Source: Vampirovibrionia bacterium (lineage in GTDB: Bacteria; Cyanobacteriota; Vampirovibrionia; LMEP-6097). Taken from it: a stretch of DNA of 64,000 bases. The translations under genes and the position numbers were made by a program. This document shows, one piece after another, positions 1-64,000 of this stretch. Below the pieces are notes generated by a model. That model was not told where the DNA came from, made no database searches, and saw only the letters and a list, made by a program, of their open reading frames with translations. The number at the start of each line of letters is the position of its first letter. The first letter of the stretch is position 1. The DNA is taken from assembly GCA_049314535.1 (NCBI GenBank), contig JBMOEX010000001.1, positions 404 through 64,403 on the forward strand, given 5' to 3'.

Positions 1-891
1 AGAAAATCCACTCTCTTTATTTGGATCTCTGCCATCGGGCAAAGCGTTATGGTGCAGGGAAATAAATAAATTACATTTATTCTTCTTAGAGATTTTTACA
101 CGTTCACTTAAGCTCTTCTCTGTATCATGGTTTCGAGTAAGTATGGTTTTTACTCCTTGATGATTTAATTCTGCTGCGAGTTTTATAGCTAGGCTTAAAT
201 TTAAATCTTTTTCGAATATGCCTTTAGGAGAGATAGCTCCTATTTGGGAGCCGCCGTGACCAGGGTCTATGCAAACCAAAAGAGGCACTTCACTAAATGC
301 GAACGAGATATTAAGCACTTGATTTTTGAATTTAATTTTATGATTTATTGCGGGCTTTTGAAATTTAATATCGAAGATAATATTTGAGATTTGTTCTATT
401 TTGATTTCAGGGTTTAACTCTGAATAGTGAATCCAGTCTAAATCTTGCTCCATGATACCTAAATCTAATCTATAGTGATAAGCGTTAAATTTTTCTAGTC
501 TATAATCGGGGAGAGCGTTTAATGGAATAGATATATCTTTATTGCTGATTAAGATGCTCTGTAGAATATTGCCTGAACTTGTTCGTTCGGCTACACGCCC
601 ATTGTTTGAATTTGCCTGTTTAGTAAAAGCTCTATAGGGCTGAGCATAGGCTATTGGGTTTGGATTGTTATTGATATTTAAAACACCATAAACAGTGCGA
701 GTAAAGGATTTCCCGTCGATATTGATTTGTATTTTATTTTCACCAAGTTGGAGTTGAATTAGTTTACAGAAATTACCATTTTTCTCAAGTGCGATAGCAG
801 AATCGTTTATTAGGCAAGAGAGATTAGCTGAGCCAAGTATGAAGATCTCTTTGCTATCAGTTTCATGTCCTTCTGGAGGATAGACTAGCAT
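1..891 (-). CDS. N-acetylmuramoyl-L-alanine amidase (Amidase_3 family, AmiC-like), C-terminus runs off the window start
   Basis: Reverse-strand translation from the ATG at 891 gives MLVYPPEGHE...CIDPGHGG...LTRNHD...NLFISLHHNALPDGRD, the amidase_3 catalytic signature. The frame stays open to position 1. It carries an in-frame repeat fragment (GRVAERTSS). Confidence 0.7.
   Translation of the reverse strand, partial: MLVYPPEGHETDSKEIFILGSANLSCLINDSAIALEKNGNFCKLIQLQLGENKIQINIDGKSFTRTVYGVLNINNNPNPIAYAQPYRAFTKQANSNNGRVAERTSSGNILQSILISNKDISIPLNALPDYRLEKFNAYHYRLDLGIMEQDLDWIHYSELNPEIKIEQISNIIFDIKFQKPAINHKIKFKNQVLNISFAFSEVPLLVCIDPGHGGSQIGAISPKGIFEKDLNLSLAIKLAAELNHQGVKTILTRNHDTEKSLSERVKISKKNKCNLFISLHHNALPDGRDPNKESGFS
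575..603. repeat. fragment of the composite element (right end) in-frame inside the amidase CDS
   Basis: gaacttgttcgttcggctacacgccca is identical to 39929..39955. It encodes GRVAERTSS in both proteins. Confidence 0.65.
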
Positions 892-906
892 TGGCAAGCC
901 GTTAAT

Positions 907-1746
907 CTAAAGCCTAAAAGCTCCCCACTTAAATTTCTTCGCAGTCTCTTCGTCATCCTGATTCTCAGCATAACTTCCTTCAGAATTAGAGTTTACTGAA
1001 CTTGTGGTATTCATGCCTTTTAAAACGCTGTTGATGTCATTGATTGAACTATGACCGTTAGCTTGAGCTGTCTGTCTAACAAGCTGCTCGATAAGAGCGT
1101 TTTTGTAACTAGCTTCTCTTTCTCTGAGCTCAAGCTGTTCTTTGAGTTCTTGGATAACTTTCTGGCCTTCTCTAAGACTTCTTTCAGCAGTCTGTTTTTC
1201 GATTAAATTTTCTTGTTGAAGTTGTTTGACTTTGTGGTTGTATTCAATAAGCTCAGCCTTCATTTCATTGCAAAGCTGCTCAGTAGTTTCTTTCCAAGTC
1301 ATTAGCTCTTTTATTTTTCTGAGTAGGGCTTCTTTTTCATTGTGTAAAGCATCAGATTTATCCTGAAAATCCTGTCTAGTATGATCAAAATCTCTTTTAA
1401 ATTTAGATAGCTCTAATTCAGAGAGTTTTAACGCTTCACGCACTGAATCAAGGTCAGAGCCGAGTTGGCGATTTTGTGTTTTTTGCGTCTTAAGCTCTAA
1501 TTTAAGCTCTTCGTAATGACTCTCAACATGTTGATATTTAACTCTTAATGTCTCACTCTCATTAGCTTTGATAACATAGCCGTCCATCAAGGCGCTGAAT
1601 TCAGGAGAAACTTTATGTTCCTGCTTCTCAGCTAATACTTTAAGCTCCGATTTAATATCGCCCAAAAGATTTGAGAATATTTCTTTGCTTTCCTTCTCTT
1701 CGTTAGATAAATAAAGCTGGCTTGTGTTGTGATCTTCAAGAGTCAT
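907..1746 (-). CDS. coiled-coil hypothetical protein directly upstream of the amidase (same strand, 15-nt gap)
   Basis: 279-aa ORF, rich in Glu/Lys/Leu heptad-like sequence, no recognisable catalytic motif. Operon-like spacing with the amidase. Confidence 0.45.
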   Translation of the reverse strand: MTLEDHNTSQLYLSNEEKESKEIFSNLLGDIKSELKVLAEKQEHKVSPEFSALMDGYVIKANESETLRVKYQHVESHYEELKLELKTQKTQNRQLGSDLDSVREALKLSELELSKFKRDFDHTRQDFQDKSDALHNEKEALLRKIKELMTWKETTEQLCNEMKAELIEYNHKVKQLQQENLIEKQTAERSLREGQKVIQELKEQLELREREASYKNALIEQLVRQTAQANGHSSINDINSVLKGMNTTSSVNSNSEGSYAENQDDEETAKKFKWGAFRL

Positions 1747-1821
1747 ACTCAGAAATTTTAATTGATCTCTTAATATTTAGCAAGAAAACTGCTCGCTTAA
1801 ATTTGTTAAGATTCTGAAATA

Positions 1822-2145
1822 GTGAAAATTGGTGATGATTTTGATGACTTAAGCGGTTTTTCTGGCCTCTTTTCTTCTTCCTATGAAGACACGACTCGAT
1901 TTATTACGGAACTTAAAGATGACCCAAGCTTTGCGAAACATTTAAGAAATATTGAGTTTCTTGAAATTTCAGTTAAAAATTTGCAGTTTGAAAATGAGAA
2001 GAATCATAATCGCATAAAGGATCTTGAGCTAGAGCTAGATCAGCTCTATAAAGAAGCAGGGGCTTCTATAAACTTAAACAAAAAGCTTTTGCAGCAAGTG
2101 GAAAAATATAAATCTTTAACCAAGAACTTCCTTAATGAAAAATAA
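1822..2145 (+). CDS. small coiled-coil hypothetical protein
   Basis: 107-aa ORF, divergent from 907..1746, charged and Leu-rich. Confidence 0.35.
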   Translation: MKIGDDFDDLSGFSGLFSSSYEDTTRFITELKDDPSFAKHLRNIEFLEISVKNLQFENEKNHNRIKDLELELDQLYKEAGASINLNKKLLQQVEKYKSLTKNFLNEK

Positions 2146-2190
2146 AACTAGTTGAGTTTAATATATTTGCATGTTAAGATCTAAAGTCCT

Positions 2191-2403
2191 ATGAAGCAAA
2201 ACATACATCCAGAGACCCATGTTATTGTTGCTACTTGTACCTGTGGTGCTGAGTTTCTAGTTGAGTCTACAGAACCTTCTCTAAGAGTTGAAGTTTGCAG
2301 TAGTTGCCATCCTTTTTATGCGGGCACTAATAAGATTATAGATGCTGCTGGTAGAATAGATACATTTACTAAAAAGTATGCGAAGAAAAAAGTTGCTCAG
2401 TAA
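2191..2403 (+). CDS. rpmE: 50S ribosomal protein L31
   Basis: MKQNIHPETH...CTCGAEF...VCSSCHPFYAG, with the L31 zinc-ribbon CxxC...CxxC motifs. 70 aa. Confidence 0.9.
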   Translation: MKQNIHPETHVIVATCTCGAEFLVESTEPSLRVEVCSSCHPFYAGTNKIIDAAGRIDTFTKKYAKKKVAQ

Positions 2404-2483
2404 TTTTTCTCGATTTATCTATAATTTAGCGATTTTCTCTTAACTGAACCTTTATTTTTTTTTGATACTCATAAGCCTAAGAT

Positions 2484-2527
2484 GAGACTGTTTCCAAGCG
2501 CAGAAATTGTAGTTTGGAAACAGTCTC
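2484..2527. repeat. palindromic repeat element copy (GAGAC...GTCTC type), intergenic
   Basis: gagactgtttccaa-gcgcagaaattgtagt-ttggaaacagtctc. It has 14-bp perfect inverted arms, and its loop matches the family core cgcagaaattgGAGT. Confidence 0.6.
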
Positions 2528-2542
2528 AAGAGGTGTTTTCTT

Positions 2543-2917
2543 ATGGTTCACGTCGATAACTCTGCTATAAATCAATATCAGGGAGTTTCTTATAATTCTG
2601 AGTCAGAGGATTTTGGTCTTTTGAATGTTGAGGATTTTAGAGAAGACCTGTCTCCAGAAGAGAGAGATAGATTAATTAATTTTTTTAGTGAAGCCATTCA
2701 TACTCAGAATAAAGATGAGGCACAGGCTAGGCGCAGTGAATTAAAAGCTCTAAGAGATATGAGTAAATTTAAACGAGACGTATCTTTAAATGCGATGCTT
2801 ACTTCTGCTGGATATGATTCGATAAGGCATTCACAAAATTATCAAGAAAGTTCAACAGCTTATTTGGCTTTTGATAATTTAATTTCTGATTTAGAAGGTG
2901 TATTAGGATCTAAGTAG
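2543..2917 (+). CDS. hypothetical protein
   Basis: 124-aa ORF with no recognisable motif. Confidence 0.35.
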   Translation: MVHVDNSAINQYQGVSYNSESEDFGLLNVEDFREDLSPEERDRLINFFSEAIHTQNKDEAQARRSELKALRDMSKFKRDVSLNAMLTSAGYDSIRHSQNYQESSTAYLAFDNLISDLEGVLGSK

Positions 2918-3016
2918 TTTTAGAGATTATTAGTATTGAGATAATAATGCTTCTCATGAAGTGAAGATTTGTTAGTGCTGGGTTGATATGAAATGCTAGA
3001 ATCAGCTTGCTAGGCG

Positions 3017-3982
3017 ATGTCTAATAGTCTTGAGAATCAGATAAATATAGTAGTTTCAGAATTGCCTGTGGCTGTTAGGCTTGATGTATATTTAGCTGGG
3101 CTGGAATCGCTGAATTTAACTAGATCCTTTATTGGGACTTTAATTGAGGGTGGGAGAATTTTACTTAATGCTAAAGTGGTAAAGGCTTCTCATAAAGTTA
3201 AGAACAGCGATACGATTTCTATTAATCTTCCGCCGCCAAGGAGTTTAGATATATTGCCAGAGGCTATTCCCTTGGATATTGTTTTTGAAGATGAATATCT
3301 TTTAGTTTTAAATAAGCAAGCTGGTTTAGTGGTGCACCCTTCATCTAATACGGTGAATGGCACTCTAGTAAATGCTCTTCTGTACCATTGTAAAGATAGC
3401 TTATCCCAAATCAATGGCGTCTTAAGACCTGGTATAGTACACCGTCTTGATAAAGATACTACAGGCTTAATGCTAGCTTGTAAAAATGATTTAGCACATA
3501 AGCGTTTAGCAGAGCAGATTAAAAATAGGGAAGTTGAAAGATATTATCAGACTCTAGTTCTCGGAAACTTAAGAGAAACTAGTGGCTCTGTGATTAAGCC
3601 TATTGGGCGTGATCACAATGATAGGAAGCGGATGCGTACTTTTGAAACTCTAGAACACGCTAGGTATGCGAAAACTAACTGGCAGTTATTAAAAAGATAT
3701 AAATATAAGGCTTCTCAAGACCCTTTTACACTGCTTGAATGTAAGCTAGATACAGGTAGAACTCATCAAATTCGTGTTCATATGAATTACATAAAGCACC
3801 CCATTATTGGTGATGCTGTTTATGGCATAGAGAAAAATAAATTAAAAGCATATAGACCGCTTCTGCACTCATATAAATTAGAGTTTACCCATCCTATTAC
3901 AGAGGAAAGGCTGAAATTTGAAATAGATCTACCTGAAGATTTTAAAGTTTCGCTGAGTTTTCTTGAAGAAAATTTACACTAA
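3017..3982 (+). CDS. rluD: 23S rRNA pseudouridine synthase, RluA/RluD family (S4-like N-terminus plus catalytic domain)
   Basis: HRLDKDTTGLMLACKND catalytic Asp motif. N-terminal S4-like region. ...TGRTHQIRVHM. Confidence 0.8.
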   Translation: MSNSLENQINIVVSELPVAVRLDVYLAGLESLNLTRSFIGTLIEGGRILLNAKVVKASHKVKNSDTISINLPPPRSLDILPEAIPLDIVFEDEYLLVLNKQAGLVVHPSSNTVNGTLVNALLYHCKDSLSQINGVLRPGIVHRLDKDTTGLMLACKNDLAHKRLAEQIKNREVERYYQTLVLGNLRETSGSVIKPIGRDHNDRKRMRTFETLEHARYAKTNWQLLKRYKYKASQDPFTLLECKLDTGRTHQIRVHMNYIKHPIIGDAVYGIEKNKLKAYRPLLHSYKLEFTHPITEERLKFEIDLPEDFKVSLSFLEENLH

Positions 3983-3998
3983 TAGCAAGCTTAATGAT

Positions 3999-4045
3999 GG
4001 GCGTGCAGCCGATGAAAACGCAGAAATTGGAGTTCCGCTACGCCC
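3999..4045. repeat. palindromic repeat element copy at the convergent 3' ends of rluD and rplY
   Basis: gggcgtgcagc-cgatgaaaacgcagaaattggagttcc-gctacgccc. It matches the 121-nt composite element in the FtsX permease (39836..39956). It fills the 67-nt gap between the two stop codons. Confidence 0.6.
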
Positions 4046-4049
4046 TTGA

Positions 4050-4631
4050 TTACTTCTGGGCTTCAGCAGCGCTCTCAGTTATAGCTCCTCTCTTCGCTAC
4101 AACTTTAACAATAATTTCGCCACTTGGATCTAGAAGTTCTAATTTATCACCTAAATTTAGATCACCGAAGTTAATCATATCAGCAGGTTTTTTTAGAACA
4201 GAAATATCTATTTCGAAATCCTCTGGAATATCTCTCGGCAGGCATCTAACGTTCATTTCAGTGAACTGAGTTACAATGTCACAACCCATTTTAGCTGCTG
4301 GTGAATCACCTACGAATCTGAGAGCTACTTTTGTATTAAGTTTATTACCACTCTTAACTTTATAAAATTCAATATTTAAGATTTCGCCAGTAACGAAGTC
4401 TTTCTGTATATTACGAATAAGAGTTTCATATAGAGTCTCATCATCTTTAAGTTCGATTAAATGCTTATAGTCTTTAAAGCTTACTTTCTTAAAATCCTTA
4501 CCATTTACTTGGATGTCAATAGCGTTCTCTAATTCTGGCCCATAAATCGTAGCTGGAATTAAGCCTTCTCTCCTAAGAGCTCTTGGTTTACTATTTTCTT
4601 TACGCTTTTCAATTTTAAGTTCTGTAGCCAT
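4050..4631 (-). CDS. rplY: 50S ribosomal protein L25 / general stress protein Ctc
   Basis: MATELKIEKRKENSKPRALRREGLIPATIYG... is the typical L25 N-terminus. I placed the start at the internal Met (residue 12 of the track ORF). Confidence 0.8.
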   Translation of the reverse strand: MATELKIEKRKENSKPRALRREGLIPATIYGPELENAIDIQVNGKDFKKVSFKDYKHLIELKDDETLYETLIRNIQKDFVTGEILNIEFYKVKSGNKLNTKVALRFVGDSPAAKMGCDIVTQFTEMNVRCLPRDIPEDFEIDISVLKKPADMINFGDLNLGDKLELLDPSGEIIVKVVAKRGAITESAAEAQK

Positions 4632-4716
4632 GTCTTGATTTCCTGAACTTATAGATAATAGCAAAATATAGTCTGTTTTATCTAGTAATTTTTAGTTAGT
4701 TTGGGGGATATTTTAG

Positions 4717-5232
4717 GTGATGGTCTTGAATGCACTAGGTTCTGTAAGTATGGGGAATGATGCAAGCATTAGGGCTGGCCTCGGTAATTTAGCGGATAAA
4801 TTAGGTACCCCTAGTAATTCTAAAGTTAATGCTAAATCTATTAATACTCAGTTAATTAACAATACTCAACAGGTTAATTTTGAAGGATTTATTGCCCATC
4901 AATTAAACGCAGATAAATTAAAAAATCTAAAAACTGAAGATTTTAGAAATCAACTTGCTGACATTAAAAAATTAGGCGGGGCGGTAAAAAAATATTTCAC
5001 ACCAGGAGTTATGACCGATTATTTAACTGCCGTTCATTCTTTTTTAACAGATATTAAAGATAAGGCTTATGAGGGTGAAAATTCTGAAGATGGTTTTTTT
5101 GAAAGAATTAAAATCGTGGATGAAGAATTAGATCAGATGGCAAAAGATTATTTTAAAGATCAGTCTGCTGAACTCAAAATTGCAGCATCTTTGGATTTAG
5201 TTGAAGGTATGCTGGTTGATTTGATAGCATAG
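4717..5232 (+). CDS. hypothetical protein
   Basis: 171-aa ORF, hydrophilic, no motif recognised. Confidence 0.35.
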   Translation: MMVLNALGSVSMGNDASIRAGLGNLADKLGTPSNSKVNAKSINTQLINNTQQVNFEGFIAHQLNADKLKNLKTEDFRNQLADIKKLGGAVKKYFTPGVMTDYLTAVHSFLTDIKDKAYEGENSEDGFFERIKIVDEELDQMAKDYFKDQSAELKIAASLDLVEGMLVDLIA

Positions 5233-5250
5233 TCAGCTTATAATACAGTT

Positions 5251-8151
5251 GTGGATTTGGACCCTGTTTATTTAAAAGCAAAAGAGTTATTAGAATTTCA
5301 CAAGGAAGAGCTTAAGCGTATTAAGCTTTTGGATTTGTCTTGGTGGAGTCAGCAGGTTCTTTTATTCTCGTCTAAAAATCCACGCCTGCAAAAACAATTA
5401 TTTAAATTTGTTGATTTATACCCAAGTCTGAAGACGCCTGAAATGGTCAGTAAGTATCTACTTGAGTATATGAGAGAAGAGGATTTATTTCTTGGTGATT
5501 TAATTTATGTTGCTGCTCGTTTACCACTGGGAGATTCACTGATAGATCGTTTTACTAGATTTGGTGTTAAGTCTCTTGCTAAGAATTTTATTGTTGATAA
5601 TGATGAACAGAAATTGTCTAAGAAAATAGAGGAGCTTAGCCTTTCTGGATTGGATTGCACTTTAGATATTTTAGGTGAGCTTGCTATTAGTCAAGAGGAG
5701 TCAGAAAAATATTTACAAACATATTTAGATTTACTTGGAACTAAGCCAGGCATTGCCTTATCTGTTAAATTATCAAGTCTATGTCCGCAGATGAAAGCTA
5801 GTGCCTATGAGCTAAATAAAAAAACTCTAAAAGATAATTTGGCGAAGATTTTCCGTGCGGCTTTGGGGAATGGCTCTGAAATAACGATAGATAGTGAACA
5901 TTACGATACCAAAACCCTGTTTTTTGATACGGTAAAAGAATTACTGTTGACTGAAGAGTTTAAAAACTGGTCTGGTGCAGGGGTCGTTATACAAGCGTAT
6001 TTAAAGGAAAGTAAAAGTGATTTAATTTCTTTTATAGAATTCTCTCAAAAGAGAAAAGCTTCTTTGAAAATCAGATTAGTTAAAGGTGCTTATTGGGATT
6101 ATGAAAGAGCCGTGGCGATTCAGAATAATTGGAATATTCCAGTCTATGAAAGGAAAGTCGAGACCGATAAGAATTATGAAGAATTACTAGAACTACTTTT
6201 TAAAAATAATAAATATATTTTTCCTGCTATAGCTAGTCATAATATTCGCTCTATTGCTTTAAGCATCGAGCTTGCAAAGCTTTACAAAGTGGATAAGGAT
6301 AGATACGAGTTTCAGTTCCTTTATGGAATGCTAGATCATATGAAATTCTTTCTGTGTGAGCGTGCTTATGCTGTGAGAGTTTATCTTCCCTGTGGTGATT
6401 TAGTAGAAGGCATGGCGTATTTAGTTAGAAGGCTTTTAGAAAATACTGCTAATGATTCATTTCTGTTTCAAAGCTTGAGCGATGATAATCTAGACAAGCT
6501 TATTCAAAAGCCCATATCAAATAATGTTTTACCGACTAAGTTTGATGACTTTACTACTCAAGAGTTTACGAATTCACCGCTTTTAGATTTTTCTAAAATT
6601 AGAACACGTTTTGAAATGCAGTTTGCTATTGAGCAACTTATGAAGCAGATTAATCAACGTCCATTAGAGGTCTACCCGATTGTAAATGGCAAGGATGTTC
6701 TTCTGAGAAAGACTTTTGCCTCGATTAATCCTTCTCAAAAGAGTCAAGTAGTGGCTTATGCTCACGCTGCTGAAACTAGTGATGTTAATTTTGCCGTGAA
6801 TAATTCAAAGCAGGCTTTTATGTGGTGGTCACACCTAGCTGTGCAGAGAAGAATTAATATTATGAAGGCTTTTGCAAAGCTCTTGGAGAGGAAGCGACAA
6901 GATTATGCGGCTCTTTTGATTTTAGAGGTAGCTAAGACTTGGAATGAGGCTAATGCTGAGCTTTCAGAGGCTATTGATTTTATATATTATTATGCAGAGC
7001 AAGCAGAGAGCTTGTTTGCAGAGAATAAACTAAGATCACTGCTTGGTGAAGCCAACACTAATCTCTACAAGGCTTTAGGGGTGACTGCTGTAATTTCTCC
7101 TTGGAATTTCCCCTTAGCCATATTGCTGGGGATGACTTCAGCTGCCCTACTAGCTGGGAATACGGTTATTATTAAGCCTTCAGAGGAAGCACCGGCCATC
7201 GCATATAAACTCGTTACTGATTTGAATAAGGTGATTCGTGATTCTTTTCCTTTTAAAGATGCTAAATATGCTGAGTCGGTGGTGCAGTTGTTACTCGGTT
7301 CAGGCACGGAAATAGGTGCAGAATTAGTTAAACATAAGGATATTAACCTTATTACTTTTACGGGATCACATGAAACAGGCATGCAGATTAATAGGAGCCT
7401 GAATGAGCATCCTCATTTGAAGAAAAAACTAATCGCAGAGATGGGTGGTAAAAACGCTATTGTGGCAGATGAGACTGCTGATCTAGACCAGTTAATTCCA
7501 GCTGTTTTAAAATCTGCTTTTTCTTTTTCAGGGCAGAAATGTTCTGCTTGTTCGAGATTAATTTTAGTTAGCAGTATCTATGAAAAAGTTAAAGAGAGAT
7601 TAGTGGCTGCGGTGGGAGCTATTAATATAGGATCAGCTTCTCTAGCTGAATCTGATATGACCTCTTTGATTAATGAGAAGGCTTTTAAAAAATTTGAGAC
7701 ATATTTTAATTTAGCTAAACGTGAGGCTTCTATTGTGTTTGGAAATTGCTCAATGGATAAAGATTCTTTTAAAGCTTCTCCGGTAATTGTTGAAAATGTT
7801 TCTCCGCGCAGTGCTTTGGCTCAGGATGAAATTTTTGCACCGATCTTATGCCTGTTTGTGGTAGATGATTTTAATTCTGCTGTTGACCTAGCGAATGATT
7901 CTAAATATGGTCTTACTGGAGCCGTTTTTTCCAGAAGCCCTAAGAGTATTAATTATGCGAAAGAGAACTTTAATGTAGGTAATCTTTATGTAAATCAAGC
8001 TTGCACAGGTGCGATAGTTGGCAGGCAGGCTTTTGGTGGTACTAAGCTTTCTAGTATCGGTTATAAAGCTGGTGGCTCAAATTATCTCTTACAGTTTTTA
8101 GAAGAGAAGACTGTCACTGAAAACACTATGCGTCATGGAATGATAGTTTAA
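5251..8151 (+). CDS. putA: bifunctional proline dehydrogenase / delta-1-pyrroline-5-carboxylate dehydrogenase (PutA-like)
   Basis: 966 aa. The N-terminal half is a PRODH TIM-barrel (..VVIQAYLKES.., ..RLVKGAYWDYE..). The C-terminal half is an aldehyde dehydrogenase (..ISPWNFP.., ..EMGGKNA.., ..GQKCSACSR..). Confidence 0.85.
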   Translation: MDLDPVYLKAKELLEFHKEELKRIKLLDLSWWSQQVLLFSSKNPRLQKQLFKFVDLYPSLKTPEMVSKYLLEYMREEDLFLGDLIYVAARLPLGDSLIDRFTRFGVKSLAKNFIVDNDEQKLSKKIEELSLSGLDCTLDILGELAISQEESEKYLQTYLDLLGTKPGIALSVKLSSLCPQMKASAYELNKKTLKDNLAKIFRAALGNGSEITIDSEHYDTKTLFFDTVKELLLTEEFKNWSGAGVVIQAYLKESKSDLISFIEFSQKRKASLKIRLVKGAYWDYERAVAIQNNWNIPVYERKVETDKNYEELLELLFKNNKYIFPAIASHNIRSIALSIELAKLYKVDKDRYEFQFLYGMLDHMKFFLCERAYAVRVYLPCGDLVEGMAYLVRRLLENTANDSFLFQSLSDDNLDKLIQKPISNNVLPTKFDDFTTQEFTNSPLLDFSKIRTRFEMQFAIEQLMKQINQRPLEVYPIVNGKDVLLRKTFASINPSQKSQVVAYAHAAETSDVNFAVNNSKQAFMWWSHLAVQRRINIMKAFAKLLERKRQDYAALLILEVAKTWNEANAELSEAIDFIYYYAEQAESLFAENKLRSLLGEANTNLYKALGVTAVISPWNFPLAILLGMTSAALLAGNTVIIKPSEEAPAIAYKLVTDLNKVIRDSFPFKDAKYAESVVQLLLGSGTEIGAELVKHKDINLITFTGSHETGMQINRSLNEHPHLKKKLIAEMGGKNAIVADETADLDQLIPAVLKSAFSFSGQKCSACSRLILVSSIYEKVKERLVAAVGAINIGSASLAESDMTSLINEKAFKKFETYFNLAKREASIVFGNCSMDKDSFKASPVIVENVSPRSALAQDEIFAPILCLFVVDDFNSAVDLANDSKYGLTGAVFSRSPKSINYAKENFNVGNLYVNQACTGAIVGRQAFGGTKLSSIGYKAGGSNYLLQFLEEKTVTENTMRHGMIV

Positions 8152-8289
8152 GATAATTTTAAAAAAGCTTGTAATTTTTTTTATTTTATGAAATATTTAT
8201 AGATGAAGCAGAACTATTAAATTGTGATTGGAAGTCGTCTATGATTTTACTTTTTTATATAACGAAATAACTGTCATCTCACTGTTCTT

Positions 8290-8600
8290 GGGTGGTCTAA
8301 TCTACAATATCTAAAACTTGATTAAAGAGGGCTGGGTGGAAGTCTTTTGAAGCAGAACTACGCACACCAACCCTCAGGGACTATATTATATCCTGTTAAG
8401 GTTTAGGTCAATTAATAATTCTGCATATCGTTGAAAAATAGAAGGGCTCTGTATTTTGTACAGAACCCATTATTGGAGAGTTTTCTCAGTATAGATTTCC
8501 TCACACGATAATCGCTGAGAAAATAAGATGGCGTTTGATTTGAGCTGCCATCTTAAATAAGCTAGGTATCAATGCTTCCCCAGTCGGAGATACCTAGCTT
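8290..8600 (+). other. unannotated structured intergenic region, possibly an sRNA or cis-regulatory RNA, ending in a terminator-like hairpin
   Basis: The 518-nt gap between putA and tldD has no ORF longer than about 20 aa on either strand. It contains several stem-loops (gggctctgta/tacagaaccc, gatggc/gccatc). It ends with a 10-bp perfect hairpin gctaggtatc...gatacctagc followed by ttattattttta (8551..8600). Confidence 0.2.
8551..8600 (+). terminator. putative intrinsic terminator hairpin
   Basis: 10-bp perfect stem with an 18-nt loop, then a T-rich tract. It lies about 70 nt upstream of the tldD start. Confidence 0.35.
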
Positions 8601-8669
8601 ATTATTTTTAAAAGACTCCTTTATTCTCTTGTTAGAGAGTTTATGCGTTCTATAATATGATTAAGAACT

Positions 8670-10058
8670 ATGGAACCTCTTTTAGATCCTAATATCGCAG
8701 AGAATCTTATTAATCATGCGTTGAAGCAGGGAGCTGATTTCTGTGATATTTTTATCGAAAGAAAAAATCATTTAAGTTTTAAGCAGGCTTCTAAACAGCT
8801 AGATTCGATTAATTCTGGTATAGATTTTGGTTTAGGTATTCGCTTGATTTATGGTTCTGAAGTTTATTATGGTACGGCAAGTACTTTAGATGAGTTAGAG
8901 CTGTTAAAAATAGTTTCTAATCTTAAGTCTAATGCAAGTTCTGCCGAGGGAAAGCAGGTATTGCCATTTACTGAAACCCTTTTGGGGAGTGATTTGAATT
9001 CTGGTTTAAAGAATGAAGACTGGCAGGAGAAAATCCAATTTTTATTAAATATGGATAGGCAGATGCGTTTTTTGAGTGAGAAGCTTATTCAGGTGAATTT
9101 AAATCTTGCACAAAGCACGCAGGAAGTGCAGATATACAATTCAGAAGGTTTAAATATTTCGGATATTCGTAATTATATTCGCCTCAGTGTAACTGCTATC
9201 GCCGAGGATGGTAATTTAAGAGAGGATGCTTATGAAGCTCCAGGAGCTACTATGGATATGGATTTTATCCGTCAGTTAGATTCTGAGAGCCTTGGAGAGA
9301 AAGTCGTTTCAAGAGCATTAAGGAAGCTTTCTGCGATAGCCTGCCCAGCTGGAAAAATGCCAGTCATTTTAGAAAATGCTTTTGGTGGTGTTATTTTTCA
9401 TGAAGCCTGCGGGCATCTTTTAGAGACTACTAGTGTCCAAAGGCGTTCTAGTGTTTTTTGGGATAAGATGAATCAGCAGATCGCAAATACAGCTGTTACT
9501 GCGGTAGATGACGGTACTATCGCTGATAAGTGGGGCAGTATAAAGATTGATGATGAAGGGCGTCAGACGCAGCGGACTGAATTGATCGTGAATGGAGTTT
9601 TAAAAAACTTTCTTGTGGATTATGTCGGGCATTTAAAAACTCAGTATCCCTTGAGTGCCTCTGCTAGGCGCGAAAGTTATCGTTATGCACCAGCTTCACG
9701 TATGCGTAATACTTTTATTTGCCCAGGTAATTTTTCTCGGGATGAATTAATTTCTTCTATAGATTACGGTCTTTATGCTGAGAGCCTTGGTGGTGGTAGT
9801 GTGATTCCAGGTACTGGTGAGTTTAACTTTGCAGTGAATAGCGGTTATTTAATCGAAAATGGTAAACTAACGAAGCCCGTTAAGGGAGCGACTTTAATCG
9901 GTACTGGTCCTGAAATATTACAGAGAATTTCGATGGTGGGTAAAGAATTAGAACTCGCAGCTGGAATGTGTGGTTCGGTTAGTGGCTCAGTTCCAGTAAC
10001 CGTAGGACAGCCGCCTCTTAAAGTTGATGAGATACTAGTCGGTGGGGAGCTTTCATAA
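8670..10058 (+). CDS. tldD: metalloprotease TldD
   Basis: 462 aa, ..FHEACGHLLE.. HExxxH-type motif, typical TldD length and C-terminus. The pmbA-like paralog follows with a 1-nt overlap. Confidence 0.8.
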   Translation: MEPLLDPNIAENLINHALKQGADFCDIFIERKNHLSFKQASKQLDSINSGIDFGLGIRLIYGSEVYYGTASTLDELELLKIVSNLKSNASSAEGKQVLPFTETLLGSDLNSGLKNEDWQEKIQFLLNMDRQMRFLSEKLIQVNLNLAQSTQEVQIYNSEGLNISDIRNYIRLSVTAIAEDGNLREDAYEAPGATMDMDFIRQLDSESLGEKVVSRALRKLSAIACPAGKMPVILENAFGGVIFHEACGHLLETTSVQRRSSVFWDKMNQQIANTAVTAVDDGTIADKWGSIKIDDEGRQTQRTELIVNGVLKNFLVDYVGHLKTQYPLSASARRESYRYAPASRMRNTFICPGNFSRDELISSIDYGLYAESLGGGSVIPGTGEFNFAVNSGYLIENGKLTKPVKGATLIGTGPEILQRISMVGKELELAAGMCGSVSGSVPVTVGQPPLKVDEILVGGELS

Positions 10059-11401
10059 TGACTGATAGAAAAGTAGATTTAGTTTTAGAGGAAATTTTGA
10101 CTAATTGTAAGCGGCTTGGCGTGAATGATTATGAGGTGCTGATGAAAGATTCTAATTCTGAAATTTATTCCCATGATAAAGGAAAAGTTTTAGAGCAGAA
10201 AGTCACTCAGAATCAAGTACTTGGACTTAGATTATTTTCAGAGGGGAAAGTTGGAATGAGTTACACTGAAGCTTTAGATTCAGAATCTTTAAAGGCTGTC
10301 TGTGAGCAGGCTATGTTAACTCTTAAATTCTCTACTCCTAATCCCAATCAGCTTTTAGCTTTAGAAACTATTAGTGTCATAGATGATAATTCAGAACTTA
10401 ATCAGGAATTAGATATTTCGATAGAAGAAAAATTGGCTTTAGCTAGGGACCTAGAAAATGAAGTTTTTAATTTATCTAGTCATGTTAAATCAGTTCCCTA
10501 TAATGGTTTAGCATTCTCTAGTGCAAGGACTTTTATAAGGAACTCTAAGGGCATAAATTCTGAGCTATCGCGCAAGCAGGTAAGGGCGACCAGTTCATGT
10601 TTACTTGAGCATGAAGCTAAGCAGGCTTTTGATTACATTAGTTATAGCTATTCTAATTTAGATGAAATTAATCCTCGTGAAATGGCTAAAAAAGTTTATG
10701 AAGAAAGTTTCGCTATGCTTGATGCTGGGCCATTAAGTAATGGACACTATGACGTGGTTTTTAATCCTGAAACTTTTGAGGAGCTGTTTCATACTTTTAG
10801 TGTAATTTTTTCTTCAGAAGCTGCTCGTAAAGAACTTAATCCATTATGGAAACAGCGAAATTCTTTAATAGCCTCACCTTTGCTTAGTGTCTATGATAGA
10901 CCTAGAGCCGCTTATGGGCTGGGGCGTGTTTTAATTGATGATGAGGGTGTGGCTACAGCTAATCATGCTCTTATTGAAAATGGATATTTTATTGATGGTA
11001 TCTATAATTCTTATACGGCTAATTTTTTCGGAACTAAAAGCTCTGGTCATGCGAAAAGAAGTCCGAAATCATCTTTAGATGTGCAATTACATCAACCAGA
11101 AATCGCTGCTGGTTTGAGTTCTAAAGAGGAGATTTATAAAGGACGGCTTCTCTATATTACAAGATTAGATGGTCTTCATTCTGGTGCTAATTTGATTTCG
11201 GGAGATTTTTCTTTCGGTGTCGCTGGCTATGTTTTAGAGGATGGGGCTAAACAGTTTAGCTTTAAAGAGACCACGGTAAAGGGTAATTTTTATCAGATGC
11301 TTAAAGATATTATGCTTATTGGTTCTGAGATAAAGCCTTCTAATTTAGGAGACTTTTTCGCTCCAGAGATTCGCTTTGCTGCTTTGAGTTTAGCTTCGTG
11401 A
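10058..11401 (+). CDS. pmbA: metalloprotease PmbA/TldE
   Basis: 447 aa, TldD/PmbA-family architecture. ATGA overlap with tldD. Confidence 0.75.
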   Translation: MTDRKVDLVLEEILTNCKRLGVNDYEVLMKDSNSEIYSHDKGKVLEQKVTQNQVLGLRLFSEGKVGMSYTEALDSESLKAVCEQAMLTLKFSTPNPNQLLALETISVIDDNSELNQELDISIEEKLALARDLENEVFNLSSHVKSVPYNGLAFSSARTFIRNSKGINSELSRKQVRATSSCLLEHEAKQAFDYISYSYSNLDEINPREMAKKVYEESFAMLDAGPLSNGHYDVVFNPETFEELFHTFSVIFSSEAARKELNPLWKQRNSLIASPLLSVYDRPRAAYGLGRVLIDDEGVATANHALIENGYFIDGIYNSYTANFFGTKSSGHAKRSPKSSLDVQLHQPEIAAGLSSKEEIYKGRLLYITRLDGLHSGANLISGDFSFGVAGYVLEDGAKQFSFKETTVKGNFYQMLKDIMLIGSEIKPSNLGDFFAPEIRFAALSLAS

Positions 11402-11451
11402 GTGTTTGCTGAGTTTTAAAATAGAATCTGCCCCCATTTTTTCGCACCGAC

Positions 11452-12960
11452 TTGTATTTACTCAATATCTGGGCTATTATCTTACTTGGCATGAATCTTC
11501 AGGTATTAGGCTCATCAGATGACGGTCTTCGGATGAATTCACGAGGAGTAATTCCAGTTCAGGGAGTAGAATCTAGTGCAAGCTTTGAAATAGCATCTCA
11601 ATCAAAAGCATCCTCAAAAAGACCTCCAGATATCATTGAAATATCTACTCCACTAGATGAGATTAACGATTTACAGCATGTTCGGAAAGATTTACATTTT
11701 CCTGTAACGATAGATGAGTCTCTATTCACAGAAATTATGCATCCTAAATCTCAAGAAGATTTAGAGAAATATTTGCCTTGGAGGTATTTGGTGCGCGATA
11801 TTTTTCAACCTAAGCCAGTAATTGTAGAGGATACGAATGAAGAATTGGAGCGAATAAACTCAAGATCAAGAAAAGATGTTGATCCTATTCGTGAGCAAAG
11901 ATATTGGCAAAATCAAATATTTCTTAGATACGCTGTAGAGGAAGGGCTATCCGAAGGACGCCATGGAAAAGATTTAAAATCATGGCTTGAAGATTTACAT
12001 AAAATAGCTTGTTCTGGTTTAGATGGTCATAACCATTATTACGATTGGAATGAGGAGAATGCTGAATTCTCTAGCAGGGATGAAGGTCTCATGACTCGAT
12101 ATCAAAACAAAAGCCCTGAAGAAATAGAGGACTATTTAAATAAATTTAAGCAGTTTTTACAACTAGGAATCCCTAGAGAGGGTAATAAGCAAGACTTGCT
12201 AGATGATTTTGCAAAAAAATATGTAGATGTAATTGTATATCCGCCTTTTGAGAGGGTTAATAATTCTCTGGTTATGAATATATTAAATCTAATGCTAACA
12301 AAACAGGGGATGCATCAAATTTCACACGGTAATTTAGATCAAAGTCTCTGTGATTGTAAACGCTGGGATAGTGATTGGAGACTTCAAAGGGCAATAGGAG
12401 AATTTCCTCGTAGTATCTTTTTAAGAGCTATATTGCAAACAAACCCAAGGCTTGAAAAAGACTTACGTAGCTTATTAAAGACTCCAGATGGATTTGCAGA
12501 AAAATATGAACGTTATTTAGAGAAATTATCAAAACTTGATAGTAGTGGTGTATTAAGTTCTGAAACATATCATTTAATGGAATATTTATCTGTAAGTGAT
12601 CTTGGGAAAAAATGTGAAACTTTTCAAGAAGTAATTAAGATCACAGATTTATTGAAAAAAGGTGCTCAAAAGGGAGTATTTACGGAGAAGTTGTTGACAA
12701 ATCACTTGGAAGATATCAGAAAAGCATTTGATAATTTAAATTTAAATGTAGATTCATTGCAGAGACAAAAAAACCTTTTGCTTCTAAGTCTTGGCTTGAA
12801 GTCGCGTTATCCTAATTTTGATACTCATGTTCCGACTCTAAAAGAACTTGTATCTAATTGTATGAGAGAGTTAGCATTACAGAACATGGATGGTTTTCAG
12901 CACCCAAGGCTATGTAAAGAAGGTCGTGACTTTTTAGATAATACAGATCCCTTAATGTGA
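11452..12960 (+). CDS. hypothetical protein with a hydrophobic N-terminus (possible signal peptide)
   Basis: 502 aa. N-terminus MYLLNIWAIILLGMNLQVLG. No confident domain. Confidence 0.4.
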   Translation: MYLLNIWAIILLGMNLQVLGSSDDGLRMNSRGVIPVQGVESSASFEIASQSKASSKRPPDIIEISTPLDEINDLQHVRKDLHFPVTIDESLFTEIMHPKSQEDLEKYLPWRYLVRDIFQPKPVIVEDTNEELERINSRSRKDVDPIREQRYWQNQIFLRYAVEEGLSEGRHGKDLKSWLEDLHKIACSGLDGHNHYYDWNEENAEFSSRDEGLMTRYQNKSPEEIEDYLNKFKQFLQLGIPREGNKQDLLDDFAKKYVDVIVYPPFERVNNSLVMNILNLMLTKQGMHQISHGNLDQSLCDCKRWDSDWRLQRAIGEFPRSIFLRAILQTNPRLEKDLRSLLKTPDGFAEKYERYLEKLSKLDSSGVLSSETYHLMEYLSVSDLGKKCETFQEVIKITDLLKKGAQKGVFTEKLLTNHLEDIRKAFDNLNLNVDSLQRQKNLLLLSLGLKSRYPNFDTHVPTLKELVSNCMRELALQNMDGFQHPRLCKEGRDFLDNTDPLM

Positions 12961-12985
12961 ATCCCAATAAGCTAAAATGGTTTAA

Positions 12986-14635
12986 GTGGTTTTAGTTGAT
13001 AGAAGAAGTCTTATGAAATTTCTGGGTTTAGGATTGGCTTTACCAGTTTTGAATTCTTGCGACAGCCTTATTGAACATTTTTCTTATAATAAAAATCTTG
13101 AAGTCAGTCCTGGTGTTGAGTTTAAATCTATTCTCGGTACTTTTAAATCTTTAGAAGCGAATTCTTTAGATGAATTAGTGCTTCCTGAAGGGTATAGCTA
13201 CGATATTCTTTGCTCTTATGGAGATGTGATTCTGAGCTCTAAGTCTAAAAGTGAGTCTGGAGAATCTGCGGAGCAGTCTCAATATCTAAAGTTTGGTTAT
13301 AATAACGATTATATAGGTTTTATTCCACTAGGCAGTGATGAAGCTTTGCTTGCTGTGAATCATGAATTTTTAGATCCTTTAGATATTCCAGTTGAAGCGG
13401 AGCAGAGAAAAGCTGTCGGCGTTTCGATTGTGAAAATAAAGAAGGACAGTCATGGTCTGTGGAAGCTTGATGAAGATTCAGAATCTCAGCGAGAATTTAA
13501 TAGACGCATAACCGCAAATACTGTTTGTACTGTCAGTGGTGCAGTAGCAGAGCTTTATCCTCAAATGACTGGAACACTTGCTAACTGTAGCGGAGCTGTA
13601 ACTCCTTGGAATACGGTGCTTACTTGTGAGGAAAATTATTATTTATTTGATGAGATTTATAAATGGAAAAATTTTGATGCAAAGCAATATGGCTGGATAG
13701 TAGAAATTAATCCTTTAAAGCCAGACTCTAAGCCGATTAAGCATACTGCTTTAGGGCGTATGGCTCATGAAAACTGCGCTTTAGTTAAATCGCATGATGA
13801 GAGAATGGTAGTCTACATGGGAGATGATAAAGAACGTCAATTTATTTATAAATTTGTTTCTAAAAATCCTGTAATAATGCCTAAGAATTTTAAAGATATT
13901 GAGCTTGAGGCTCATTTGAGTCCTTTTTCTGAAGGAGACCTCTATGTAGCTAAATTAGATAAGAATTTAAACTTCACTGAACTTAACTCAGGTAAAGGGA
14001 AGTGGTTAAAACTTAGTGTAGATAATCCCGTCTTGAAATCTAAATTTAAATCACAGGCAGAATTATTGATAGAAACTAGGCTCGCAGCTAAATATCTAGC
14101 TGCAACACCCATGGATAGACCAGAGTCATTATCGGTGAGCCCTAAAGATGGCTCTATTGTCGCTGCTTTAACTTATAGTCCTGCTGAAAAAAATAATTTC
14201 GGCTCACTATTTAGAATAGTCGAGGATAATTCTCATTCGGAGTCCATGACCTTTCATTATGAGAATTTAATTCTAGGTGGTAAAGCCTCTGGCTTTGCTT
14301 GTCCTGATAATATTCACTTTGATAAAAATAGTAATTTATGGTTAGCTACTGATATTGATGGTGCTAAGTTAAATAAAGCACCTTATGATTTTCAAGGAAA
14401 TAACAGTCTTTTTGTTATTCCAAGTGAAGGCCCTCATGCTGGTAAAGCACTTCGTTTTGCAAGTGCTCCTACTGGAGCCGAATTCTGTGGCATTTGTTTC
14501 TCTGAAGATTCTAAAACTTTATTCCTTTCAGTGCAGCATCCTGGAGAAGGTGGTTCACAGAGCAGATGGCCTTATGGTACTAATGTCGCTAAATCATCTA
14601 TAGTCGCTATTTATCAAGAACTAGAGTGGTGGTAA
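12986..14635 (+). CDS. PhoX-family (DUF839) secreted phosphatase-like lipoprotein
   Basis: N-terminal RRSLMKFLGLGLALPVLNSC is a Tat-like RR motif plus a lipobox. LANCSGAVTPWNTVLTCEEN matches the conserved PhoX ..CAGG.TPWGT.LTCEE.. motif. Confidence 0.55.
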   Translation: MVLVDRRSLMKFLGLGLALPVLNSCDSLIEHFSYNKNLEVSPGVEFKSILGTFKSLEANSLDELVLPEGYSYDILCSYGDVILSSKSKSESGESAEQSQYLKFGYNNDYIGFIPLGSDEALLAVNHEFLDPLDIPVEAEQRKAVGVSIVKIKKDSHGLWKLDEDSESQREFNRRITANTVCTVSGAVAELYPQMTGTLANCSGAVTPWNTVLTCEENYYLFDEIYKWKNFDAKQYGWIVEINPLKPDSKPIKHTALGRMAHENCALVKSHDERMVVYMGDDKERQFIYKFVSKNPVIMPKNFKDIELEAHLSPFSEGDLYVAKLDKNLNFTELNSGKGKWLKLSVDNPVLKSKFKSQAELLIETRLAAKYLAATPMDRPESLSVSPKDGSIVAALTYSPAEKNNFGSLFRIVEDNSHSESMTFHYENLILGGKASGFACPDNIHFDKNSNLWLATDIDGAKLNKAPYDFQGNNSLFVIPSEGPHAGKALRFASAPTGAEFCGICFSEDSKTLFLSVQHPGEGGSQSRWPYGTNVAKSSIVAIYQELEWW

Positions 14636-14643
14636 GCTAAGGT

Positions 14644-16563
14644 ATGGTACTTAAAGTAAATTATCAGAAAATTATTAAGTCAAAAGCAAGTATATTTGTA
14701 TCGATATTTTTTGTATCAATATTTTTTTTTAATTCGTTCTGTTTCGCTGCTGAGACTATTCAAGAGCCTGTTCAAGAGACCACTGCACATAAGGCGGGTG
14801 AAAACGCAGAAAATGGAGTTGTGCAGTGGTCTCTAAAGCATAAATTCTTAAAGCTTGATGCATTGCCTTCTAATAAGGCTCCTAAAGCTGATGATAAATT
14901 TAATGTGATTTTAGAGGGCGTGTTGAGGTCAGACAGTGGCTTTCAAAAAGAAAGATTACGAGTTTTTCTAGATGATAGTTTAATTTCTAGTCCTGAAGAT
15001 TTTATAATACAAACTTTAGCGAAGGATAATAGAGTTAGGTTTACTTTTGCCAAGAGTGATTTAACTTATAAAGCTAAAGCAGCTAATTTACTTAAGATAA
15101 AGTTTTTAGACACAGAACTCGCGGGGAATATTTTAGCGGAGAGGGAAATACCTGTTTTTTTTAAACCTCGTGATACTTTTGAGACTAGTCCAGCCTTTGG
15201 TGGTTTTTTTGATACGCAGAAAATAGTATCTCTCAAAGTAGGGCTGTATGATGATGCTGCTTCGCAGCTCACTTCTATCGAATCATCTGAAATCTCTTCT
15301 AAGCTTAATAAACCTCTTAAAGTATCTTCAGATAAGAAGAAATTTCTATTAACTTTCGAGCATGATCCCCAGTATATTCAAGGTGAATCAGAGAGTACTT
15401 TTAGTGAAAAAAACTCAGTACTCCTAAATAATTTAAAAATCTTTAGCACAGATGCTAATGGTAAGAGAACTAACGTGACTAGTAAATTTTCTTTTAAGTT
15501 GAAAGCTAATTCTACTCATAAGTTTGCTGATTTTTCGACTCTGATAACTCAATTTACCACTGTAGGATTGGCTTACCCTGATATTCAGATTTTAGAATTT
15601 GTCGTAGATGTCGAAGATTATTTGAAAAAAATTAATGTCTTTTTCCCACAAGATGCACAAACTCGTTCTGAGAAAAGTATCAAGATAGGTGCTATTCAGA
15701 TCCCTTTAAGTACAGTAAATATTAATAAAAATACTATAGTTTTTTATGAAGATACTACGGCTAATCAATTCAGTATGATTAGTGATCCCGTTATTTTAAC
15801 TTCTTCTTATGCCACTGCTTTAAATTTAACGACCGTCTCTGCTTTTGCTTTTAATACTAAAGATATTGAGAACCACCCTCTAGCAGATTTAGCTAACTTG
15901 AAGCTCAGCATAAATCCCGCTCAGAAAACCTCTCTAGATTTAGTTTATGAGTTAGATAATATAGTAGTTAATCCTTCTGAGGTTCAAATACCAGTTAAGT
16001 TAAAGCTGAATAAAACTAAGGGCTTCTTTGTTAAAAATAGGGATTTAATGAATTTTGGTGAGCTTAAGACACTAGATTTACCTTTTGCTTTAATCGTGAA
16101 AAACTCTCTGGGAGTGGATAATGATTTAAGGGGACGTTTTAATCAGGCTTTAATTTTTAAATTTATAGATAGTCCTCATTTTATAGATAAGGCTTCTGCG
16201 ACAGTTAAGCTTAATAAGAATCCTTTAAACCCTTCTCTGGTACTGAAGTTTGATTATAATAACAGTGCAGATAGTTCTGTTGATGCGCTAGATCTGGTTA
16301 TTAATCTTTTAGATGCTAACTCTAATAAAGTCGCTACTGCTAAATTTGAAAATTTTTCGACTCTTACTAAAAAAGCTAGTGGGATTTTTCAGAAAACTCT
16401 AACTAATGCTGAGTTAGGTGAAGCCTTCTTTGCGAATATTTCTGCTGTTACGAAAGTACAGTTGGAGCTTCATAGAGATCAAGATTATTTAAATAGACTC
16501 GCTTTAGACCCTGCTCAGTATCCTGTTTTGAATGAAGTAGATACTTTGTTGTTGATCTTATAG
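14644..16563 (+). CDS. hypothetical secreted protein carrying an in-frame palindromic element insertion
   Basis: 639 aa. Signal-peptide-like N-terminus (FVSIFFVSIFFFNSFCFAAE). Residues ~41-64 (..ETTAHKAGENAENGVVQWSL..) are encoded by repeat copy 14776..14833. Confidence 0.45.
   Translation: MVLKVNYQKIIKSKASIFVSIFFVSIFFFNSFCFAAETIQEPVQETTAHKAGENAENGVVQWSLKHKFLKLDALPSNKAPKADDKFNVILEGVLRSDSGFQKERLRVFLDDSLISSPEDFIIQTLAKDNRVRFTFAKSDLTYKAKAANLLKIKFLDTELAGNILAEREIPVFFKPRDTFETSPAFGGFFDTQKIVSLKVGLYDDAASQLTSIESSEISSKLNKPLKVSSDKKKFLLTFEHDPQYIQGESESTFSEKNSVLLNNLKIFSTDANGKRTNVTSKFSFKLKANSTHKFADFSTLITQFTTVGLAYPDIQILEFVVDVEDYLKKINVFFPQDAQTRSEKSIKIGAIQIPLSTVNINKNTIVFYEDTTANQFSMISDPVILTSSYATALNLTTVSAFAFNTKDIENHPLADLANLKLSINPAQKTSLDLVYELDNIVVNPSEVQIPVKLKLNKTKGFFVKNRDLMNFGELKTLDLPFALIVKNSLGVDNDLRGRFNQALIFKFIDSPHFIDKASATVKLNKNPLNPSLVLKFDYNNSADSSVDALDLVINLLDANSNKVATAKFENFSTLTKKASGIFQKTLTNAELGEAFFANISAVTKVQLELHRDQDYLNRLALDPAQYPVLNEVDTLLLIL
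14776..14833. repeat. palindromic repeat element copy (GAGACC...GGTCTC type), in-frame inside a CDS
   Basis: gagaccactgcaca-taaggcgggtgaaaacgcagaaaatggagt-tgtgcagtggtctc. 14-bp perfect terminal inverted repeats. Confidence 0.7.
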
Positions 16564-16893
16564 ATCTGTAAGTATTCTGAGAGATACCTCTGCAAGCTCT
16601 TCTTCACTCATGTGTTCAAACTCAACCCAAAGCTCTTCTATATCTTCTTTATAGTCTGCAAAGTCTTGATGTGCTGTAATGAACTTCTCGACTTTTCCAT
16701 AAGTTCTAAAGAAAGTAATAGATCTATAAAGATCTAAGGCTAGGGATTGGTAGAGACTATAAGTCTCAACTTCTCGTGAAGAGAAGAAAGATAGCACCAG
16801 TTCTTTTTGGGCTACTTCTGATGATGCAAATGAGTTTTTATCGAAATCGTTGAAATGATCCATAAGCAGAGAAAAACATTTGTAGATTAACAC
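16558..16893 (-). CDS. hypothetical protein
   Basis: 111-aa ORF. The real start may be the internal Met (MDHFNDF..). No motif. Confidence 0.3.
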   Translation of the reverse strand: MLIYKCFSLLMDHFNDFDKNSFASSEVAQKELVLSFFSSREVETYSLYQSLALDLYRSITFFRTYGKVEKFITAHQDFADYKEDIEELWVEFEHMSEEELAEVSLRILTDL

Positions 16894-16980
16894 CTAGTTA
16901 AGGCTGAAGGGAATTAAAACTTATTTTTCATTATTTTTAACTATGAATGAGGTCATTCCACTAAGTTATACTTAAGTCTA

Positions 16981-18204
16981 ATGACCTCATCAGATTTTGA
17001 TACCGTAGAATCAGCTATAGAAGATATTCGTAACGGAAAGATGATTATTGTTGCAGATGACGATAATCGTGAAAATGAAGGTGATTTAATCTGCGCAGCA
17101 GAGAAGGTAAGCCCAGAGATTATTAATTTTATGAGCAAGCATGCTCGTGGTTTGATTTGTTTAACTTTAGATTCAGAGACTGTAAAGAAGCTCAATCTAG
17201 ATGACATGGTAAGGGAAAATACCGATGCTAATAAAACAGCTTTTACCATTAGCATTGATGCTGATCCACGTTTTGGGGTGACTACTGGTATAAGTGCTTT
17301 TGATCGAGCAAAGACTATAGAAGTAGCTTTAGCTAATGACGTAGTCGCCAGTGATCTGAGAAGACCTGGACATATCTTTCCTCTTAAGTCCGTGGAGGGT
17401 GGTGTTTTGAAGAGGGTCGGTCATACTGAGGCTTCAGTGGATCTTGCTCGCTTAGCTGGTCTTAAACCATCTGGAGTTATCTGTGAAATTCTTAAAGATA
17501 ATGGTGAGATGGCTAGGCGTGATGATCTTTTTAAGTATGCTAAAGAGTTTGGGCTGAAATTCATTACTATAGCTGATTTGGTGGCTTATAGACTTAAGAA
17601 AGAACGTTTTGTGCATCGTATTGTAGATGTAGCTCTGCCAAATAAGTATTCCGAAGATTTTAGAATATATGGTTATAAAGATTCTCTTTCGGATAAAGAG
17701 CATGTAGCTTTAGTTTTAGGTGATTTAGAGAAAGCTGTTGAAGATTCTAAGCCAGTTTTAGTTAGGGTGCACAGTGAATGCTTAACTGGAGATTTATTTG
17801 GTAGTTTGCGCTGTGATTGTGGAACCCAGTTAGATGGAGCGATTAAACAGATTCGTGAAGCAGGTTTGGGCGTTTTAGTATATTTAAGGCAGGAAGGTAG
17901 GGGCATTGGTCTTTTAAATAAATTAAAGGCATATGAATTGCAGGATGAAGGTCACGACACGGTTTCAGCTAATTTACAGTTGGGTTTCCCTGCTGATTTA
18001 AGGACTTTTGGTGTAGGAGCACAGATACTTTCCGATTTAGGACTTAAGGAAATTAAACTGCTTACTAATAATCCGAAGAAGATTTATGGGATAGAGGGAT
18101 ATGGTCTGAAAATCACAGAGAGGGTTCCACTGCATTATGAAGCATGTAAGCATAATGAAAAATACTTAGAGACTAAGAGAAACAAGTTAGGTCATTTATT
18201 TTAA
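16981..18204 (+). CDS. ribBA: bifunctional 3,4-dihydroxy-2-butanone-4-phosphate synthase / GTP cyclohydrolase II
   Basis: N-terminal RibB domain (..RENEGDL.., ..GHTEA..). C-terminal RibA domain with the zinc motif CLTGDLFGSLRCDCG and ..RQEGRGIGL.. . Confidence 0.9.
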   Translation: MTSSDFDTVESAIEDIRNGKMIIVADDDNRENEGDLICAAEKVSPEIINFMSKHARGLICLTLDSETVKKLNLDDMVRENTDANKTAFTISIDADPRFGVTTGISAFDRAKTIEVALANDVVASDLRRPGHIFPLKSVEGGVLKRVGHTEASVDLARLAGLKPSGVICEILKDNGEMARRDDLFKYAKEFGLKFITIADLVAYRLKKERFVHRIVDVALPNKYSEDFRIYGYKDSLSDKEHVALVLGDLEKAVEDSKPVLVRVHSECLTGDLFGSLRCDCGTQLDGAIKQIREAGLGVLVYLRQEGRGIGLLNKLKAYELQDEGHDTVSANLQLGFPADLRTFGVGAQILSDLGLKEIKLLTNNPKKIYGIEGYGLKITERVPLHYEACKHNEKYLETKRNKLGHLF

Positions 18205-20264
18205 TGCCGATAAGAATACTATCTGATTTGATTGCTAATCAAATTGCTGCAGGTGAAGTAGTAGAAGGGGCTTTATCTGTTGTTAAAGAATTAGTCGAAA
18301 ACAGTATAGATGCTGGAGCTAATTCGATTGCGGTGGAGCTTAGTAAACAGCTTAGATACATTAAAGTTTCGGATAATGGTTCTGGTATTCCAGTAAATGA
18401 ATTACCTTTAGCTTTCACTCGGCATGCGACTAGTAAGATTACAGAAATAGAGGATTTATTTTCTATAGACTCTAATGGCTTTAGAGGAGAGGCTTTAGCG
18501 AGTATAGCTTCTGTAAGTAGAGTTACCTGTATTAGTAAAACTAGATCTGAAGCTGATGCTACAAAATTTTATATAGATGCTGATAGAGAAGAAGTATCCT
18601 CTGTGGGTGCTGGAGTCGGTACTAGTATAGAGGTAGATGAGCTTTTTTATAATACTCCAGCTCGTTTGAAGTTTATGAAGTCTGTGGTAAAAGAGAAGCA
18701 GAATATTATAGATCTGTTAAAAGCCTTTTCTATATTCAATCCTAATGTTTCTTTTGAACTTTTAATTGATGGAAAAACTCAGTTTAAGGTTTTAAAAGAT
18801 CAGCCTTTTAAAGTTACAGCACGTGAATTATTTGGCAAATCTGTATTTGAGCATTTAATTAATTTCGAATATAATACTGGAGCGATTAAAGTTTCAGGCT
18901 ATTTATCAGCTCCAGAGCTGAATCGTAGCGACAAGCGATATTATTTTACTGCGGTAAATAAGCGTATTATTAAATGTAATACGATAAGATCTGCTGTGGA
19001 TAGGGTTTATAAAGATTTATTACCTGTAAAGAAATATCCTATTATCATTATTAATTTAGAGCTGCCGAGCTCAGACGTCGACGTTAATGTACATCCGCGT
19101 AAACAAGAAGTTAAATACTTACACGCTAATGAAGTTTATAGAACTTTAATCACTGCAATTTCTACTGATTTATCTGAGTATTTTTATAAATGTTCAGAAT
19201 ATAAACAGTTAGAGATTTTCAATCCAGTACTAGCAGATTTAGAACCTCATGCTGATTCGGATCTTAGTGGTGAGGAGCGTCCTAGCCTTTTTTCTGAAAG
19301 AGAATATACACCTTCAATACTGAGGAGGACGAATGACCGCAGTGTAATTTCCAGCGATGCCGAGCCTGCAACATCAATTGAAGATTGCGAGCAGTCCCCT
19401 TTGGAGACTGGGGTGAGTGAAAGTGGCATCATGCATCAGTCTCGCTGTGACAGTGATAAAACTTTATCTTTCCTTACAAGGTTCCCATCTATTGAGGTGA
19501 ATTTTATAGAAGGAGATCTTTCTGATTACCTTGAGGGTATTAGCTTTGATGAGCGAGAAGAGAGTTTTAAAATCTTCAGTGCTAATGCTGATCAGTCTTT
19601 TGGGTTTTTAGTAACAGGTAAATTATTTCCAGTCGATGAAAGTATACAGGATTTATATTTAGACTCTTTAGAAGTATTTACGAAGAAGCTGTTAGAGACT
19701 AAATCTGAAGATAATTTACTGTATGCTGAATCTAATTCTTTAAAGGAGTTAGCCATAATGACGGGAGGTACTTCTTTAGATAAACAAGCTGCAACTAAAC
19801 TACTTTCTAAAAAGAAACCAGCGACTAAACTTTCAAGACCTAGTATAAAACCTCCTTTAGGACAGCTTGAAGAGATTTGGGCTAGAGATAATTATTCATG
19901 TGTATACTGTGCTAAAGCACTTATTCATCCTAAGGTGGTGAAGCAGGCTTTACTTAGAGCTGAATCTGAGTCAATCTCTTGGCTGAATGCACGCAATGAA
20001 AAAATTAGCGAGCATTTGATTGAAGCACATAAAGCTTCCTTTGATCATCATTTGCCAGCTTCTAAATTTGCGGTCTTGAATTTAGACTCTCGTAATCTTT
20101 TTGCTACTTGCAGGGAATGTAATCAGAGAAAATCTGCAAGTTTAGCTAGTAAAACTTGGACACCACGGCAAGTAAATTCTTGGGCTAATTTTTCAATTAA
20201 TAATCCCTTAGAGCTAGCTGGAGTAAAATTTATATCAGCGTTAGAGGCGATTTATGATAATTAA
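18204..20264 (+). CDS. mutL: DNA mismatch repair protein MutL with an atypical C-terminal HNH nuclease domain
   Basis: GHKL ATPase N-terminus (..ELVENSIDAGA.., ..DNGSGI.., ..GFRGEAL..) and transducer domain (..VNVHPRKQEV..). The C-terminus has CVYCAK...DHHLPASKF...NLFATCRECNQRKS, which is an HNH motif. An in-frame repeat insert lies in the linker. Confidence 0.8.
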   Translation: MPIRILSDLIANQIAAGEVVEGALSVVKELVENSIDAGANSIAVELSKQLRYIKVSDNGSGIPVNELPLAFTRHATSKITEIEDLFSIDSNGFRGEALASIASVSRVTCISKTRSEADATKFYIDADREEVSSVGAGVGTSIEVDELFYNTPARLKFMKSVVKEKQNIIDLLKAFSIFNPNVSFELLIDGKTQFKVLKDQPFKVTARELFGKSVFEHLINFEYNTGAIKVSGYLSAPELNRSDKRYYFTAVNKRIIKCNTIRSAVDRVYKDLLPVKKYPIIIINLELPSSDVDVNVHPRKQEVKYLHANEVYRTLITAISTDLSEYFYKCSEYKQLEIFNPVLADLEPHADSDLSGEERPSLFSEREYTPSILRRTNDRSVISSDAEPATSIEDCEQSPLETGVSESGIMHQSRCDSDKTLSFLTRFPSIEVNFIEGDLSDYLEGISFDEREESFKIFSANADQSFGFLVTGKLFPVDESIQDLYLDSLEVFTKKLLETKSEDNLLYAESNSLKELAIMTGGTSLDKQAATKLLSKKKPATKLSRPSIKPPLGQLEEIWARDNYSCVYCAKALIHPKVVKQALLRAESESISWLNARNEKISEHLIEAHKASFDHHLPASKFAVLNLDSRNLFATCRECNQRKSASLASKTWTPRQVNSWANFSINNPLELAGVKFISALEAIYDN
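19320..19443. repeat. mosaic repeat element insertion inside the mutL linker region
   Basis: ctgaggaggacgaatgaccgcagtgta (19320..19346) matches the FtsX-permease composite element, where it encodes LRRTNDR(N/S)V. A further hairpin follows at 19404..19443: gagactgg...cagtctc. Confidence 0.6.
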
Positions 20265-23200
20265 GCTAATAGCCTATCTTTGTTTTTTTTTAAGTGGCTT
20301 TGCTGCACTGGTACATGAGCTTTCTTGGTCACGTATTTTAAAGCAGGTTTTTATTTCTGAATCACTAAGCACGGCTTTAGTTTTAATAATTTTTTTTGGT
20401 GGCATCGCTATAGGTTCTTATTTAGCTGCAGCTTTAAGTAAATTCTTTTATCCAGCTAAGAGTTCCTATGCCTCTTTGTTTATTTTTAGTATTTTAAATT
20501 TAGTTTTAGCTTTTTTAACTTATTTAACTGGTAATTTCTTTAATCCAGAGCATTTATTTTCTTCATTAATGTTAGCCCCTATTTCCATACTCTTGGGTAG
20601 CTTATTTCCATTATTGAGTAATTTCTATGTTGCGTATCGTGAAAATAATACTGAGAAATCTAATACAGTCTCCAAAGTATATTTTGTGAATACCTTTGCT
20701 GGATTGCTTGCTATTTTTTTTGTGATTTTCTTTGCTTTTAAACAGCTTGGTTTAAAGCTTACCCTGCATAATCTTGCGATTCTACATCTTTCTATATTTA
20801 TTCTAAGCTTTTTGCCATCTCTATTTAATATCAAGGCTGTAGTCGTTGAGATTTTTGAGTCGATTAAAATATTTACTTTAAATCTTAGTTTACATAGTCC
20901 TAAAAATCAATTATCAAAAGCTTTCGATGACGATAATGTAGAAGATGAAACTCTTTTGAATATTGAGACTCAAGGATCTAAGGTATTGCTGTGGCTTAGC
21001 TTTGCCTTTGGTTTTATTTTATTGGGGCTTGAGCTTGTCTGGATGAGAGCTTTTAGTCTTATTCTAGCTAGTTCAGTTTACTCTTTTGCTATGGTTCTTG
21101 CGGCAGTTATATTTGGTCTTGCTTTAGGAACTTTTATATTCTACTTAGTAGCTAAACCTCTTAAACTCAGTCAGGGAAATAGTTTTGAAGATGATATTGA
21201 GCATATTAATTGGCTTGTGTTGCTTTTGGCAGCCTTAATTTTCATCAGTTCATTTAGCTTTAAATCCCTTACAGGTACTTATTTATATTTAATAGATTCG
21301 GTGGGATTTTTATTGAATGATTTTCATCGAGAGGATTTATATAAAACTGCTTTGAGTTTTATGAAATTTATACTAGCTGGTATAGTTGTGGTGCCAGTTT
21401 CTGCGACTATAGCTTTTGCTAGTACCTATTTATTACAGATATTTACCTACAGTGATTATCTGAACGATAGATATAGAGTGCTTAATGCAGGTGCTAATAT
21501 CGGTAAAGTTTTTTCTATTAATACTCTTGGTGGTATTCTTGGTTCTTTTGTTACAGTTTTCTTTTTTATTCCTTCGCTAGATGGTGGTCTTAATCAGTGT
21601 TTCCTGATATTTAATTTAATAGCTTTACTTACTTTAGCGATTACTCTTAGTTTTTCTAAAGAGAAACAGTATTTTTTATTTTTTATTGCAGCTTTGTGTT
21701 TCATAGCTTTGATTCTTTTAAAGCCGAATTTTATTACAGCTAGAACAGCTAGTGGAGCAGAGCTCTATTATGCATTAAAGTACAGAGGTGAGCAAGGATA
21801 TTATGTAGATGACACTCAGGAAGAGGTTTTGTTTCATCAAGATGGGCTCTATTCTACAGTAACCGTTATTAAAGATAGTTTCGCTAATACTATTTATTTG
21901 AAAAATAATGCAAAAGTTGAAGCTGGTATCCCAATTGAGGATGAGATATTCTCAGCAGCTGATATGCAAACGCAAGTTTTACTAGGTGTCGCTCCTAAGT
22001 ATTTTAAAGATGAGTTTAATAATATTTTACTTATTGGAATGGGCTCTGGGATTACTTTAGACTCACTTGCGATGATTAGTGGTGATGCTAAACTATGCGT
22101 GGCGGAGATAGAGGATCTAGTCTTTAAGGCGGCTGATAAATTCTTTTCTCAGGCTTGGCAAGCTATTCCAGATAAGAAAATTACTAGATATAGGGGTAAT
22201 GCTCGCTCGCTGATTAAATCATCTAAAGAAAAATATGATTTAATCGTTTCACAGCCTTCTGATCCTTGGCTATCAGCAGATATGTTTACTGATGAATTCT
22301 GGAAATTAGCTCATAGTAAGCTTTCTAAAGATGGAATTTTTGTCCAGTGGTTGCAGCTTTATTCTTTAGAGCCTAAGTATCTTTTACTGACTTTAAATAC
22401 CCTGAAGCATAATTTTAAACATTTACTAGTAATTCATCCGCCACGTACTGCTGAAATTATAATACTTGCTAGTGATAAGGATTTTCGCTTTAGAGATTTT
22501 AATGTAGATAAATATCCTTATTTGAAAACCAGTCTGAATCGAGTTTCTATACATAATTCAGCAGACTTTATGGCAAATATTATGCTTGCACCGAAAGATG
22601 TGAAAAATTTATTAGTAGTTGAAGTTCCTCGCCTGGATTTGCCTGCACCGATGTTGAATAATTCTAATAATTCTTTACTTGAGTTTCATACAGCTGAAAA
22701 TTTTTATAAGTTTTCAGAAACTATTAATCAAAATTTACAGGCATTAACATCTTATGTATCTTTCGAACATATTTTATCTTTAGCTAAATATAATTCTGAG
22801 TCTGAGAAAATAGCTTTAGTTCAGGCTTTAAGAGCTAATTACCAAAAGAGTTTATCAGGCCAGTCTTTAAAAACACGGGCTTCTTTTTATAAGAATAAGC
22901 TTTATACACAGTCTTTAAGTTCTGGGACTATTCCCTTGCTAAGTGAGGAGGATGAACTGGAAGATACTTTGGTTTTAAAAACTGCTTCAGAGGCTGATGC
23001 TGAGTATAAATTAAAAGAGGATCAGTTAATAAAAGAAAAATTATTAAAGGAAGAGGCTTTGAAAAAGCAGTTGGAGATTGATTCTAATTTATCGGAAGAA
23101 GAGAAGAAAAAAAGAAAAGAGCTTGAGGCAGAGGAAGATATAGAAGTTCAAGATATTGAAATAGTGCATAAACCACTAAATATTTCATCTGCTGATGAAA

Positions 23201-23595
23201 AGAACTATAAGAGTCTTTTAGGGATTGGGGTTAAGAATTTCGAGCAGGGTTTTTATGACGATGCTGAAAAGAATTTTAGAACCGCATTGAAAATAGATCC
23301 TAATTTGGATCAAGCTTATTTATATTTAGCTCAGATAAAGCTTTTAATGAAGGATGATAACAAGTTTCTGGAATATATAAATTATTGCCTCAGAATAAAT
23401 CCTTTTAACGTAAAAGCTCTGTATCTAGCTGCTGATTATAATTACAGCTTTGCATCATTAGCTAAGGCGACTTTTTATGTAGATAGATTATTCATGGATA
23501 CTGACTATAAAACTAAACTAACGGCTGATGAGATAAATAAACTCATGAAGATTAGGAAGAAGCTAGCAGAGATTTTAGAGAAAAATCACCCTTAG
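20254..23595 (+). CDS. large polytopic membrane protein with spermidine-synthase-like domain and C-terminal TPR repeats
   Basis: 1113 aa, with at least 12 hydrophobic segments. A SpeE-like motif (..DLIVSQPSDPW..) sits mid-protein. A Lys/Glu-rich coiled region and TPR-like repeats lie at the C-terminus. 11-nt overlap with mutL. Confidence 0.65.
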   Translation: MIIKLIAYLCFFLSGFAALVHELSWSRILKQVFISESLSTALVLIIFFGGIAIGSYLAAALSKFFYPAKSSYASLFIFSILNLVLAFLTYLTGNFFNPEHLFSSLMLAPISILLGSLFPLLSNFYVAYRENNTEKSNTVSKVYFVNTFAGLLAIFFVIFFAFKQLGLKLTLHNLAILHLSIFILSFLPSLFNIKAVVVEIFESIKIFTLNLSLHSPKNQLSKAFDDDNVEDETLLNIETQGSKVLLWLSFAFGFILLGLELVWMRAFSLILASSVYSFAMVLAAVIFGLALGTFIFYLVAKPLKLSQGNSFEDDIEHINWLVLLLAALIFISSFSFKSLTGTYLYLIDSVGFLLNDFHREDLYKTALSFMKFILAGIVVVPVSATIAFASTYLLQIFTYSDYLNDRYRVLNAGANIGKVFSINTLGGILGSFVTVFFFIPSLDGGLNQCFLIFNLIALLTLAITLSFSKEKQYFLFFIAALCFIALILLKPNFITARTASGAELYYALKYRGEQGYYVDDTQEEVLFHQDGLYSTVTVIKDSFANTIYLKNNAKVEAGIPIEDEIFSAADMQTQVLLGVAPKYFKDEFNNILLIGMGSGITLDSLAMISGDAKLCVAEIEDLVFKAADKFFSQAWQAIPDKKITRYRGNARSLIKSSKEKYDLIVSQPSDPWLSADMFTDEFWKLAHSKLSKDGIFVQWLQLYSLEPKYLLLTLNTLKHNFKHLLVIHPPRTAEIIILASDKDFRFRDFNVDKYPYLKTSLNRVSIHNSADFMANIMLAPKDVKNLLVVEVPRLDLPAPMLNNSNNSLLEFHTAENFYKFSETINQNLQALTSYVSFEHILSLAKYNSESEKIALVQALRANYQKSLSGQSLKTRASFYKNKLYTQSLSSGTIPLLSEEDELEDTLVLKTASEADAEYKLKEDQLIKEKLLKEEALKKQLEIDSNLSEEEKKKRKELEAEEDIEVQDIEIVHKPLNISSADEKNYKSLLGIGVKNFEQGFYDDAEKNFRTALKIDPNLDQAYLYLAQIKLLMKDDNKFLEYINYCLRINPFNVKALYLAADYNYSFASLAKATFYVDRLFMDTDYKTKLTADEINKLMKIRKKLAEILEKNHP

Positions 23596-23690
23596 AGACC
23601 ACTGCACAACTCCATTTTCTGCGTTTTCGTTGTGCAGCGGTCTCTCATGCACAACGTGCAGTTTCTGCGTTTTCGTTTTCTGCGTTTTGA
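23595..23690. repeat. palindromic element plus degenerate tandem sub-repeats between the convergent speE-like and clpC 3' ends
   Basis: gagaccactgcacaac-tccattttctgcgttttc-gttgtgcagcggtctc at 23595..23644, overlapping the TAG stop. Then come further copies of the ttctgcgttttcg unit (..gtttctgcgttttcgttttctgcgttttg..). Confidence 0.7.
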
Positions 23691-23699
23691 TCGGAGCTT

Positions 23700-26429
23700 T
23701 TACCCAGCTCTATTACCAACAGGCTCACCGCCACCAGTCTCAGAACCTACTCCACCACCTGTTCCGTTAAGACCAAGAGCTTTCTTTTTCTTTTTAATAG
23801 TAGATCTTTTTAGTTCTTCCTGTTTTTCTGGAGGTAGTTTACCTGTAACTCTAAATTTAATTTGAGCTTTAACTAAAGCTTGTCTCTTATCAGCATCTTT
23901 AGTCTCTTCAGTTACATCCTCTGGTTTTTCATAAATTTTATCTTTAGGAAACTCTGCTTCGAAAATTACATAGGCTTCGATCTCGTCTCCATCAGTATGT
24001 TCGCCATTGATGAGAGAATCTGAAATCGGATCTTCAAGAAGCTTCTGTATAGTTCTCTTCATCGGTCTTGCACCATAAGTTCTGTTATAACCTTCAGTCG
24101 AGACTTTATCTTTAACTTCATCTGTAAGAGTAATAGTCATACCTTTCTCTTTCAGTCTGCTTTCTAGATCTTTTTTCATGATATCGACTATCTTACGCAT
24201 ATCAGTACGAGTTAAGTGTTTAAATATAACGATATCATCAAGCCTGTTCAAGAACTCCGGTCTAAATGCACGTTTCATTTCTTCCATTACGGCATCTTTC
24301 ATGCGTTTATATTTTTCATCTTCAGCTTGCTCTTCAGTATTAGAAGCGAAGAAACCTACACCAAAATCACTGTTCATGCGCTGAGCACCTACGTTAGAGG
24401 TCATGATAATAATAGTATTTTTAAAGCTAACTTTACGTCCTTTACTATCAGTTAAATGACCGTCATCTAACATCTGTAACATAACGTTAAATACGTCAGG
24501 GTGAGCCTTCTCTATTTCATCGAAAAGTACTACGCTGTAAGGCTTTCTACGAACGGCTTCAGTTAATTGACCGCCATCGCCGTAACCAACATATCCAGGA
24601 GGTGAACCTATAAGCTTACTTACAGTGTGCTTTTCCATGTACTCAGACATGTCCACTCTGATTAAATTATCAGCACTGCCGAAATAATAATCAGCAAGAA
24701 CTTTAGCTAGCTCAGTCTTACCTACACCAGTAGGACCGCAGAACACAAAAGAACCTATCGGTCTTTCTGGATTTTTCAATCCCGCTCTAGCTCTTCTAAT
24801 AGCTTTAGAAACAGCTGTAACAGCTGAGTCTTGACCTATAATTTTGCCATGAAGAGTATCTTCCATCTGTCTTAGCTTGTCATTCTCTCCAGCTTTTAAA
24901 TCACCAACAGGAATCCCAGTCCAGCTAGCCACTATTTCAGCTATTTCTTCCTCGCCGACAGTAGGTTTATTTTTTTCTTGCTCTCTTCTCCACTCTTCTT
25001 GGAGACTACGAATTTTTTCTCTAATATTATTTTCTTGATCTCTGAGCTGTGAAGCTTTTTCAAATTCTTGCTGACGAATAGCTTCTTCTTTTTGTCTTGA
25101 AATAGTAACTAATTCATCTTCGTATTTTTTAGCTTCTGGTGGTAAACCACTAGCCTTAAGTCTTACTCGAGAACTAGCTTCATCTATAAGATCTATAGCT
25201 TTATCTGGTAAATGTCTATCGAAAATATATCTATCAGATAATCTAGCAGCAGCTTCTACAGCAGCATCAGTGATAATTAGGCGATGATGCTCTTCATATT
25301 TCTGTCTTAGACCAATAATGATCTGAATAGTCTCTTCTACAGAAGGAGAGTCTATAATTACAGGCTGAAAGCGTCTCTCTAGAGCAGCATCTCTTTCTAT
25401 ATGCTTACGATATTCTTCTAAAGTAGTAGTACCGATACATTGAAGCTCTCCACGAGCGAGTGCTGGTTTTAAAATATTTGCTGCATCTATAGCACCTTCA
25501 GCTGCTCCAGCTCCTATTAAAGTATGTAGCTCATCTATGACTAACATCATATTTCCAGCAGTACGGATTTCATCCATTATTTTTTTAAGTCTTTCTTCAA
25601 ATTCGCCTCTATATTTAGTTCCAGCGACTAAAAGACCTAAATCTAAAACGATTAATTTTTTACCAACTAAAATATCTGGTACATCATTCGCTACTATTTT
25701 TTGAGCTAAGCCCTCAGCTACAGCAGTTTTACCTACACCAGGTTCACCGATTAATACAGGATTATTCTTGGTTCTTCTACCTAATATTTGAATTACTCTT
25801 TCTATTTCCTCAGCACGCCCAATAACAGGATCTAATCTACCTTCGGCAGCAGCTAAAGTGAGATCTGTACCAAATTCATCTAAAGTAGGTGTTCTAGTTC
25901 TAGTATTTTGGTTAGCGTTTTTATTAGAACCCACTCCGAGTAAAGAATTATTAGTACTACTACCAGAACCACCAGTAGCAGTAGAGTTAGAACCTGATTC
26001 ACCAAGTAATCTAATAATATGCTGTCTAACTTTAGCTAAATCTACACCTAAATTATCTAAAACTCTCGCAGCGACTCCTTCACCTTCTCTGATTAAGCCT
26101 AGTAAAAGGTGCTCCGTACCTATATAGTTATGTCCGAACTGCCTAGCTTCATCCCAGCTTAATTCTAAAACCCATTTAGCTCTAGGTGTAAATGGAATTT
26201 CAACTGCTACGAAACCTGAGCCTCTACCTATAATTTTTTCCACTTCGATGCGGGCGTCTTTTAAGTTCACTCCCATGGATTTTAGGGTTTTAGCTGCTAC
26301 ACCAGTTCCTTCTCCGATAAGTCCGAGCAATATCTGCTCGGTACCAACGAAATTATGACCAAGTCTTCTAGCTTCTTCTTGAGCTAGCATTATGACTTTT
26401 ATCGCCTTCTCTGTAAATCTTTCAAACAT
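23700..26429 (-). CDS. clpC: ATP-dependent Clp protease ATP-binding subunit ClpC, with low-complexity linker insertion and extended C-terminal tail
   Basis: 909 aa, with two N-terminal Clp_N repeats. Both AAA+ modules carry Walker A/B motifs ([16 protein letters not shown]). A UVR-like middle domain is present. The C-terminal extension of about 75 aa is Lys-rich then Gly-rich. Confidence 0.9.
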
Positions 26430-26545
26430 ATATAGTGCGTTAAGCTTTGCTAGTTAGTATCTTACCACCAATTCTAAAGCAGGTATCAAATCAACTTACT
26501 TAGAGTGATTTAAATTATCAGAATTTAAGAAAGTCTAAATTAATG

Positions 26546-26584
26546 AAAAACAGTGAACCAAAGTTATTCTGGTTCACTGTTTTT
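26546..26584 (-). terminator. bidirectional intrinsic terminator downstream of the LuxR-family gene
   Basis: aaaaacagtgaacca-aagttattc-tggttcactgttttt. 10-bp perfect stem with A/T runs on both sides. Confidence 0.55.
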
Positions 26585-26605
26585 ACGGGTGTGTGTTAGG
26601 GAAAT

Positions 26606-27310
26606 TTAGATGGAGACAGTTGCTTTCATTAGACCTTCTAAGTCATGTTTTAGAGCGTAAAGTACGGCCTGAGTTCTATCGTTAACTTGAAGTTTCGTAA
26701 AGACGTTGTTGATGTGAGTCTTTACAGTCGATTCAGAGATGAATAGAGTTTTAGCAACTGATTTATAGTTAAAGCCTTCGCATAAATACTTTAATACTTC
26801 TGCTTCTCTTTCAGTTAATAGTTCTAAATTCGCATAGTTAGTCTCATTAGAAGTAAGAACTGATCTATTTGTACTTAATGTCGTTTTAATAGCTTGGTTT
26901 AAAACAAAGTCTATAAATAGTTGGCATGCCTCAGCTGCTTCTATAGCAAGTGACATAGTTCTCTCAGCTCTTTCACTTAGTAACCATGCACTAATATTTT
27001 TAGCGAAATAGATGTCAAACATTGAAGCTTCTTCAATACTTCTAGATATAAAGATTACTCTAGTATTAGGAGAGCTCATAGCTACCATATTTAGTAGGTC
27101 TGCTGTAGATCTTTCACCTGGTAATTCGCTAGACATAACGATAATATTTGGTTTGTTGAAATTTAAGTGTTGGATTAAAGCCTCTTGATAATCTACTCTT
27201 TCGATTTTATTAAAGCCAGCCATGTTTAGTTCTTTTGTAATTTGAACAGTTGACTGTACTGGGCTTAATGCGATAATCGCTTCTCTAGTTAGGCTTTGGT
27301 GTTTAATCAT
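26606..27310 (-). CDS. LuxR/GerE-family transcriptional regulator with a degenerate (pseudo-)receiver domain
   Basis: C-terminal HTH ..EREAEVLKYLCEGFNYKSVAKTLFISESTVKTHINNVFTKL.. . The N-terminal receiver-like fold lacks the acidic pocket (IIALSP in place of DD, and VMSSELPG in place of the phospho-Asp). Confidence 0.65.
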   Translation of the reverse strand: MIKHQSLTREAIIALSPVQSTVQITKELNMAGFNKIERVDYQEALIQHLNFNKPNIIVMSSELPGERSTADLLNMVAMSSPNTRVIFISRSIEEASMFDIYFAKNISAWLLSERAERTMSLAIEAAEACQLFIDFVLNQAIKTTLSTNRSVLTSNETNYANLELLTEREAEVLKYLCEGFNYKSVAKTLFISESTVKTHINNVFTKLQVNDRTQAVLYALKHDLEGLMKATVSI

Positions 27311-27581
27311 TTATGGTGCTCCTCTTTTCCTTTTTCCTCTTTAGTGACTTTGTTTTAGTCCTTTAGTTCTCGCACTTACGATATAGGCCAATAAGCGAAG
27401 AGGATAATAGGGGGAACCCCAGTTCAAAAATGAAAATTTAAACTACATAATTAATATATCGGCTACTTTCTGGAAAACTTTAGCTTTTTTTTGAAAATTT
27501 TTAAAAAATTTTTTGATTTTAATTAGTCCATTTACTTTAAAGCTTGCAAAGACTTAGAATAGTTAGCATAGTTGTAACTAT

Positions 27582-29582
27582 ATGAAGAAAGTCCCCTCTA
27601 CTTTACCTCTAGTTGTTTTAGTGCTGTTCCTATCTCTCTTTGTCATGAGTTTGATGGGACAGGATAATAAAAGAAGAATCCTGAGCTACAGCGATTTTAT
27701 TAAGCGAGTTTTACCTAACGATGGTTCGTCTAGTCCTATATATAGAGTCATTTTGACTAATGGCGATGATATAGCTAAGATCGAGGATAAAAATGGTGAG
27801 ATCTACTACGCTCGTATTCCAGCAAGTTTACTAGGTGCTAATCAAGATTTAGCTGATAGGCTCGTTAATCATGACATCGAGGTAGATGTTAAAGCCCAGT
27901 CTAACGAAGGTTTCTGGATAAATATTATTTCTAATTTTATTATTCCAGTAGGTTTATTTGCATTCTTTATATTTATGCTCAGAAACGCTGGTGGCGGCGG
28001 TCCTATGTCTTTCGGAAAGAGCAGGGCGAAGATGATGACTAAAGACATTAATGTCAGCTTTGATGATGTCGCTGGTATTAGTGAAAGTAAAAGAGAATTA
28101 GAAGAGATAGTAGATTTTCTGAAAAGTACAGATAAATACAAGGCTCTGGGGGCTAAGGTGCCGAAGGGGGTTTTGCTGGTAGGTCCACCTGGTTGTGGTA
28201 AAACTTTACTTGCAAAAGCGGTAGCTGGTGAGGCTGGAGTGCCTTTCTTTAGTATCAGTGGCTCTGATTTCGTCGAGATGTTCGTCGGGGTAGGAGCTAG
28301 TAGAGTTAGAGATCTTTTCGAGCAGGCTAAGAAAAATGCACCATGTATCATTTTTATAGATGAGATAGATGCAGTCGGTAGGCAGCGTAGCGGTATGTCT
28401 GGTGGCGGAAATGATGAGCGTGAGCAGACTTTAAACCAGTTATTAGTAGAGATGGATGGCTTTCAACCTAACTCTGGAATTATTGTTTTAGCTGCGACGA
28501 ATAGACCAGATGTCTTGGATAAGGCATTATTAAGACCAGGTAGATTTGATAGGAAAGTAGTTATAGATACTCCAGATTTAGCTGGCAGAAAGCAGATCTT
28601 AGATGTTCACGCCAGAGGCAAGCCTATGGCAGCTGACATAGATCTAAAAGTTATAGCGAAAAGAACACCAGGTTTCAGTGGTGCAGATTTAATGAATTTG
28701 GTAAATGAATCAGCGATACTGGCTGCAAGGGATACTGCTAAAGAGATTCAGGTTAAACACATAGAAGAAGCTATAGATAAGGTTGCTATTGGTCCAGAGA
28801 AACGCAGTAAAATCATTAAGCCTAAAGATCAGTTAAATACTGCGATTCATGAAATAGGTCATACGATAATTAGTATTTTTAAAGAATCTAATAATGAATT
28901 TCATAAAGTAACTATTATCCCAAGAGGTATGGCATTAGGTTTGACTTGGTCTACTGAAGAGGAATATAAAGTATCGGCTTCTGAAAAGCATTTAAAGACA
29001 GAGATGATGGTGCTTTTAGGTGGCAGAGTGGCAGAGGAGATAACTTTCGGTAAGGAAAATATTACTACTGGCGCGTCTAATGATATGGAAAGATGCACTG
29101 CTATTGCAAGAGCGATGATCACTCGTTATGGAATGAATAGTAATTTAGGCATAGTCACTTATGGTGATAATGAATCTAATCCTTATCTGTCTCAGAGCTC
29201 TTATATGCAGAACTATAGTGATGAGTTTGCTAAAAAAATCGATGAGGAAGTTAAGGATTTAATACAGACTATGTACACGGAGGTAAAGACTCTCTTAAAT
29301 GAAAAGAAAACTCTTTTACTAGGCTTATCTCAGGAGCTTTTAAGAAGAGAGACTTTAGATAAAGAACAAGTTTTCTTAACTATAGAGCAGATACAGAAAG
29401 GCGAATATGAAATCTTAAGTTTAGAGGAGATGGAAAAAATCGCTACTTCTAGAATGCCAGAGCGTGTTGAAACTATGATACGTGAAGAAGAAGCTCAGAG
29501 ACGTGATGAGCGTGAGAGATTAAGAAAAGAAGAGAACGAGGAAAAGCGTGAAGACACTAGAGATAAAGATGAAGAAGCTTAG
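27582..29582 (+). CDS. ftsH: ATP-dependent zinc metalloprotease FtsH
   Basis: 666 aa, N-terminal TM segments, AAA Walker A GPPGCGKT, zinc site HEIGHTI, charged C-terminal tail. Confidence 0.9.
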
Positions 29583-32500
29583 TACTAATGAGATTCGCAG
29601 AGCTTGGATAAATTTTTTTGAAAAAGACTGTGGTCTAGAGCATAAGTTTTACAAAAGTGCTTCTTTAGTACCTGATAATCCTACTCTGCTTTTAAACTCT
29701 GCTGGTATGGTACCTTTCATCCCATACTTTATAGGAGCGACTAAAAGACCAGAGCCACCGAGGGCTGTAAGTATACAGAAGTGTGCTCGTGTCGGTGGTA
29801 AAGACAGCGATTTAAGTAATATCGGTTATACGCAGAGGCATCATAGTTTTTTTGAGATGTTGGGGAATTTTTCTTTTGGTAATTACTTTAAACAAGAAGT
29901 TATTCCTATGGCTTGGAAATTCGTTACTGAAGTTTTAGGACTTCCATCTGAAAAGCTTTATGTATCAGTTTTTGAAGGTGATGATACTAGACCTTTTGAT
30001 GAAGAATCTTATAATCTTTGGGCTGATATTTTTAAAAATGTCTATCCTGAAAAAGAAATCGCTGAGCATATTTGGAAGTTAACAGCGAAGGATAATTTTT
30101 GGGGACCGCCAGGTCCTACTGGTCCATGCGGTCCTTGTAGTGAAATTTATTATGATCTTGGGGAGCATATTCTAGATAAGGATGATAGATATATAGAGAT
30201 CTGGAATCTAGTGTTTATGCAGTTTGAAAAGCTAGATGACGGCAGCTTAAAGCCTCTGGAGCATAAGAATATAGATACTGGTGCTGGTTTAGAGCGTATA
30301 GCGATGGTTTTGCAGGGTGTTAATAATACTTTTGAAATAGATGAGCTTGCGGAGCTGGTTTCTGCGACGAAGGCTGAGGTTTTTAAAGGTGCGGTTGGGG
30401 CTGTTGTTGGTGAGGCTGTTAATCAAAATGCAGAAATAGCAGTTCAGCAGCAGTCTCATGAGGCATATTTTAAAATTATCGTAGATCACTTACGCTGTGC
30501 ATGCTTTTTAATAGCTGATGGTGTTAGACCTAGTAATGTGAGTAGAGGTTATGTGCTTAGAATGTTGATTAGAAGAGCGGCACGCTTTTTGCATAAACTA
30601 GGTTGTAATTCTGAACCGCTTTTATATAAGTTATCAGAGAAGGCTGTAGATATTTATGGAGCTTTTTATGATGAGCTGGTTTCGAGTAAAGAGCTTATAG
30701 CAAGCGTGCTTAGAAAAGAGGAAGAGCTTTTTGCTAAGACGGTTGAGAATGGGTTAGAAAAAATAGATTTGCTCATTATTCGGACTATTGATCAGAAAAT
30801 TACAAATATTTCTGTAGGTAAGAAAGTCGTTGAAGGTGAGATAGTTGATCCTTCACCTCGGCAAAACAGGATGGCTTTGCAGTATGAGACGTTCCTTGAA
30901 GAAAGAGAGATTGTTTGTAAGCTTTCAGGTGATCTTTTGTTTAATATATATTCAACTTATGGCTTACCGATTGAAATAATAGAGGACCAAGTAGATTCTT
31001 GGAATAAATGTTTAAATTATGAAGGTGAACTTGACGACGCTCCAGAATTTAAAGATATTTCAGAGTTTGTGCACGAAGCTATAAGGGGTGATCGCGGAGC
31101 GCTAAAAAGCTTTGGCTCTAAAAAATTTACACTCAAAATCGATTATGAAGGCTACGAAAAAGCTCGTGAAGAGCATTCTAAAGCTTCTTCTACTTCTGCC
31201 TTTAACGTCTCCGTAACTTCAGAAAAATCACTATCACAGCTTTTACAGGCTTATCCTAAGACAGAGTTTTTAGGTTACGCTCAGGAAGAGACTGAAGCTG
31301 AGATTTTAATGATTTTAGATAAGGATAAAAATCCTATTTCTGAAATTAATTTCTCGGATATTTTAGCTCAGGGAAATTCTAATTCAAGTTCAGAAAAACT
31401 TGTTTCTGTTGAAACTAAATTAGAGACCGCAAGTGGACTTGTGCAGCGGTCTCCTGAAGATTATTACGAATTTTTTCTTTTACTGAATAAGACTACTTTT
31501 TATGCTGAGTCTGGTGGTCAAGTATCTGATTCAGGATATATTATTAAAGACCTTGCAGCGAATACTTTACTTGGGCAGAGTGGTTTAAAGACGGAGACCG
31601 AAAATGAAGCGATGCAACAGTCTCAGATCCAGTTTCCAGATGATAATCTGAAAATTAATATCTCACATAATTTACTTTTTAGTGTGAAAGATGTAAAAGC
31701 CATAGATGGTCGTATCTTACATAAACTAGTCATAGAGCTGCCTTGTGATTCTATTTCTAAAGACACGCAGGCAGTTTTAAAAACTGGTGATTTGATTAAA
31801 GCGCAGGTAAATTCTAAACAGCGCCTGCTTACTAAGTTTCATCATAGCTCTTGTCATTTACTGCAAGCTGCTTTAAGGAAGGTGTTAGGAAATACAGTTA
31901 CTCAAGCGGGTTCTCTAGTCTCTGCGGAATATACACGTTTTGATTTCAACTATGAATCAGCTCTTAGTAAAGAGCAGTTAAATGTTGTGGAAAAACAGAT
32001 GAATGATTGGGTGAAGGCTGCTTTGCCTGTAACTACTATAGAGACTAGCTTTGATGAGGCTGTTAAATTAGGAGCTTTAGCATTTTTTGAAGATAAGTAT
32101 GAAGATAATGTCAGAGTCTTGAAAATAGCGAATGAATCGGAAGTGGCTTCAGTAGAACTCTGTGGCGGAACGCATGTGTCAAATACAGCCGAAATAGCTC
32201 AAGTGAAAATAGCTAGTGAGTCTTCAGTTGCTAGTGGAGTTAGACGTATAAAACTCTTTGTAAATGAGTGTGCTGAAAGATTTATTAAGGAAGAGCAGTT
32301 AAAGCAGTCTGATATAGAAGAACTAGAGAAGCGTAAAGAGCTTGAAAAGCAGTTAGAGAATGAGAAAAAAGCAGAAAAGTTACGCCTGCTAAATGCTAAA
32401 ACAGATGAGTTTTTAAAACTGGCGTTTGAAAAAGACGGGAGAACCTTTATTATTGCTGATCTTAATCAAATTGTTGATTTTACACTAGAAGCTGATGTCT

Positions 32501-32793
32501 TGAAAGACTTTGCTACTAATCTGAAGGAAAGTTTAGAAGCGAAAGGCCTTTTAATATGGCTTTTCTTTATTGGGGCTTTTGATGAAAAGGTAACGATTCT
32601 AGGGGCTTGTTCTAAATCTCTTGCTGAGATTGATAAATTTAAAGTTAACAATCTAATTAAATCTGCGGCTAATATTTGTGGCGGTGGCGGTGGTGGTCGC
32701 CCTGATTTCGCTCAGGCGGGTGCTAAAAATATAGCTAAAATTCCAGAAGCTCTAGCCATGATTAAAGACACAGTGCTAGAAGGTGTTCGATAA
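29569..32793 (+). CDS. alaS: alanine--tRNA ligase (expanded, about 1070 aa)
   Basis: Start placed at [19 protein letters not shown], which aligns with the canonical AlaS N-terminus. Editing-domain zinc motifs (..HSSCHLL.., ..CGGTHV..) and a C-terminal DHHA1-like GGGGGRPDFAQAGA are present. A large lineage-specific insertion holds two repeat copies. Confidence 0.9.
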   Translation: MKKLSTNEIRRAWINFFEKDCGLEHKFYKSASLVPDNPTLLLNSAGMVPFIPYFIGATKRPEPPRAVSIQKCARVGGKDSDLSNIGYTQRHHSFFEMLGNFSFGNYFKQEVIPMAWKFVTEVLGLPSEKLYVSVFEGDDTRPFDEESYNLWADIFKNVYPEKEIAEHIWKLTAKDNFWGPPGPTGPCGPCSEIYYDLGEHILDKDDRYIEIWNLVFMQFEKLDDGSLKPLEHKNIDTGAGLERIAMVLQGVNNTFEIDELAELVSATKAEVFKGAVGAVVGEAVNQNAEIAVQQQSHEAYFKIIVDHLRCACFLIADGVRPSNVSRGYVLRMLIRRAARFLHKLGCNSEPLLYKLSEKAVDIYGAFYDELVSSKELIASVLRKEEELFAKTVENGLEKIDLLIIRTIDQKITNISVGKKVVEGEIVDPSPRQNRMALQYETFLEEREIVCKLSGDLLFNIYSTYGLPIEIIEDQVDSWNKCLNYEGELDDAPEFKDISEFVHEAIRGDRGALKSFGSKKFTLKIDYEGYEKAREEHSKASSTSAFNVSVTSEKSLSQLLQAYPKTEFLGYAQEETEAEILMILDKDKNPISEINFSDILAQGNSNSSSEKLVSVETKLETASGLVQRSPEDYYEFFLLLNKTTFYAESGGQVSDSGYIIKDLAANTLLGQSGLKTETENEAMQQSQIQFPDDNLKINISHNLLFSVKDVKAIDGRILHKLVIELPCDSISKDTQAVLKTGDLIKAQVNSKQRLLTKFHHSSCHLLQAALRKVLGNTVTQAGSLVSAEYTRFDFNYESALSKEQLNVVEKQMNDWVKAALPVTTIETSFDEAVKLGALAFFEDKYEDNVRVLKIANESEVASVELCGGTHVSNTAEIAQVKIASESSVASGVRRIKLFVNECAERFIKEEQLKQSDIEELEKRKELEKQLENEKKAEKLRLLNAKTDEFLKLAFEKDGRTFIIADLNQIVDFTLEADVLKDFATNLKESLEAKGLLIWLFFIGAFDEKVTILGACSKSLAEIDKFKVNNLIKSAANICGGGGGGRPDFAQAGAKNIAKIPEALAMIKDTVLEGVR
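31423..31453. repeat. 31-nt palindromic element copy inside alaS (in-frame)
   Basis: gagaccgc-aagtggacttgtgca-gcggtctc. Its right arm is identical to the right arm of the 23595 copy. Confidence 0.6.
31594..31624. repeat. 31-nt palindromic element copy inside alaS (in-frame)
   Basis: gagaccg-aaaatgaagcgatgcaa-cagtctc. Confidence 0.5.
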
Positions 32794-33522
32794 TTGCAGT
32801 TTTTAGGATTATGCTTTTTAAATTTTTATCTATCTTTAAAACAGATAGTTGCATTTAGGGTAGAAAAGACAGAATTAGTTAGACAGTTAGTTTTTATTGC
32901 TTATGAATCATTACCGATGATTCTTGTTTTAACTTGTGTAAGTAGCTTAATTATTACGGTTAATACGGCTACAGAGCTTATTAAATATGGTGGTCGGGAG
33001 CTCATCGGGGCTGCTATAACTTTAAGTAATTTACAGGAAATTACACCGATATTTATCGCTTTTGCAATTACGGCACGTTGTGGGACTGCTTTCACTGCTG
33101 AAATAGCTACTATGAAAATCAGTGATCAATTAGATGCTCTTAAAATTATGAAGATAGACCAGTTGTATTACTTAATGACTCCTAAGCTACTTGCGATTAT
33201 TTTACTTACCCCCTTCGTTTTAGCGATTTCTGCACTAGTTAGCATGGTCTCTGGCATGTTAATGGCTAATTATGCTATCAAGTTAGAGTATTTTGAGTTT
33301 TTAGACTCAGCGTGGAGGTATGCGAGCCTTAAGGAGTATTTTTATCCTTTAATTAAAGCTGAGATATTTAATATTTATACTGTTATTGTCTGTGTTACCT
33401 GTGCACTTACTGCTGGTGATTCATCGAAGGATGTAGGTATAGCTACTAGCCGTGCTTCTACTGCTGTTTTGATTGGAGTTGTTATCATTAATGGTTTCTT
33501 GACTCCGATTATGTATCACTAG
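32794..33522 (+). CDS. MlaE/Ttg2B-family ABC transporter permease
   Basis: 242 aa, with 5-6 TM segments. ..ITARCGTAFTAEIATMKISDQLDALKIMKID.. and a C-terminal ..GDSSKDVGIATSRASTAVLIGVVIINGF.. are typical of MlaE. Confidence 0.6.
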   Translation: MQFLGLCFLNFYLSLKQIVAFRVEKTELVRQLVFIAYESLPMILVLTCVSSLIITVNTATELIKYGGRELIGAAITLSNLQEITPIFIAFAITARCGTAFTAEIATMKISDQLDALKIMKIDQLYYLMTPKLLAIILLTPFVLAISALVSMVSGMLMANYAIKLEYFEFLDSAWRYASLKEYFYPLIKAEIFNIYTVIVCVTCALTAGDSSKDVGIATSRASTAVLIGVVIINGFLTPIMYH

Positions 33523-33783
33523 GTTAGTTATTCTTGAAAATATTGTTTTTAATTCTGGTGAATCATCATTTTGAATAATTCGAGGATTATTTTAAATATT
33601 TCCCCAAATCTTAACCACTCATTAATAAAAAATACGAATTATCTTTAATAGTATGGCCCCATTTCTTGATTTTCATATTCATTTTCATGTTCTTAGATGA
33701 AGAATCTAGACCATGGAATATTGGCATATGAATTATTAAGTCTTGAAGATCTGTTATACGAAAAACAGAAAAGATAGGAGACA

Positions 33784-34146
33784 GTGGAAAGTAGAGAAGC
33801 AATAAAGTCATCATTAAAGGTCCAGCTTGATAAATACAGCAGGATGGTTCCCGTATTGTCTGGCATTATTTTTATTCTATGTTCTGCGGTTCTTTTAATT
33901 TTGAGACTTTTTTCATCGGAAGCAGACGTTGATGTCATAGCATTAGTCGCAGATACGCTTACTGTTGCTAGCATCATTGCGTTTATATCCTTTTTTATCT
34001 TACGGCTGCTTGTTGAGAATGTGCAGAGAGCACATGTCAAGAGCTTTGCTAAAAAGAGAGAATTAAGGTTACAGCGCAGAGAAGAGGAGCTTGCGATGAG
34101 ATACAAAAAACTTCAAACATTTGATCAATCAAGTTTGAAAAAATAA
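33784..34146 (+). CDS. small two-TM membrane protein with a basic coiled C-terminus (GTG start), upstream of the sigma factor
   Basis: 120 aa. AGGAG lies 7 nt upstream of the GTG. Two hydrophobic helices precede a KR-rich tail. It overlaps a lower-quality antisense ORF. Confidence 0.3.
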   Translation: MESREAIKSSLKVQLDKYSRMVPVLSGIIFILCSAVLLILRLFSSEADVDVIALVADTLTVASIIAFISFFILRLLVENVQRAHVKSFAKKRELRLQRREEELAMRYKKLQTFDQSSLKK

Positions 34147-34160
34147 GGCGGCAATAATTT

Positions 34161-35024
34161 ATGGTAACTAGCTCATCGCAATCTAATTCAAAGGGGTCTA
34201 CGGAGTCAAAAAAAGAATTACTTATATCTCATCCTTTGCAATTAAATCTTAAAAGCGTTGAAAGAAAAGCTGAGAACACAAGGCTATGGGCAAGATATAA
34301 CCAAGTTAATAAAAAAACTGAACTTAGAGAACAGTTAATTATTAGGTATGCTCATCTGGTAAATTGGGTAGTCGGTAGGTTCCCTCAATTAGAGACAGCT
34401 GATTTTGATAAAGAGGATTTAATGGGTTACGGGACTATTGGTCTTATTGAGGCTATAGATCGCTTTGATAATACTAAAGACTGTTCATTTGAGACTTTCG
34501 CTACTAATAGAATTCGTGGAGCGATTCTTGATTTTTTAAGATCTAGAGATTTTCTTTCACGAAACAGTCGAGAGAGAGTAAAGAGATTTAATCAGAGATT
34601 AGCAGAGTTGGAGTCACGTTTAGGCTATACTCCGACGGATGAAGAGATAAAAAAACATTTAACTATAGAAAATGAAGAATTAAGAGTACTTCAACAAGAA
34701 TCTAGTGCTGTAATATTCTCATTAGATGCTCAAGAAAATGGTAATTCATCAGAAGAGTCATCTGTGGCTTTAGTGGACAAAATGCCTTCTAAAGCTGAGG
34801 CTACTGAGGATTATGCTGAGTCCAATCTTGTGAGAGACAAGCTTGCTGCGGCAATAGATAGTCTAAAAGAAAGAGAGAGGCTAATAATTTCTCTGTATCA
34901 TTATGAGAAATTAACTTTTAAGGAGATAGGAACTATACTAGATATTTCAGAATCTAGAGCAAGTCAGCTCCACCAGAAGTCTTTACAGAAATTAAGAACC
35001 ATTATGAAAGATTTCGTTATTTAA
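34161..35024 (+). CDS. group-3 sigma-70 family factor (FliA/WhiG/SigF-like)
   Basis: 287 aa. Region 2 ..DLMGYGTIGLIEAIDRFD.. . Region 4 HTH ..LTFKEIGTILDISESRASQLHQKSLQKLR.. . Confidence 0.8.
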   Translation: MVTSSSQSNSKGSTESKKELLISHPLQLNLKSVERKAENTRLWARYNQVNKKTELREQLIIRYAHLVNWVVGRFPQLETADFDKEDLMGYGTIGLIEAIDRFDNTKDCSFETFATNRIRGAILDFLRSRDFLSRNSRERVKRFNQRLAELESRLGYTPTDEEIKKHLTIENEELRVLQQESSAVIFSLDAQENGNSSEESSVALVDKMPSKAEATEDYAESNLVRDKLAAAIDSLKERERLIISLYHYEKLTFKEIGTILDISESRASQLHQKSLQKLRTIMKDFVI

Positions 35025-36132
35025 CGAAAAAGGATCTAATATCATTAATAGTGGTTATCGCCATTAAACTTAGAAGGAATATAAAACCTGCTTGTACTAA
35101 GCCATCCTGAAGTTTAGTCGAAGGCTTTTTCTTAAATATGGCTTCATAGCCTAGAAATAGAAGATGACCACCATCTAAAGCTGGTATCGGTAATAGGTTT
35201 ATAACTGCAAGATTTAAGCTCAAGAGGAAAGCAAACTCGAGTATCATCCAAAGGTTATGTTTTATATCTTGAGTGATTAACTGAACTATACCTACTATCC
35301 CTTTTACGTCACCTAAACTTGCTGTAGCGAAATCTAAGTGAAGACCAAAGATACTCACTACTTTAGCGAGAAGAGAAGCTAAAATGGCAAAAACTGAAAA
35401 GATCATCATCACTGTGGCATTAACAGTGAATTTTAATCCTGAGAAAATAGCCATAAAAATATTTTCAGATTTCATATATTCTTTTTCATAACCGAGTTGT
35501 ACACCGATAACACCCTCTGAGTGAACCGAGTAAATTTTATCTTTATTAGCTACCTTGATTTGTATATCTTGATTTTTAAATTCTGCGATTTTACTTTGCA
35601 TCTGAGTGCCAGTATTTATCGCGATTCCGTTTATAGATAAGATTTTATCTCCAGCTTCTAGTCCAGCTATTTTAGCTGCGGAAGTATCACTGGTAAAACC
35701 TTTTATAACAGTACTCGGTACTATTTTGGGAAGACCAATGCTCATAGCCATGACTACAGCAAGTAAAAAGGCGAATATGATATTAAAAGCTACTCCAGCA
35801 ACGGCAACTACGGCTCGCGGTAATACTGGGAATTTACGAAAAGGTTTTAGATCATCTATTTCTTTAAGAGTTTCTTCACTGGTTTCATCGTGAGTTTCAG
35901 GTATCGCTACAAAGCCACCTATAAGCAGAAAATAAAAACGGAACCTAGTTCCCCATCTTTTACAGATCTCTATATATGGTCCAAAAGGCATGCCTATACC
36001 AAATATTGGTGTCTGGAAGCCATAAAATTTAGCTGCAAGAAAATGCCCGAATTCGTGTACTACTATAAGTAAAGTTATAATCAGTATGCTAAGCAGAACG
36101 AAAAGAAAGTCCATTAGAGCTAAGTTTATCAT
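35017..36132 (-). CDS. rseP: RseP-like site-2 protease (M50 family, with PDZ domain)
   Basis: 371 aa. HEFGHFLAAK HExxH motif in the first TM segment, a PDZ-like middle region, and a C-terminal ..LNLLPIPALDGGHL.. LDG motif. Confidence 0.8.
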   Translation of the reverse strand: MINLALMDFLFVLLSILIITLLIVVHEFGHFLAAKFYGFQTPIFGIGMPFGPYIEICKRWGTRFRFYFLLIGGFVAIPETHDETSEETLKEIDDLKPFRKFPVLPRAVVAVAGVAFNIIFAFLLAVVMAMSIGLPKIVPSTVIKGFTSDTSAAKIAGLEAGDKILSINGIAINTGTQMQSKIAEFKNQDIQIKVANKDKIYSVHSEGVIGVQLGYEKEYMKSENIFMAIFSGLKFTVNATVMMIFSVFAILASLLAKVVSIFGLHLDFATASLGDVKGIVGIVQLITQDIKHNLWMILEFAFLLSLNLAVINLLPIPALDGGHLLFLGYEAIFKKKPSTKLQDGLVQAGFIFLLSLMAITTINDIRSFFVK

Positions 36133-36205
36133 GGTGACCTAAGTGTGTCTCTTTAAGAATCTATTGAAAAATGCTTATAGTAGCATTTTTCGACAAGTAG
36201 CTAAA

Positions 36206-37276
36206 TTAGCGTGAAAAGCCTATGGATAAAAGCTTTTCAAAAAGTTTTTCGGGGCTTATTTTATTCATAGAGCCGTTATCTTTTTTGAAAGTTCTTTTAT
36301 GGCTAGCTTTGGTTTGATAGATTTCATCATAGCTAAGATAATCAAAGCTATATGGTCCAGAGCGTTTTGCGGAAGTTGGTCCATAGATTCCAATTATTTG
36401 TGCAGAGTCTGAATTATAGAGAGCATCTGCAGCTAGGTGTAGTGGACCAGTATCTACTCCTAATATTAAATCAGCATCCTTGAAGAACATTCTCAGACCA
36501 ATAAGGCCTTTATCTAGAACTAATGTGCATTTTTGATAATTATGCGGTAATAAATCATGGGTAATAGATTCTAAATAGGCTTTATCAGAAAGAGTGCCCG
36601 TGAGATAAAATTTAGCTGCTGGAAATTCTACGCTGATTTTCTCTATGATGCTTACCCAGTGGTTTTTTGGCCAGAACTTAGTTTCCCAAGTCGTGCAGGG
36701 GATGAGCACTACTTTTCGTAAAGGGATATTTTTAGCAGAGCGTAAAATCTTTTTAGGTTTATATGCTTCTGGAATTTTACCTTGAAAAAACTCATGAAAA
36801 AAAAATTCGCTGAGAAAAAAATTCGCTAATTTAAAATTATGCTCAACTACATGAAAATTCTTATCCCAAATAGAATGCTGTCTTAATTTCATATCATAAA
36901 GTAATCCAGCTATTTTCTCACGAGGTTCTGCAAAGCCTACTCTTCTTTCAGCAAGAGAGAATAAACTGATAAAACTAGTTTTAAGCAGTCCCTGAAAATC
37001 GATGACATAGTCATATTTTTCTTTAATAAGATCTCCCAGAGTGTTGATTATGCTGCTGAACTTTTTATCTTTCAGAGTATGAATTTTATTTATAAAACTA
37101 AGCTCTAGTAAGAGGTCTTGAAATTTTTCATAAATTAGAAAATCTATAGAGTAATCTAATTCATTAGCTTCTAGATTTGCATTTATATATTTTAGTGCAG
37201 GGAAACTGTGAACGATGTCTCCAAGAGCACTTAAACGAATAATAAGTATTTTAAATTTAGTCTTTTTTTTAAGTAT
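36206..37276 (-). CDS. glycosyltransferase family 9 (LPS heptosyltransferase-like); start codon unresolved
   Basis: The frame is open from 37282 down to 36206. The conserved N-terminus ..KILIIRLSALGDIVHSFPALKYI.. lies upstream of the first ATG (36892). The C-terminus has ..LGVDTGPLHLAADAL..IYGPTS.. . No in-frame ATG, GTG or TTG occurs before 36892, so the 37276 end is a guess (ATA codon). Confidence 0.65.
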   Translation of the reverse strand: MLKKKTKFKILIIRLSALGDIVHSFPALKYINANLEANELDYSIDFLIYEKFQDLLLELSFINKIHTLKDKKFSSIINTLGDLIKEKYDYVIDFQGLLKTSFISLFSLAERRVGFAEPREKIAGLLYDMKLRQHSIWDKNFHVVEHNFKLANFFLSEFFFHEFFQGKIPEAYKPKKILRSAKNIPLRKVVLIPCTTWETKFWPKNHWVSIIEKISVEFPAAKFYLTGTLSDKAYLESITHDLLPHNYQKCTLVLDKGLIGLRMFFKDADLILGVDTGPLHLAADALYNSDSAQIIGIYGPTSAKRSGPYSFDYLSYDEIYQTKASHKRTFKKDNGSMNKISPEKLFEKLLSIGFSR

Positions 37277-37679
37277 TTTCGCTATAACCTATTACCACTG
37301 CTATACTCATGGTCTTTTCATGGCTGATGGATATATCCCATTTACTAAGACCTAATTTTTCTGCGACTTTAGCAGCGTTGTTAATTAGTTTGACATACGG
37401 AGCTGAGGAATTTTCGTATTTAAGAATTAATATGTCTTGAAAGCTAATCTCTTTTCCTATACCCGTGCCAAGTGCTTTAGCTACAGCTTCCTTTGCTGCA
37501 TATCTAGCTGCAATTCGATGATTGATAGAGGGTTTTAAATTTTTTTGATTTAAGCCAAATTCTAAATAGTCCTGTTCTTCTGTCGTGAGTATACGGGCGA
37601 TAAACTTCTTGCCGTAACGCCTGAGAATTTTTTCTATTCTTTTAGGGTCGCAGAGGTCTGTACCGATCTTAATAGTCAT
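37269..37679 (-). CDS. acpS: holo-[acyl-carrier-protein] synthase
   Basis: 136 aa. MTIKIGTDLCDPKRIEK.. and ..ISISHEKTMSIAVVI.. are the AcpS signature. Confidence 0.85.
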   Translation of the reverse strand: MTIKIGTDLCDPKRIEKILRRYGKKFIARILTTEEQDYLEFGLNQKNLKPSINHRIAARYAAKEAVAKALGTGIGKEISFQDILILKYENSSAPYVKLINNAAKVAEKLGLSKWDISISHEKTMSIAVVIGYSENT

Positions 37680-37682
37680 AGA

Positions 37683-38876
37683 TTAATATCCTACTAATTC
37701 CATGTAACCTTTGCCTGTGATTTTATTTTTACTAAACTCGCCATTAACTTCTATGGCTCCTTCATAATATGGATAATTATTCTGATGCTCCTGCTCTTTT
37801 AGCAGAGGTTTAATTTTAACTTTTAGATCTAGTTTCGGAATTTCCATAGTCCAAGAAATTGGATATTCAGCACCACTATATTTACTTTTAAATTTTTCGG
37901 TACTGCTAAGAATTATATCTTGAGCTGTAAATGGGTGTTTTTCACCAGCCGCATCTATGATAACACCACCACTGTGTGTTAGATCCGTATTGTTGTCTTG
38001 ATCTCTAAGTCTGTAGTACATTATTTCGACATTGTTTTCTAATTGTAAAGCGAACCAATCCCAGCCAGCTAAAGTATCTCCGAGTGAACTTGTGCTAAAT
38101 TCTCTGTCTAACCAACTAAATCCTTTAACTTTAAATACCTGATCTCCGATTTGTATTTTTCCTTTACTGGCTAGTTTCGAGATTGAATAATAGTATGAAG
38201 CATTACCAGCACCATTACTTTTTTGGCTTAAACCATCAAGACCCTGCAATGTAATCGGTTTAACTGGTTTTAAATTTAGTTTCATGCTGACACCCTTATC
38301 CTGAGCTCTAAGGATTATGGGGAAAATATTTTCAGTAGTAGCTTTAGGACTTGATTGAATAGACCAATTTTTAACCCAGACTTTATAAGGATTTATCCTA
38401 GCTCCAGCCTGTCCTAAGCTTTCCCTGCCTAGTTTTTCAAAAGAATAGAATTTTTTATTGTGAATATCAGTAATAGCAAAGTGAGCCATATAGATCTCTT
38501 TAGTTTGCCAATTATTTAAGACGTTTTTCTTATCTTCTGCATCAAAAATAGGCTCCAACCCGTTTCTGAAGATAGTTAATTGATAGCCGAATTGGTGACC
38601 ATTAGCATCTTCTAAGTTTCCAGTATAATACCACCATTCAGTTTTAAATTCCTCGTGACTACCATGATCTTGTGGGAAACTGAAATCATAGGGATCTAAT
38701 GCTTTAGCAAACTTAGTGTCTATTTCTTCATGTTTCAGTAATTCGCTAGGTTTTTGAAGCTTAAAACGTCTTTCATTAAAAGCTGTATTTGAAAAGAATT
38801 TAGAGCCTAAAAATACAAGAATGAGCACTAAGCTAGAGATTAAAATTATTGCTAATTTAGAATTTTTTTTCTTCAT
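37683..38876 (-). CDS. AttH/CrtC-like lipocalin-fold lipoprotein associated with the ABC transporter
   Basis: 397 aa. Signal/anchor N-terminus. ..EWWYYTGNLEDANGHQFGYQLTIFRNG.. resembles the AttH/hydroxyneurosporene-synthase family motif. It is co-oriented with the FtsX permease and ATPase, as in attEFGH operons. Confidence 0.5.
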   Translation of the reverse strand: MKKKNSKLAIILISSLVLILVFLGSKFFSNTAFNERRFKLQKPSELLKHEEIDTKFAKALDPYDFSFPQDHGSHEEFKTEWWYYTGNLEDANGHQFGYQLTIFRNGLEPIFDAEDKKNVLNNWQTKEIYMAHFAITDIHNKKFYSFEKLGRESLGQAGARINPYKVWVKNWSIQSSPKATTENIFPIILRAQDKGVSMKLNLKPVKPITLQGLDGLSQKSNGAGNASYYYSISKLASKGKIQIGDQVFKVKGFSWLDREFSTSSLGDTLAGWDWFALQLENNVEIMYYRLRDQDNNTDLTHSGGVIIDAAGEKHPFTAQDIILSSTEKFKSKYSGAEYPISWTMEIPKLDLKVKIKPLLKEQEHQNNYPYYEGAIEVNGEFSKNKITGKGYMELVGY

Positions 38877-41657
38877 CTAAAATGCTTCATCCTTTTCTAA
38901 TTCCCTTGGTGAGACTTTGGATTGAGTCTGGCTTGGGAAGATCGCTGCGATTAAGGCTGCTGTTACTGATATTAGAGTTGCAAGCAGTATACTCTTAAAA
39001 TCGAGTGAGAAATTAATATCCCAACCGAAGGAGCGATGATTTATAACAAAAATCATTACCCAAGCGGAAGCAATGCCAAGTGGTATCGCAAAGATACTGG
39101 ATAGTAATCCCATTGTAAAGGCTTGTAAGGAAATTGATCTTTGAATGTCTTGCTTAGACATTCCTAAAGCTTTTAAAAGAGCGAATTCTTTTTCTCTTTC
39201 AATAATCAAGGATAGCAAAGCACTGAATATGCCAAAAGCGGCTACTATCACTGCGATGATCTTTAATGCTGATGTTACTCTAAATGTTCTATCGAAAATC
39301 TCTAAAGATTCTTTGAGAAGTTCTTTGTTTGAGCGTATATCAAAGAAAGTCGGAGAAAGGCTTTCTTCAGCAGCTTTGATTTTATAAGCTTCGATATAAG
39401 TTTTTATTTTATCTAGTTTTGGATTATTTTTTTTATTCGTAAGTAGGGACCACTGCACAACTCCATTTTCTGCGTTTTCGTTGTCATTTGTTTTTTTTAC
39501 TTCTGTGGATTCTTTTAGGAAAATACCAAGCGAGCTTAAATTAGGATCTTCCCACAGTGAGCGATATAGGTCTTGATGCATCATTAAAAGACCTTGATCA
39601 GAGCTGTAATCATTAAATATTCCCAAGATGGTAAATGTCTGTAATCCTTTGTCTGTTTGAAGTTTCACTCGATCATTGCATCTAACTTTATGCTTGTAGG
39701 CATAGGGAGCAGAAGCAATAAGACCTTGGCCTTTATCAAATTTATTCCAAATATCTTTAGTAGATTCTTTGAAAGTAAAAGAATTTTTTACGATAGGTAG
39801 GGAATTTATGCTCGCCACTCTAGTTGAGCCATATTGGGCGTGTAGCGGAACTCCAATTTCTGCGTTTTCGTCGTCCTCATGATCCTCATGTACTCCCAGT
39901 ACATTCCGGTCATTCGTCCTCCTCAGCCTTGAACTTGTTCGTTCGGCTACACGCCCATATTCACCAATTACATCTCGCAAGTGATATTCACTAATACCTA
40001 TTATGTCTTCAGTCTGAAAGGTTTTGGTGAATTCTATTACTTTATTATTCAATGTTATATGGTTACGATGTGACACTTGTTTGGGAGTGGATATGTAAAT
40101 GTCTGCAAATAAAGAAGCTGAAAGCCAGTCTTCTACAGTATTTCGGAAACTATTGATTGCGATATCGAGTGAAAGGTAGAGAGAGATAGCTACTGTCAGT
40201 GCTGCAATCGCTATAGCGTTACGGCTAAGATTCTTTTTAAGACTTCTTAGTGATATTAAAGAAGCTAATCCAAAAGTGTTTCTATAAAGCGGCTCTAAAA
40301 TGTAATCGCTATGATAGGTGAGAAATGGTATGAAGCAGCTAAATCCAATAACCATTATAAATAAGCCAAAAAAGCAAGCTGAGATATTTTTTTCAAAAAT
40401 CAGAAACAGTAATAGTGATAAAGAAATTAAAACTAAGCCTGCAATATTTAATTTTGGAAGATATTTTTTGACTGTCTCTTCAATGTCTATATTCTTTATA
40501 ACTTTAGTCACCGGACTGTTACTAGCTTCGTAAGCAGGTACTAGCGCTGATAACAATGCCGCAAATACACCTATTAATCCAGCTTTGAGAAATGTGATAT
40601 TACTGATATGTATCTGGCTTACTTGTAAAACAAAATAAAGATCATTAATAGTTCTTACGATAAAGCTTAAAAGAACGTTAGCGAGTAGGTAGCCTAATCC
40701 GATGCCTATCAGTGAACCGATTATTGCAAATAGCAGTGATTCAAATATTATTAAAGAAAAAATTTCTTTTTGACTGACGCCGATTGTTCTGAGAAAGCCA
40801 AATATTTTGCGACGCTGAAGAACCGCAAATGTCATAGTGTTATAAATTAAAAAGATGCCAACCAGCATAGCTAAAAGACTTAGAGCACTAAGATTAGCAT
40901 TGAAGGATTTAGTCATGGATTCTTGAGCTTGATTGCGTTCTGAGGATTTAATTAAAACTAGACTAGGATCTATAGCAAAGAGTATATTTTTTAACTCATT
41001 CTCTTCTTCTGGCTTCAGAATTAAATCTATTCTGCTTATATAGTTTTGTAATTTTAATAATTCTTGAGCTGTAGATATATCCATGAACAGCAAGTTATCA
41101 AGGGACGTACTAGCTGGGGCGTTATCTGAATCAATTAGACCATAAAGTTTTAGGCGATAGGTTTCGTCATTTTGATCTATCAGTAAAGGATCTCCAGGCA
41201 GAATTCTAAATTTCTCTGCAGTATGCTTTGTGGTGAAAAAACCTTCTAGCTTATTAATAAAAGCTGATGGATTATATTGCTTTCTGGAATTGAACTCTTT
41301 AAAAATACTTCTAAAAGCTATATCACTGAAGGGATCTATACCAATAACCTTGAGCAAACGATTATTCTTAGTGACGAAACCTTCTATAAGAGGAGTTACT
41401 GTGAGTTTATATTTATTCTCTAAATTGACAACCAGCTCTTCGTCTATTTTCCCTCCATTATTAATAATATGGTGAGTAGCTTTGCCATTTATAATTTCAG
41501 TGGAAAGCTCAAACGATTTTTTAGCAGATTCTATCGCTAAGTCTGTGGCTGTGATAATTGCGACAGAAAGAACTATGCCAGTTATTAAAGAAGCGAATTG
41601 CCAGATGTTTTTAGTTAAGAATCTAATACTTGAAAGATATAGTGATTTAGTTAACAA
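38877..41657 (-). CDS. ABC transporter permease with two FtsX domains (MacB/YbbP-like), carrying two in-frame repeat insertions
   Basis: 926 aa. Two FtsX-type 4-TM modules with large extracytoplasmic domains. Inserted peptides are ..NENAENGVVQWSL.. and ..YGRVAERTSSRLRRTNDRNVLGVHEDHEDDENAEIGVPLHAQYG.. . Confidence 0.75.
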   Translation of the reverse strand: MLTKSLYLSSIRFLTKNIWQFASLITGIVLSVAIITATDLAIESAKKSFELSTEIINGKATHHIINNGGKIDEELVVNLENKYKLTVTPLIEGFVTKNNRLLKVIGIDPFSDIAFRSIFKEFNSRKQYNPSAFINKLEGFFTTKHTAEKFRILPGDPLLIDQNDETYRLKLYGLIDSDNAPASTSLDNLLFMDISTAQELLKLQNYISRIDLILKPEEENELKNILFAIDPSLVLIKSSERNQAQESMTKSFNANLSALSLLAMLVGIFLIYNTMTFAVLQRRKIFGFLRTIGVSQKEIFSLIIFESLLFAIIGSLIGIGLGYLLANVLLSFIVRTINDLYFVLQVSQIHISNITFLKAGLIGVFAALLSALVPAYEASNSPVTKVIKNIDIEETVKKYLPKLNIAGLVLISLSLLLFLIFEKNISACFFGLFIMVIGFSCFIPFLTYHSDYILEPLYRNTFGLASLISLRSLKKNLSRNAIAIAALTVAISLYLSLDIAINSFRNTVEDWLSASLFADIYISTPKQVSHRNHITLNNKVIEFTKTFQTEDIIGISEYHLRDVIGEYGRVAERTSSRLRRTNDRNVLGVHEDHEDDENAEIGVPLHAQYGSTRVASINSLPIVKNSFTFKESTKDIWNKFDKGQGLIASAPYAYKHKVRCNDRVKLQTDKGLQTFTILGIFNDYSSDQGLLMMHQDLYRSLWEDPNLSSLGIFLKESTEVKKTNDNENAENGVVQWSLLTNKKNNPKLDKIKTYIEAYKIKAAEESLSPTFFDIRSNKELLKESLEIFDRTFRVTSALKIIAVIVAAFGIFSALLSLIIEREKEFALLKALGMSKQDIQRSISLQAFTMGLLSSIFAIPLGIASAWVMIFVINHRSFGWDINFSLDFKSILLATLISVTAALIAAIFPSQTQSKVSPRELEKDEAF
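39446..39486. repeat. partial palindromic element copy (left arm plus core), in-frame in the permease CDS
   Basis: gggaccactgcacaactccattttctgcgttttcgttgtc matches the 23595 copy apart from one arm mismatch and loss of the right arm. Confidence 0.65.
39836..39956. repeat. 121-nt composite palindromic element with perfect 11-bp terminal inverted repeats, in-frame in the permease CDS
   Basis: Terminal inverted repeats gggcgtgtagc and gctacacgccc are perfect. Internal segments recur at 4010..4036 (core), 19320..19346 (MutL) and 575..603 (amidase). Confidence 0.7.
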
Positions 41658-41672
41658 AGCAAAGTTTTCCCT

Positions 41673-42365
41673 TTAAATGTGCTCTAGAGATATAAAATGC
41701 TTGTTCTCTAGATATAAAACCCGATCAGCATATCTTTTAAGATTTTGATCATGGCTAACTAATATGGTAGTCGGTCTATATTCCTCTCTGAGAGTCTGAA
41801 TGAGATTCATGACTATTTCAGCTGTCTCTTGATCTAGGTTTCCAGTAGGCTCATCTCCTAAGAGATAGCTAGGCTTATGAGCGAGTGCTCTTACCGTAGC
41901 GACTCGTTGTTGTTCGCCACCAGAAAGCTTCTCTGGAAAATCTTTTAAGCGATTAATCAAGCCTACGGTCTTGAGCATAGCTAGTGTGAATTCAATATTT
42001 TCTGGGGTGTTTATACCATTTAATTCAAGCGGAAATAAAATATTTTCCTCTACGGTAAGTGTAGGTATTAGGTTATAGCTCTGAAATATAAGTCCGATAT
42101 TCTTTCTTCTAAATAAAGTTCTCTCATTTTCTGAGATTCTTGCTAAATCTAAGTCTCCGACCAATAGTGAGCCAGTGTCAACTGTATCTATGCCGCTGAT
42201 TAAATTGAGGAAAGTTGATTTTCCTGAGCCACTCGCTCCGAAAATAATAGTAAAACTACCAGGGTCGATTTTTACGCTAAGGTGACTAAATACTAGATGA
42301 ACTCTTTCATCAGCTTCATAAAAGGATTTGGATATATTGTCTGCGATTATCAAGGCATTATCCAT
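41673..42365 (-). CDS. ABC transporter ATP-binding protein (LolD/MacB-type)
   Basis: 230 aa, Walker A GASGSGKST, signature LSGGEQQR, Walker B ..LLGDEPTGNLD.. . Confidence 0.85.
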   Translation of the reverse strand: MDNALIIADNISKSFYEADERVHLVFSHLSVKIDPGSFTIIFGASGSGKSTFLNLISGIDTVDTGSLLVGDLDLARISENERTLFRRKNIGLIFQSYNLIPTLTVEENILFPLELNGINTPENIEFTLAMLKTVGLINRLKDFPEKLSGGEQQRVATVRALAHKPSYLLGDEPTGNLDQETAEIVMNLIQTLREEYRPTTILVSHDQNLKRYADRVLYLENKHFISLEHI

Positions 42366-42424
42366 TTTCTCACATATTCTTAGGAATTGAAAACTTTATG
42401 GTTATTTTGGGCATGATATTTATT

Positions 42425-43960
42425 ATGTCAGACTGGACTGCTGGATATATTGCTGATATTGGTTATACATTTGGATATTATCCAGAACTCAATCCCTTAG
42501 CGGTAAAATTGGCTTTTTTGTTTTCTGGCTTAAGCTATCCTAAATTTTCTTCAGCTTGTGAGCTTGGTTTTGGACAAGGCTTATCTGTGAATATTCATGC
42601 AGCTGGCTCTAGTATTCAATGGTATGGTACGGACTTTAATCCATCTCAGGCAGCGTTCGCTCAAGATTTAGCTTCGATTTCTGGAGCTGAAACTAAGCTT
42701 TATGACGATTCTTTTGATGTTTTCTGTTCTAGAGATGATTTGCCAAATTTTGACTTTATTGGTTTGCATGGTATCTGGAGCTGGGTTTCTGAAGAAAATC
42801 AAGCGACTATCGTGGATTTTCTTCGCAGGAAGCTAAATGTGGGTGGAGTTCTGTATATTAGTTACAATACTCAACCAGGTTGGTCAGCAATGGCACCAAT
42901 TCGTCATCTCCTTTCTGAACACGCTGAAGTTATGGCTGCACCAGGGCGCGGCATATTGTCACGAGTTGATGCTGCATTTGATTTTGTCAGTTCATTCTTG
43001 AATGTGAATCCTGGTTTCTTGAGAGCGAATCCATCAATTGTAGATAAATTAAAGAGAGTAAAGGGGCAAAATCAGCGTTACCTTGCACATGAGTATTTTA
43101 ATCGCGATTGGCGACCGACTTATTTTGCTGAAATGGTTAAATTACTTGAGCCTGCTAAATTAAGTTTTGCTTGTTCTGCTTCTTATTCTGATCATATTAG
43201 CGCTTTGCATTTAACTCAAGAACAGCAGAATTTCCTGAAAGACATTCCTGATGATGATTTCAGGGAATCGGTGCGTGATTTTATTGTAAATAGGCAGTTT
43301 AGGCGTGATTACTGGGTTAAGGGTGCTAGAAAGCTTTCTGCACAGGAGCAGTTAAAGAAATTAAGGAAAATTCGTATTTTACTGGTAGTAAATAAAGATG
43401 ATGTGGATTCTAAGATCAAGAGTAGTATTGTTGGAGCCAATATTCAAGAAGCAGTTTTTACTCCTTTAATGGCAGCCTTAGCTAAACATCAGCTCTTCTC
43501 TTTATCAGAATTAGAGATTTTACTTCAGGAAGACAAAGTCAGTATGAAGAGTTTAGTACAGGCTGTGATGATTTTAATTTCAGGGGGGTATGTCGTTATT
43601 GCTCAGGATGAAGAATTGGTGAATAATTGTAAGGAAAGAGCTGTTAAGTTTAATCAACATATTTTAGACGAAACTGAAGGTAACGATGATATTAACTTTA
43701 TAGTGAGTCCAGTTACAGGTAGCGGCATTCACGTTAATCGTTTTGAGAGGTTGTTTATAAAATATATTAAGCTAGGTATTATTGATCCAAGTGAATGGTC
43801 TCAAAAAGTGTGGGCATTACTATCTTCTCATAACCAAAAATTACTAAAGGATGGTAAGACTTTAGAGTCTAATGAAGAGAATCTTGCTGAGATATTTAGG
43901 CAGGCAAATGAATTCTTGTCTAAGCGTGTGCCGATAATGGAGGCTTTGCAGATAATTTAA
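42425..43960 (+). CDS. class I SAM-dependent methyltransferase with a C-terminal regulatory-like domain
   Basis: Start placed at MSDWTAGY.. . Motif I is ..ELGFGQGLSVNIHAA.. . ..GGVLYISYN.. is present. The extension of about 300 aa is all-helical. Confidence 0.5.
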   Translation: MSDWTAGYIADIGYTFGYYPELNPLAVKLAFLFSGLSYPKFSSACELGFGQGLSVNIHAAGSSIQWYGTDFNPSQAAFAQDLASISGAETKLYDDSFDVFCSRDDLPNFDFIGLHGIWSWVSEENQATIVDFLRRKLNVGGVLYISYNTQPGWSAMAPIRHLLSEHAEVMAAPGRGILSRVDAAFDFVSSFLNVNPGFLRANPSIVDKLKRVKGQNQRYLAHEYFNRDWRPTYFAEMVKLLEPAKLSFACSASYSDHISALHLTQEQQNFLKDIPDDDFRESVRDFIVNRQFRRDYWVKGARKLSAQEQLKKLRKIRILLVVNKDDVDSKIKSSIVGANIQEAVFTPLMAALAKHQLFSLSELEILLQEDKVSMKSLVQAVMILISGGYVVIAQDEELVNNCKERAVKFNQHILDETEGNDDINFIVSPVTGSGIHVNRFERLFIKYIKLGIIDPSEWSQKVWALLSSHNQKLLKDGKTLESNEENLAEIFRQANEFLSKRVPIMEALQII

Positions 43961-44042
43961 ATATTTAACTCAACCTAGTCACCTAAGATAATAATCCCTT
44001 TAACGCTTTATTAAAGATATTTTGCTTTAATAAATTCGGAGT

Positions 44043-44642
44043 GTGTTAAGTGTGGATATAAATATTGGGGGCATCGGTCTTAACGATGCTCTGTATCTGA
44101 ATAATCATGTATTAGAGGAGTTTGAAAATTCTCTGTATGATACTGCTCTGTCTGTTATTTCGGGGAATGCTTTGGAACCTTTAGTAGAGCTCAATCTTAA
44201 TGTAAATGAATCTGTTGTGGAATTGGTTGCAGGCGCTACTGCCTTCGAGTCTTTTCCTGAATTGGTTGATGATCCATTCCTTAATCATGTATCTATGCTT
44301 CAGTCTCTGATTGATTCTAAGCTTGAGTTGAACGATTCTGAATCTAAATCTTCAGCTCAGAAAATTTCTAAGCACGGTAAGTTTTTAGGAGTTAATGTTG
44401 AGGCTTATCAATCCAGATTGGATTCTTGTAAAGTACTCATAATGGATGAATTATCTAAAGGTGATAAATTGGATTTGAAAAAACTTCAACTCTTAGAAGC
44501 AAAGAGAACTAATCTAGAAAATTCTATTCAAGCAATTGAGAATGGTCGAAACTCTATTATTGGTTCTACTCAGAGAGATCCTTATCTTCAGCGTCACATT
44601 GATGAAATTCTTGCTACTGTGGCTCCCTTAAATGTATCTTAA
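44043..44642 (+). CDS. hypothetical protein
   Basis: 199 aa, acidic, no motif. Confidence 0.35.
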   Translation: MLSVDINIGGIGLNDALYLNNHVLEEFENSLYDTALSVISGNALEPLVELNLNVNESVVELVAGATAFESFPELVDDPFLNHVSMLQSLIDSKLELNDSESKSSAQKISKHGKFLGVNVEAYQSRLDSCKVLIMDELSKGDKLDLKKLQLLEAKRTNLENSIQAIENGRNSIIGSTQRDPYLQRHIDEILATVAPLNVS

Positions 44643-45797
44643 TATTTCACTAATTACGAAACGCGTGTGTGCGTAACTTAGTCCACCTTGGAAATACGCT
44701 ATATAAGGGGGACGCATTGGGCCATCTACGGAAAGCTCTATGCTAGAACCTTCTACAAAAGAGCCAGACGCCATAATGACTTGATCTGGGTATCCTGATA
44801 TGTCAGCTGGGATTGGGCTAAACATCGAATTTACTGGGCTATTTTTCTGCACTAGTTCACAGAATTTAATTAATTTTTCTGGATCATTAAATTTGATGGC
44901 TTGTATCACATCATTTCTGTCAGCTGAGTATTCAGGGATGGTTTCTAACCCTGCCTCTGTAAAAACTTTAGCTGCAAGGCTCATGCCTTTTAATGCTTCG
45001 CAGACTACTGATGGTGCAAGAAAAAATCCTTGAAGCATAAGTCTATTCTGGTCAAAGTTACAGCCACCATGAATGCCAATGCCTGGGGCTGTTAACACAT
45101 CAGCAGCGGCTTCTACGCATGATTTTTTTCCAGCTATATAAGCACCAGCTGCAACTATGCCACCACCAGGGTTTTTAATTAAAGAGCCAGCCATAATATC
45201 AGCACCGATATCCGTAGGCTCTAATATTTGAGTGAATTCACCATAACAGTTATCTACGAAAATAACTGCTGAAGGAGACTTTAATCTTATTTCTTGAATA
45301 AGGGTTTTAATATGAGTTAATGTGTAACTGTCTCGCCATTCATAGCCCCTGGATCTCTGTATGAGAGCGACTTTGGTGTTAGGAGAGAGTTTGTCTTTAC
45401 CTTCTAGATATTTAATTTTATATTTTTCTTGAAAACTCTGAAACACACTATTTAAGGTATCGTAGGGCTTACCTGTAACAGCCACCAGTTCATCTCCAGA
45501 AGAGAGATTGCCTAATACCGCACAGCTGATAGCGTGAGTGCCAGATACTAATTGGTTTCTAACTATTGCAGCTTCGGTATTGAAGCATGTGGCGAAAAGC
45601 TCATCTAGTTTATCTTTGCCGAGGTCATCATAGCCGTAACCAGTTACCCACCCATAGTGTACATTCTGAATGCCTACTGTTTGGAATGCTTTTAAAACTT
45701 TTATTTGGTTATGATTACGGATTTCCTCGAATCTTTCCCAAGTTTTTTTTAGTTCTTTTTCTGCTGATAAAATAAGATCTTCTTGAATCGTGAGCAT
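44628..45797 (-). CDS. PLP-dependent methionine gamma-lyase-family protein (YnbB / aluminium-resistance-protein-like)
   Basis: 389 aa. ..YGWVTGYGYDDLGKDKLDELFA..EAAIVRNQLVSGTHAI.. matches the family N-terminal signature. Confidence 0.6.
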   Translation of the reverse strand: MLTIQEDLILSAEKELKKTWERFEEIRNHNQIKVLKAFQTVGIQNVHYGWVTGYGYDDLGKDKLDELFATCFNTEAAIVRNQLVSGTHAISCAVLGNLSSGDELVAVTGKPYDTLNSVFQSFQEKYKIKYLEGKDKLSPNTKVALIQRSRGYEWRDSYTLTHIKTLIQEIRLKSPSAVIFVDNCYGEFTQILEPTDIGADIMAGSLIKNPGGGIVAAGAYIAGKKSCVEAAADVLTAPGIGIHGGCNFDQNRLMLQGFFLAPSVVCEALKGMSLAAKVFTEAGLETIPEYSADRNDVIQAIKFNDPEKLIKFCELVQKNSPVNSMFSPIPADISGYPDQVIMASGSFVEGSSIELSVDGPMRPPYIAYFQGGLSYAHTRFVISEILRYI

Positions 45798-45799
45798 AT

Positions 45800-47740
45800 T
45801 TAGACTTCTACCTTATCCGCTAAACCTTCCCATTCATTAGAGGTTTCAGCTATTTTAGTTTCGATAGTTTCTAGCTCTTTCGTCAGTTTTTCTAGAGCGA
45901 CAAAGTCTTTCGCTGTATCTGGATTAGCAAGTTCTTTTACTAAATTTTCTTTTTGGGCTTCAAGATTTTTTAAATTCTTTTCTAAATTTTTTAATCGTTT
46001 TTGCTCATCCTTAGATTGTTTGCGTTCTTGTATATGCTGTAAGCCTGCTGGTATCTGCTCTTCATTAACGGTGTTAGAAGATTTAGCATTTTCTTTTTCA
46101 GTTTTTAGGCGAGATTCTTCGATCAGGGCTTTTCTTTTTTTAAGGTAATCTGCATAACAGCCTTTGAAGACTATCATTCTGCCATTATTAAATTCCCAGA
46201 TTTGCGTAGCATGGTTATTAATAAAATATCGATCATGCGATATGCAAATGGCAGTTCCTTCATAGCTTGATAGAGCGTTCTCTACCGCTTCTTGAGATGG
46301 CATATCTAAGTGGTTAGTGGGTTCATCAAGTAATAAGGTGTTTGGACCTGTCACCATTAATTTAGCCATCGCTAATCTACCTTTTTCACCACCACTAATC
46401 AGACCAACTTTTTTAAATACCTGATCATTACTAAAGAGAAAGCGTCCTAGTATGCTTCTAATTTCTCCGCGCTGTGTCGGTGGCATGGCTTCTTCTAATG
46501 TCTCTAGTACTGTTTTTTCAGGATCTAGTATCTGAAGCTGATGCTGTGCATAGTAACCGAGGATAACTCTTTCCTCAAATGAGATAGAGCCTTCTGTAGG
46601 TGTTTCCAAGCCCATTAATATTTTGAATAAGGTGGTCTTACCACAGCCGTTTTCTCCTAATATAAAAATACGCTGGGGTTCTTCTTTGCTCCACTCTATA
46701 TCGGCGTTTACTTTGGAGAATAATTTATGATCACCAAAGGCTTTAGCAAGGTTGCTGATTTTTAAAACCTCTCTACCACTTGGATTTGGGAATGGAAATT
46801 TAAAGAATAGTTTTTTGAGTTCACCTTTAGGGGCTTCTATAATTTCTATTTTAGCGAGCTGTTTTTCACGACTTTTTGCCTGGGTACTTTTCGTAGCACT
46901 GGCTCTAAACCTGTCCACGAATGCTCTTTGTTCTTCTAAACTTTTTCTCTGTCTTTCAGCTGCGGCCGCCTGCCTTTCACGATTAGCCTCACGCTGTTCG
47001 AGATATTGAGTGTAGTTCGCTGAATACATAGTGAGTTCACCTCTCTCTAATTCAGCTATTTCCGTGACGACTTCATCTAAGAATCTTCTATCGTGGGAAA
47101 CTACGAGTATACCTTTAGGATAATTTTTTAAAAAATCTTCAAGCCACTCACAGGCAGCCATATCTAAGTGGTTAGTCGGCTCGTCCATTAATATTACATC
47201 TGCTTCTTGTAAAAGGACTTTAGCTAAATTAATACGCATTTGCCAGCCACCGCTGAATTTTCCTACTGGTCTATCTAGTTCTTCTAGAGTGAATCCTAGT
47301 CCAGTTATCATGCGACCTATTTTTTCATCTATGCGTCCCACATCTAAATGCTCTAGCCTTTCTTGAAGAAAACCTAATCTTAGTATTGCTTTGTCAAACT
47401 CTTCACCAGAGAGATTCTCTAGCTGATTTAATATCTCAGCTTCTTCTTCTTTGAATGCGATAATTTCGGTAAATACTCCATAAAGCTCTTCTTTAAGGGT
47501 ATTAGTAGCTGTTAATTCAGGGTTCTGAGTGAGGCATTGTATGTGTACATGTGGAGAGATAGTGACACTGCCTTGTTGAGGTATCATTTCTTGTGTTAGG
47601 CATTTTAGTAAAGTCGATTTACCAGCACCATTGACGCCGATAAGCCCAATTCTGCTTTGGTTGGTGATTCTCAGGTTTACCCCACTCAGAACTTGGTGAG
47701 TGCCGAAATTAACAGTAAGATCTGTAGCCTGAAGGAGCAT
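45800..47740 (-). CDS. ABC-F family ATPase (Uup/EttA-like, two ABC domains plus C-terminal coiled coil)
   Basis: 646 aa. Walker A motifs GVNGAGKST and GENGCGKTT. Two LSGG signature motifs. Lys/Glu-rich C-terminal coiled coil. Confidence 0.85.
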   Translation of the reverse strand: MLLQATDLTVNFGTHQVLSGVNLRITNQSRIGLIGVNGAGKSTLLKCLTQEMIPQQGSVTISPHVHIQCLTQNPELTATNTLKEELYGVFTEIIAFKEEEAEILNQLENLSGEEFDKAILRLGFLQERLEHLDVGRIDEKIGRMITGLGFTLEELDRPVGKFSGGWQMRINLAKVLLQEADVILMDEPTNHLDMAACEWLEDFLKNYPKGILVVSHDRRFLDEVVTEIAELERGELTMYSANYTQYLEQREANRERQAAAAERQRKSLEEQRAFVDRFRASATKSTQAKSREKQLAKIEIIEAPKGELKKLFFKFPFPNPSGREVLKISNLAKAFGDHKLFSKVNADIEWSKEEPQRIFILGENGCGKTTLFKILMGLETPTEGSISFEERVILGYYAQHQLQILDPEKTVLETLEEAMPPTQRGEIRSILGRFLFSNDQVFKKVGLISGGEKGRLAMAKLMVTGPNTLLLDEPTNHLDMPSQEAVENALSSYEGTAICISHDRYFINNHATQIWEFNNGRMIVFKGCYADYLKKRKALIEESRLKTEKENAKSSNTVNEEQIPAGLQHIQERKQSKDEQKRLKNLEKNLKNLEAQKENLVKELANPDTAKDFVALEKLTKELETIETKIAETSNEWEGLADKVEV

Positions 47741-47814
47741 AAGATTCTGATTTTAACATTCTTTTTCAGCTGATCCTTAAGTTAGGCTTAATTTTAATTG
47801 CCGATATTGTCTTT

Positions 47815-48771
47815 ATGGATTTTAAATCGGTTAAATCTATATTCGAGAATTTAATCGAAATTGCTGAACAAGCTGACTCTCAGGCATGGGATGAAAAAGC
47901 TGAGGGGACATCTCCTTTTAAGCAAATGTCTACGAAAATGGTTTTAGAAAAACCTGATGGTAAAATACATCTTGGAATTTACGATAGGGATTATAGAGAG
48001 GCTGTGAGCTTTTGGGATAGCCTAACACAAGATAATAGATATCCTCGGAATCTTATTATTGATCTTGAGTTTTTATTAGATAAACTAGATGGTAATGAAG
48101 ATCAGATTATTAATCTTGAAAAAGTTAAAGAGTCTGTAAATACTTTACCTGAAATAGTTTTAGCAAATATGTTAACTGTTCGTCTAAATAAATCACTTAA
48201 GCTTAATTTAGAAACTTTTCGCAAGCATCCTTATTCGCCTTATACTCGTTCAATTGCAAAAAATAATGTATGTAAAATTAAGGAATTTGCAGAAGAGTAT
48301 GACCTGAAATTGATTGATGTAAATTTAAGTGCTAAATCTTTTAAACTCTTCCCCGAAAAATTAGATGAGATCTTTTTTCTAAATGAAGAAGGGAGATTTG
48401 CTATAGATCATAATGACTTACTTGATGTTCGGGAAATGATTTTAGGTGCTAAGGGAGCTCAAGTATATCTTAGTGGTGGCCTTCTGAAATCAGCATTAAA
48501 TTTAAACATAATTATGCAGAATGATTTAAATGAAGTCTATATGGAGTTTTTACCGAGTAACAGCTCTATTAGTATTGAGATGGTAAATGGTGATAAGTTT
48601 TCTATTTTCACTTATGTTCTTGGTGTAAATCTTTCCGTAAGTAAATCTAATATTATTCTTTTGGCAAGTAGTTCCAATGTTGATATAAAAGCTTCTTTAG
48701 ATAAAAGCACTAAGCTAACGGTTTTAGATCTTGCTCCTGAAAGCCAGATAGACATAAAACGTAGAGACTAA
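47815..48771 (+). CDS. hypothetical protein
   Basis: 318 aa, no motif. Confidence 0.35.
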   Translation: MDFKSVKSIFENLIEIAEQADSQAWDEKAEGTSPFKQMSTKMVLEKPDGKIHLGIYDRDYREAVSFWDSLTQDNRYPRNLIIDLEFLLDKLDGNEDQIINLEKVKESVNTLPEIVLANMLTVRLNKSLKLNLETFRKHPYSPYTRSIAKNNVCKIKEFAEEYDLKLIDVNLSAKSFKLFPEKLDEIFFLNEEGRFAIDHNDLLDVREMILGAKGAQVYLSGGLLKSALNLNIIMQNDLNEVYMEFLPSNSSISIEMVNGDKFSIFTYVLGVNLSVSKSNIILLASSSNVDIKASLDKSTKLTVLDLAPESQIDIKRRD

Positions 48772-48785
48772 GATTGCGGGCTGTC

Positions 48786-49682
48786 TCAATTTCTTAATGA
48801 CAGCATAATCGCTTTCTGTGTATGCAAGCGATTTTCAGCTTGTCTTAAGATAGTAGATTCATGGTTTTTAAGAGCTTCTGCTGTAATTTCCTCACCTCTG
48901 TGGGCTGGAAGGCAGTGCAGGACTATCGCTGTAGGTTTAGCGAAATCTTGAAGTAAAGCAGTGTTTACTTGATATCCAGCAAAGCGTTCTTTACGGAGTT
49001 GAGCTTCTTTCTCTTGCCCCATACTAGACCAGACATCGGTGTAGATAACATCAGCGTCTTTAGTAGCTTCGCCAACACCGTGGCAGACATGAGTAAACTC
49101 TGATTCATAGGCTTTCCCTGGTTCATAACCAAGTGGGCAAGCTATAGAGATCTTTATTCCAAGTTTAGTGCAAGCTAGCATAAGACTTCTAGCAGTGTTA
49201 TTGCCATCTCCGATATAAGCTATTTTAAGATTATCTAGTGTCCCATAGTGTTCTCTGACTGTAAGTAAGTCTGCAAGCGTCTGACAAGGATGTTCTAAAT
49301 CTGTTAATCCATTAATTACTGGTATAGAGCTGTACTCAGCGATCTCTTCGACTATATCGTGACCAAAAGTTCTTATCATCAGCATGTCTAAATACTGTGA
49401 CATAACTCTTGCGACATCATAGCGGCTCTCTCTACCACTGATCATAATTTCTTGAGCATTAAGAAGTACAGGGTGTGCTCCTAGCTGGCTAATGCCTACT
49501 TCAAAGCTAATTCTAGTTCTAAGACTAGGCTTTTCAAAAATCATTCCAACAGATTTACCTTTAAGCAGATGAGAGTGATCACGGCCTGCTTTTAATTCTG
49601 CTTTTAATTCTGCTGAGTGGTTTAATAAATTATATAAATCATCTTTGCTGAGATCGTTTACGCTCAAATAGTGTTTAGCCAT
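48786..49682 (-). CDS. argF: ornithine carbamoyltransferase
   Basis: ..PSLRTRISFE.. (STRTR-type carbamoyl-phosphate site), ..DVWSSMGQE.. (OTC-specific DxxxSMG), ..HCLPAHRGEE.. . Confidence 0.85.
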   Translation of the reverse strand: MAKHYLSVNDLSKDDLYNLLNHSAELKAELKAGRDHSHLLKGKSVGMIFEKPSLRTRISFEVGISQLGAHPVLLNAQEIMISGRESRYDVARVMSQYLDMLMIRTFGHDIVEEIAEYSSIPVINGLTDLEHPCQTLADLLTVREHYGTLDNLKIAYIGDGNNTARSLMLACTKLGIKISIACPLGYEPGKAYESEFTHVCHGVGEATKDADVIYTDVWSSMGQEKEAQLRKERFAGYQVNTALLQDFAKPTAIVLHCLPAHRGEEITAEALKNHESTILRQAENRLHTQKAIMLSLRN

Positions 49683-49708
49683 GAGGCTAATTATATCAGT
49701 AGTTGCAT

Positions 49709-49879
49709 TCAGTGGGGCTTTGCCTCTAAGTATCTGCTAGTAAGTATGTCCTTATCAGAAGAATCTTCACCTATTTTTTTCCAAAAATTCATAGGTTCTT
49801 CAGATCTTTCTCGTGCATTTACAAGAATTACTTCCATTACTTCATCTAAATCTAAAATGTCAGCTCCACCATTCATCAT
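49709..49879 (-). CDS. candidate small acidic protein (56 aa) between argF and serS
   Basis: Minus-strand ORF MMNGGADILDLDEVMEVILVNARERSEEPMNFWKKIGEDSSDKDILTSRYLEAKPH. Composition is protein-like. No RBS or conservation evidence. Confidence 0.2.
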   Translation of the reverse strand: MMNGGADILDLDEVMEVILVNARERSEEPMNFWKKIGEDSSDKDILTSRYLEAKPH

Positions 49880-49954
49880 GTTAATATCAATACACTTTAA
49901 ATATTAACAAGGAATTAAGAATCCTGTTAGATTAAAATTTTTTGTTAATAAAAT

Positions 49955-51235
49955 TTAAACTAGAGAACTCTGCTTCAGATAAGGTCTAAGGGCTTTAGGT
50001 ATTATTATCTCTCCATCCTCGGTTTGATAGTTTTCCATAATCGCAGCTAATGTTCTACCTACTGCTAGTCCTGAACCATTAATAGTATGAACGAATTCAT
50101 TTTTTGATTTTCCTGATTCATCAGTGCGTTTAAATCTTATTTGTGTTCTTCTGGCTTGAAAATCTGAAAACCAGCTACAACTGCTGATTTCTCTATATTT
50201 CTCTTGGCTAGGAAACCAGACTTCTAAGTCATAGCACTTACTTGCACTGAAGCCTAAATCTCCAGCACAGAGCTGAACTTTTCTGTAAGGTAATTCTAGC
50301 GCTTGAAGAATAGACTCAGCGTTATTAGTAAGCCTCTCATGTTCAGCTATAGCATCCTCTTCTTTACAGAGAATGACTAATTCTATTTTATTAAACTGGT
50401 GCTGCCTAATGATGCCGCGTGTATCTTTACCCGCTGAACCTGCCTCTGATCTAAAGCAAGGAGTGTAAGCTGTCATTCTTAAAGGTAGCTGTTCTTCTTT
50501 GAGAATTTCATCGCGGTGAAGATTAGTCAGGGGAACCTCTGCTGTCGGAATTAAATAAAGCTCTTCACCCTCTATTTTAAAAAGGTCATCCTTGAATTTA
50601 GGTAAATTTCCTGTCCCATAGAGTGAATCAGAATTGACTATTACTGGTAAGCTATACTCTTGATAACCGTTTTCTGTAGCTTTATCTAACATGAAATTAA
50701 TTAAAGCTCGTTCTAATTTAGCTAATTTACCAGCGATGACGGTAAATCTACTTTTACTTAATTTAACTCCCCTTTCAAAATCTAGTTCTTGATTGGTATT
50801 GCCTAGGTCGTTATGTTCTAGTGGCTGGAAGCTGAATTGGGGCTTAGTCCCCCACTCCATGATGAATTTATTGTCATTCTCATCTTTGCCGTAAGGTGTG
50901 TCTGAGCTTGGTATATTCGGAAGTTCTAGTAAAAATTCTTGTTGTTTTTCAGCTAAAATAGGCTCTAATTCATTAATTACTTTTAGTTTTTCTTTGATGC
51001 TATTCAACGATTCTATTTCAGAGTCAGCATTTTCACCTTTAGATTTTTTTTGACCAACAGTCTTACTAAGAGTGTTACGCTCTGCTTCTAAAGATTCTTT
51101 TTCGATAAGTTTTTCTCGATACTGCTTATCTATTTCGAGCAGTTCATTTAGAATCTTTTCATAGTGAGGATTCCGTAAAGAAAGTAATTCTTTTATTAAA
51201 TCTGGGTTTTGTCTGATTTTTTTGATGTCAAGCAT
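49955..51235 (-). CDS. serS: serine--tRNA ligase
   Basis: 426 aa. N-terminal coiled-coil arm. Class II motifs ..FRSEAGSAGKDTRGIIRQHQFNKIE.. and ..GSGLAVGRTLAAIMEN.. . Confidence 0.9.
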   Translation of the reverse strand: MLDIKKIRQNPDLIKELLSLRNPHYEKILNELLEIDKQYREKLIEKESLEAERNTLSKTVGQKKSKGENADSEIESLNSIKEKLKVINELEPILAEKQQEFLLELPNIPSSDTPYGKDENDNKFIMEWGTKPQFSFQPLEHNDLGNTNQELDFERGVKLSKSRFTVIAGKLAKLERALINFMLDKATENGYQEYSLPVIVNSDSLYGTGNLPKFKDDLFKIEGEELYLIPTAEVPLTNLHRDEILKEEQLPLRMTAYTPCFRSEAGSAGKDTRGIIRQHQFNKIELVILCKEEDAIAEHERLTNNAESILQALELPYRKVQLCAGDLGFSASKCYDLEVWFPSQEKYREISSCSWFSDFQARRTQIRFKRTDESGKSKNEFVHTINGSGLAVGRTLAAIMENYQTEDGEIIIPKALRPYLKQSSLV

Positions 51236-51257
51236 AGTAATATGATTTTTTGGCTAT

Positions 51258-52070
51258 ATGGTTAGATCTTACAGATTCGCGATAAATAAAGAAGATGATC
51301 TTATTGATTTACCTAATAAGATTATAACCACCAAAAAACAAAATTTAATTCATCAACTCATTAAAGTTTTAAGATACCCTGAGGATGAAGCTCATAATGA
51401 TATTGAATTGATAGATGGTTTTTCTCGTAATATTTATCAAGTAAGGTTACTCACTGAAATTGGTAGCAAAATATTAAAAAAGTTAGATTTCACAATATTG
51501 AATGTGAAGCAGAGTCCTAGAGAGCTTGATACTCATGTGAACTTTTATGTGCCGATTATTAAAAATGAAAATTTTGAATTAATGTTAAGAAAACTTTGTG
51601 AGCTAGGAGTTCAGGAATTTACTCCAGTTTTTTTTAAATTTAGTCAGAAAAAATATTTGAGAAAATTAAAGGAACACTCTTACCAAGAAAGAATCTTGAA
51701 AATTATTGAATCAGCGACTGAACAGTGTGAGGGAGCTGTATTTGCGAAATTAAATCCAGTAATGAGCTTTGAAGATTTAATTAGATTAAATCAGAAAATT
51801 GATAAGGACACTATTAAGCTTTTCGGTTCAGAGAGGCTTTCTTTAAGTGAAATTCTTGGTGAAAATATCGAAAATGCAGGAAATGCTGTTCTACCACGGT
51901 CTCTAGGTTTAAGAAAAGCTTCTCTCCTAATTGGACCAGAAGGTGGTTTAAGTATAGAAGAAGTAGAGGCTTTAGAAAAGCTGGATTTTAAAGGTATTAG
52001 TCTTGGGAAGAGAATTCTTAGAGCGGAGACAGCTGCTGTAGTGTTGTTCACTAAGCTAGGTTTAATTTAA
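51258..52070 (+). CDS. rsmE: 16S rRNA (uracil1498-N3)-methyltransferase RsmE-like
   Basis: ..HQLIKVLRYPEDEAHNDIELIDGF.. and C-terminal ..IGPEGGLSIEEV...SLGKRILRAETAAV.. are RsmE hallmarks. Confidence 0.7.
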   Translation: MVRSYRFAINKEDDLIDLPNKIITTKKQNLIHQLIKVLRYPEDEAHNDIELIDGFSRNIYQVRLLTEIGSKILKKLDFTILNVKQSPRELDTHVNFYVPIIKNENFELMLRKLCELGVQEFTPVFFKFSQKKYLRKLKEHSYQERILKIIESATEQCEGAVFAKLNPVMSFEDLIRLNQKIDKDTIKLFGSERLSLSEILGENIENAGNAVLPRSLGLRKASLLIGPEGGLSIEEVEALEKLDFKGISLGKRILRAETAAVVLFTKLGLI

Positions 52071-53609
52071 TAAGACTTCCATCAAGGCTCGTGCTTTATT
52101 AAAAGTTTCTTGGTATTCAGATTCAGGAGAGGAGTCTGCGACTATACCAGCACCGCATTGTATGGAAGCTTGATGTTTCTCAAGGATAATAGTTCTTATC
52201 ATGATCGCTACGTTTATAGTGCCATCTAAATTAATATAGCCGATGCAGCCACCGTAAGGGCCGCGGGCTTCATTCTCTAATCTGGAAATGATTTTAATCG
52301 CCTCAATCTTAGGGGCTCCAGTGAGAGTGCCAGCTGGGAAACAGGCTTTAAGTAAGGCTATGCTATTAATAGTCTTTTTAAGTTTTCCTTTCACGGAGCT
52401 GACTATGTGTAATACGTGTGAATACTTCTCTACCACCATGTTTTCAGCCAAATGGATAGTGCCGTTTTCACAGACCCTGCCTAGATCATTTCGACCAAGA
52501 TCTACTAACATCACATGTTCTGCTATTTCTTTAGTATCTTTTAAAAGTTTTTCAGTAAGTATTTTATCTTCGTTAGCGTTTTTACCTCTTTTGTAGGTAC
52601 CAGCGATAGGTCTAAGTTCTGCCCATATTTCACTTTCACCATTTTCATTTTCGAGAATCTCCGATTTAATTAACATCTCAGGTGAAGAACCAACTATGCT
52701 AAAACTCTCTTTATCTAAGTGACTGAGATCTACGTTGAAGAGATAGAGGTATGGGGACGGGTTAAGGCTTCTGAGCAAGCGATAAGTGGTAAGTGCGTCT
52801 AACTCAGCTTCAAGGAAAAATCTCTGTGAAAGCACGACCTGGAAGATATCTCCTTCGAGAATGTGTTCTTTTGCCTTTTCAACCATTTCCTTAAAAGCTT
52901 TTTCTGAACTATTAGATTTAAATTTTTTAATTTCCAGCTCTTTAGTATTTTTACTAGAGGTGTCATTAATTTTCTCTAAATGATGTTCTTTCGAGATGAT
53001 TGTAATTAATTGGTTTATAGTATCTGCACTTTTTTGATAGATATTTTTTAGATATTCAGTTTCTAAGCTCTCTATCAGCGAGTTTGAGATTATATAGAGT
53101 TTTTGACCGACATGATCGAAGACTATTAAACTACCTGCTAAATATAGAAAATATTCAGGGAGCGGGCCTTCTTTTAAATCTAAGCTAGGTTCTATCCTTT
53201 GTATCGACTCAAAAGAAAAAAAACCGACGAAACCTTTATGGAAAAATTTTAATTCTTGTGAAATGTTGTGAGTGACAGTATCTTGGATGTTAAGGCTGTG
53301 ATTTTTGTAACTATAATTCGATAATAAATTTTCAATCTCATCATAGGGACTAAAATCATCTGTTTTAAATGAGGAGAATTTATTTAGTGCATTTGCACCA
53401 ATAAATGAATACCTACCAAGCTTTTCACCACCAAATACTGATTCAAATAAAAAACAGTCTTTAAAATGCTGGCTTAATTTAGTATAGGTAGAAACTGGTG
53501 TATCTAAGTCTGAGAGCAGGCAGGTGAAATTACTGATGATTTTCTCACCAGCTTTAGCTTTAGTGATAAATTCTTCTTCGCTTAAATTAAGCTGCGGTTT
53601 CATGCTCAT
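52062..53609 (-). CDS. chorismate-utilising enzyme, anthranilate synthase component I / aminodeoxychorismate synthase family
   Basis: 515 aa. ..AGTLTGAPKIEAIKII..EARGPYGGCIGY.. and ..GAGIVADSSPESEYQET.. . No glutamine-amidotransferase partner is nearby. Confidence 0.7.
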   Translation of the reverse strand: MSMKPQLNLSEEEFITKAKAGEKIISNFTCLLSDLDTPVSTYTKLSQHFKDCFLFESVFGGEKLGRYSFIGANALNKFSSFKTDDFSPYDEIENLLSNYSYKNHSLNIQDTVTHNISQELKFFHKGFVGFFSFESIQRIEPSLDLKEGPLPEYFLYLAGSLIVFDHVGQKLYIISNSLIESLETEYLKNIYQKSADTINQLITIISKEHHLEKINDTSSKNTKELEIKKFKSNSSEKAFKEMVEKAKEHILEGDIFQVVLSQRFFLEAELDALTTYRLLRSLNPSPYLYLFNVDLSHLDKESFSIVGSSPEMLIKSEILENENGESEIWAELRPIAGTYKRGKNANEDKILTEKLLKDTKEIAEHVMLVDLGRNDLGRVCENGTIHLAENMVVEKYSHVLHIVSSVKGKLKKTINSIALLKACFPAGTLTGAPKIEAIKIISRLENEARGPYGGCIGYINLDGTINVAIMIRTIILEKHQASIQCGAGIVADSSPESEYQETFNKARALMEVLLN

Positions 53610-56448
53610 GTTCGTGCTGATCTTTTTCGACTATGCGGGAATGGAATAGCAGACTGACAGTGTTTTTCTTGATATCAAGTAGCAGATCTTCAAACATATC
53701 AAAGCTCTCTTTCTTATATTCGATTAAAGGATCTTTCTGACCATAACCCTGAAGGTGAATACCTTCTTTAAGTGAATCCATCGCTTGCAAGTGCATAACC
53801 CATTTAGAATCTATAACATGCAGCATTATCTGTCTCTCAGCTTCTTTAAGGTTATCAAGTCCTATAATATTTTCTTTTTCATTATAAGCCTTTAGAGCAG
53901 TCTCTTGTAAACCTGCTTCTAATGCTTCGAAACCTTGCTCGGCTAAGTCTTTGATCTTTATATTCTCTAATATCTGTTCACCGAGGTCATTTTTCAACTG
54001 TTCAGTTAATTTATCTATTGAGCTCAGCTCACCATTAGAGTTATCAAACCATAATTCTGTTGGGAGTTTAGGATTAATGTACTGATATAAATCATTCTCG
54101 ATATGCAGTTTAATCATTTTTAAAATATTTTCATGAATATCAGCACCTTCAAGAATTTTTCTTCTCTCTCTGTAAACGACTTCTCTCTGTGTATTTACTA
54201 CGTCGTCATACTGTAAAACATGCTTTCTGACATCGAAGTTATAGGATTCTACTTTCTTCTGTGAATTATTTATGGCTTCAGTGATAATCCCAGCCTCTAT
54301 CGGCATATCGTCATCAGCTTTCATCATGTTCATTATGCCTATCATCTTCTCTCCACCAAAGATTCTCATTAAATTATCTTCTAGTGATAAAAAGAATCTT
54401 GATGAACCGAGGTCGCCTTGTCTTGCACATCTACCTCTGAGCTGATTATCTATTCTTCTGCTTTCGTGTCTCTCTGTACCTATGACATACAGCCCACCAA
54501 GTTTTTTCACTTTTTCTTGGGCTTCTAAATTAACTATATTAAAGTCAGGGCTCTCGTGATCATTAGATTTATAACCACCTAGTATAATGTCAGTTCCTCT
54601 ACCAGCCATGTTAGTAGCTATAGTGATAGCTGAAAGTTTGCCAGCCTGTCTAATAATGTCAGCTTCTTTTTCATGGTGTTTGGCATTGAGTACGGAAAAT
54701 TTAATACCTTTTTTTATTTCCTCGGCTACCATAATGGCTTGTAGCATGGTATCTAAAGCGAAACTTAGCTCTTCACCTTGAAAATCTTCTCTGAGCTTGA
54801 TCGTATAAGGTGAAACTTTCTCTAGTGTTATATTTCCTGGCTTGTCTAATAGTTTTAAGAACTCTTTATCTATAAGATTTTCTTTGTTTTTATTTTTCGC
54901 TAGATTTAAAAATCTTTTAATTCTAGTTTCAAGAATCTGCATCGCATAGAGTGGTTTATCTAGCATACTTGCAAGTAATTCAGATTTCTCTATACTCGTA
55001 GTTCCGACTAGAACAGGTCTTTCCACTTTATAGGCTTCGATGATTTCCACTAAAATTGAATAAAATTTAGCTAGCTCTGTTTTTAAAACTATATCGTTTA
55101 AGTTTTTACGAGCACATTCTCTGTTCGTTGGAATGGTGAGTACATGTAGATTGTAGATTTTTTTAAATTCTTCAGCTTCTGTACTAGCTGTACCAGTCAT
55201 ACCAGCTAGCTTAGGATATAGCCTGAAAAGGTTTTGGAATGTGATACTTGCCATAGTAAGCGTTTCTTCTTGAATCGCTACATTCTCTTTTGCTTCTACT
55301 GCTTGGTGAAGACCATCACCCCAGCGTCTTCCTTCCATTAATCTACCAGTAAATTCATCGACTATAACGACCTCTTTTTTAGTAGTTTTAGAATTAACTT
55401 GTACTATGTAGTCAGTATCTTTAACGAATAATTCTTTCGCTCTTAAAGCCTGTATAAGATGGTGAGCTAGATTGGTTTCTGGGTCCCATAGGTTATTTAC
55501 TTTTAGTAATTCCTCTGCTCTTGAGATTCCAGCTTCAGTTAATATCGCATTTTTAGCTTTTTCATCTACGAAGTAATGAGCTTCTGTACTAAGATCTTTT
55601 TCATTAGCCGTCTTTTTAAGCTGTTTAGCTAACTGATTCATGGCTAAGTAAATTTCTTTTTTACGTCTGTCTGGCATGCCACTGATGATAAGTGGTGTGC
55701 GGGCTTCATCGATTAAAATACTGTCGACTTCATCGACTATCGCCATATAATAATCTTTTTGAACACACTCTGTGATGTCGTTCGCCATATTATCTCTGAG
55801 ATAATCGAAACCGAATTCGTTATTAGTTCCATAGGTAATATCTGACCTGTAAGCTATCTGCCTATCTTTAGAGTTTTTCCCTGAAACTATAAGTCCTACA
55901 CTTAGACCTAGGAAATTAAAAAGCTTACCCATCCACTCAGAATCACGTTTAGCAAGGTAATCATTTACTGTAATAATATGAACACCTCTACCACTGAGAG
56001 CATTTAAATAAGCAGGTAAAGTACATACTAAAGTTTTACCTTCACCTGTCTGCATTTCAGCTATGCCCGTTCTATGAAGTTGAACGCCACCAATGAGCTG
56101 AACGTCATAGTGTCTCATTTTAAGAACTCTCTTAGAAGCTTCTCTGCATACCGCGAAAGCCTCTGGTAGTAAGTCTTCTAGTATCTCTGATAAAGCTTTA
56201 TCATGAGTGGTTCTTAATTGTCCAGGTAATTTAGGGACATCGTCTTCTATAAGTTTTTGAAAAGGAGTTGCACTGATTTTTTCTTGAATTTTAATTTTAA
56301 ATTCATCAGTTTTAGCTTGCAGTTCAGTATCGCTTAATTTAGATATATTTTCTTCAAAAGCATTAACTTTTTCGACTATTGGTTGAATACCATTTAATAT
56401 CTGTTGGTTGGGATTACCTCTAAGTAATTTTAGGAAGCTTTGAAACAT
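53587..56448 (-). CDS. secA: preprotein translocase subunit SecA
   Basis: 953 aa. Canonical N-terminus ..LSDTELQAKTDEFK.. . DEAD-like motor with ..MQTGEGKTLV.. and ..IATNMAGRGTDI.. . The C-terminus ends in a His/Glu-rich tail with no Cys-rich zinc finger. Confidence 0.9.
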   Translation of the reverse strand: MFQSFLKLLRGNPNQQILNGIQPIVEKVNAFEENISKLSDTELQAKTDEFKIKIQEKISATPFQKLIEDDVPKLPGQLRTTHDKALSEILEDLLPEAFAVCREASKRVLKMRHYDVQLIGGVQLHRTGIAEMQTGEGKTLVCTLPAYLNALSGRGVHIITVNDYLAKRDSEWMGKLFNFLGLSVGLIVSGKNSKDRQIAYRSDITYGTNNEFGFDYLRDNMANDITECVQKDYYMAIVDEVDSILIDEARTPLIISGMPDRRKKEIYLAMNQLAKQLKKTANEKDLSTEAHYFVDEKAKNAILTEAGISRAEELLKVNNLWDPETNLAHHLIQALRAKELFVKDTDYIVQVNSKTTKKEVVIVDEFTGRLMEGRRWGDGLHQAVEAKENVAIQEETLTMASITFQNLFRLYPKLAGMTGTASTEAEEFKKIYNLHVLTIPTNRECARKNLNDIVLKTELAKFYSILVEIIEAYKVERPVLVGTTSIEKSELLASMLDKPLYAMQILETRIKRFLNLAKNKNKENLIDKEFLKLLDKPGNITLEKVSPYTIKLREDFQGEELSFALDTMLQAIMVAEEIKKGIKFSVLNAKHHEKEADIIRQAGKLSAITIATNMAGRGTDIILGGYKSNDHESPDFNIVNLEAQEKVKKLGGLYVIGTERHESRRIDNQLRGRCARQGDLGSSRFFLSLEDNLMRIFGGEKMIGIMNMMKADDDMPIEAGIITEAINNSQKKVESYNFDVRKHVLQYDDVVNTQREVVYRERRKILEGADIHENILKMIKLHIENDLYQYINPKLPTELWFDNSNGELSSIDKLTEQLKNDLGEQILENIKIKDLAEQGFEALEAGLQETALKAYNEKENIIGLDNLKEAERQIMLHVIDSKWVMHLQAMDSLKEGIHLQGYGQKDPLIEYKKESFDMFEDLLLDIKKNTVSLLFHSRIVEKDQHEHEHETAA

Positions 56449-56467
56449 CTGAGCTTAAAATTATAGC

Positions 56468-57250
56468 TCACCAGTAAATTAAGTATTTATTACTTTTTTC
56501 ATCTAAAATTCCATGGCCTTGCAGTGTAATTCTCATATCTTCTGGAGACATTTCTATAGCTGGAGCCATAGCATGTGTAAATTTGCCAGAGTGGATAAAC
56601 ATATAACCTTCTTCATATTTAATGAATTCAAGTTCATTTAAATTTATATGCGTATCATCTCTTGTTCGGAAAATAGTATTCATCTGAAAGCTATTTTCTA
56701 TAACTTCTTGTAAAATTTGGCTGTCTTCTTCAGTTTCTTTAAAGGAATTTTCTACTTCTACTTGGTCGCCTAGTAATATTAATCCAGCTCCCCTATTAGG
56801 AAGCTTTATGGATAAGGTAAAACTGAGATTTTTTATCGGGTCATAGCTTATTTCTCCCCAGTCAATTAATTCATTCTGCCTATCGTGATGAAATTTACCA
56901 GCTTCTTCTTCGAAATAAATATCACTACCAAATATGTGAAACCCAGGTAGAGCATTAGTTTTAGAGTATTCACACTCTAGCCCAGTAGAGTTTTTTAGTT
57001 CATCTAAGGTTTTTATATACAAATTGCCTAAATGCTTTTCTAGTAAAGCGTTCTGTAAAGCAGCCTCTTTTTGGTAATTTAGGTAGGAGCCTATGGCATC
57101 TATGTAACTGACTGCTCCTAAAGTGAATCTAGGCAGCTCAAATGGGTGATCATCTTCGTTTCTTAATTTCCAAAAGCTTTTTAGCTCAAGTATAATTCTG
57201 AAAATATTTTCGCATTCGTCTTTATTCAAAACTTTTACTTTTTTAATCAT
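56468..57250 (-). CDS. hypothetical protein, possibly 2OG-Fe(II) oxygenase-like
   Basis: 260 aa. It has an H-x-D (KFHHD) motif, a distal His (..FTHAM..) and a downstream Arg (RITLQGH). The spacing is compatible with a double-stranded beta-helix (DSBH) oxygenase, but the evidence is weak. Confidence 0.35.
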   Translation of the reverse strand: MIKKVKVLNKDECENIFRIILELKSFWKLRNEDDHPFELPRFTLGAVSYIDAIGSYLNYQKEAALQNALLEKHLGNLYIKTLDELKNSTGLECEYSKTNALPGFHIFGSDIYFEEEAGKFHHDRQNELIDWGEISYDPIKNLSFTLSIKLPNRGAGLILLGDQVEVENSFKETEEDSQILQEVIENSFQMNTIFRTRDDTHINLNELEFIKYEEGYMFIHSGKFTHAMAPAIEMSPEDMRITLQGHGILDEKSNKYLIYW

Positions 57251-57272
57251 GCATTAGTTATTATTTTCCCAT

Positions 57273-57956
57273 ATGAGTACAATTAATCATTCCCAGACCT
57301 TTAAGGAAATTTTCAAGGATATTAAAGCTGTTATTTTTGATATGGATGGCGTCCTTGTCTATAATACTGAGTTCCATAAAAAGGCATTAAAGCAGTTCTG
57401 CTCTAGTAAAGGTTTTCATCTTACAGATGAAGATATGGCTGAAAAAATTTATGGCAGAACGAATAGAGAGTGGCTTTTGAATCTCTTTGATAGCGGCTTG
57501 ACTGATGAATTAGTCGAAGAATATGCTCAAGAAAAAGAACTTATTTATAGGGATCTTTATATGGATTCTATAAAACCAGCACCAGGATTAATAGATTTTT
57601 TAGATCTTTTGGATAGCCTTAATATACCAAGAGCTATAGGAACTTCTGCCCCACCTGTTAATGTGGAATTTACTTTAGAGAAAGCTAATCTGAGAGAATA
57701 CTTCAGTTTAGTCATAGATGATACTATGATTGAAAATAGTAAGCCTGATCCGGAAATATACTTGAAAGCTGCGAGTGAACTTGGTTTTAAGCCTCAAGAA
57801 TGTGTGGTTTTTGAGGATTCTAAATCTGGTATATTAGCTGGACTTAATGCTGGGGCTAGAGTGGTGGCTCTTACTTCTACGCTGCTAGTGGATGAGATAT
57901 TAGCTTTGAAGGCGGATTTTATTGTGGATGATTTTCATTGTTTAAGTAGATCCTAA
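57273..57956 (+). CDS. HAD-superfamily hydrolase, subfamily IA (beta-phosphoglucomutase-like)
   Basis: Motif I ..AVIFDMDGVLV.. . Motif II ..GTSAP.. . C-terminal ..FEDSKSGILAGLNAGARVVAL.. . Confidence 0.75.
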   Translation: MSTINHSQTFKEIFKDIKAVIFDMDGVLVYNTEFHKKALKQFCSSKGFHLTDEDMAEKIYGRTNREWLLNLFDSGLTDELVEEYAQEKELIYRDLYMDSIKPAPGLIDFLDLLDSLNIPRAIGTSAPPVNVEFTLEKANLREYFSLVIDDTMIENSKPDPEIYLKAASELGFKPQECVVFEDSKSGILAGLNAGARVVALTSTLLVDEILALKADFIVDDFHCLSRS

Positions 57957-60900
57957 TGTGCCTCAAGCCAGTTTTTACCAAAGCCAAGATTAGCCGTCAA
58001 TGGTACTCGCAGTTCAACTATATTCTCCATGCATTCTTTGACTATATCTTGGACTGAACTAAGATTTTTTTCTTGACATTCTATTAATATCTCGTCATGT
58101 ACTTGGAGTATGATTCTTGGAATATTAAAGCTTTCAGAAGCATTAAGAACAGTATTGCTTAAAAGTTCAGGCTCTATATTTTGAGAAAGCTTTGCTTTGA
58201 TTTTTATCATAGCCTGTTTCATAATATCGGCGGCAGCACTTTGAATGACTGTGTTAAAGGCTTGCCTCTCTTCTTCTTTTTGTAGCATTTTATTATTACT
58301 GTTAATATTCTGAAAATATCTCCTTCTGCCGAAGATATTCTCTACATATGAATTTTCATGAGCGAATTCAAGCGTGCTTGCCATAAAAGGCTTTATAGAG
58401 GAGTAGATTTCAAAATATTTATCTATAAAGTATTTGGCTTCTTTATTGCTAATATTCAATTGTTGAGCGGTTGCAAAGGTTCCTTGCATGTAAACTAAAG
58501 CAAAGTTTAGAGTTTTTCCTATTCTCCTGTCATCAGCAGTAATTTCTTCTGGATTCTTATCCATTATTTTAATTGCGGTTTGAGTATGAATATCTTCGTT
58601 ATTCTGAAAAGCTCTAATCAACTCTTCTTCATTAGCTAAATGAGCTAATACCCTAAGCTCGATCTGGGAATAATCAGCACTTACTATAAAGTTATTTTCA
58701 TTAGCCGTCGTGAAGCCAGTTCTCACTTTGCGTCCTAGCTCTGTTTTTATGGGGATATTTTGTAAATTAGGATTAGAAGAGCTGAGCCTGCCTGTAGTGG
58801 TTAGAACTTGATTAAAGTCAGAATGTATTCTCTGTGTCTCTTTAGCGATAAGCTGTGGTAGATTGTCGACGTAAGTACTTGTTAACTTAGTAAGTGAGCG
58901 GTATTCAAGGATTTTCTGTATTAAGGTTTTTTGTTCAGGATTTAGGTCAGCTTCTATTAATAGTTTTTCAAGAGTATCTTGGTCAGTGGAAAAATTGCCA
59001 GATTTATTTTTTTTACCATCGTTTTTAATGCCAAGCTCAATAAATAGTGTCTCACTGAGCTGCTTTGGTGAAGCTATATTAAATTGCTTTCCAGATAGTT
59101 TAAATATGCTTTCTTCTAGCGCCGTGATTTTTTGATGTAATTCTATAGATAATTCTGAAAAATATTTAGTATCTATGCTTACTCCAGTATTCTCTATCTC
59201 TGTAAGTACTTCTACGAAAGGGAAGTCTATATTTTTTAAAAGCTCTAATTGTTTTTTATTTAAAGTTTTTTGATAATAGAGGTAAAGTCTATAAGTGATA
59301 AAAGCATCGGCTGCGGCATAATCTGCGACATCATTCATCGGAACTTGGTCTAAGGTTATTTGTTTTCGCCCAGTGCCGATAAGTTCCTCTATCTCCTTCA
59401 TTCTTAAGTTAAGTATTCTTTTAGACTGTTGTTTAAGACCATGCTTATTACTTGGATTTTCCACGTAGCTAGCTAGCATAATATCGAAAAAATTACTGTG
59501 AGTTACGATGCCAAGTCGCTTAAATAACTTATGCTCAAATTTGGCATTTTGAATAATTTGTAGTTGATTCTTATTTTCTAGAATGGGTTTTAAATATTCT
59601 AAGACTAGGCTGTGACTTAATAATTCTGAATTTACTTTTATTAGAGTGGCTGTAGTATTTTTAGAATCTTCGGTAATACTCTCTGTAAGCAGGTGCTGGC
59701 TGAATAATGAACCCTGACTTATGGTGATATTTTCTACTTCTTTTGTTTCATTGGGTTGTTTAACTGGGATGTAATAAGAATAAATATTTTCATCATTGGT
59801 ATCTGCTTTATGAAACGCAAACGCCCAGCCGACTATCTTGCAGTTGAGAGTATTTAAGCCAGTGGTTTCTAGGTCTATCGCGAAAATATTAACTTTTTTA
59901 AGTTCACTACTGAGTTCTTTAAGCTTCTCTTCGCTATCTATAATAATGGCACTGAGTTCTAGCCTTCTGATTTCTTGATCTACTTGTTCAAATGCTTTAT
60001 TAGAGCCATCCGTAGATTCCTCATCTATATTTATACTTACTTTAACTAAGTCACCGTTATTAAAACTTTTTAAGAGTACTGGTAATTTTTTTAAAATACT
60101 GTGAAATTCAAAGACTTTTAAAAAATCAATCAGTGATTCAGTATCTGGTAAATTAAGCTTCGCTGCTTTTAAATATGCTTCTGTCTGACCTGCATGAATT
60201 TCCTCTGTAAGGATTGTTGCAAGATGCTTTGATAATCTTGCAGAATCCTCTTGGGCTTTTAATTTTTCTTGAACTTTAGCCGGGTTTATATTCTCTAAAT
60301 TTTTATAGATGTTATCAAGATCACCATAATCTTCTAATAATTTTATGGCTGACTTAGGTCCTAGCCCTTTGACACCAGGTATATTATCAGAGCTATCTCC
60401 AGCTATGCCTTTGTAATCAGCTACTTGAGAAGGTTTTATGCCTAATTCTTCCACTACGTCTTGCGGGCTGTAGAGCTTTAATCCTCCACCACGCTGTGGT
60501 GCTGCTACTTTAACGTCATCACTAATTAACTGAAATAGGTCTCTGTCACCAGATAATATGACGGTTTTAATACCCTCTTTTTCAGATGCTTTCGTTAATA
60601 TACCGATAAGATCATCTGCTTCAAAGCCAGCTTCTTCTAAAACTGGAATATGAAATTTTTTAAAACTCTCTTTAATCCAATTCCACTGTGCTTTTAAATC
60701 ATCTGGCATTTGATCTGGACGGTTAGCTTTATATTCTTCGTAGAGCTCGTGGCGAAAAGAAGGTTGTGGTAAGTCAAAAGCGACAGCGATAGAAGTGGGT
60801 TTGATCATCTCCATTGCATCAAAGAGAGCTTTTAATGTTCCATATATAGCCCAGGTTGGCTCACCATCCTTATTTCTAAGGTTGGTTCTTTCTAATGCGA

Positions 60901-60958
60901 AAAACATTCTAAAAGCTAGATTGCTACCGTCTATAAGTAAAAGTGTTTCATTAGTCAT
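57953..60958 (-). CDS. polA: DNA polymerase I
   Basis: 1001 aa. 5'-3' exonuclease N-terminus (..LLLIDGSNLAFRMFFAL..). Polymerase motifs ..RRIGKTLNFALVYMQG.. and ..LQVHDEILIE.. . Confidence 0.9.
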   Translation of the reverse strand: MTNETLLLIDGSNLAFRMFFALERTNLRNKDGEPTWAIYGTLKALFDAMEMIKPTSIAVAFDLPQPSFRHELYEEYKANRPDQMPDDLKAQWNWIKESFKKFHIPVLEEAGFEADDLIGILTKASEKEGIKTVILSGDRDLFQLISDDVKVAAPQRGGGLKLYSPQDVVEELGIKPSQVADYKGIAGDSSDNIPGVKGLGPKSAIKLLEDYGDLDNIYKNLENINPAKVQEKLKAQEDSARLSKHLATILTEEIHAGQTEAYLKAAKLNLPDTESLIDFLKVFEFHSILKKLPVLLKSFNNGDLVKVSINIDEESTDGSNKAFEQVDQEIRRLELSAIIIDSEEKLKELSSELKKVNIFAIDLETTGLNTLNCKIVGWAFAFHKADTNDENIYSYYIPVKQPNETKEVENITISQGSLFSQHLLTESITEDSKNTTATLIKVNSELLSHSLVLEYLKPILENKNQLQIIQNAKFEHKLFKRLGIVTHSNFFDIMLASYVENPSNKHGLKQQSKRILNLRMKEIEELIGTGRKQITLDQVPMNDVADYAAADAFITYRLYLYYQKTLNKKQLELLKNIDFPFVEVLTEIENTGVSIDTKYFSELSIELHQKITALEESIFKLSGKQFNIASPKQLSETLFIELGIKNDGKKNKSGNFSTDQDTLEKLLIEADLNPEQKTLIQKILEYRSLTKLTSTYVDNLPQLIAKETQRIHSDFNQVLTTTGRLSSSNPNLQNIPIKTELGRKVRTGFTTANENNFIVSADYSQIELRVLAHLANEEELIRAFQNNEDIHTQTAIKIMDKNPEEITADDRRIGKTLNFALVYMQGTFATAQQLNISNKEAKYFIDKYFEIYSSIKPFMASTLEFAHENSYVENIFGRRRYFQNINSNNKMLQKEEERQAFNTVIQSAAADIMKQAMIKIKAKLSQNIEPELLSNTVLNASESFNIPRIILQVHDEILIECQEKNLSSVQDIVKECMENIVELRVPLTANLGFGKNWLEAH

Positions 60959-61085
60959 TTCTTTTCTAGTCTAATGAGAGATAATTCTAGATTATTTCCT
61001 GGGATTATTGTTTTATTACTTAATTATTAAGAACAAGATTTATTTTTTAAATGTCATCTTGAGTTATGTTAAAATTTACCATCTT

Positions 61086-61544
61086 ATGGCTTCTGCTTTA
61101 GATTTAATTTTAGTTGATGATGTTGAACATTTAGGTAAGGCTGGTGAACTTGTGAAAGTGAGACCTGGTTACGCTAGAAATTTCCTTTTACCAAGAGGGC
61201 TTGCTCATGTGGCTAATAGATTTACACTTGCTGAGTATGAAGTGAGAAAGAGTAAGCTTGAAGAAGAGGCACAGCAGAGAAGAGAGAAAGCCGAACAGCT
61301 TAAAGCTAAGCTTGATGAGCAGTTTGTTAAGATTGAAGCTAAGGCTGGTGAATCTGGTAAGCTTTTCGGTGCTATTACTAAAGAGAATGTTTGTAACGCT
61401 GTTGAGCAGCAGCTTTCTACTAAAATTTCTAAAGATCAGGTTGATTTAAAAACACCTATTAGATCTATCGGTGATTTTGAAGTTAAATTAAATTTAGCTG
61501 CTCAGATTTCTGCGACTATCATCGTTAAAGTTCAAGCTATCTAA
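61086..61544 (+). CDS. rplI: 50S ribosomal protein L9
   Basis: Start placed at MASALDLILVDDVEHLGKAGELVKVRPGYARNFLLP.., the canonical L9 N-terminus. The 26 upstream track residues are hydrophobic read-through. Confidence 0.85.
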   Translation: MASALDLILVDDVEHLGKAGELVKVRPGYARNFLLPRGLAHVANRFTLAEYEVRKSKLEEEAQQRREKAEQLKAKLDEQFVKIEAKAGESGKLFGAITKENVCNAVEQQLSTKISKDQVDLKTPIRSIGDFEVKLNLAAQISATIIVKVQAI

Positions 61545-61571
61545 GTTTTATACGTGTCATAATTTTATTTC

Positions 61572-62189
61572 ATGTTCATTACCATTGAAGGGCCAGATCA
61601 AGCTGGAAAGACTACTCAGGTATCTTTATTAAAGAAGTATGCCGCTGAGAATAATAAGGATTGGTTGTTTACATCTAATCCGGGTGGTACTGATCTTGGT
61701 AAGCGGCTTAGAGAATTAATCCTTGACAGAAATTATAAAGTGTCAGATAAGGCTGAGCTTCTGGTATATCTTGCTGATAGAGCGCAGCATGTAGAAGAAT
61801 ATCATTCTTTAATTAAAGATCCGACTAAAGTCGTTATCTGTGATCGTTTTACTGATAGCACTTTAGCCTATCAAGGTTATGGTAGAAATTTAGATTTAGG
61901 GATTATTAGGCAGTTAAATGCATATGTTACTAAAGGTATTAAGCCCGACCTTACTTTGATGTTAATGATAGATGCAGATGAAGCTACTAGAAGGCGCGAG
62001 GGAGCTCCAGACAGAATTGAGCAGGAGAATAAACTATTTTTCATTAGGGTAGCTAACGGCTATAAGACTATCGCACATGAAGAGCCTGAAAGAGTGAAAA
62101 TTATAAATGTAGAGAATCATTCTCGTGAAGTGCTTCACGAGCGAATTGTTAATCTTATTAATAGCTTTATTGAACAAGGTCAGCTATGA
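61572..62189 (+). CDS. tmk: thymidylate kinase
   Basis: MFITIEGPDQAGKTTQ is the P-loop. ..DRF..S..AYQG.. lid region. 205 aa. Confidence 0.85.
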   Translation: MFITIEGPDQAGKTTQVSLLKKYAAENNKDWLFTSNPGGTDLGKRLRELILDRNYKVSDKAELLVYLADRAQHVEEYHSLIKDPTKVVICDRFTDSTLAYQGYGRNLDLGIIRQLNAYVTKGIKPDLTLMLMIDADEATRRREGAPDRIEQENKLFFIRVANGYKTIAHEEPERVKIINVENHSREVLHERIVNLINSFIEQGQL

Positions 62190-63160
62190 ATAATTCTAGG
62201 ACTATCTTAATAACAGGTTCCGCTGGGTTTATTGGCTCACATTTGATGGATTTGCTTATTGATAGAGGCGATAAGCTTGTTGGAGTAGATAATTTTTGTG
62301 ATTTCTATTCCCCTCAAATCAAGCACGATAATAGTAAAAAACATTATATAAGTGCTAACACTAATATCTATGAGCTTGATTTATTAGATTATGATGCTCT
62401 TGAAGAGCTTTTTAAAAAATATAATTTTACTCATATAGTTCATTTAGCGGCGATGGCTGGTGTTAGACCCTCATTAGAGAATCCTCGGCTCTACGATACT
62501 GTAAATAACCACTCCACTATTAATTTATTAGATCTTGCGAAGAAATATAAAGTATCTAAGTTCGTTTTCGCTTCTAGTAGTTCTGTCTATGGATCTCGTT
62601 CGCTGACACCATTTAAGGAAGATGAAGATATTAGTAAGCCTATTAGTCCTTATGCTGCTACTAAAGTTTCTGGTGAAGCGATGGTGCATGCGATGACACA
62701 TTCGGTAGATTCCCTCTCGTCAGTTTGTTTAAGGTTCTTTACTGTTTATGGCGCTAGGCAGAGACCTGATTTAGCTATTCATAAATTTTCAGAGCTGATA
62801 TTTTCAGGAAAGCCTATTCCAGTTTATGGCGATGGCTCCTATCAGCGTGATTATACTTATATCGATGATATTCTAGATGGCATTACTAAGGCGATAGACT
62901 TTAATACTAAATTTGAGATATTTAATTTAGGGGAGTCACGTACCTATACTGTAAGTGAATTAATATCTCTTCTTGAGACTAAGCTAAACAAGTCTGCGAT
63001 TATTTCTTATCAAGATAAGGTGGTAGGTGATGTTCCTGTAACCTGTGCTGATATCTCTAAAGCTAAGTCGCTGCTTGCTTATAATCCAAAGACACATCTT
63101 AGTGAAGGTTTAGATAAATTCATAGAATGGTTTCAAGATAAAAATAAAATTTTATCTTGA
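62186..63160 (+). CDS. NAD-dependent epimerase/dehydratase (UDP-sugar 4-epimerase-like SDR)
   Basis: ..ILITGSAGFIGSHL.. Rossmann motif. ..YAATK.. YxxxK catalytic motif. 4-nt overlap with tmk. Confidence 0.8.
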   Translation: MNNSRTILITGSAGFIGSHLMDLLIDRGDKLVGVDNFCDFYSPQIKHDNSKKHYISANTNIYELDLLDYDALEELFKKYNFTHIVHLAAMAGVRPSLENPRLYDTVNNHSTINLLDLAKKYKVSKFVFASSSSVYGSRSLTPFKEDEDISKPISPYAATKVSGEAMVHAMTHSVDSLSSVCLRFFTVYGARQRPDLAIHKFSELIFSGKPIPVYGDGSYQRDYTYIDDILDGITKAIDFNTKFEIFNLGESRTYTVSELISLLETKLNKSAIISYQDKVVGDVPVTCADISKAKSLLAYNPKTHLSEGLDKFIEWFQDKNKILS

Positions 63161-63209
63161 AGCTTGCTTTTAATTTCTAAATTGCATATTATAACTTTAA
63201 CTATTAATT

Positions 63210-64000
63210 ATGAAACTTGATTTACATTGGAGAATTTTTATCGGTCTTGCCCTTGGTGCAATACTCGGTTATTTCTTCTCTGTGTCTGGTACAGATTTGC
63301 AAGATCCAAGTCTTGGCGTTGTTAAGCTTTCGCATATTAGCTGGATTGGTGATCTTTTCCTGAAGCTTTTAAAAATGATAGTTCTACCGCTTATAATTTC
63401 TTCTATTATTGTAGGTGTTGGGCATTTGCCAGTTCAGAGTTTAGGTAAGGTAGGCTTAGTAACATTTTTATTATTTAAAGGCTTGATGCTGTTTGCAGCT
63501 GGTTTCGGTCTTGTATTCGTAAATTTCTTTAAGCCTGGTTATCACATTGATTTACATAGTCTTATAGACTCTAATCCAGCAGCTGATGAGGTGAAGTTTA
63601 TTACTGAATCGAGCTTTAGTTTTACTGATTTGATATTTGGAATAGTTCCAGAGAATATTTTTAAATCCCTTGCGGCAGGTTCTTTGTTGCAGATTATTTT
63701 AGTCTCTATTTTATTTTCTGTTGCTTTAATTAAAGTGAAGAACGGTAAGATGGTTCTTGATTTTTTCAAAGCCTGTCTTAATGCGATATTAAAAGTCACT
63801 CATTGGATTATGGTCTTATCACCATTTGGTATTTTTGCTTTAATCACGAAGACTGTTGCTATAGGTGGTCTTAGTTCTTTAGCGAATTACATGCCTTTTG
63901 TTACTACTGTATTAGTTGCTTTTGCGGCGATGATATTAGTGGTAGCTCCGATTTTGGTTCACTTTTTCACAGACTTTACTCCATTACAGTTTTTCAGTGG
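63210..64000 (+). CDS. dicarboxylate/amino-acid:cation symporter (GltP/DctA family), C-terminus runs off the window end
   Basis: ATG at 63210. MKLDLHWRIFIGLALGAILGYFF... and ..LKMIVLPLIISSIIVGV.. fit the family N-terminus. The frame is open to 64000. Confidence 0.7.
   Translation, partial: MKLDLHWRIFIGLALGAILGYFFSVSGTDLQDPSLGVVKLSHISWIGDLFLKLLKMIVLPLIISSIIVGVGHLPVQSLGKVGLVTFLLFKGLMLFAAGFGLVFVNFFKPGYHIDLHSLIDSNPAADEVKFITESSFSFTDLIFGIVPENIFKSLAAGSLLQIILVSILFSVALIKVKNGKMVLDFFKACLNAILKVTHWIMVLSPFGIFALITKTVAIGGLSSLANYMPFVTTVLVAFAAMILVVAPILVHFFTDFTPLQFFS

Follow-up and report, generated by a model that had tools for sequence, protein, structure and literature searches.

The window (the whole 64,000-nt stretch of DNA analysed here) comes from a freshwater non-photosynthetic cyanobacterium of the Melainabacteria/Caenarcaniphilales, and holds copies of a repeat within genes for an amidase, a secreted protein, MutL, AlaS, an FtsX-type permease and RsmE, as well as between genes. 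The sole intact copy is 121 nt long and lies on the minus strand at 39836-39956, in-frame in the FtsX-type permease gene. It belongs to the subfamily GGGCGTGTAGCC...GGCTACACGCCC, adds a peptide of 42 aa (YGRVAERTSSRLRRTNDRNVLGVHEDHEDDENAEIGVPLHAQ) to the permease, and is flanked by a target-site duplication, AATAT, at 39831-39835 and again at 39957-39961. The same gene carries an in-frame right-end remnant of subfamily GAGAC/GGGAC at 39444-39485 (minus strand; NENAENGVVQWS; nhmmer E = 6e-8), which is situated within a hypervariable loop and is shared by the closest orthologs only.

A left-end remnant at 574-602 (minus strand), with the same sequence as 39930-39958, is read in-frame as GRVAERTSS in the N-acetylmuramoyl-L-alanine amidase gene (Amidase_3). 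On the plus strand, a 58-nt internally deleted copy (GAGACCACTGCAC...GTGCAGTGGTCTC) at 14776-14835 lies in-frame in the secreted protein ORF 14644-16563, encodes ETTAHKAGENAENGVVQWS near its N-terminus, and is also found at the orthologous site of MAG CANHDW. The MutL gene, identified by its Pfam MutL domains, contains a decayed, near full-length copy without its left arm (about 19301-19400, plus strand; LRRTNDRSV ... IEDCEQS), longer than had been predicted there. All three copies in AlaS, on the plus strand, are at lineage-specific indels: a decayed right-end remnant at 30422-30460 (NQNAEIAVQQQS; nhmmer E = 5e-4), missing from ortholog P0029 and from distant orthologs; an arms-only remnant at 31423-31456 (ETASGLVQRS), where ortholog P0003 has ETANGVVQRS and P0029 is without the segment; and a second arms-only remnant at 31594-31625 (ETENEAMQQS), in a loop where the 98%-identical ortholog P0001 bears another remnant, RMTNDRKVQEP. 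A decayed right-end remnant at 51868-51905 (plus strand; nhmmer E = 0.015) is in-frame, as derived from coordinates, in the RsmE-like RNA methyltransferase gene 51258-52070 (Pfam Methyltrans_RNA). The in-frame copies named in the original prediction are indeed in frame, but it had overlooked the remnants at 30422-30460 and 51868-51905. Intragenic copies of the window are sense in 10 of 10 cases, all in one element frame.

Between genes, a copy that has lost internal sequence but keeps both arms (GAGACTGTTTCCAA...TTGGAAACAGTCTC) is located at 2484-2527 (plus strand), between rpmE (2191-2403) and ORF 2543-2917. Another internally deleted copy, GGGCGTGCAGC...GCTACGCCC, at 3996-4046 (plus strand) sits where a pseudouridine synthase gene (plus strand) converges with an L25/Ctc gene (minus strand); the orthologous copy in L007 has another length. 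Two adjoining partial copies at 23593-23677 (minus strand; 23593-23652 with both arms, and 23647-23677) lie between convergent genes, with the first of them directly next to the TAG that ends ORF 20254-23595. The ClpC stop codon is at 23700 and both copies lie 3' of it, so the copy suspected in the clpC tail is present but not in the coding sequence.

A profile was built from 70 full-length copies and used in an nhmmer scan of the window, which gave 13 copies or fragments, 12 of them at E <= 0.02. The AlaS copies at 31423 and 31594 matched only at E = 4-22, and were accepted because they are GAGACC...GGTCTC family palindromes located at ortholog indels. The core CGCAGAAAATGGAGTT, with up to two mismatches, occurs six times in the window, versus 0.07 expected by chance. 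All positions originally proposed for the repeats hold pieces of one family, and the peptides said to be common to unrelated proteins were verified. The claim of at least 11 copies with the core did not hold: it is present in only six, and the pieces at 575, 19320, 31423 and 31594 are the left end, middle and stems. Neither are sizes of 27-121 nt a trait of the family, as had been thought, since one 121-nt element has given rise, by deletion, to the short "mosaic" pieces, which are not separate elements. The window repeats are one family, made up of copies and decayed remnants of a 121-nt palindromic mini-transposon.

Further copies were anticipated elsewhere and were found. An exact 21-mer search gave more than 104 stretches, all from five Melainabacteria/Caenarcaniphilales MAGs, and the profile matched 242 copies in 790 kb of sequence; the element is multi-copy in no fewer than five related Melainabacteria MAGs. 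All data are MAGs or metagenome scaffolds, and as 104 loci were collected via a right-arm 21-mer, fragment-type proportions and densities are biased. The intact window unit is 90-96% identical to copies in the five MAGs. It is an imperfect palindrome with an outer inverted-repeat pair of 13-17 bp, complementary in 94% of cells over 70 copies, and a small inner hairpin whose loop varies. No transposase gene is present; the longest open frames are 40-aa peptides without transposase similarity. The unit thus has the size of a MITE (below about 400 bp, no transposase gene), together with the terminal inverted repeats, the fixed-length target-site duplication (5 bp) and the dispersed copies at empty and filled sites of such elements. 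We assign a probability of about 0.85 to the family being MITEs (non-autonomous DNA transposons) that are confined to a freshwater clade of Melainabacteria (Caenarcaniphilales) and likely mobilised by an insertion sequence (IS). No published description of this 121-nt element was found in the literature.

The 5-bp flanks matched at four or more of five positions in 32 of the 70 copies compared with 4.7% in controls, and did so at offset 0 only. The insertion-site logo is N-W-N-W-W, and the element inserts into such AT-rich pentamers, duplicating 5 bp. Scaffold L107 provides a DNA empty site for the permease copy: the 42 aa / 126 nt are absent, a single AATAT remains, and the flanks are 95-97% identical to the window. 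A second empty/filled pair was found in L085 versus L005. FtsX permease orthologs P0122-P0125 have 884 aa versus 926 aa, with a clean gap of exactly 42 aa; the AlaS and FtsX segments are clean extra insertions, as had been proposed. Because 121 + 5 = 126 nt, or 42 codons, insertion never shifts the downstream frame, and the element therefore survives inside housekeeping genes, much like Rickettsia palindromic elements (RPEs).

The 242 copies were divided equally, with 121 inside ORFs and 121 intergenic. All 121 copies inside ORFs were sense, and 110 of 118 used frame +0 (from element base 1), which encodes a charged hydrophilic 40-aa peptide, GRVAERTSSRLRRTNDRSVLRVHEDHEDDENAEIGV... Stop codons close four of the element's six frames, leaving only +0 and -0 open. 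Frame +0 was kept open in 32/32 full-length intragenic copies versus 27/38 intergenic ones; antisense frame -0 is open too but is used by 0/121 copies, for which peptide-level selection plausibly accounts. Intergenic copies cluster at gene 3' ends, where same and opposite orientations are balanced (68 and 61, with 33 and 25 at 5' ends), and 38 were at convergent but 2 at divergent junctions. Since genic copies are sense and in one frame whereas intergenic copies are unbiased, the copies appear to be filtered by selection rather than by a bias of insertion. We infer that insertion is blind to orientation and that selection would purge genes of all but sense, in-phase copies in tolerant loops; outside genes it would clear promoter regions, leaving copies at 3' ends.

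In the AlphaFold2 model of the permease, pLDDT was about 27-39 over residues 569-607 (the element of 39836-39956), placed between strands 552-567 and 608-617, and the remnant of 39444-39485 fell in a low-confidence segment, 718-744. These two element-derived stretches, between beta strands, were the only long low-confidence segments of the model. The AlaS copies are located in indel-prone loops. The model suggests that the element peptide behaves as a disordered surface loop compatible with the fold. The peptide was found in only 82 of 1.84 billion protein cluster representatives.

The intact copy is predicted to fold into a stable hairpin of -51.3 kcal/mol (z = -8.8). In the alignment, 97% of cells were paired and 226 showed double changes, versus 62 +/- 8 in shuffles and no more than 70 in slid controls. 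Double-sided changes were found in 13/15 pairs of the outer helix, with 2-3 pair types each, and the inner hairpin covaries too (columns 61/71 and 63/69). Variation is greatest in the terminal 13 bp, and the interior is near-invariant. Instead of the two terminal-repeat sets originally described, the outer 13-bp arms form at least four discrete subfamilies (GGGCG, GGCAC, GAGAC and GGGAC), common to 4-5 genomes, and their changes are strictly compensatory. Some single copies have unique double compensatory arm changes (e.g. L082, L025 and L038/L044), which would not be expected if terminal repeats were simply recognised by their sequence. Folding of the sense strand is favoured over that of the antisense strand by about 8 kcal/mol, a G.U pair occupies columns 58/74 in 63/70 copies, and wobble pairs of the outer helix are biased towards the sense strand (43 to 25). 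In two window copies, the antisense strand shows a weak terminator-like hairpin followed by a T-tract. Rfam 15 gave no match at or above gathering score in the whole window; the best sub-threshold match over the intact copy was sX9 (16 bits versus a 44-bit cutoff, E = 0.74).

Copies would shrink via microhomology-mediated in-frame deletions, internal or one-sided, and such deletions would account for the "mosaic" remnants of 27-60 nt that prevail in the window. At one site, different genomes had a full-length copy and a 37-nt remnant, respectively, with the junction at an ACGA microhomology.

An IS5/IS1182-like insertion sequence of 1153 bp (about 1.15 kb) is present in the same genomes and codes for a DUF772 + DDE_Tnp_1 transposase. 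Its termini, GGCACTGTTGC.., are the same as the subfamily B arms, and GGGAC and GGAGAC variants are also present; similarity between IS and MITE is confined to the terminal 11-12 nt. It was located at contig ends in three MAGs and in a contig interior in a fourth. Position 2 of its flanks is A/T at 11/11 ends, the same target preference as the element. In the complete copy the transposase ORF is split, and the flanks (ATTAC / TAATA) have no recognisable 5-bp duplication. No IS partner for the GGGCGTGTAGC subfamily was seen. From its terminal sequences and target preference, the IS is a candidate and likely mobiliser, whose transposase would move the element in trans. The original prediction is refined by the assignment to a MITE with a 5-bp duplication, the explanation of the mosaic by decay and subfamilies, and the candidate parent IS.

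As all data are from MAGs or metagenomes, in which related repeats break assemblies and IS ends coincide with contig ends, the repeats might be artefacts or chimeras of assembly. This is contradicted by copies embedded in collinear, intact ORFs, by the recurrence of the same copies at orthologous sites of assemblies made independently in different projects, and by P0121, identical on two scaffolds from different samples; we regard an artefact, which the original prediction had named as a possible objection, as negligible. It is also very improbable that the repeat is a protein-level module, i.e. a selected peptide repeat or domain spread by recombination or shuffling, despite identical peptides in unrelated proteins and the near-exclusive use of a single frame. 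Half of the copies are intergenic, which contradicts it, and the 90-96% nucleotide identity across unrelated genes, the target duplications with palindromic architecture, the low-confidence modelled loop and the scarcity of carriers point to a DNA element.

The folding data bear on two further explanations. A functional structured hairpin of RNA or DNA (a REP-like mRNA stabiliser, attenuator, terminator or small RNA), selected for its structure with mobility secondary, would fit the strong covariation, the stabler sense fold with its G.U and wobble preference, the enrichment at convergent 3' ends and the terminator-like antisense hairpins. Intergenic copies, however, lack orientation bias relative to neighbouring genes, half of all copies occupy coding loops in otherwise unrelated proteins, a copy may be missing from one of two genomes whose flanks are 95-98% identical, copies decay rapidly to unfoldable fragments, and no Rfam family matched; moreover, transposon terminal inverted repeats also give arm complementarity, and sequences may outscore column shuffles through relatedness, with no structure involved. 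We consider such a function quite improbable. The element could instead be an unusual MITE mobilised via its folded hairpin (e.g. a single-stranded or cruciform intermediate, or intrastrand templated arm repair) rather than by terminal-repeat sequence. Variable tips around a near-invariant interior, the reverse of typical MITEs, speak for this, as do the double-sided changes in both hairpins and the unique compensatory variants, one of which has spread to L038 and L044 within one genome. But the candidate IS is a conventional DDE element with matching termini that themselves vary (GGCAC, GGGAC, GGAGAC), the fixed 5-bp duplication suits staggered cuts by a DDE transposase, and discrete arm subfamilies in 4-5 genomes suit a few master lineages, not continuous change; this route seems unlikely. 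Similarly doubtful is the combined proposal that transposition or maintenance depends on the hairpin and that the element was shaped as a "codon-compatible" parasite (126-nt footprint, innocuous charge-balanced peptide, one frame). If true, the element would live chiefly inside genes in a compact genome, and its target duplication, empty sites and partner IS would make it a tractable model for the rise and spread of RPE-type protein-coding palindromes.

Among known systems, the MITE described here shares with bcr1 of the Bacillus cereus group (Okstad 2004, Klevan 2007; PMC3184786), as far as that account goes, a MITE-like nature, a length of ~120-155 nt, 5-bp direct repeats, patchy distribution between relatives and compensatory changes keeping a long stem-loop. 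It differs in host and sequence, and bcr1 is described there as intergenic and transcribed, with systematic in-frame gene colonisation unmentioned in that review. Nezha/ISNpu3 and the Anabaena MITEs (PMC3184786) likewise have terminal inverted repeats common to an IS, direct repeats, stable hairpins, empty/filled sites and occasional ORF fusions, but are mostly intergenic and from photosynthetic cyanobacteria; no cyanobacterial MITE is reported there with a length plus duplication divisible by three or a 121:0 sense bias. Tn3-derived miniature elements (TIMEs) also have 5-bp AT-rich target duplications, and AATAT is reported for a Tn3-family transposon (PMC4133298). However, they are 262 bp and usually single-copy, and the candidate partner here has a DDE_Tnp_1 (IS5/IS1182-like) rather than Tn3-family transposase; in a weak test by global alignment, the element ends matched the 38-bp Tn3 and Tn21 inverted repeats no better than shuffles did. 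REP/BIME sequences with RAYT (PMC3733652) are palindromic, high-copy and enriched at gene 3' ends, but REPs are 20-40 nt, extragenic and without target duplications. A 121-nt element, half intragenic and with a 5-bp duplication, is not such a hairpin with a GTAG/CGTC tag.

RPEs are described as palindromic repeats of ~105-150 nt, many-copy and lineage-restricted, about half of them in various unrelated housekeeping ORFs, where they are translated in frame into a conserved peptide that fits protein fold and function (Ogata et al. 2000, 2002; PMC10969869, PMC3184786). By that description the likeness is close: a short, many-copy, lineage-restricted palindrome, half intragenic, with a conserved in-frame peptide. 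In-frame insertion in unrelated genes was found (121/242 in ORFs, all sense, 110/118 in one frame), and fold compatibility is suggested by the permease model (pLDDT ~30) and the indel-prone AlaS loops. Every check run supported the original prediction of a selfish palindromic element that spreads in-frame and is RPE-like but not Rickettsial. Its behaviour is RPE-like, yet it is not an RPE of the Rickettsia families (RPE-1 to RPE-10): exact-pattern matches were only in Melainabacteria/Caenarcaniphilales, and RPEs, set apart by description, are from Alphaproteobacteria and unrelated in sequence as far as judged, whereas the host here belongs to Cyanobacteriota/Melainabacteria. In the 121-nt element, a target duplication of fixed length (5 bp), empty sites and a candidate parent IS can be seen.

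Repeat analysis revealed that the short palindromic repeats of the window form a real family, as the original prediction had claimed: the core CGCAGAAAATGGAGTT (at most 2 mismatches) occurs 6 times versus 0.07 expected from shuffles, an unbiased de novo repeat search returned the same loci, each listed site was also read directly, and a search with a profile built from full-length copies agreed with these, finding 13 copies or fragments across the window. They are located at 2496-2529, 3996-4046, 14788-14835, 19301-19349, 30422-30460, 31430-31456, 31599-31625 and 51868-51905 on the plus strand, and at 574-602, 23593-23652, 23647-23677, 39444-39485 and 39833-39959 on the minus strand; all except the copy at 39833-39959 are fragments. 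The matches at 31430 and 31599, both in AlaS, are weak (E = 4-22 for the two), and were accepted because both form GAGACC...GGTCTC-type palindromes and fall on indels among orthologs. The predicted list of copies needed correction: six contain the core, the rest being other parts of a 121-nt unit; it lacked one in-frame remnant in AlaS and one in RsmE; and the copies at the supposed clpC tail sit beyond the ClpC stop codon. Host genes assigned by Pfam encode Amidase_3, MutL, AlaS, an FtsX-type permease and an RsmE-like methyltransferase, while host ORF 14644-16563 had no match in Pfam. The small ORF 2191-2403 carries what we take to be the L31 (rpmE) signature. At 4020-4038(-) and 23656-23670(+), a short hairpin formed by the antisense strand of the core precedes GTTTTCGT; these hairpins score as weak intrinsic-terminator-like structures and lie directly downstream of the L25/Ctc gene and ORF 20254-23595.

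The sole intact copy in the window, 39836-39956(-), is 121 nt long and lies inside the FtsX permease gene. Scanning one genome per species with GAAAACGCAGAAAWTGGAGTT gave matches in more than 104 eight-kb stretches; the matches listed all lie in five MAGs that carry the labels Melainabacteria, Caenarcaniphilales or Cyanobacteria and in one further MAG labelled 'Proteobacteria'; the intact copy is 90-96% identical to copies in all five. As predicted, the family extends well beyond the window: nhmmer found 242 copies or fragments in 790 kb of related loci, a set drawn from the matched loci and subject to the ascertainment bias of the 21-mer query. ENA scaffold ERZ28594090 KRAE22-1 scaffold_36 shares 99.4% identity with the window. 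MAG RFQS01, 'Proteobacteria bacterium WB4_1_1465' (loci L005, L007 and others), has 93% nucleotide identity to the window across genes in synteny and contains the same 121-nt elements; judged from these sequences, its taxonomic label looks wrong.

Full-length copies have a variable outer arm of 13-17 nt, with the complementary arm at the other end, and a conserved interior of the form AACGAACAAGTTCAAGGCTGAGGAGGACGAATGACCGCAGTGTAC-(4-6 nt loop)-GTACATGAGGATCATGAGGACGACGAAAACGCAGAAA(A/T)TGGAGTT. The whole unit folds into a single long hairpin, strongly on the sense strand (-51.3 kcal/mol, z = -8.8) and also on the antisense strand (-44.3 kcal/mol, z = -7.4), in keeping with the palindromic character first ascribed to it. 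No Rfam family matched the element, either at gathering thresholds or at permissive E-values. In the conserved interior, around element positions 36-52 (AAGGCTGAGGAGGACGAATGACC; for example 39905-39921(-) in the window), there is a strong Shine-Dalgarno-like GGAGG with an ATG 4 nt on, in element frame +1 and thus out of phase with the host gene.

Comparison of the flanks of the unit revealed direct repeats of 5 nt abutting it in 32 of 70 copies (at least 4 of 5 matches), 16 of which were perfect, versus 4.7% and 0.7%, respectively, in re-paired controls; shifting the element boundary by one base abolished the signal. The duplicated pentamers are AT-rich (N-W-N-W-W), with A or T at position 2 in 31 of 32. 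An empty site was found at locus L107 (flanks 95-97% identical to those in the window): it reads ...GGTG AATAT GGCTC... versus ...GGTG AATAT[121 nt]AATAT GGCTC... in the window. Loci L005 (empty) and L085 (filled) provided a second clean pair. At other orthologous sites, the full unit in one genome stands against a 37-nt right-end piece in others, with ACGA microhomology at the junction (L078 versus L036 and L077); the short copies of the window are therefore deletion remnants. Copy 14776 was also found at the orthologous site in MAG CANHDW. The anatomy of the element is that of a MITE, with the exception of a proven autonomous partner, and we put the probability that it is a transposon of this kind at about 85%.

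Ortholog comparisons agreed with the claim that the element is a clean extra insertion. The FtsX permease has 926 aa in the window versus 884 aa in its closest orthologs (98% identical over aligned positions), the difference being a single 42-aa gap exactly at YGRVAERTSS...PLHAQ; the second remnant in this protein sits in a loop variable across all relatives. AlphaFold2 modelling of the permease (72 aligned sequences, pLDDT 77.8, pTM 0.75) gave only two long low-confidence segments, 569-607 and 718-744; these are the two element-derived stretches, and both are placed between regular secondary-structure elements. AlaS shortens with increasing distance from the window, from 1081 aa through 979-1013 and 944 to about 865-900 aa, and its three element sites are indels, absent in ortholog P0029 and in distant orthologs. 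At the third site, ortholog P0001 (98% identical) has the remnant RMTNDRKVQEP and the window has ETENEAMQQS, a difference which indicates very recent turnover in a permissive loop. The window AlaS reaches its length through the element remnants and two further inserts of about 45-54 aa (nt 30769-30930 and 30997-31137), present only in the window, P0001 and P0002. These two were rejected as family members: they do not resemble the 121-nt element, and neither repeats nor peptides matching them were seen elsewhere in the compared sequences.

The insertion footprint of 121 + 5 = 126 nt equals 42 codons, so that the downstream frame is never shifted. Of the six frames in the unit, +0 (the sense frame from element base 1) and its antisense counterpart -0 alone are free of stops; the +0 peptide, G(R/T)VAERTSSRLRRTNDRSVLRVHEDHEDDENAEIGV..., is basic in its first half and acidic in its second, and the -0 peptide contains ...LQFLRFRRPHDPHVPAVHCGHSSSSALNLFV.... 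Half of the copies (121 of 242) lie inside ORFs of at least 120 aa, all in sense orientation, and among the 118 inside stop-free stretches of at least 200 codons, 110 are in frame +0. Spread through genes in-frame, in the manner of the Rickettsia palindromic elements (RPEs) but outside Rickettsia, was thus rightly predicted. Frame +0 is open in 32/32 full-length intragenic copies and in 27/38 full-length intergenic ones. Intergenic copies show 68 same and 61 opposite orientations next to gene 3' ends and 33 same and 25 opposite next to 5' ends; 38 lie between convergent, 29 between tandem and 2 between divergent gene pairs. These data suggest that insertion may be unoriented relative to transcription, and that selection would afterwards spare sense, +0 copies within genes and 3'-end copies between them. 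The phase restriction argues that intragenic copies are translated, not skipped.

An exhaustive search with the 40-aa element peptide found it in 82 of 1.84 billion cluster representatives, ranging from 48 to 628 aa, some with 2-4 copies of the peptide. A word-indexed search returned 48 clusters (P0241-P0288), all short 'hypothetical proteins' of 33-70 aa that NCBI and JGI list for MAGs of Melainabacteria and Vampirovibrionia; no host proteins were among its matches. These are intergenic element copies mis-called as genes.

The arms of the element allow a different account of its mobility to be weighed. RNAalifold predicted 35 pairs with double-sided changes at 18, and 97% of cells pair on this structure; with kinship among copies ignored, double-change cells number 226 versus 62 +/- 8 in shuffles and at most 70 in slid controls. 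Variation is almost wholly restricted to the outer 13 pairs (2-3 pair types per position) and two inner-hairpin pairs, the interior being near-invariant. Arm types GAGAC (19 copies), GGGCG (18), GGCAC (15) and GGGAC (9) each occur in 4-5 genomes, with inner-hairpin variants mixed across them; the A/T variant of the originally described core is linked with GAGAC (18/19). Compensatory double changes unique to them are seen in some single copies; one variant of this type is shared by two loci in a single genome. This arm pattern is as expected for the inverted terminal repeats of several master lineages, although the variable tips with a fixed interior and the singleton compensations are not fully explained in that way. 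Both features, the former being a reversed conservation pattern, would suit a hairpin-dependent mechanism of mobility, which we consider improbable. Wobble pairs favouring the sense strand (43 versus 25) and a fixed G.U pair hint weakly at selection at the RNA level.

For the preferred MITE reading, a mobilising partner was sought. Pfam analysis of essentially all ORFs of at least 100 aa found no transposase, reverse transcriptase or integrase in the 64-kb window, and the few candidates for separated left and right element ends bordering an autonomous copy proved to be independent fragments in ordinary genes. A repeat screen of the loci at 300 bp or more missed the insertion sequence (IS) described here because its contig-end pieces reach only 262 nt or less; a de novo rescreen with the element family masked recovered a repeated end, GGCACTGTTGCT(C/T)AAT(C/T)AAAATC..., at contig ends in three MAGs and within a long contig of a fourth, a placement typical of multi-copy ISs that break assemblies. 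A metagenome scan found one complete copy, of 1153 bp (L112 5644-6796), with ends GGCACTGTTGC... and ...GCAACAGTCTCC and two ORFs, DUF772 (111 aa) and DDE_Tnp_1 (187 aa); its best NCBIfam matches were IS1182 and IS5, all under cutoffs. Further ends are located at L026 7263-8000, L001 3-141, L002 1-262, L052 2-236, L074 1-262, L059 2602-2695, L063 1-94, L068 142-259 and L069 3511-3649; most copies are cut off at contig ends, so that the IS fragments these MAG assemblies.

The termini of this IS equal the MITE subfamily B arms over 11-12 nt, anchored at the extreme end, and other IS ends begin GGGAC or GGAGAC, echoing other subfamilies. In the pentamers outside 11 IS ends, position 2 is A/T in 11/11 and position 4 in 9/11, the same preference as the MITE duplication. 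Against the link, similarity ends after 12 nt and local alignment of the IS subterminal regions with the MITE interior found none further, so the MITE is not a simple internal-deletion derivative of the L112 copy; the ORF of that copy is split and its flanks show no intact duplication, and no IS partner was seen for the GGGCG subfamily. On balance, we rate mobilisation of the MITE in trans by this IS family as slightly more likely than not. No orthologous empty site for the complete IS copy was seen among the compared loci.

The behaviour of the element is the RPE phenomenon as outlined in PMC10969869 and PMC3184786, but it differs from RPEs by host and by family. Systematic in-frame colonisation of housekeeping genes by a palindromic repeat has been regarded as peculiar to Rickettsia, and RPEs are still singled out in a 2024 review (PMC10969869). 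The closest structural analogue is bcr1 of Bacillus, with 5-bp repeats and compensatory changes, and the closest cyanobacterial analogue, as an IS-MITE pair, is Nezha/ISNpu3. With Tn3-derived TIMEs, only the 5-bp AT-rich duplication is common; a Tn3-family origin, at which it hints, was rejected since the element ends are not similar to the inverted repeats of Tn3 and Tn21. No description of the family was found in literature on Melainabacteria, Caenarcaniphilales or in-frame palindromic elements, a coverage that is incomplete and in which absence is not proof. We conclude that the repeats constitute a genuine MITE family, clearly delimited and apparently undescribed, that colonises protein-coding genes in-frame.

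RPE-like behaviour is thus found in an unrelated, free-living freshwater lineage, where the hallmarks of a transposon are visible: a duplication fixed at 5 bp, a footprint of 42 codons, sites left empty in near-identical genomes, and a candidate partner IS, making the origin and selective filtering of 'protein-coding palindromes' directly testable. For annotation, intergenic copies pass as 33-70-aa hypothetical proteins in public MAGs, and host proteins are inflated, AlaS having 1081 aa in the window versus about 870 aa in distant relatives. Insertion polymorphisms could serve as strain markers for lake Melainabacteria.

At L094 1750-2164, 3.3 full-length copies form an intergenic tandem array (period 127 nt, 96% matches) flanked by ORFs of 562 and 345 aa. 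At L108 3615-3670 (IMG/VR UViG 3300042866_002883), the HsdR gene of a type I restriction enzyme contains a right-end remnant, LEDDENAEIGVRQHC, in-frame; the contig is classified as viral, but it may be a chromosomal island of this lineage that was misclassified. The MAGs that carry the element also hold a second MITE-like family, about 100 nt long and unrelated to the first, ATACCATTCTGG...CAAGCAGTCCGAAACTAGGACTGCGCAAGG...AAAATGGTATTTTGGTAT (L094 5003-5103 and 7407-7509, L089 2901-3001, L035 4545-4643, L052 6290-6395), with none seen in the window. A 32-nt motif, GTAAGTGGCTCATATCCGAGCAAGCAGAAATA, also recurs across MAGs, often near copies of the 121-nt element (L008 7412-7442, L012 1607-1638, L019 7121-7152, L027 3795-3825, L040 3014-3045, L059 1296-1327 and L097 6507-6538).

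What the first reader, a model, noticed from the sequence alone, without database searches (positions are those of the whole stretch)
14776..14833. Identical 12-residue peptide ENAENGVVQWSL encoded by the same hairpin element in two unrelated proteins
The GAGACC-type hairpin at 14776..14833 lies in the plus-strand secreted-protein gene. Its partial copy at 39446..39486 lies in the minus-strand permease gene. Both sit in the frame that gives ENAENGVVQWSL. A third copy (23595..23644) lies in the opposite orientation outside any CDS. Hitting the same reading frame in opposite genomic orientations suggests either frame and orientation selection, or that only this frame and orientation lacks stop codons and so survives in CDSs.
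Basis: seen in the sequence. Interest (0 to 1): 0.55.

Follow-up and report, generated by a model that had tools for sequence, protein, structure and literature searches.

The report
Mobile hairpin repeat translated inside genes
The shared 12-residue peptide is the footprint of a small mobile hairpin-forming DNA repeat of Melainabacteria that sits inside genes without breaking them, because only copies lying in the gene's own direction and in one reading frame persist; it is a new example of a known kind (like the Rickettsia palindromic elements).

Summary
The same 34-nt sequence occurs at 14800-14833(+), 23595-23628(-) and 39446-39479(-, 1 mismatch), and both genic copies encode ENAENGVVQWSL.

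These hairpins are shortened derivatives of a 121-nt miniature inverted-repeat element (MITE). It has 12-14-nt terminal inverted repeats and a 5-bp target-site duplication. 121+5 = 126 nt = 42 codons.

A complete copy lies in the same permease gene (39836-39956). Orthologues 98% identical lack exactly those 126 bp.

The family fills five Caenarcaniphilales/Melainabacteria genomes. Of 244 copies or fragments, 122 lie inside called genes, at 103 distinct sites. All internal ones are sense-oriented and in one frame (F0).

The stop-codon explanation is insufficient. The 58-nt hairpin is open in 5 of 6 frames, and the 121-nt parent is open in both F0 and antisense R0, yet R0 is never found inside a gene. 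Intergenic copies show no orientation bias (18:18). The filter therefore most likely acts on the translated product: F0 is very hydrophilic and R0 is not.

Peptide sequence itself is not under selection. No transposase was found.

Verdict: a new member of a known kind, analogous to Rickettsia palindromic elements.

The parts
14776..14833 (+). 58-nt internally deleted copy (terminal-repeat type C, GAGACC...GGTCTC) in the unknown secreted-protein gene 14644..16563. It lies just after the signal-peptide-like segment, in frame F0, and encodes ETTAHKAGENAENGVVQWS.
   Evidence: It is 63 nt (21 codons) shorter than the 121-nt form. Orthologues carry a decayed remnant at the same place. The L013 orthologue differs at 2 of 58 nt, against 19% at third codon positions of the gene.
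39446..39486 (-). 5'-truncated copy (conserved core plus the 3' terminal repeat, type C) in the FtsX/MacB-type permease gene 38877..41657. Frame F0, encoding NENAENGVVQWS.
   Evidence: It lies in an indel-rich linker of the protein. Orthologue L108 shares it. L106 and L107 have a shorter, decayed sequence at the same place.
39836..39956 (-). Complete 121-nt element (type A, GGGCGTGTAGCC...GCTACACGCCC) in the same permease gene. Frame F0, encoding GRVAERTSSRLRRTNDRNVLGVHEDHEDDENAEIGVPLHA.
   Evidence: Orthologous genes 97-98% identical at protein level lack exactly this block of 42 residues / 126 bp.
39831..39835 (.). One copy of the 5-bp target-site duplication of the complete element (ATATT on the + strand, AATAT on the gene strand).
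   Evidence: The empty site in orthologues reads GGTGAATAT|GGCTCAACT.
39957..39961 (.). Second copy of the same 5-bp target-site duplication.
23595..23644 (-). 50-nt hairpin copy (type C) between convergent genes. It is antisense to ORF 20254..23595, whose TAG stop it overlaps by one base, and sense to and downstream of the ClpC-like gene 23700..26429.
23645..23690 (-). Cluster of further fragments abutting the 50-nt copy: two core pieces (GAAAACGCAGAA and CAAAACGCAGAA on the - strand) and a CTGCACGTTGTGCA piece.
19302..19398 (+). Decayed remnant of the long (~200-nt) form, in the inter-domain region of the MutL gene 18204..20264. Frame F0 (...ILRRTNDRSVISSDAE...).
31423..31453 (+). 31-nt remnant (GAGACCGC...GTGCAGCGGTCTC) in the alanyl-tRNA synthetase gene 29548..32793. 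Frame F0 (ETASGLVQRS).
   Evidence: Frame computed from coordinates.
30418..30458 (+). Decayed 3' fragment in the same AlaRS gene, encoding NQNAEIAVQQQS.
   Evidence: (family D8).
572..600 (-). 5' fragment GGGCGTGTAGCCGAACGAACAAGTTCA in the partial ORF at the left window edge. Frame F0 (GRVAERTSS).
3999..4045 (+). 47-nt short copy (type A, imperfect stem) between convergent genes: the pseudouridine synthase gene 3017..3982 and the L25 gene 4050..4664.
   Evidence: The fold is weak (z = -0.6).
2484..2527 (+). 44-nt mini hairpin (GAGACTGTTTCCAA-GCGCAGAAATTGTAGT-TTGGAAACAGTCTC), intergenic, 15 nt upstream of the ATG of ORF 2543..2917.
   Evidence: I10; -27.8 kcal/mol, z = -9.6. The same 44-nt class is seen in L097 and L061.

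Best explanation
The hairpins are copies and decay products of a non-autonomous transposable element (a MITE) that is abundant in a group of Caenarcaniphilales/Melainabacteria genomes.

Anatomy:
- The unit is 121 nt, with a rarer form of about 200 nt.
- It has 12-14-nt terminal inverted repeats.
- Its interior is nearly invariant and includes the core GAAAACGCAGAAAWTGGAGTT.
- It has a small internal hairpin with a variable loop.
- It inserts with a 5-bp A/T-rich target duplication.

How it survives in genes:
- Element plus duplication is 126 nt = 42 codons, so an insertion never shifts the host frame.
- Two of the three sense frames and two of the three antisense frames contain stops, which removes those insertions from coding sequence.
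- The remaining antisense frame (R0) is open but is never seen inside genes. I infer this is because its product is much less hydrophilic than the acidic, hydrophilic, presumably flexible F0 product and is selected against.
- What survives in genes is therefore always sense and always F0. Unrelated proteins end up sharing identical peptides such as ENAENGVVQWSL.
- Inserted copies are later trimmed by in-frame deletions. The 58-nt hairpin and the 41-nt partial copy are such products.

Shown: repeat family, anatomy, target duplication, one empty site, the frame and orientation census, and absence of selection on the peptide sequence.
Inferred: the transposase-mediated mechanism (no transposase found), and that the orientation filter acts at the protein level.
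For: Family and anatomy:
- The core pattern hits at least 104 loci in 5 MAG species.
- 54 of 55 complete copies are 121 nt long.
- Alignment shows the conserved interior and the terminal and internal stems.

Transposition signature:
- The direct repeat is exactly 5 bp. It is perfect in 16 of 54 copies and matches at 4 or more of 5 positions in 30 of 54. A shuffled control gives a mean of 0.68 perfect.
- An empty site is seen at protein and DNA level in orthologues 97-98% identical.

Frames:
- F0 is open in 45 of 55 copies and R0 in 44 of 55. The other four frames are open in 0-2 of 55.

Census:
- 244 nhmmer hits.
- Inside called genes, 121 are sense and 1 antisense.
- By frame: 116 F0, 5 in the other open sense frame and 1 R0. 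All six exceptions are at gene edges.
- These hits represent 103 distinct sites.

Database-wide:
- The R0 peptide finds only two 70-aa ORFs in 5.8 billion proteins.
- The F0 peptide finds 82 cluster representatives, including proteins of 400-630 aa.

Orientation is not set by transcription or replication:
- Intergenic copies between co-directional genes are 18 sense to 18 antisense.
- Within this window, which has a single GC-skew trend, genic copies follow their gene on both strands.

Peptide not selected:
- Divergence from consensus is equal at codon positions 1/2/3 (5.8/7.2/6.6%) and equal to that of intergenic copies.

Hydropathy:
- GRAVY is -1.25 for F0 and -0.22 for R0.

Placement of the window's genic copies:
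- Both permease pieces lie at indel-prone places of the protein.
- The secreted-protein copy lies just after a signal-peptide-like segment.
- The MutL remnant lies after the Pfam-matched N-terminal domains.
Against: - No transposase or autonomous partner with matching ends was found in the window or in about 790 kb of related loci.
- The terminal repeats occur in at least four sequence types that covary between the two ends while the interior stays constant. That is unusual for a transposase that reads the repeat sequence.
- Copies at orthologous sites are about half as diverged as neighbouring third codon positions (7.3% against 14.2%, lower in 22 of 22 pairs). Plain neutral 'junk' does not predict this. 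It needs gene conversion among copies or a constraint at the nucleotide level.
- The protein-level reason for the absence of R0 rests only on hydropathy.
- The 58-nt copy at 14776 has no recognisable target duplication.
- Flanks of insertion sites are only slightly more hydrophilic than random positions in the same proteins (-0.30 against -0.19, p = 0.04).
Confidence: 0.8

Rival explanations
1. Orientation is fixed at insertion rather than by later selection. The element would integrate only in the sense direction of transcribed or translated DNA, for example through a single-stranded DNA or RNA intermediate, which the covarying terminal stems might hint at.
For: - Sense-only distribution in genes.
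- Terminal stems and the internal hairpin keep pairing through compensatory changes.
- A G.U/G.T pair closes the internal hairpin in 49 of 54 copies and exists only on the sense strand. That strand also folds better (-48.9 against -41.9 kcal/mol).
- No DDE transposase was found.
Against: - Intergenic copies between co-directional genes are 18 sense to 18 antisense.
- 9 antisense copies overlap gene 3' ends.
- A fixed 5-bp target duplication is typical of staggered cuts in double-stranded DNA.
- Any site that permits F0 also permits R0, because both need the element's first base at codon position 1. Target preference therefore cannot produce the bias.
- Target duplications of intergenic copies are not A-rich on the element strand.
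Confidence: 0.12
2. The repeat is kept because it does something for the host at the nucleic-acid level, for example as an mRNA-stabilising or terminating hairpin, a protein-binding site, or a recombination site. Its presence in genes would then be a by-product.
For: - Orthologous copies are about twofold more conserved than third codon positions, evenly over codon positions.
- The hairpins are very stable.
- Intergenic copies are enriched between convergent genes (29 of 73 copies against 21% of intergenic intervals) and depleted between divergent genes (8 of 73 against 20% of intervals).
Against: - There is no T-run after the stems, so it is not an intrinsic terminator.
- No Rfam family matches.
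- Copies are present or absent between near-identical orthologues and decay freely in some lineages.
- Enrichment downstream of genes is what selection against promoter disruption alone would give.
- Gene conversion among hundreds of copies can explain the slow divergence.
Confidence: 0.1
3. ENAENGVVQWSL is a functional protein motif shared by the two proteins and selected at the amino-acid level.
For: Identical 12 residues in two proteins. The F0 peptide is present in many proteins.
Against: - The identity is at DNA level (33 of 34 nt) and extends to an intergenic, inverted copy.
- There is no excess of third-position change in genic copies.
- Close orthologues lack the segment or have let it decay.
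- Host proteins are unrelated: permease, MutL, AlaRS, an SNF2-like helicase and others.
Confidence: 0.02

Closest known systems
Rickettsia palindromic elements (RPE-1 and relatives; Ogata et al. 2000, 2002, as summarised in PMC10969869 and PMC2229807)
   Same: - A palindromic repeat of about 100-150 bp with roughly 12-bp terminal inverted repeats.
- Many copies inserted in frame inside unrelated, often essential protein genes.
- Adds a conserved peptide of about 35-50 residues, and the host proteins appear to stay functional.
- Also present in intergenic DNA.
- No transposase of its own.
   Different: - The host is unrelated (Melainabacteria, not Rickettsia). Sequence similarity to RPEs was not tested.
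- Here a clear 5-bp target duplication and a DNA-level empty site are seen. The review table marks target duplication for RPE as '?' (PMC2229807).
- Here terminal repeats come in several covarying types on one conserved interior.
- Whether RPEs show the same strict sense-only rule I could not check in the papers held.
Other bacterial MITEs with open frames fused to genes (ERIC/IRU, 107-bp Correia/NEMIS, YPAL, Anabaena MITEs; PMC2229807, PMC3184786)
   Same: Small size, terminal inverted repeats, target duplication, stable stem-loop, contiguous open frame, and occasional in-frame fusion with host ORFs.
   Different: - Those families are mostly intergenic, with TA or other duplications, and genic copies are the minority.
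- Here about half of all detected pieces lie inside genes.
- The full-length unit plus duplication is exactly 3n (121+5 = 126; the commonest long form, 202+5 = 207).
Tn3-derived inverted-repeat miniature elements (TIMEs)
   Same: 5-bp, A/T-rich target duplication. This resemblance is recalled from memory and is a lead only.
   Different: Tn3-family ends are about 38-bp inverted repeats starting GGGG. Here the inverted repeat is 12-14 bp, the ends start GGGC, GGCA, GAGA or GGGA, and the subterminal sequences of the two ends differ.
REP / BIME elements mobilised by RAYT (IS200/IS605-like) transposases (PMC3733652)
   Same: Short GC-rich palindromes, very numerous, often downstream of genes, with structure rather than sequence conserved in the stem.
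   Different: REPs are 20-40 nt, extragenic, carry a GTAG or CGTC head and make no target duplication. This element is 121 nt, makes 5-bp duplications and is frequent inside genes.

Membership tests
MITE (miniature inverted-repeat transposable element) | Terminal inverted repeats | tested here: met
   12-14-nt complementary termini in all 54 aligned complete copies.
MITE (miniature inverted-repeat transposable element) | Target-site duplication of fixed length | tested here: met
   Exactly 5 bp. Perfect in 16 of 54 copies, 4 or more of 5 positions in 30 of 54. The control gives a mean of 0.68 perfect, and no other length or boundary offset gives a comparable signal.
MITE (miniature inverted-repeat transposable element) | Small, many copies, no transposase gene inside | tested here: met
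   121 nt (rarely about 200 nt). 244 pieces in about 790 kb. Its only open frames are 40-residue read-throughs.
MITE (miniature inverted-repeat transposable element) | Filled and empty sites in related genomes | tested here: met
   The window carries 126 extra bp relative to L108, L106 and L107 at GGTGAATAT|GGCTCAACT.
MITE (miniature inverted-repeat transposable element) | An autonomous insertion sequence with the same ends in the same genomes | tested here: inconclusive
   None was found among window ORFs up to about 46 kb, among multi-copy ORFs, or among paired end fragments in the loci. Whole genomes could not be scanned.
Rickettsia palindromic elements (RPE) | In-frame insertion in many unrelated protein genes, adding a conserved peptide | tested here: met
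   103 distinct genic sites, all internal ones in frame F0. This is a functional resemblance only.
Rickettsia palindromic elements (RPE) | Sequence homology to RPE-1..10 and occurrence in Rickettsia | not tested
   No RPE sequences were available in the tools used. The host here is Melainabacteria, so family membership is not claimed.
REP / RAYT-associated palindromes | 20-40-nt extragenic palindrome with a GTAG/CGTC head and no target duplication | tested here: not met
   The unit is 121 nt, has a 5-bp duplication, half of the pieces are genic, and only one of four end types contains GTAG.
Tn3-derived miniature elements (TIME) | About 38-bp Tn3-type inverted repeats beginning GGGG | tested here: not met
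   The inverted repeat is limited to 12-14 nt and the subterminal sequences of the two ends are unrelated. The 5-bp duplication alone matches.
Intrinsic (rho-independent) terminator | GC-rich hairpin directly followed by a run of T/U | tested here: not met
   The stems are followed by TAAAGC, TACTTA and TAAGGG, with no T-run.
Curated RNA families (Rfam 15) | Score above a family's gathering threshold | tested here: not met
   0 matches in the whole window.

The most novel reading that the evidence does not exclude
The element may be more than a passively filtered transposon. It may be a mobile repeat adapted to live in coding sequence, possibly moved by an unusual mechanism.

Features that point this way:
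- The full-length unit keeps 3n with its duplication (121+5; the commonest long form, 202+5). The 58-nt derivative differs from it by an in-frame 63 nt.
- One sense frame encodes a bland acidic linker.
- Genic copies are retained about as often as intergenic ones.
- Orthologous copies are conserved beyond the synonymous rate.
- The termini vary only by compensatory changes while the interior is fixed, as if a folded single strand, not a sequence-specific double-stranded end, were the substrate, even though a 5-bp duplication is made.

If true, it would be a new transposition system that remodels protein linkers across a whole proteome.
Probability: 0.12. Interest if true: 0.75.

Novelty: new member of a known kind. 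Interest (0 to 1): 0.45.

Why it matters
It explains the identical peptides in unrelated proteins of these uncultured non-photosynthetic relatives of cyanobacteria.

It has practical consequences for annotation. Element-derived 10-67-residue inserts in MutL, AlaRS, transporters, helicases and others will mislead homology, domain and alignment-based analyses.

[quoted passage not shown] Unlike RPEs, it has a visible target duplication and an empty site. That makes questions left open for RPEs testable here: how such elements move, and why only one of two open frames is tolerated.

Tried and rejected
- Rfam scan of the whole window: no hit.
- blastn of the 121-nt unit against plasmids: no match.
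- Viral contig scan: one contig only, with a sense F0 fragment in a 1086-aa ORF. Not informative.
- Search for an autonomous element:
  - Paired 5'/3' fragments 0.1-7 kb apart turned out to be separate remnants inside host genes, for example an SNF2-like helicase in L091 with four remnants.
  - Multi-copy ORFs in the loci are DUF4143/AAA ATPases, solute-binding proteins and the like, not transposases.
  - Window ORFs up to about 46 kb are housekeeping genes.
- Replication-linked orientation: rejected. The window has one GC-skew trend, but genic copies occur on both strands, each matching its gene.
- Asymmetric target motif as the cause of orientation: rejected. F0 and R0 need the same insertion phase, and intergenic target duplications are not A-rich on the element strand (small sample).
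- Selection on the peptide: rejected by equal divergence at the three codon positions.
- First de-duplication of sites: it wrongly merged unrelated sites through neighbouring element-derived peptides. It was redone with strict flank orthology.
- Literature: no description of repeats in Caenarcaniphilales or Melainabacteria in the held library. Ogata 2002 could not be opened, so the frame and orientation rule for RPEs remains unverified.
Full report
**1. The observation**

- At 14776-14833 the + strand reads GAGACCACTGCACA-TAAGGCGGGTGAAAACGCAGAAAATGGAGT-TGTGCAGTGGTCTC, a perfect 14-bp stem. As RNA it folds at -28.2 kcal/mol, z = -6.7.
- Its right 34 nt recur on the minus strand at 23595-23628 (exact) and 39446-39479 (one mismatch). 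That is three matches where 100 shuffles gave none.
- ORF 14644..16563(+) and ORF 38877..41657(-) both contain ENAENGVVQWSL.
- The third copy is a 50-nt hairpin between convergent genes, and its first base is the last base of a TAG stop.

**2. What the hairpins belong to**

The 12-nt piece GAAAACGCAGAA occurs 7 times in the window against 0.5 expected. The extra sites led to hairpins with the same loop but different stems, and to a larger palindromic block in the permease gene.

It returned 104 eight-kb blocks, all from five MAGs labelled Caenarcaniphilales, Melainabacteria, 'Cyanobacteria', 'bacterium' or (probably wrongly) 'Proteobacteria'. One of them, L013, is the orthologous locus of the 14776 copy.

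Anatomy of the unit:
- Flanks of 128 core matches show a unit of 121 nt (54 of 55 complete copies).
- It has 12-14-nt terminal inverted repeats.
- The interior is almost invariant: RAACGAACAAGTTCAAGGCTGAGGAGGACGAATGACCGCAGTGTAC-TNNNN-GTACATGAGGATCATGAGGACGAC-core.
- The termini come in at least four sequence types that are complementary within each copy:
  - A: GGGCGTGTAGCC...GGCTACACGCCC
  - B: GGCACTGTTGCC...GGCAACAGTGCC
  - C: GAGACCGCTGCAC...GTGCAGCGGTCTC
  - D: GGGACTGCTCGC...GCGAGCAGTCCC
- RNAalifold counts 5-30 doubly compensated sequences at most terminal-stem pairs (1-2 at two of them). It also finds covariation at two pairs of the internal hairpin.
- A rarer form of 192-202 nt carries extra internal hairpins.

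**3. It is (or was) mobile**

- The 5 nt before and after complete copies are direct repeats. They are perfect in 16 of 54 copies and match at 4 or more of 5 positions in 30 of 54. Shuffled pairings give a mean of 0.68 perfect. No other repeat length or boundary offset gives a comparable signal. The duplicated sites are A/T-rich.
- The window's permease (926 aa) has orthologues of 884 aa that are 97-98% identical. They lack exactly the 42 residues YGRVAE...PLHAQ.
- At DNA level, three orthologous loci read GGTGAATAT|GGCTCAACT where the window has 121 nt plus a second AATAT.
- Terminal inverted repeats, a fixed target duplication, an empty site, high copy number and no internal gene are the defining features of a MITE.
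- No transposase was found in the sequence available.

**4. Frames**

- 121 + 5 = 126 nt = 42 codons, so an insertion never shifts the frame. The commonest long form does the same (202 + 5 = 207).
- Across 55 complete copies, only two of six frames are usually stop-free:
  - F0 (GRVAERTSSRLRRTNDRSVLGVHEDHEDDENAEIGV...): 45 of 55.
  - R0 on the opposite strand (GRVAELQFLRFRRPHDPHVLPVHSGHSSSSALNLFVRLHA): 44 of 55.
  - The other four frames: 0-2 of 55.
- The 58-nt hairpin of the finding is open in five of six frames.

**5. Census**

A profile of the 121-nt unit finds 244 copies or fragments in the window plus loci, about 790 kb in all.
- Requiring an ORF of at least 150 codons with at least 40 codons on each side: 93 are genic, of which 92 are F0, 1 is another sense frame and 0 are antisense.
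- With simple gene calls: 121 genic copies are sense and 1 is antisense.
- The 6 non-F0 cases lie 2-13 codons from a called start or 4 codons from a stop, so probably outside the real protein or at its very end.
- Strict orthology linking gives 103 distinct genic sites.
- Between co-directional genes, intergenic copies are 18 sense to 18 antisense. Nine antisense copies overlap gene 3' ends.
- In the protein databases, the R0 peptide matches only two 70-residue ORFs among 5.8 billion sequences. The F0 peptide matches 82 cluster representatives, including proteins of 400-630 residues. The two searches used different libraries, so this is a contrast, not a ratio.

**6. What sets the rule**

- Stops remove two of three frames in each orientation. 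They do not remove R0.
- A site that allows F0 also allows R0, because both need the element's first base at codon position 1. Target preference therefore cannot give the bias.
- Target duplications of intergenic copies are not A-rich on the element strand.
- Replication direction is excluded within the window. It has one GC-skew trend, yet genic copies occur on both strands, each following its gene.
- A general link to transcription is unlikely given the 18:18 intergenic split.
- That leaves selection on what is translated. F0 is strongly hydrophilic and acidic (GRAVY -1.25). R0 is not (-0.22), with a hydrophobic stretch. This step is an inference.

The peptide sequence itself is not under selection.
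- Genic copies differ from the consensus equally at codon positions 1, 2 and 3 (5.8, 7.2, 6.6%), like intergenic copies.
- The same holds between orthologous copies (8.1, 7.1, 6.8%).

Where the window's genic copies lie:
- just after a signal-peptide-like segment of the secreted protein;
- after the Pfam-matched N-terminal domains of MutL;
- at an indel-prone spot and in an indel-rich linker of the permease;
- at two places in an AlaRS that is 1081 residues long.

Over all sites, flanks are only slightly more hydrophilic than random positions in the same proteins (p = 0.04).

**7. The two copies of the finding**

- The 58-nt copy is the 121-nt unit minus 63 internal nt (21 codons). Orthologues that are 85-88% identical carry a decayed remnant at the same place (GAGTCCGCTGTAG...CAGAGAATGTAGT). 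The insertion is therefore old.
- The 41-nt copy is a 3' part in a variable linker. One orthologue shares it, and two have a shorter, decayed sequence there.
- Both are consistent with in-frame trimming of old F0 insertions. That explains why they keep F0 although most of their own frames are open.

**8. Unexplained residue**

- Orthologous copies are about half as diverged as neighbouring third codon positions: 7.3% against 14.2%, lower in 22 of 22 pairs. In the window against L013 the figures are 2 of 58 nt against 19%. Gene conversion among many copies, or a constraint on the nucleotide sequence, is needed. I could not separate these.
- The covarying termini on a fixed interior, and the variable 4-5-nt loop of the internal hairpin, also remain unexplained.

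**9. Comparison with known systems**

- In-frame residence of palindromic MITEs in genes is known from Rickettsia RPEs and, more rarely, from ERIC, the 107-bp Correia element, YPAL and Anabaena MITEs (PMC10969869, PMC2229807, PMC3184786).
- This family behaves like RPEs but is in an unrelated phylum. It shows a clear 5-bp duplication and an empty site, where the review table lists '?' for RPE.
- It is not a REP, not a Tn3-type miniature element and not a terminator (see the membership table).
- I found no description of it in the held literature.

**Verdict.** A new member of a known kind. Moderate interest, raised somewhat by the strict sense-only rule with an open antisense frame and by the odd conservation pattern.

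Noticed in passing
L003-L104, alignment A2 columns 59-63; window 39893-39897: The loop of the internal hairpin (GTGTAC-TNNNN-GTACAT) differs at 3-4 of 4 positions between copies that are otherwise nearly identical. More than 25 loop variants were seen. Some are shared across terminal-repeat types and across genomes. The unit is thus 58 nt + 5 nt + 58 nt, and the linker has the same length as the target duplication.
   Followed up: partly
L003-L104, alignment A2 columns 1-13 and 109-121: Four or more terminal-repeat types covary perfectly between the two ends, while the interior is the same in all. The same internal-hairpin variant occurs with different end types, so ends and interior appear to be reassorted.
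   Followed up: partly
22 orthologous copy pairs in L002-L104 and the window (e.g. window 14776-14833 vs L013): Copies at orthologous genic sites are about twofold less diverged than adjacent third codon positions, evenly over codon positions. This suggests gene conversion among copies or a nucleotide-level constraint.
   Followed up: partly
L008, L023, L027, L073, L097; window 19302-19398: A long form of 192-202 nt carries an extra segment of about 80 nt with two more hairpins (GAGCCA..TGGCTC and AAGCTTGAT..ATCAAGCTT). It is also open in F0, and 202+5 is a multiple of three.
   Followed up: partly
window 23645-23690; many loci: Fragments often lie directly next to, or just upstream of, complete copies, for example a core plus a degenerate end followed at once by a new 5' end. 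This suggests insertion into or beside existing copies.
   Followed up: no
L091 3505-7275 (-): A single 1256-aa SNF2-like helicase ORF carries four separate element-derived segments in frame (e.g. DREGDEKADIGV, RKRISSKLKKTNDENADL, SSRLRRTEGDENAEIEDGEQS, GTVAENAEIGVRQECH).
   Followed up: no
window 29548-32793: The alanyl-tRNA synthetase is 1081 aa, which from memory is about 200 residues longer than usual. The Pfam-matched core domain ends near residue 412 and the SAD domain starts at 855. Two element remnants account for only part of the extra length.
   Followed up: no
window 23700-26429 (-): The ClpC-like ATPase has a glycine- and lysine-rich C-terminal tail of about 80 residues beyond the last Pfam domain (...[31 protein letters not shown]). 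It ends just before the repeat cluster.
   Followed up: no
window 2484-2527: A very stable 44-nt mini hairpin of the family sits 15 nt upstream of the ATG of ORF 2543..2917, where it could occlude or position the ribosome-binding region.
   Followed up: no
loci plus window, intergenic copies: Intergenic copies are enriched between convergent genes (29 of 73 copies against 21% of intergenic intervals) and depleted between divergent genes (8 of 73 against 20%).
   Followed up: partly
RFQS01 loci (e.g. L005, L023): The MAG titled 'Proteobacteria bacterium WB4_1_1465' carries the same repeat family and orthologous genes as the Melainabacteria MAGs. Its public label is probably wrong.
   Followed up: no
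element positions 33-47 (GAGGAGGACGAATGACC); L012, L027, L099: The element contains a Shine-Dalgarno-like GGAGGA followed by ATG. Two further ATGs read out of its 3' end in the second open sense frame (MRIMRTTKTQKLEF). In three loci a called gene begins within or just before the element in that frame, so some copies may supply start codons.
   Followed up: no

Follow-up and report, generated by a model that had tools for sequence, protein, structure and literature searches.

A Vampirovibrionia MutL in which a new module and a predicted HNH nuclease stand in place of the canonical C-terminal domain

The mutL gene described here lies in a 64,000-nt stretch of Vampirovibrionia DNA (the window, whose positions are used throughout). 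Its ATG start codon shares bases with the stop codon of ribBA (TAATG), and the downstream ORF overlaps its end by 11 nt (features in Table 1). A database protein identical to the window MutL (P0015) comes from a Vampirovibrionia MAG and bears the NCBI annotation MutL. The neighbors are ribBA, a spermidine-synthase-like gene and the genes for ClpB, FtsH, and AlaRS, and the operon-like order ribBA-mutL-spermidine-synthase-like-ClpB-FtsH is kept between divergent members of the family; the context is one of conserved housekeeping synteny and not a defense island. An Rfam scan of the window returned no RNA families, and a search of the window and 23 further loci, 453 kb altogether, found no MutS signature.

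Table 1. Features of the mutL gene, in window positions (aa, residues of the encoded protein)
Feature	Position	Strand	Remarks
mutL gene	18204..20264	+	intact single ORF, 686 aa plus stop
MutL N-terminal region (GHKL ATPase and transducer), aa 1-330	18204..19193	+	Pfam, TIGR00585, motifs
KQLEIF short linear motif, aa 334-339	19203..19220	+	family consensus Q-x-[S/E]-[L/I/F] (aa 335-338)
Variable linker 1, aa 341-421	19224..19466	+	G+C-rich, indels between close orthologs
Dispersed repeat remnant	19308..19346	+	in-frame translation SILRRTNDRSV, aa 371-381
Middle module, aa 422-505	19467..19718	+	sheet plus long helix of ~85 aa, no family assigned
Linker 2, aa 506-547	19719..19844	+	pLDDT 45-60
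HNH (beta-beta-alpha-metal) module, aa 548-686	19845..20261	+	profiles, fold, conserved residues

The same architecture, here called MutL-HNH, occurs in about 95 protein clusters when sequences are grouped at 90% identity, or 22 representatives at 50%, and its named members belong to the Caenarcaniphilales/Melainabacteria (Vampirovibrionia). This set came from full-length and exhaustive profile searches; word-index searches with the C-terminal part alone returned 8 to 10 matches and under-reported the family. The initial annotation had regarded the region as plastic, but instead of a one-off locus we found orthologous fusions in relatives, and MutL-HNH is a fixed, vertically inherited state of the whole lineage. 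The possibility that a stop codon splits off a downstream HNH gene was also considered, and the same uninterrupted ORF was found in dozens of independent assemblies. In the explanation that we favor, the window gene is the housekeeping ortholog of mutL in a Caenarcaniphilales-type bacterium. No description of a MutL-HNH fusion was found in the non-subscription literature searched.

The N-terminal part, residues 1-330, is a genuine MutL ATPase with its transducer, close in extent to the span (residues 1-340) initially assigned. Pfam HATPase_c_3 matches aa 25-127 (E 2e-12), and the transducer family DNA_mis_repair (PF01119) matches aa 207-323 (E 7e-34). NCBIfam TIGR00585 scores 401 bits against a cutoff of 180, the match covering only positions 1-327 of the 555 in the profile. 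The GHKL motifs are intact (ELVENSIDA at aa 29-37, DNGSGI at aa 57-62, GFRGEAL at aa 92-98, and GVGTSIEV at aa 137-144), as is HPRK of the transducer at aa 297-300, and the N-terminal halves of canonical MutLs share ~45% identity with that of the window protein.

A GHKL ATPase joined to a nuclease could also work outside mismatch repair, as an ATP-gated, MORC- or paraMORC-like enzyme of defense, anti-recombination, or the processing of recombination intermediates. GHKL ATPases with HNH or restriction nucleases do occur in restriction-modification-like systems (PMC2292703), and the best local matches of the HNH core include the defense nucleases PDC-M01B and Septu PtuB. However, a MORC-type GHKL plus S5 in a restriction-modification or defense neighborhood is not what we found: the N-terminal half is of the MutL type and is nearest to canonical MutL rather than to MORC, no PADLOC match covers the GHKL part, and the gene shares a conserved housekeeping operon with ribBA and is inherited vertically across the lineage. 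We therefore consider a function outside mismatch repair unlikely.

HNH enzymes combine a catalytic His (the general base, in the pair D-H), a structural Asn, and a metal-ligand Asn or His on a helix, and the C-terminal module of this MutL has the beta-beta-alpha-metal fold of the class. All of the HNH strings first quoted for the C-terminus are present in the 686-aa translation: CVYC at aa 566-569, FDHHLPASKF at aa 613-622, LNLDSRNL at aa 625-632, and CRECNQRKS at aa 636-644, followed by a conserved extension, SLASKTW...NSW. The four cysteines of the [CxxC]2 zinc site (C566/C569 and C636/C639) and the catalytic positions D614-H615, N626, N631, and N640 are invariant among 25 diverse members, and the complete HNH motif is present in 84/87 members of the family.

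Profile searches agree on the HNH assignment with one qualification. The window HNH core (aa 610-650) matches HNH-nuclease families of PADLOC at E 6e-09, whereas on Pfam HNH the window protein scores 15.7 to 17.6 bits, under the gathering score of 21.4, likely because 44 residues are inserted between its first CxxC and DH. Among relatives, P0153, P0157, and P0159 exceed that threshold (22.3, 25.0, and 21.7 bits), P0078 carries a precomputed HNH match, and all 25 diverse members match PF01844 at E<=0.1 (best E 8e-07). The HNH domain of Cas9 is the best match of the family profile among PDB sequences; histone matches from a PDB search with the C-terminal half alone were spurious. The HNH profile recovers 1054 proteins at E<=1e-3, and those listed below the fusion family are short proteins, which we take to be generic HNH proteins. 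Judged from its sequence, then, the MutL C-terminus is an HNH nuclease and the canonical endonuclease site is missing. The initial call of an HNH nuclease is better than chance, but "textbook" was too strong a word for a copy under the Pfam threshold.

This low score would also suit a catalytically silent module, a zinc-finger domain for DNA binding or dimerization in a MutL whose part would be that of a matchmaker for another nuclease, as for MutH in E. coli. Inactive HNH-like domains exist, and DotN/IcmJ matches the profile in the RDxYTCxxC zinc-knuckle part only. Yet D614, H615, N626/N631, and N640 vary little or not at all, even in the most divergent members; a purely structural zinc domain need not keep these positions, and their conservation argues against one. 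A silent module thus seems rather improbable, and we favor an active nuclease.

In the remainder of the C-terminal half, a normal MutL_C domain was looked for and not found: Pfam MutL_C (PF08676) gave zero matches in the window protein even at E<=10, and no family member has MutL_C, alone or together with HNH. Neither DQHx3Ex4E nor C[PN]HGRP occurs in any of 87 family members (a sequence identical to that of the window among them), while in the nearest canonical MutLs the two motifs are found in 33/33 and 32/33, respectively, and the HNH motif in 0/33. Of the metal-site motifs of endonuclease-type MutL, which also include ACR and FxR, the systematic search covered DQHA(x)2E(x)4E and C(P/N)HGRP. 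The canonical C-terminal domain, with its dimerization, endonuclease, and clamp-binding parts, is wholly gone, swapped for an unrelated alpha/beta module and the HNH. The absence of the canonical motifs, proposed at the outset, is thus borne out, and of the initial wording that the nicking site was "swapped or supplemented" only the first half stands.

The module that now occupies this place is predicted to fold as a sheet of four antiparallel beta-strands, with a long helix after it that runs to about aa 520. A Pfam search gave no consistent family, and the fold matches are generic ones. A sheet packed by a helix, where the canonical domain would begin, might be read as a degenerate remnant of that domain to which the HNH was simply appended, and LFPVDES can be placed by eye against the D of DQHA. 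However, the by-eye alignment of LFPVDESIQDLYLDSLE with the DQHA motif, and with it the "degenerate" endonuclease motif of the initial annotation, did not hold up (hhalign probability 0.1%). Family members differ in their residues at the supposed metal-binding positions, and the module has ~85 aa, compared to ~190 aa from ahead of DQH to the C-terminus in canonical relatives. A degenerate remnant is thus very unlikely; we regard the module as new and, purely by inference, as a putative dimerization element.

Selection is uneven along the protein. The dN/dS ratio is 0.08 to 0.16 in the ATPase region and 0.06 to 0.17 in the HNH module, equal to the ATPase domain, as is the constraint on the middle module; in linker 1 (0.24 to 0.71) and linker 2 (0.22 to 0.79) selection is relaxed. 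That the fusion is a misassembled or read-through mutL plus a downstream HNH gene, or a recent homing endonuclease, is effectively refuted: the one stand-alone 211-aa C-terminal piece in the database (P0004) comes from a long-read contig (L020) in which frameshifts break every gene, the fusion is uninterrupted in about 95 independent clusters, this HNH subfamily is seen only at MutL C-termini, with no free-standing copy, among the matches listed from 1.84 billion representatives, and the HNH module is under strong purifying selection.

Just after the transducer, a short motif stands out from the rest of the linker: of 59 non-redundant rows, 54 have Q335 and 54 have L, I, or F at aa 338, compared to a mean top-residue frequency of 0.22 in the remainder. 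The consensus for binding to the beta clamp is QL(D/S)LF (PMC6511837), and QLEIF of the window fits it in part, while most members depart from it, commonly with Q-P-S-L/I/F-x-D/E. By its sequence the motif may be a candidate for clamp binding, as a hypothesis only, and given the departures in most members, it may not bind the clamp. G+C over the stretch at about 19250-19474 is 0.48 versus about 0.33. A repeat insertion had been claimed here at 19320..19443; membership in a dispersed repeat family holds for 19308-19346, which is 85% complementary to positions 39900-39938 of the window, but the full range claimed was not demonstrated. By BLAST, 19313-19344 is 93.8% identical over 32 nt to an element inserted in the mutL ortholog of L002. 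Linker 2 is probably disordered, as its low predicted confidence suggests.

The reading that we favor, with a probability of roughly 60%, is that the whole MutL C-terminal domain gave way, in an ancestor of the lineage, to the beta-sheet-plus-long-helix module and a zinc-stabilized [CxxC]2 HNH, and that the HNH nicks DNA in mismatch repair. Once recruited by mismatch-bound MutS, the GHKL ATPase and transducer would dimerize through their N termini in an ATP-driven manner and clamp the DNA, and the middle module would provide a constitutive C-terminal dimer contact. The HNH, on its flexible tether, would make the single-strand incision, the job done by the DQHA/CPHGRP metal site in other MutH-less organisms. 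The Q-x-S/E-L/I/F motif after the transducer is perhaps a relocated clamp-binding motif that would give activation and strand choice. A bolder version, in which the whole order runs mismatch repair with a MutL rebuilt by a one-step exchange for a dimerization module and an HNH nickase, the clamp motif being re-created in the linker, has in our opinion slightly less than an even chance of being right.

Among known systems, the endonuclease-type MutL (Bacillus subtilis, Aquifex, Neisseria; PMS2/MLH3 of eukaryotes) shares with MutL-HNH the orthologous GHKL ATPase and transducer and a nuclease of its own at the C-terminus beyond a flexible linker, with nicking of the nascent strand presumed to need no MutH. 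The C-terminal domains are, however, not homologous: MutL-HNH lacks the MutL_C fold, the DQHA(x)2E(x)4E/CPHGRP site, and the regulatory subdomain in which the clamp-binding motif is embedded, and has instead a beta-beta-alpha-metal HNH nuclease, with the new ~85-aa module as its putative dimerization element. MutL-HNH resembles the E. coli pair of MutL and MutH in that MutL has no intrinsic DQHA site and an unrelated nuclease would make the incision; YisB of Bacillus is a proposed HNH analogue of MutH. In E. coli, though, MutL retains the MutL_C dimerization fold and MutH has a restriction-endonuclease fold rather than an HNH, whereas in MutL-HNH the nuclease is covalently fused and replaces the C-terminal domain.

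The best structural matches are the [CxxC]2 HNH nickases of phages (GVE2 HNHE and Gamma HNH), with which the module shares the beta-beta-alpha-metal core and the four-cysteine zinc site. The phage enzymes are small, free-standing, and terminase-associated, while the MutL module has an insert of 30 to 46 residues (from the first CxxC to DH) and the conserved extension SLAxKTW...NxW. HNH enzymes of the [CxxC]2 type typically nick DNA, and the phage ones are documented nickases (PMC5304195, PMC3592412). By analogy, this precedent would count toward nicking by MutL-HNH.

MutS proteins with an HNH, of the MutS7 type, are found in epsilonproteobacteria, giant viruses, and octocoral mitochondria. In MutS7 and octocoral mtMutS, as in MutL-HNH, a core mismatch-repair ATPase carries a C-terminal HNH endonuclease, and incision "in house" has been proposed for them (PMC3166940). 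The fusion partner is MutS there and MutL here, MutS7 keeps its own dimerization domain while MutL-HNH has lost its own, and the two fusions arose independently, in different proteins and lineages, MutL-HNH being a parallel to MutS-HNH proteins whose function is likewise inferred.

From bacteria to humans, mismatch repair that does without MutH is regarded as relying universally on the C-terminal endonuclease of MutL for incision; its licensing by the clamp and MutS and the choice of strand are still debated. If the bolder version is true, the "molecular switch" of MutL would be nuclease-agnostic, an unrelated beta-beta-alpha-metal site on a flexible tether being able to incise, and MutL-HNH would be a natural counterpart of MutS7-HNH as well as a naturally occurring equivalent of the ATPase-nickase fusions that have been engineered. 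The lineage would be a natural domain-swap experiment on which C-terminal properties are essential (dimerization, clamp contact, or the geometry of the active site relative to the clamp) and which replaceable, and could be used to test strand discrimination with a tethered, unrelated nuclease. For MutL-HNH proteins, the database label "DNA mismatch repair endonuclease MutL" masks a different type of endonuclease.

The 686 codons of mutL form one unbroken ORF (18204..20264, forward strand), and the architecture of its product, a MutL N-terminal half followed by a C-terminal HNH module (MutL-HNH), is almost certain. Its start codon overlaps the ribBA stop codon (TAATG), and at its 3' end it shares 11 nt with the next ORF, which encodes a membrane protein of 1113 aa that includes a spermidine-synthase-like domain; the arrangement looks like a tight housekeeping operon. 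Membership of the MutL family rests on the N-terminal half, which matches NCBIfam TIGR00585 at 401 bits (cutoff 180) over profile positions 1-327 of 555 and has every GHKL motif intact; judged by sequence, it is an ordinary MutL ATPase, presumably active. An ATP-gated, defence-like nuclease acting outside repair is an unlikely alternative reading. The HNH core does have defence nucleases (PDC-M01B, Septu PtuB) among its best local matches; however, the protein is not a MORC/paraMORC defence ATPase, an identity that we rejected given the MutL-type N-terminus, the lack of a PADLOC match on the GHKL part and the non-defence neighbours.

Features of the MutL-HNH protein (aa) and of the window (nt)
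Feature	Position	Strand	Description
HATPase_c_3	aa 25-127		Pfam
DNA_mis_repair (MutL transducer)	aa 207-323		Pfam, E 7e-34
KQLEIF short motif	aa 334-339		directly after transducer; family alignment
Linker 1	aa 341-421		variable, G+C-rich, with dispersed-repeat remnant
Repeat remnant in linker 1	19308-19346		85% complementary to 39900-39938
Middle module	aa 422-505		four antiparallel strands, then helix of ~40 residues
Linker 2	aa 506-547		probably disordered
HNH module	aa 548-686
1113-aa ORF	20254-23595	+	many predicted membrane-spanning stretches; spermidine-synthase-like domain aa 579-722, E 1.5e-09; TPR-like C-terminus
Repeat family copies	14799-14836	+
	39835-39957	-
	39444-39485	-
	23592-23633	-
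	3994-4041	+
	574-601
	2496-2527

The C-terminal HNH nuclease domain proposed in the initial annotation is borne out by the family. All 25 diverse members match PF01844 (best E 8e-07), P0153, P0157 and P0159 exceed the Pfam HNH gathering score, P0078 has a precomputed HNH match, and, among PDB sequences, the family profile best matches the HNH of Actinomyces Cas9, with the alignment running over DH..P..N..NL..C..CN..KS. The Pfam search suggested for the window protein itself agreed in finding no MutL_C, but its HNH match stays below the gathering score (15.7-17.6 vs 21.4 bits), likely because an insert of 44 residues separates its first CxxC from the D-H dyad; this spacing clusters at 30 and 44-46 residues across the family. 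The catalytic core of its HNH (aa 610-650) matches two HNH-nuclease families of PADLOC, PDC-M01B at E 6e-09 and Septu PtuB at E 6e-05. By sequence and fold, the protein belongs to the HNH superfamily. That its HNH is a catalytically silent zinc domain seems improbable: D614, H615, N626, N631 and N640 are invariant in the 25 members. The zinc-site cysteines C566, C569, C636 and C639 are invariant there too. GVE2 HNHE and related [CxxC]2 HNH enzymes nick DNA (PMC5304195, PMC3592412). The closest non-MutL relative of the module in the genome scan (25-31% identity) is a conserved free-standing HNH protein of ~185 aa (RDNYTCQYC...LDHVVPAS...CRECNQRKANRTP) on Bdellovibrio and Pseudobdellovibrionaceae chromosomes (L010-L018), with ordinary short CxxC-DH spacing.

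The canonical C-terminal domain is absent rather than degenerate. The missing motifs noted earlier for this one protein are missing throughout, with DQHx3Ex4E or C[PN]HGRP in 0/87 full-length family members, against 33/33 and 32/33, respectively, of the nearest canonical MutLs. The initial annotation had aligned LFPVDESIQDLYLDSLE by eye to the DQHA motif and read it as a degenerate endonuclease site; this alignment is unsupported, since the motifs are lacking, Pfam MutL_C has no match even at E<=10, and hhalign of the post-linker profile (aa 424-520) against that of canonical C-terminal domains gives a probability of 0.1%. A degenerate remnant of this domain with an HNH appended, as that alignment would have it, is very improbable. 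The short motif after the transducer has Q in 54 of 59 non-redundant family rows and L/I/F at +3 in 54/59, compared with a mean top-residue frequency of 0.22 in the rest of the linker. The middle module, kept in most of the family, is predicted confidently (pLDDT 89), and no Pfam family was found for it.

Orthologous fusions in relatives, which the initial annotation suggested looking for, were recovered by the full-length search: ~95 clusters at 90% identity, with lengths of 579-727 aa and identity down to 34%, cover the whole query and have no PF08676. Canonical MutLs with PF08676 begin at ~300 bits and align only over the query's N-terminal 47%. HATPase_c_3 and DNA_mis_repair without MutL_C were found in 9/9 full-length divergent representatives scanned (P0147, P0152-P0154, P0156-P0160). 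An exhaustive HNH-module profile search of 1.84 billion representatives gave 1054 proteins at E<=1e-3. The module is C-terminal in MutL-length proteins, or in fragments, in the 22 representatives at 50% identity that score at least 90 bits; those listed below the fusion family (<=66 bits) are short and were regarded as generic HNH proteins. Neither search showed an intermediate with both MutL_C and HNH, and the profile search found no free-standing copy of the MutL-type subfamily. Between the window and five orthologs, dN/dS was 0.08-0.16 in the N-terminal domain, 0.08-0.15 in the middle module, 0.06-0.17 in the HNH module and 0.22-0.79 in the two linkers. Together with the ribBA-mutL-SpeE-like-ClpB-FtsH synteny preserved on the divergent locus L020, these sequence comparisons indicate that the whole C-terminal region was replaced once, anciently, and has since been kept by selection in an orthologous housekeeping mutL. 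An artefact or selfish insertion can practically be dismissed.

On L020 (ERZ28548099 contig, 299 kb), the 1113-aa ORF also adjoins mutL. This long-read assembly has essentially all genes (ribBA, mutL, ClpB, FtsH and others) in 2-5 frameshifted pieces, and its P0004 was rejected as a free-standing HNH because of this fragmentation. The MAGs that carry related loci are labelled Caenarcaniphilales, Caenarcanales, Melainabacteria or 'Cyanobacteria bacterium'. L004 (RFQS01000113.1, 'MAG: Proteobacteria bacterium WB4_1_1465') has a mutL C-terminal region 94% identical to the window's and is otherwise syntenic; this contig probably belongs to Caenarcaniphilales and was mis-binned or mislabelled.

Organisms without MutH have a MutL ATPase that is dimerised through its C-terminus; the metal site in this region nicks the nascent strand when MutS and the beta-clamp license it (PMC6511837). 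We favour MutL-HNH as a mismatch-repair nickase with a replaced C-terminus (probability about 0.6). The ATPase switch is intact; the tethered HNH would make the nick, and the middle module would provide a putative constitutive dimer contact, since a sheet with a long helix is a common shape of dimerisation modules. The Q-x-S/E-L/I/F motif may be a relocated, candidate clamp-binding motif (QLEIF in the window vs consensus QL(D/S)LF). No MutS signature was found in the 453 kb examined (window and 23 loci), and the proposed repair function itself stands at slightly better than even odds.

Like endonuclease-type MutL, MutL-HNH has its own nuclease at the C-terminus, although the defining MutL_C fold and metal-site motifs are missing. 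A conceptual likeness is MutS7/mtMutS, in which a mismatch-repair ATPase ends in an HNH; this HNH has been proposed to render repair self-contained (PMC3166940). The full-text literature searched yielded no account of a MutL-HNH fusion, and public annotation calls it simply MutL (the identical P0015 is titled 'MAG: DNA mismatch repair endonuclease MutL [Vampirovibrionia bacterium]').

The repeat insertion placed at 19320..19443 in the initial annotation was right in substance, but the demonstrably repeat-derived part is only ~35-40 nt. In the mutL ortholog of L002, a 234-nt element (8630-8863) splits the GHKL ATPase domain in frame; it is 93.8% identical to this part over 32 nt and also matches window 39835-39957 (93.5% over 123 nt) and ~6 further window sites. 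G+C rises to 0.48 across ~19250-19474, and indels between close orthologs fall exactly in this linker. The dispersed MITE-like family has a core GAAAACGCAGAAA(A/T)TGGAGTT and a second module GAGGAGGACGAATGACCG, and its copies sit in frame within protein-coding genes (translated, e.g., ENAE(I/N)GV, SSRLRRTNDRS), reminiscent of Rickettsia palindromic elements. One lies in a 639-aa ORF whose N-terminus resembles a signal peptide (14644-16563, forward strand; ENAENGVVQW), another between the middle module and HNH of P0049. MutL-HNH proteins from another sub-lineage (P0072, P0075, P0081) have other in-frame insertions, both in the ATPase/transducer region and in the linker. These include SSHCEAHSAEAIHNG, HCEEGEAI, SLRGTECRSNPHA and QWIASPSARN and resemble translated copies of a further widespread repeat family; tolerance of repeat insertion in mutL therefore seems general in the lineage.

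Follow-up and report, generated by a model that had tools for sequence, protein, structure and literature searches.

What is a 121-nt palindromic sequence doing inside an ABC permease gene whose reading frame it leaves intact, and did it arrive as one unit or as several? The original prediction for this locus described a mobile "composite" element at 39836-39956 with perfect 11-bp terminal inverted repeats, the internal modules of which recur separately elsewhere in the window, i.e., the whole stretch of 64,000 nt that was analyzed.

A 121-nt insertion in a permease gene

The sequence is as described: the element at 39836-39956 is 121 nt long, runs GGGCGTGTAGC ... GCTACACGCCC, and its 11-bp terminal inverted repeats are perfect. 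The features of the permease locus are as follows.

38877..41657, minus strand: host gene, 926-aa FtsX/MacB-type ABC permease (Pfam FtsX E = 1e-33); the insert is residues 567-608
39836..39956, minus strand: full-length MITE copy, 121 nt, terminus type A (GGGCGTGTAGC); profile match E = 1.3e-36
39831..39835, no strand: target-site duplication copy 1, ATATT on the plus strand (AATAT on the coding strand); flank-projection gap -5
39957..39961, no strand: target-site duplication copy 2, ATATT
39444..39485, minus strand: older right-end type-B remnant (NENAENGVVQWSL) in the same permease; E = 1.9e-7

The element is GC-rich (50% vs 35.6% window-wide), and its 11-mer terminus occurs four times in the window at no more than one mismatch, where 0.14 occurrences are expected and none of 100 shuffles reached four. 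A long hairpin is predicted for it, with an RNA folding energy of -52.9 kcal/mol (z = -6.05) and a DNA z of -3.9.

Flanking target-site duplications, which the original prediction proposed to look for, are present as a 5-bp repeat on either side of the permease copy. Two related contigs, L005 and L006, carry orthologous DNA without the element, and their clean empty site, GGTGAATATGGCTCAACT, has a single copy of the 5-bp target sequence; the empty allele reads GGTGAATATGG followed directly by CTCAACT, at which point the window and L001-L003 contain exactly 126 bases more. The permease copy is a discrete 121-bp unit that was inserted with a 5-bp staggered target duplication. Since orthologous permease sites are found both filled and empty, the proposed recent mobility is borne out; the copy arrived recently and is restricted to one strain lineage.

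The 121-nt element and the 5-bp duplication together add 126 nt, or 42 codons, to the permease (about 40 residues had been estimated), and the ORF stays open across the insert over its 926 codons, the in-frame translation of the element being RVAERTSSRLRRTNDRNVLGVHEDHEDDENAEIGVPLHA. The insert was compared with an alignment of twenty protein clusters plus a distant member of the family from Thiohalomonas denitrificans (37%); leaving the insert aside, identity is 90-97% for the fourteen closest clusters. The 42 residues are absent from all 21 of these permeases; the orthologues are 853-884 aa long, and those with 96-97% identity miss precisely the 42. The predicted architecture of the permease comprises ten TM helices and two extracytoplasmic domains. 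The AF2 model places the insert in a low-confidence loop that joins the predicted strands 552-567 and 608-617 of the second extracytoplasmic domain, which agrees with the periplasmic loop suggested from the sequence, and pLDDT is below 50 over residues 568-608 (10-residue block means 23-35). Residues 718-744, the region of the older remnant at 39444-39485, are likewise modeled with pLDDT below 50, and this remnant varies between strains, some of which carry it while the rest lack it or have other sequence in its place.

A MITE family of invariant length

Sequences related to the element were retrieved by exact match to its 21-nt core, a survey subject to ascertainment bias; the core was found in more than 104 stretches, all of them within five MAGs labeled Melainabacteria, Caenarcaniphilales or Cyanobacteria, the labels of two of the five being uninformative or probably wrong. 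The 57 full-length copies align without gaps at an invariant length of 121 nt. A 5-bp duplication is perfect in 16 of the 57 and matches at four of five positions in a further 14, while perfect matches in a permutation control averaged 0.62 and peaked at 5. Duplications of any other length, tested over the 57 copies, left no comparable signal. Three independent pairs of filled and empty sites differ by a duplication of exactly 5 bp (AATAT, CTGTT and CATGA).

In size and coding capacity the element corresponds to a MITE, with 121 nt, open frames of only 40 codons and no transposase similarity, and it combines terminal inverted repeats and a duplication of fixed length with many dispersed copies and presence/absence polymorphism. 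The permease insertion is thus very probably one copy of a MITE family that is abundant in genomes of Caenarcaniphilales (Melainabacteria/Vampirovibrionia), relatives of cyanobacteria that do not photosynthesize. In the literature on repeats in Caenarcaniphilales or Melainabacteria we found no description of this 121-nt family. Among viral contigs only one matched, and this contig bears an in-frame remnant, so that nothing points to a phage as the vector.

The family has four or more co-varying types of terminus, of which the 11-bp end of the permease copy is one. An apparent switch of terminus type at an orthologous site (L049 vs L068) was rejected, as it is actually a synteny break.

A candidate mobilizing insertion sequence

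The same MAGs, four of the five, carry an IS of about 1.28 kb that encodes an IS5/IS1182-like DDE transposase with the domains PF01609, PF05598 and PF13612; against NCBIfam, the transposase scores below the cut-offs for every named IS family. The ends of the IS (GG[G/C]ACTGTTGC) match the termini of one MITE subfamily, and contigs of four MAGs contain, or break in, a repeat ending GGCACTGTTGC. A complete copy in L112 measures 1275 bp, has the ends GGGACTGTTGCC and GGCACTGTTAC and is flanked by ACTAA on either side; the 5-bp duplication length of the IS is that of this single complete copy with both junctions (n = 1).

The correspondence between MITE and IS ends differs among terminus types. 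Types C and D match the IS over the terminal 11-12 nt, type-A termini (GGGCGTGTAGC), including that of the window copy, agree with local IS ends at 8 of 11 positions, and in type B (GAGACCGCTGC), which is abundant, the TGT of positions 6-8 is missing; the surveyed loci of the family yielded no IS that ends in type A or type B. Past the first 12 nt, similarity between IS and MITE is not significant (in 115-400 of 2000 shuffles the score was as high as observed). No clear duplication was seen in more distant relatives of the IS whose ends are GGGACTGTTGC, and self-BLAST within the same MAGs for a multi-copy IS returned only contig-end fragments, tandem arrays and an unrelated IS30-like fragment. 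From the shared terminal 11-12 nt and the 5-bp duplication we infer that the IS5/IS1182-like IS is likely the mobilizer of the MITE, and that its DDE transposase would move the MITE in trans.

Covariation of the ends and a possible folded intermediate

The alignment for structure and covariation took in 55 distinct full-length copies, in which an interior that is 95% identical is combined with 29 distinct termini and 28 distinct loops. Variable as they are, the termini remain complementary to each other: terminal cells are paired in 94% overall, the first 11 pairs are all Watson-Crick in 26 of the 55 copies, 13 of 16 terminal pairs have changed on both sides, and none of 500 shuffles reached the observed covariation score. 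Singleton terminus variants are complementary in 13 of 13 cases. Pairing is 100% in the central hairpin, where two pairs co-vary with compensated changes and 50 of the 55 copies have a G.T wobble. A DDE transposase that binds double-stranded DNA does not explain covariation of this strength at the termini, although part of it goes back to a few subfamily founders, because the copies share descent.

These properties of termini, loops and central hairpin speak for a rival account, according to which the family is a selfish, RPE-like element that spreads via a folded single strand (an ssDNA or RNA hairpin) with the help of another enzyme, and the match to the IS termini is coincidental or stems from shared target or processing preferences. 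It could draw further on terminus types A and B, which differ from the IS ends yet have fresh duplications, and on bcr1 of Bacillus, for which a review (PMC3184786) pairs 5-bp direct repeats with compensatory changes and assigns no transposase. However, the fixed 5-bp duplication is the signature of staggered-cut, DDE-type integration, and the same genomes harbor an IS whose terminal 11-12 nt are identical and which has a 5-bp duplication. In addition, G.U mismatches outside the fixed pair exceed A.C mismatches only slightly (27 vs 17), the strand of intergenic copies is unbiased with respect to transcription, and kinship of the copies accounts for part of the covariation. Taken together, this makes spread by a folded strand and another enzyme quite unlikely, and we retain the IS-encoded transposase as the candidate catalyst. 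Propagation would also need pairing of the two ends, and a central hairpin. It is conceivable, if on balance doubtful, that the family is an RPE analogue that needs a folded hairpin form to propagate, alongside its classical transposon hallmarks, an idea suggested by sequence covariation. If true, this would amount to structure-dependent MITE transposition, DDE-mediated or otherwise catalyzed. It would also offer, for the first time, a tractable system in which to study the movement of in-frame 'protein-coding palindromes' and the reason why their length is tuned (121 + 5 = 42 codons) so that genes are not harmed.

Remnants in the window and the composite reading

A profile search counts 8-11 segments of the element in the 64-kb window. 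Besides those in the permease, they include the following.

3999..4045, plus strand: internally deleted type-A copy, 47 nt, both arms and core, between convergent genes; E = 9.6e-8
574..600, minus strand: left-end remnant, 27 nt, in frame (GRVAERTSS) in an amidase-like ORF; exact match of 29 nt at 574-602
19302..19349, plus strand: decayed remnant in the linker of mutL, read in frame as LRRTNDRSV; profile E = 1.6e-9
14776..14836, plus strand: short type-B derivative, about 60 nt, whose arms measure 14 bp (GAGACCACTGCACA); it keeps the frame of ORF 14644-16563
23592..23693, minus strand: short type-B derivative (about 23596-23654) and adjacent core debris (23659-23693), intergenic
30423..30456, plus strand: weak right-end remnant in the 1081-aa ORF 29548-32793; E = 0.004
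2496..2526: weak remnant

The recurrences in the original prediction are real. The arms and core do recur at 3999..4045, in a copy that is old because it is common to MAG RFQS (L013). The 29-nt match in the amidase gene is exact, with its position, given as 575-603, being one off from the true 574-602; the amidase-like ORF extends past the edge of the window. The module in mutL spans 19308-19346, and the profile search widens it to 19302-19349; it is closer to the family consensus (GACCGCAGTGTA) than to the permease copy, and a longer remnant in L007 with the same reading may be the same insertion. The original prediction did not list the copies of a second terminus type, GAGACCRCTGCAC, nor the type-B remnant in the permease or the weak remnants at 30423-30456 and 2496-2526. 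The second type occurs at 14776-14836, where the derivative is orthologous to the copy in L019, and at 23592-23654, where the derivative and its debris take up the space that separates two convergent genes, 20254-23595 and 23700-26429. The remnant at 30423..30456 keeps the usual frame of the element, as computed from the coordinates.

Old copies would decay through point mutation and through internal deletion between short direct repeats, which would leave fragments such as those at the other site in the permease, in mutL and the amidase gene, and between rluD and rplY. Orthologous pairs record such events, with a 39-nt deletion between GACGAA repeats in the comparison of L044 with L022, and truncated copies in those of L011 with L091 and of L038 with L067. 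The proposal of a full-length mobile copy accompanied by decayed or partial ones is upheld.

The "composite" label fares differently. It would make the core, CTGAGGAGGACGAATGACCG and the arms mobile in their own right, with the 121-nt unit assembled as they entered a hairpin that was already there; modules do stand alone in the window, and short stem-plus-core forms of 47-60 nt exist. However, what is missing from each of the three independent empty sites is the full 121 nt plus 5 nt and never a sub-module, on which ground nested insertion was rejected, and the 55 distinct full-length copies align with zero gaps. The internal deletions seen directly in orthologous pairs account for the short forms, and isolated genic modules keep the frame of the element, as decayed full copies would. 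A nested origin is thus very improbable; the element is a unitary MITE of fixed length, and other, earlier insertions left behind the modules found elsewhere.

In-frame insertion into genes

Within long ORFs lie 24 of the 57 full-length copies (42%), all in a single orientation and frame, with none in the other open frame. The host proteins include a CysN-like GTPase, MurE, CarB, TrmD, LepB, PepA, GlpD and ArgJ. Because 121 + 5 = 126 nt equals 42 codons, insertion never shifts the downstream frame. In the 'forward' orientation one phase is stop-free and encodes a hydrophilic, acidic and probably disordered peptide of 40-42 residues (GRAVY of the predicted peptide -1.19 forward vs -0.19 reverse). 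Copies in other phases or in reverse orientation would be purged by selection. Intergenic copies show no orientation bias (19 sense and 17 antisense at gene 3' ends), and 11 of them lie between convergent genes and none between divergent genes; avoidance of divergent promoter regions is what would be expected of a selfish insert filtered by selection.

That selection instead maintains the 42-residue segment for a function in the permease, or as a regulatory RNA structure of the permease mRNA, is extremely unlikely: the ORF is intact, many proteins carry the same peptide and the hairpin is very stable, but near-identical orthologues do without the insert, which occurs in one strain lineage only and is predicted to be disordered, the element is similarly frequent in intergenic DNA in both orientations, older genic copies decay, and an Rfam scan of the whole window at the gathering threshold matched no family.

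Comparison with known systems

The type-C termini GGCACTGTTGCC match the IS26/IS6-family terminal repeat GGCACTGTTGCAAA at 11 of 12 positions and keep the TGT that Tnp26 needs at terminal positions 6-8 (PMC8477213). IS26 makes an 8-bp duplication (PMC8477213). In the present family the duplication is 5 bp, and the same-ended IS encodes a PF01609/PF05598 transposase of IS5/IS1182-like type, no IS6-type transposase having turned up. In the IS6 family 8 bp is generally the rule. The IS26/IS6 origin that the terminus match suggested was rejected for the length of the duplication and for the transposase found. REP and REPIN sequences are extragenic palindromes of 20-40 nt with GTAG/CGTC tags that are mobilized by RAYTs and make no target duplication; membership is ruled out by the 121-nt size, the frequent intragenic location and the 5-bp duplication.

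Parallels are found among MITE-like repeats. According to PMC3184786, which summarizes Klevan 2007 and Kristoffersen 2011, bcr1 of the Bacillus cereus group is about 155 bp long, strain-variable and reported as transcribed, with 5-bp direct repeats and compensatory changes that keep a hairpin or cruciform. It differs in its Firmicute host and unrelated sequence, and the review mentions neither in-frame genic insertion nor a same-ended IS partner. Nezha of Anabaena/Nostoc, partnered by ISNpu3, is about 130-170 bp long and has TIRs in common with the intact IS, direct repeats and a stable hairpin; its recent mobility was recognized from filled and empty orthologous sites, and it is described as intergenic (PMC3184786). 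The 121-nt family resembles it in the cyanobacterial-phylum host, flanking repeats, hairpin and filled/empty sites, but is 42% intragenic in frame and has a conserved interior with termini that are hypervariable yet mutually complementary.

In its behavior the family is analogous to the RPEs of Rickettsia, which are palindromic, about 105-150 bp long and present in many copies per genome, roughly half of them in frame within unrelated housekeeping genes, where they encode the same conserved peptide and are compatible with the protein folds (Ogata et al. 2000, as relayed in PMC10969869 and PMC3184786). The likeness extends to a palindromic, multi-copy family that occupies one frame in many unrelated genes. 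The present family is found in Melainabacteria/Caenarcaniphilales rather than Rickettsia, which sets it apart from RPE-1 to RPE-10 by host, and it is not known to be related to them in sequence. Its terminal inverted repeats are of the classical kind, its duplication is fixed at 5 bp and it has a candidate autonomous IS, whereas RPEs are not known to have an assigned transposase or target duplication. It works like an RPE without being a member of that group, and is a new family of a kind already known.

Selfish palindromic DNA that sits in frame in essential genes has largely been seen as a peculiarity of Rickettsia. The 121-nt family constitutes an independent case in Caenarcaniphilales, a lineage that is free-living or predatory and not related to Rickettsia. 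With its fixed length, fixed 5-bp duplication, strain-level polymorphism and candidate transposase, it makes the mechanism approachable. For annotation, 42-residue low-complexity inserts in MurE, CarB, TrmD, ArgJ and others are to be read as repeat-derived and not as lineage-specific domains, and for assembly, the element and the IS are likely behind contig breaks and rearrangements in these MAGs.

A recent insertion in an FtsX-family permease

The 121-nt element at window 39836–39956 (GGGCGTGTAGC...GCTACACGCCC), whose termini form the perfect 11-bp inverted repeat described in the original prediction, lies within a minus-strand gene for a 926-aa FtsX-family permease; orthologues from a protein search have 853–884 aa. 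In a 22-sequence alignment, exactly 42 residues (YGRVAERT...PLHAQ) are present in the insert-bearing cluster alone and missing from all 21 others, which are twenty permease clusters and a distant member of the family; this confirms an in-frame addition predicted at about 40 aa. Outside the insert, the fourteen closest orthologues are 90–97% identical. The empty site is uninterrupted in the related contigs L005 and L006 (GGTGAATATGG/CTCAACT), whereas the window and three independent assemblies (L001–L003) carry exactly 126 extra bases there, i.e., the 121-nt element and a second copy of AATAT. The permease element is a recent insertion, and these filled and empty orthologous sites bear out the recent mobility that had been proposed.

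AlphaFold2 models the insert as a coil with pLDDT 23–35 (mean for the permease, 70), which lengthens the turn between strands 552–567 and 608–617 in the second extracytoplasmic domain; by analogy with MacB/FtsX topology, this domain would be periplasmic. A second, older repeat-derived stretch (NENAENGVVQWSL) is found at window 39444–39485 (residues ~718–744), a region of likewise low confidence in the model. Near-identical orthologues have this stretch in intact or mutated (NKNVGNAALQWSL) form, or a shorter unrelated sequence in its place. Adjoining the ABC transporter operon is a large strain-specific indel: a related strain has a 1490-aa gene without Pfam hit (L005:4948–9241), where the window (42417–44405) has no more than about 2 kb, containing a 199-aa ORF.

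Distribution and subtypes of the family

A 21-nt core (GAAAACGCAGAAAWTGGAGTT) is common to the permease copy and to small palindromes of a second kind in the window. With one genome per species scanned, this core occurs in at least 104 stretches, which among the matches listed all fall in five MAGs.

MAGs carrying the 21-nt core
1, Ca. Caenarcaniphilales
2, Ca. Melainabacteria
3, Cyanobacteria bacterium REEB446
4, unclassified 'bacterium'
5, 'Proteobacteria bacterium' WB4_1_1465 (RFQS; L013, L011 and other loci)

The Proteobacteria label of WB4_1_1465 is probably wrong, judging from its 93% identity to the window over 2.4 kb; its repeat family is also that of the Melainabacteria MAGs.

The matches listed include 57 full-length copies, and 55 distinct ones align gap-free over 121 columns. 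The interior is ~95% identical among copies, with apparent conservation inflated in columns 88–108 only, as copies were collected by exact core match; the 5-nt central loop is nearly random, and at least four types, with numerous variants, are distinguished by their terminal 13 nt.

Terminus types
Type A (the window permease copy), GGGCGTGTAGC
Type B, GAGACCGCTGCAC
Type C, GGCACTGTTGCC
Type D, GGGACTGCTCGC

At L100:1743–2164, about 3.5 type-D elements stand in tandem with a period of 127 nt; here an element and a spacer were duplicated head to tail, and the repeats do not represent independent insertions. Two loci from different MAGs (L049:4300–4700 and L068:4420–4830) share synteny as far as an element copy, whose termini are of type A in one MAG and type B in the other; directly beyond the copy the sequences are unrelated, which suggests rearrangement through recombination between dispersed copies. 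An IMG/VR 'viral' contig has an in-frame right-end remnant inside a 1086-aa ORF (L111:3620–3665); the contig may come either from the host or from a phage that infects this lineage. Several ~330–365-bp tandem repeats, 82–90% identical and unrelated to the MITE, at L095:3390–5136 are probably a repetitive protein gene.

Full-length and decayed copies in the window

The terminus occurs four times in the window at ≤1 mismatch (0.14 expected), and a profile built from the family detects 8–11 element-derived segments in the 64 kb, for none of which the Rfam window scan returned a family. The element has a GC content of 50% (window, 35.6%) and folds as a long hairpin whose stability is far above that of shuffled sequences (z = −6.05 as RNA, −3.9 as DNA). 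Partial matches originally reported in the amidase gene, mutL and the rluD/rplY gap are all present, and the reading of a mobile full-length copy with decayed or partial copies is supported, except that 'composite' is the wrong word: the 47–60-nt stem-plus-core forms and the isolated 'modules' are explained by internal deletion. Such a deletion is seen in L044 compared with L022, a 39-nt loss between GACGAA repeats, and further orthologous pairs show truncated copies. The mutL remnant is closer to the family consensus (GACCGCAGTGTA) than to the permease copy, and is therefore an independent insertion; if L007, whose remnant is longer and reads as the same peptide, is the mutL orthologue, this insertion is older than the species split.

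At window 23592–23693, a short type-B element and tandem core debris exactly fill the 104-nt gap between the convergent genes 20254–23595 and 23700–26429, and the TAG stop of the former (+ strand) overlaps the terminal base of the element. Weak profile matches to the right end at 2496–2526 (E = 0.014) and 51868–51902 (E = 0.069) may reflect either very ancient copies or chance similarity.

Target sites and placement

The original prediction proposed a search for target-site duplications, and one of 5 bp emerges both from the 57 full-length copies and from three independent filled/empty orthologous pairs (AATAT, CTGTT, CATGA). The 5 bases flanking the unit are identical in 16 of the 57 and match at 4/5 positions in 14 more, whereas under flank permutation perfect matches average 0.62 and do not exceed 5; other lengths gave no comparable signal among these copies. 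Target sites are AT-rich; position 2 is W and position 4 mostly A.

Each orientation of the element has one stop-free frame. Long ORFs hold 24/57 full-length copies, all in one orientation and frame (GRVAERTSSRLRRTNDRsVLxVHEDHEDDENAEIGV...); none of the 24 uses the reverse open frame, and the window remnants in the amidase, mutL, the permease and ORF 29548–32793 keep the same frame. Among the host proteins, some of which hold two copies, are a CysN-like GTPase, MurE, CarB, TrmD, signal peptidase I, leucyl aminopeptidase, GlpD and ArgJ. Read forward, the peptide is acidic and strongly hydrophilic, with a GRAVY of −1.19; the reverse peptide, at −0.19, is not. Since the insert of 126 is a multiple of three, one genic insertion in six is harmless. 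Intergenic copies have no orientation bias; 11 lie between convergent genes and 0 between divergent genes. Most simply, this reflects unbiased insertion and subsequent selection.

Paired evolution of the ends and central hairpin

With the reservation that kinship among copies inflates covariation measures, terminal pairs show changes on both sides in 13/16 cases, with 94% of cells paired and a covariation score of 0.413 (0.157 in shuffles, at most 0.133 in slid controls). All 13 singleton terminus variants are complementary. In the central hairpin pairing is complete (100%); two pairs co-vary, and 50/55 copies have a G.T wobble. A strand-specific count of mismatches gives only a small excess of G.U (27) over A.C (17). 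Covariation of the ends is not predicted by simple dsDNA end recognition, but would be expected if source elements had to fold, or from arm homogenisation. A precedent is bcr1 of Bacillus, with 5-bp repeats and compensatory changes (PMC3184786).

Two orthologous copies (L047:4867–4987 and L110:1555–1675), both flanked by an AAGAT duplication, differ by a compensated central-stem change and 4/5 loop bases; the L110 variant is frequent at other loci, a hint of gene conversion among copies.

A candidate mobilising insertion sequence

A repeat ending in GGCACTGTTGC, i.e., the type-C terminus, lies within contigs of 4/5 MAGs or at the points where they break off. It encodes a DDE transposase (PF01609, PF05598, PF13612), whose relatives JGI annotates as IS5 family and which scores below the NCBIfam cut-offs for the IS5 and IS1182 models. 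The one complete copy recovered (L112; n = 1) is 1275 bp long with ends GGGACTGTTGCC and GGCACTGTTAC and ACTAA on both flanks; flanks differ at many ends, so the IS is multi-copy. Type C resembles the terminus of IS26 (PMC8477213), but an IS26 origin is rejected on the grounds of duplication length and transposase type. This IS is the best candidate and the likely mobiliser of the MITE because the two have the terminal 11–12 nt and the 5-bp duplication in common and reside in the same MAGs. Types A and B, the window's fresh copy included, diverge from the IS ends at several positions, IS–MITE similarity past 12 nt is not significant, and no IS with type-A or type-B ends was seen among the loci examined. 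Variant ends, GGGCGTGTTGC among them, occur in distant IS relatives, and terminus variation is therefore present in the IS clade.

An IS30-family-like transposase N-terminus, judged by eye, occurs at or near contig ends in MAG JBJTTW (L063:1–390, L098:341–708) and belongs to a second IS in multiple copies, which has no relation to the MITE termini.

Comparison with known elements

The element fits the structural definition of a MITE, and no description of this MITE family was found in the searchable literature; the kind of element is known, the family itself is new. Its behaviour is like that of Rickettsia palindromic elements (RPEs), but the family is not an RPE member. Functionally, and by analogy with published elements (PMC10969869, PMC3184786), it can be regarded as the RPE phenomenon in a different phylum.
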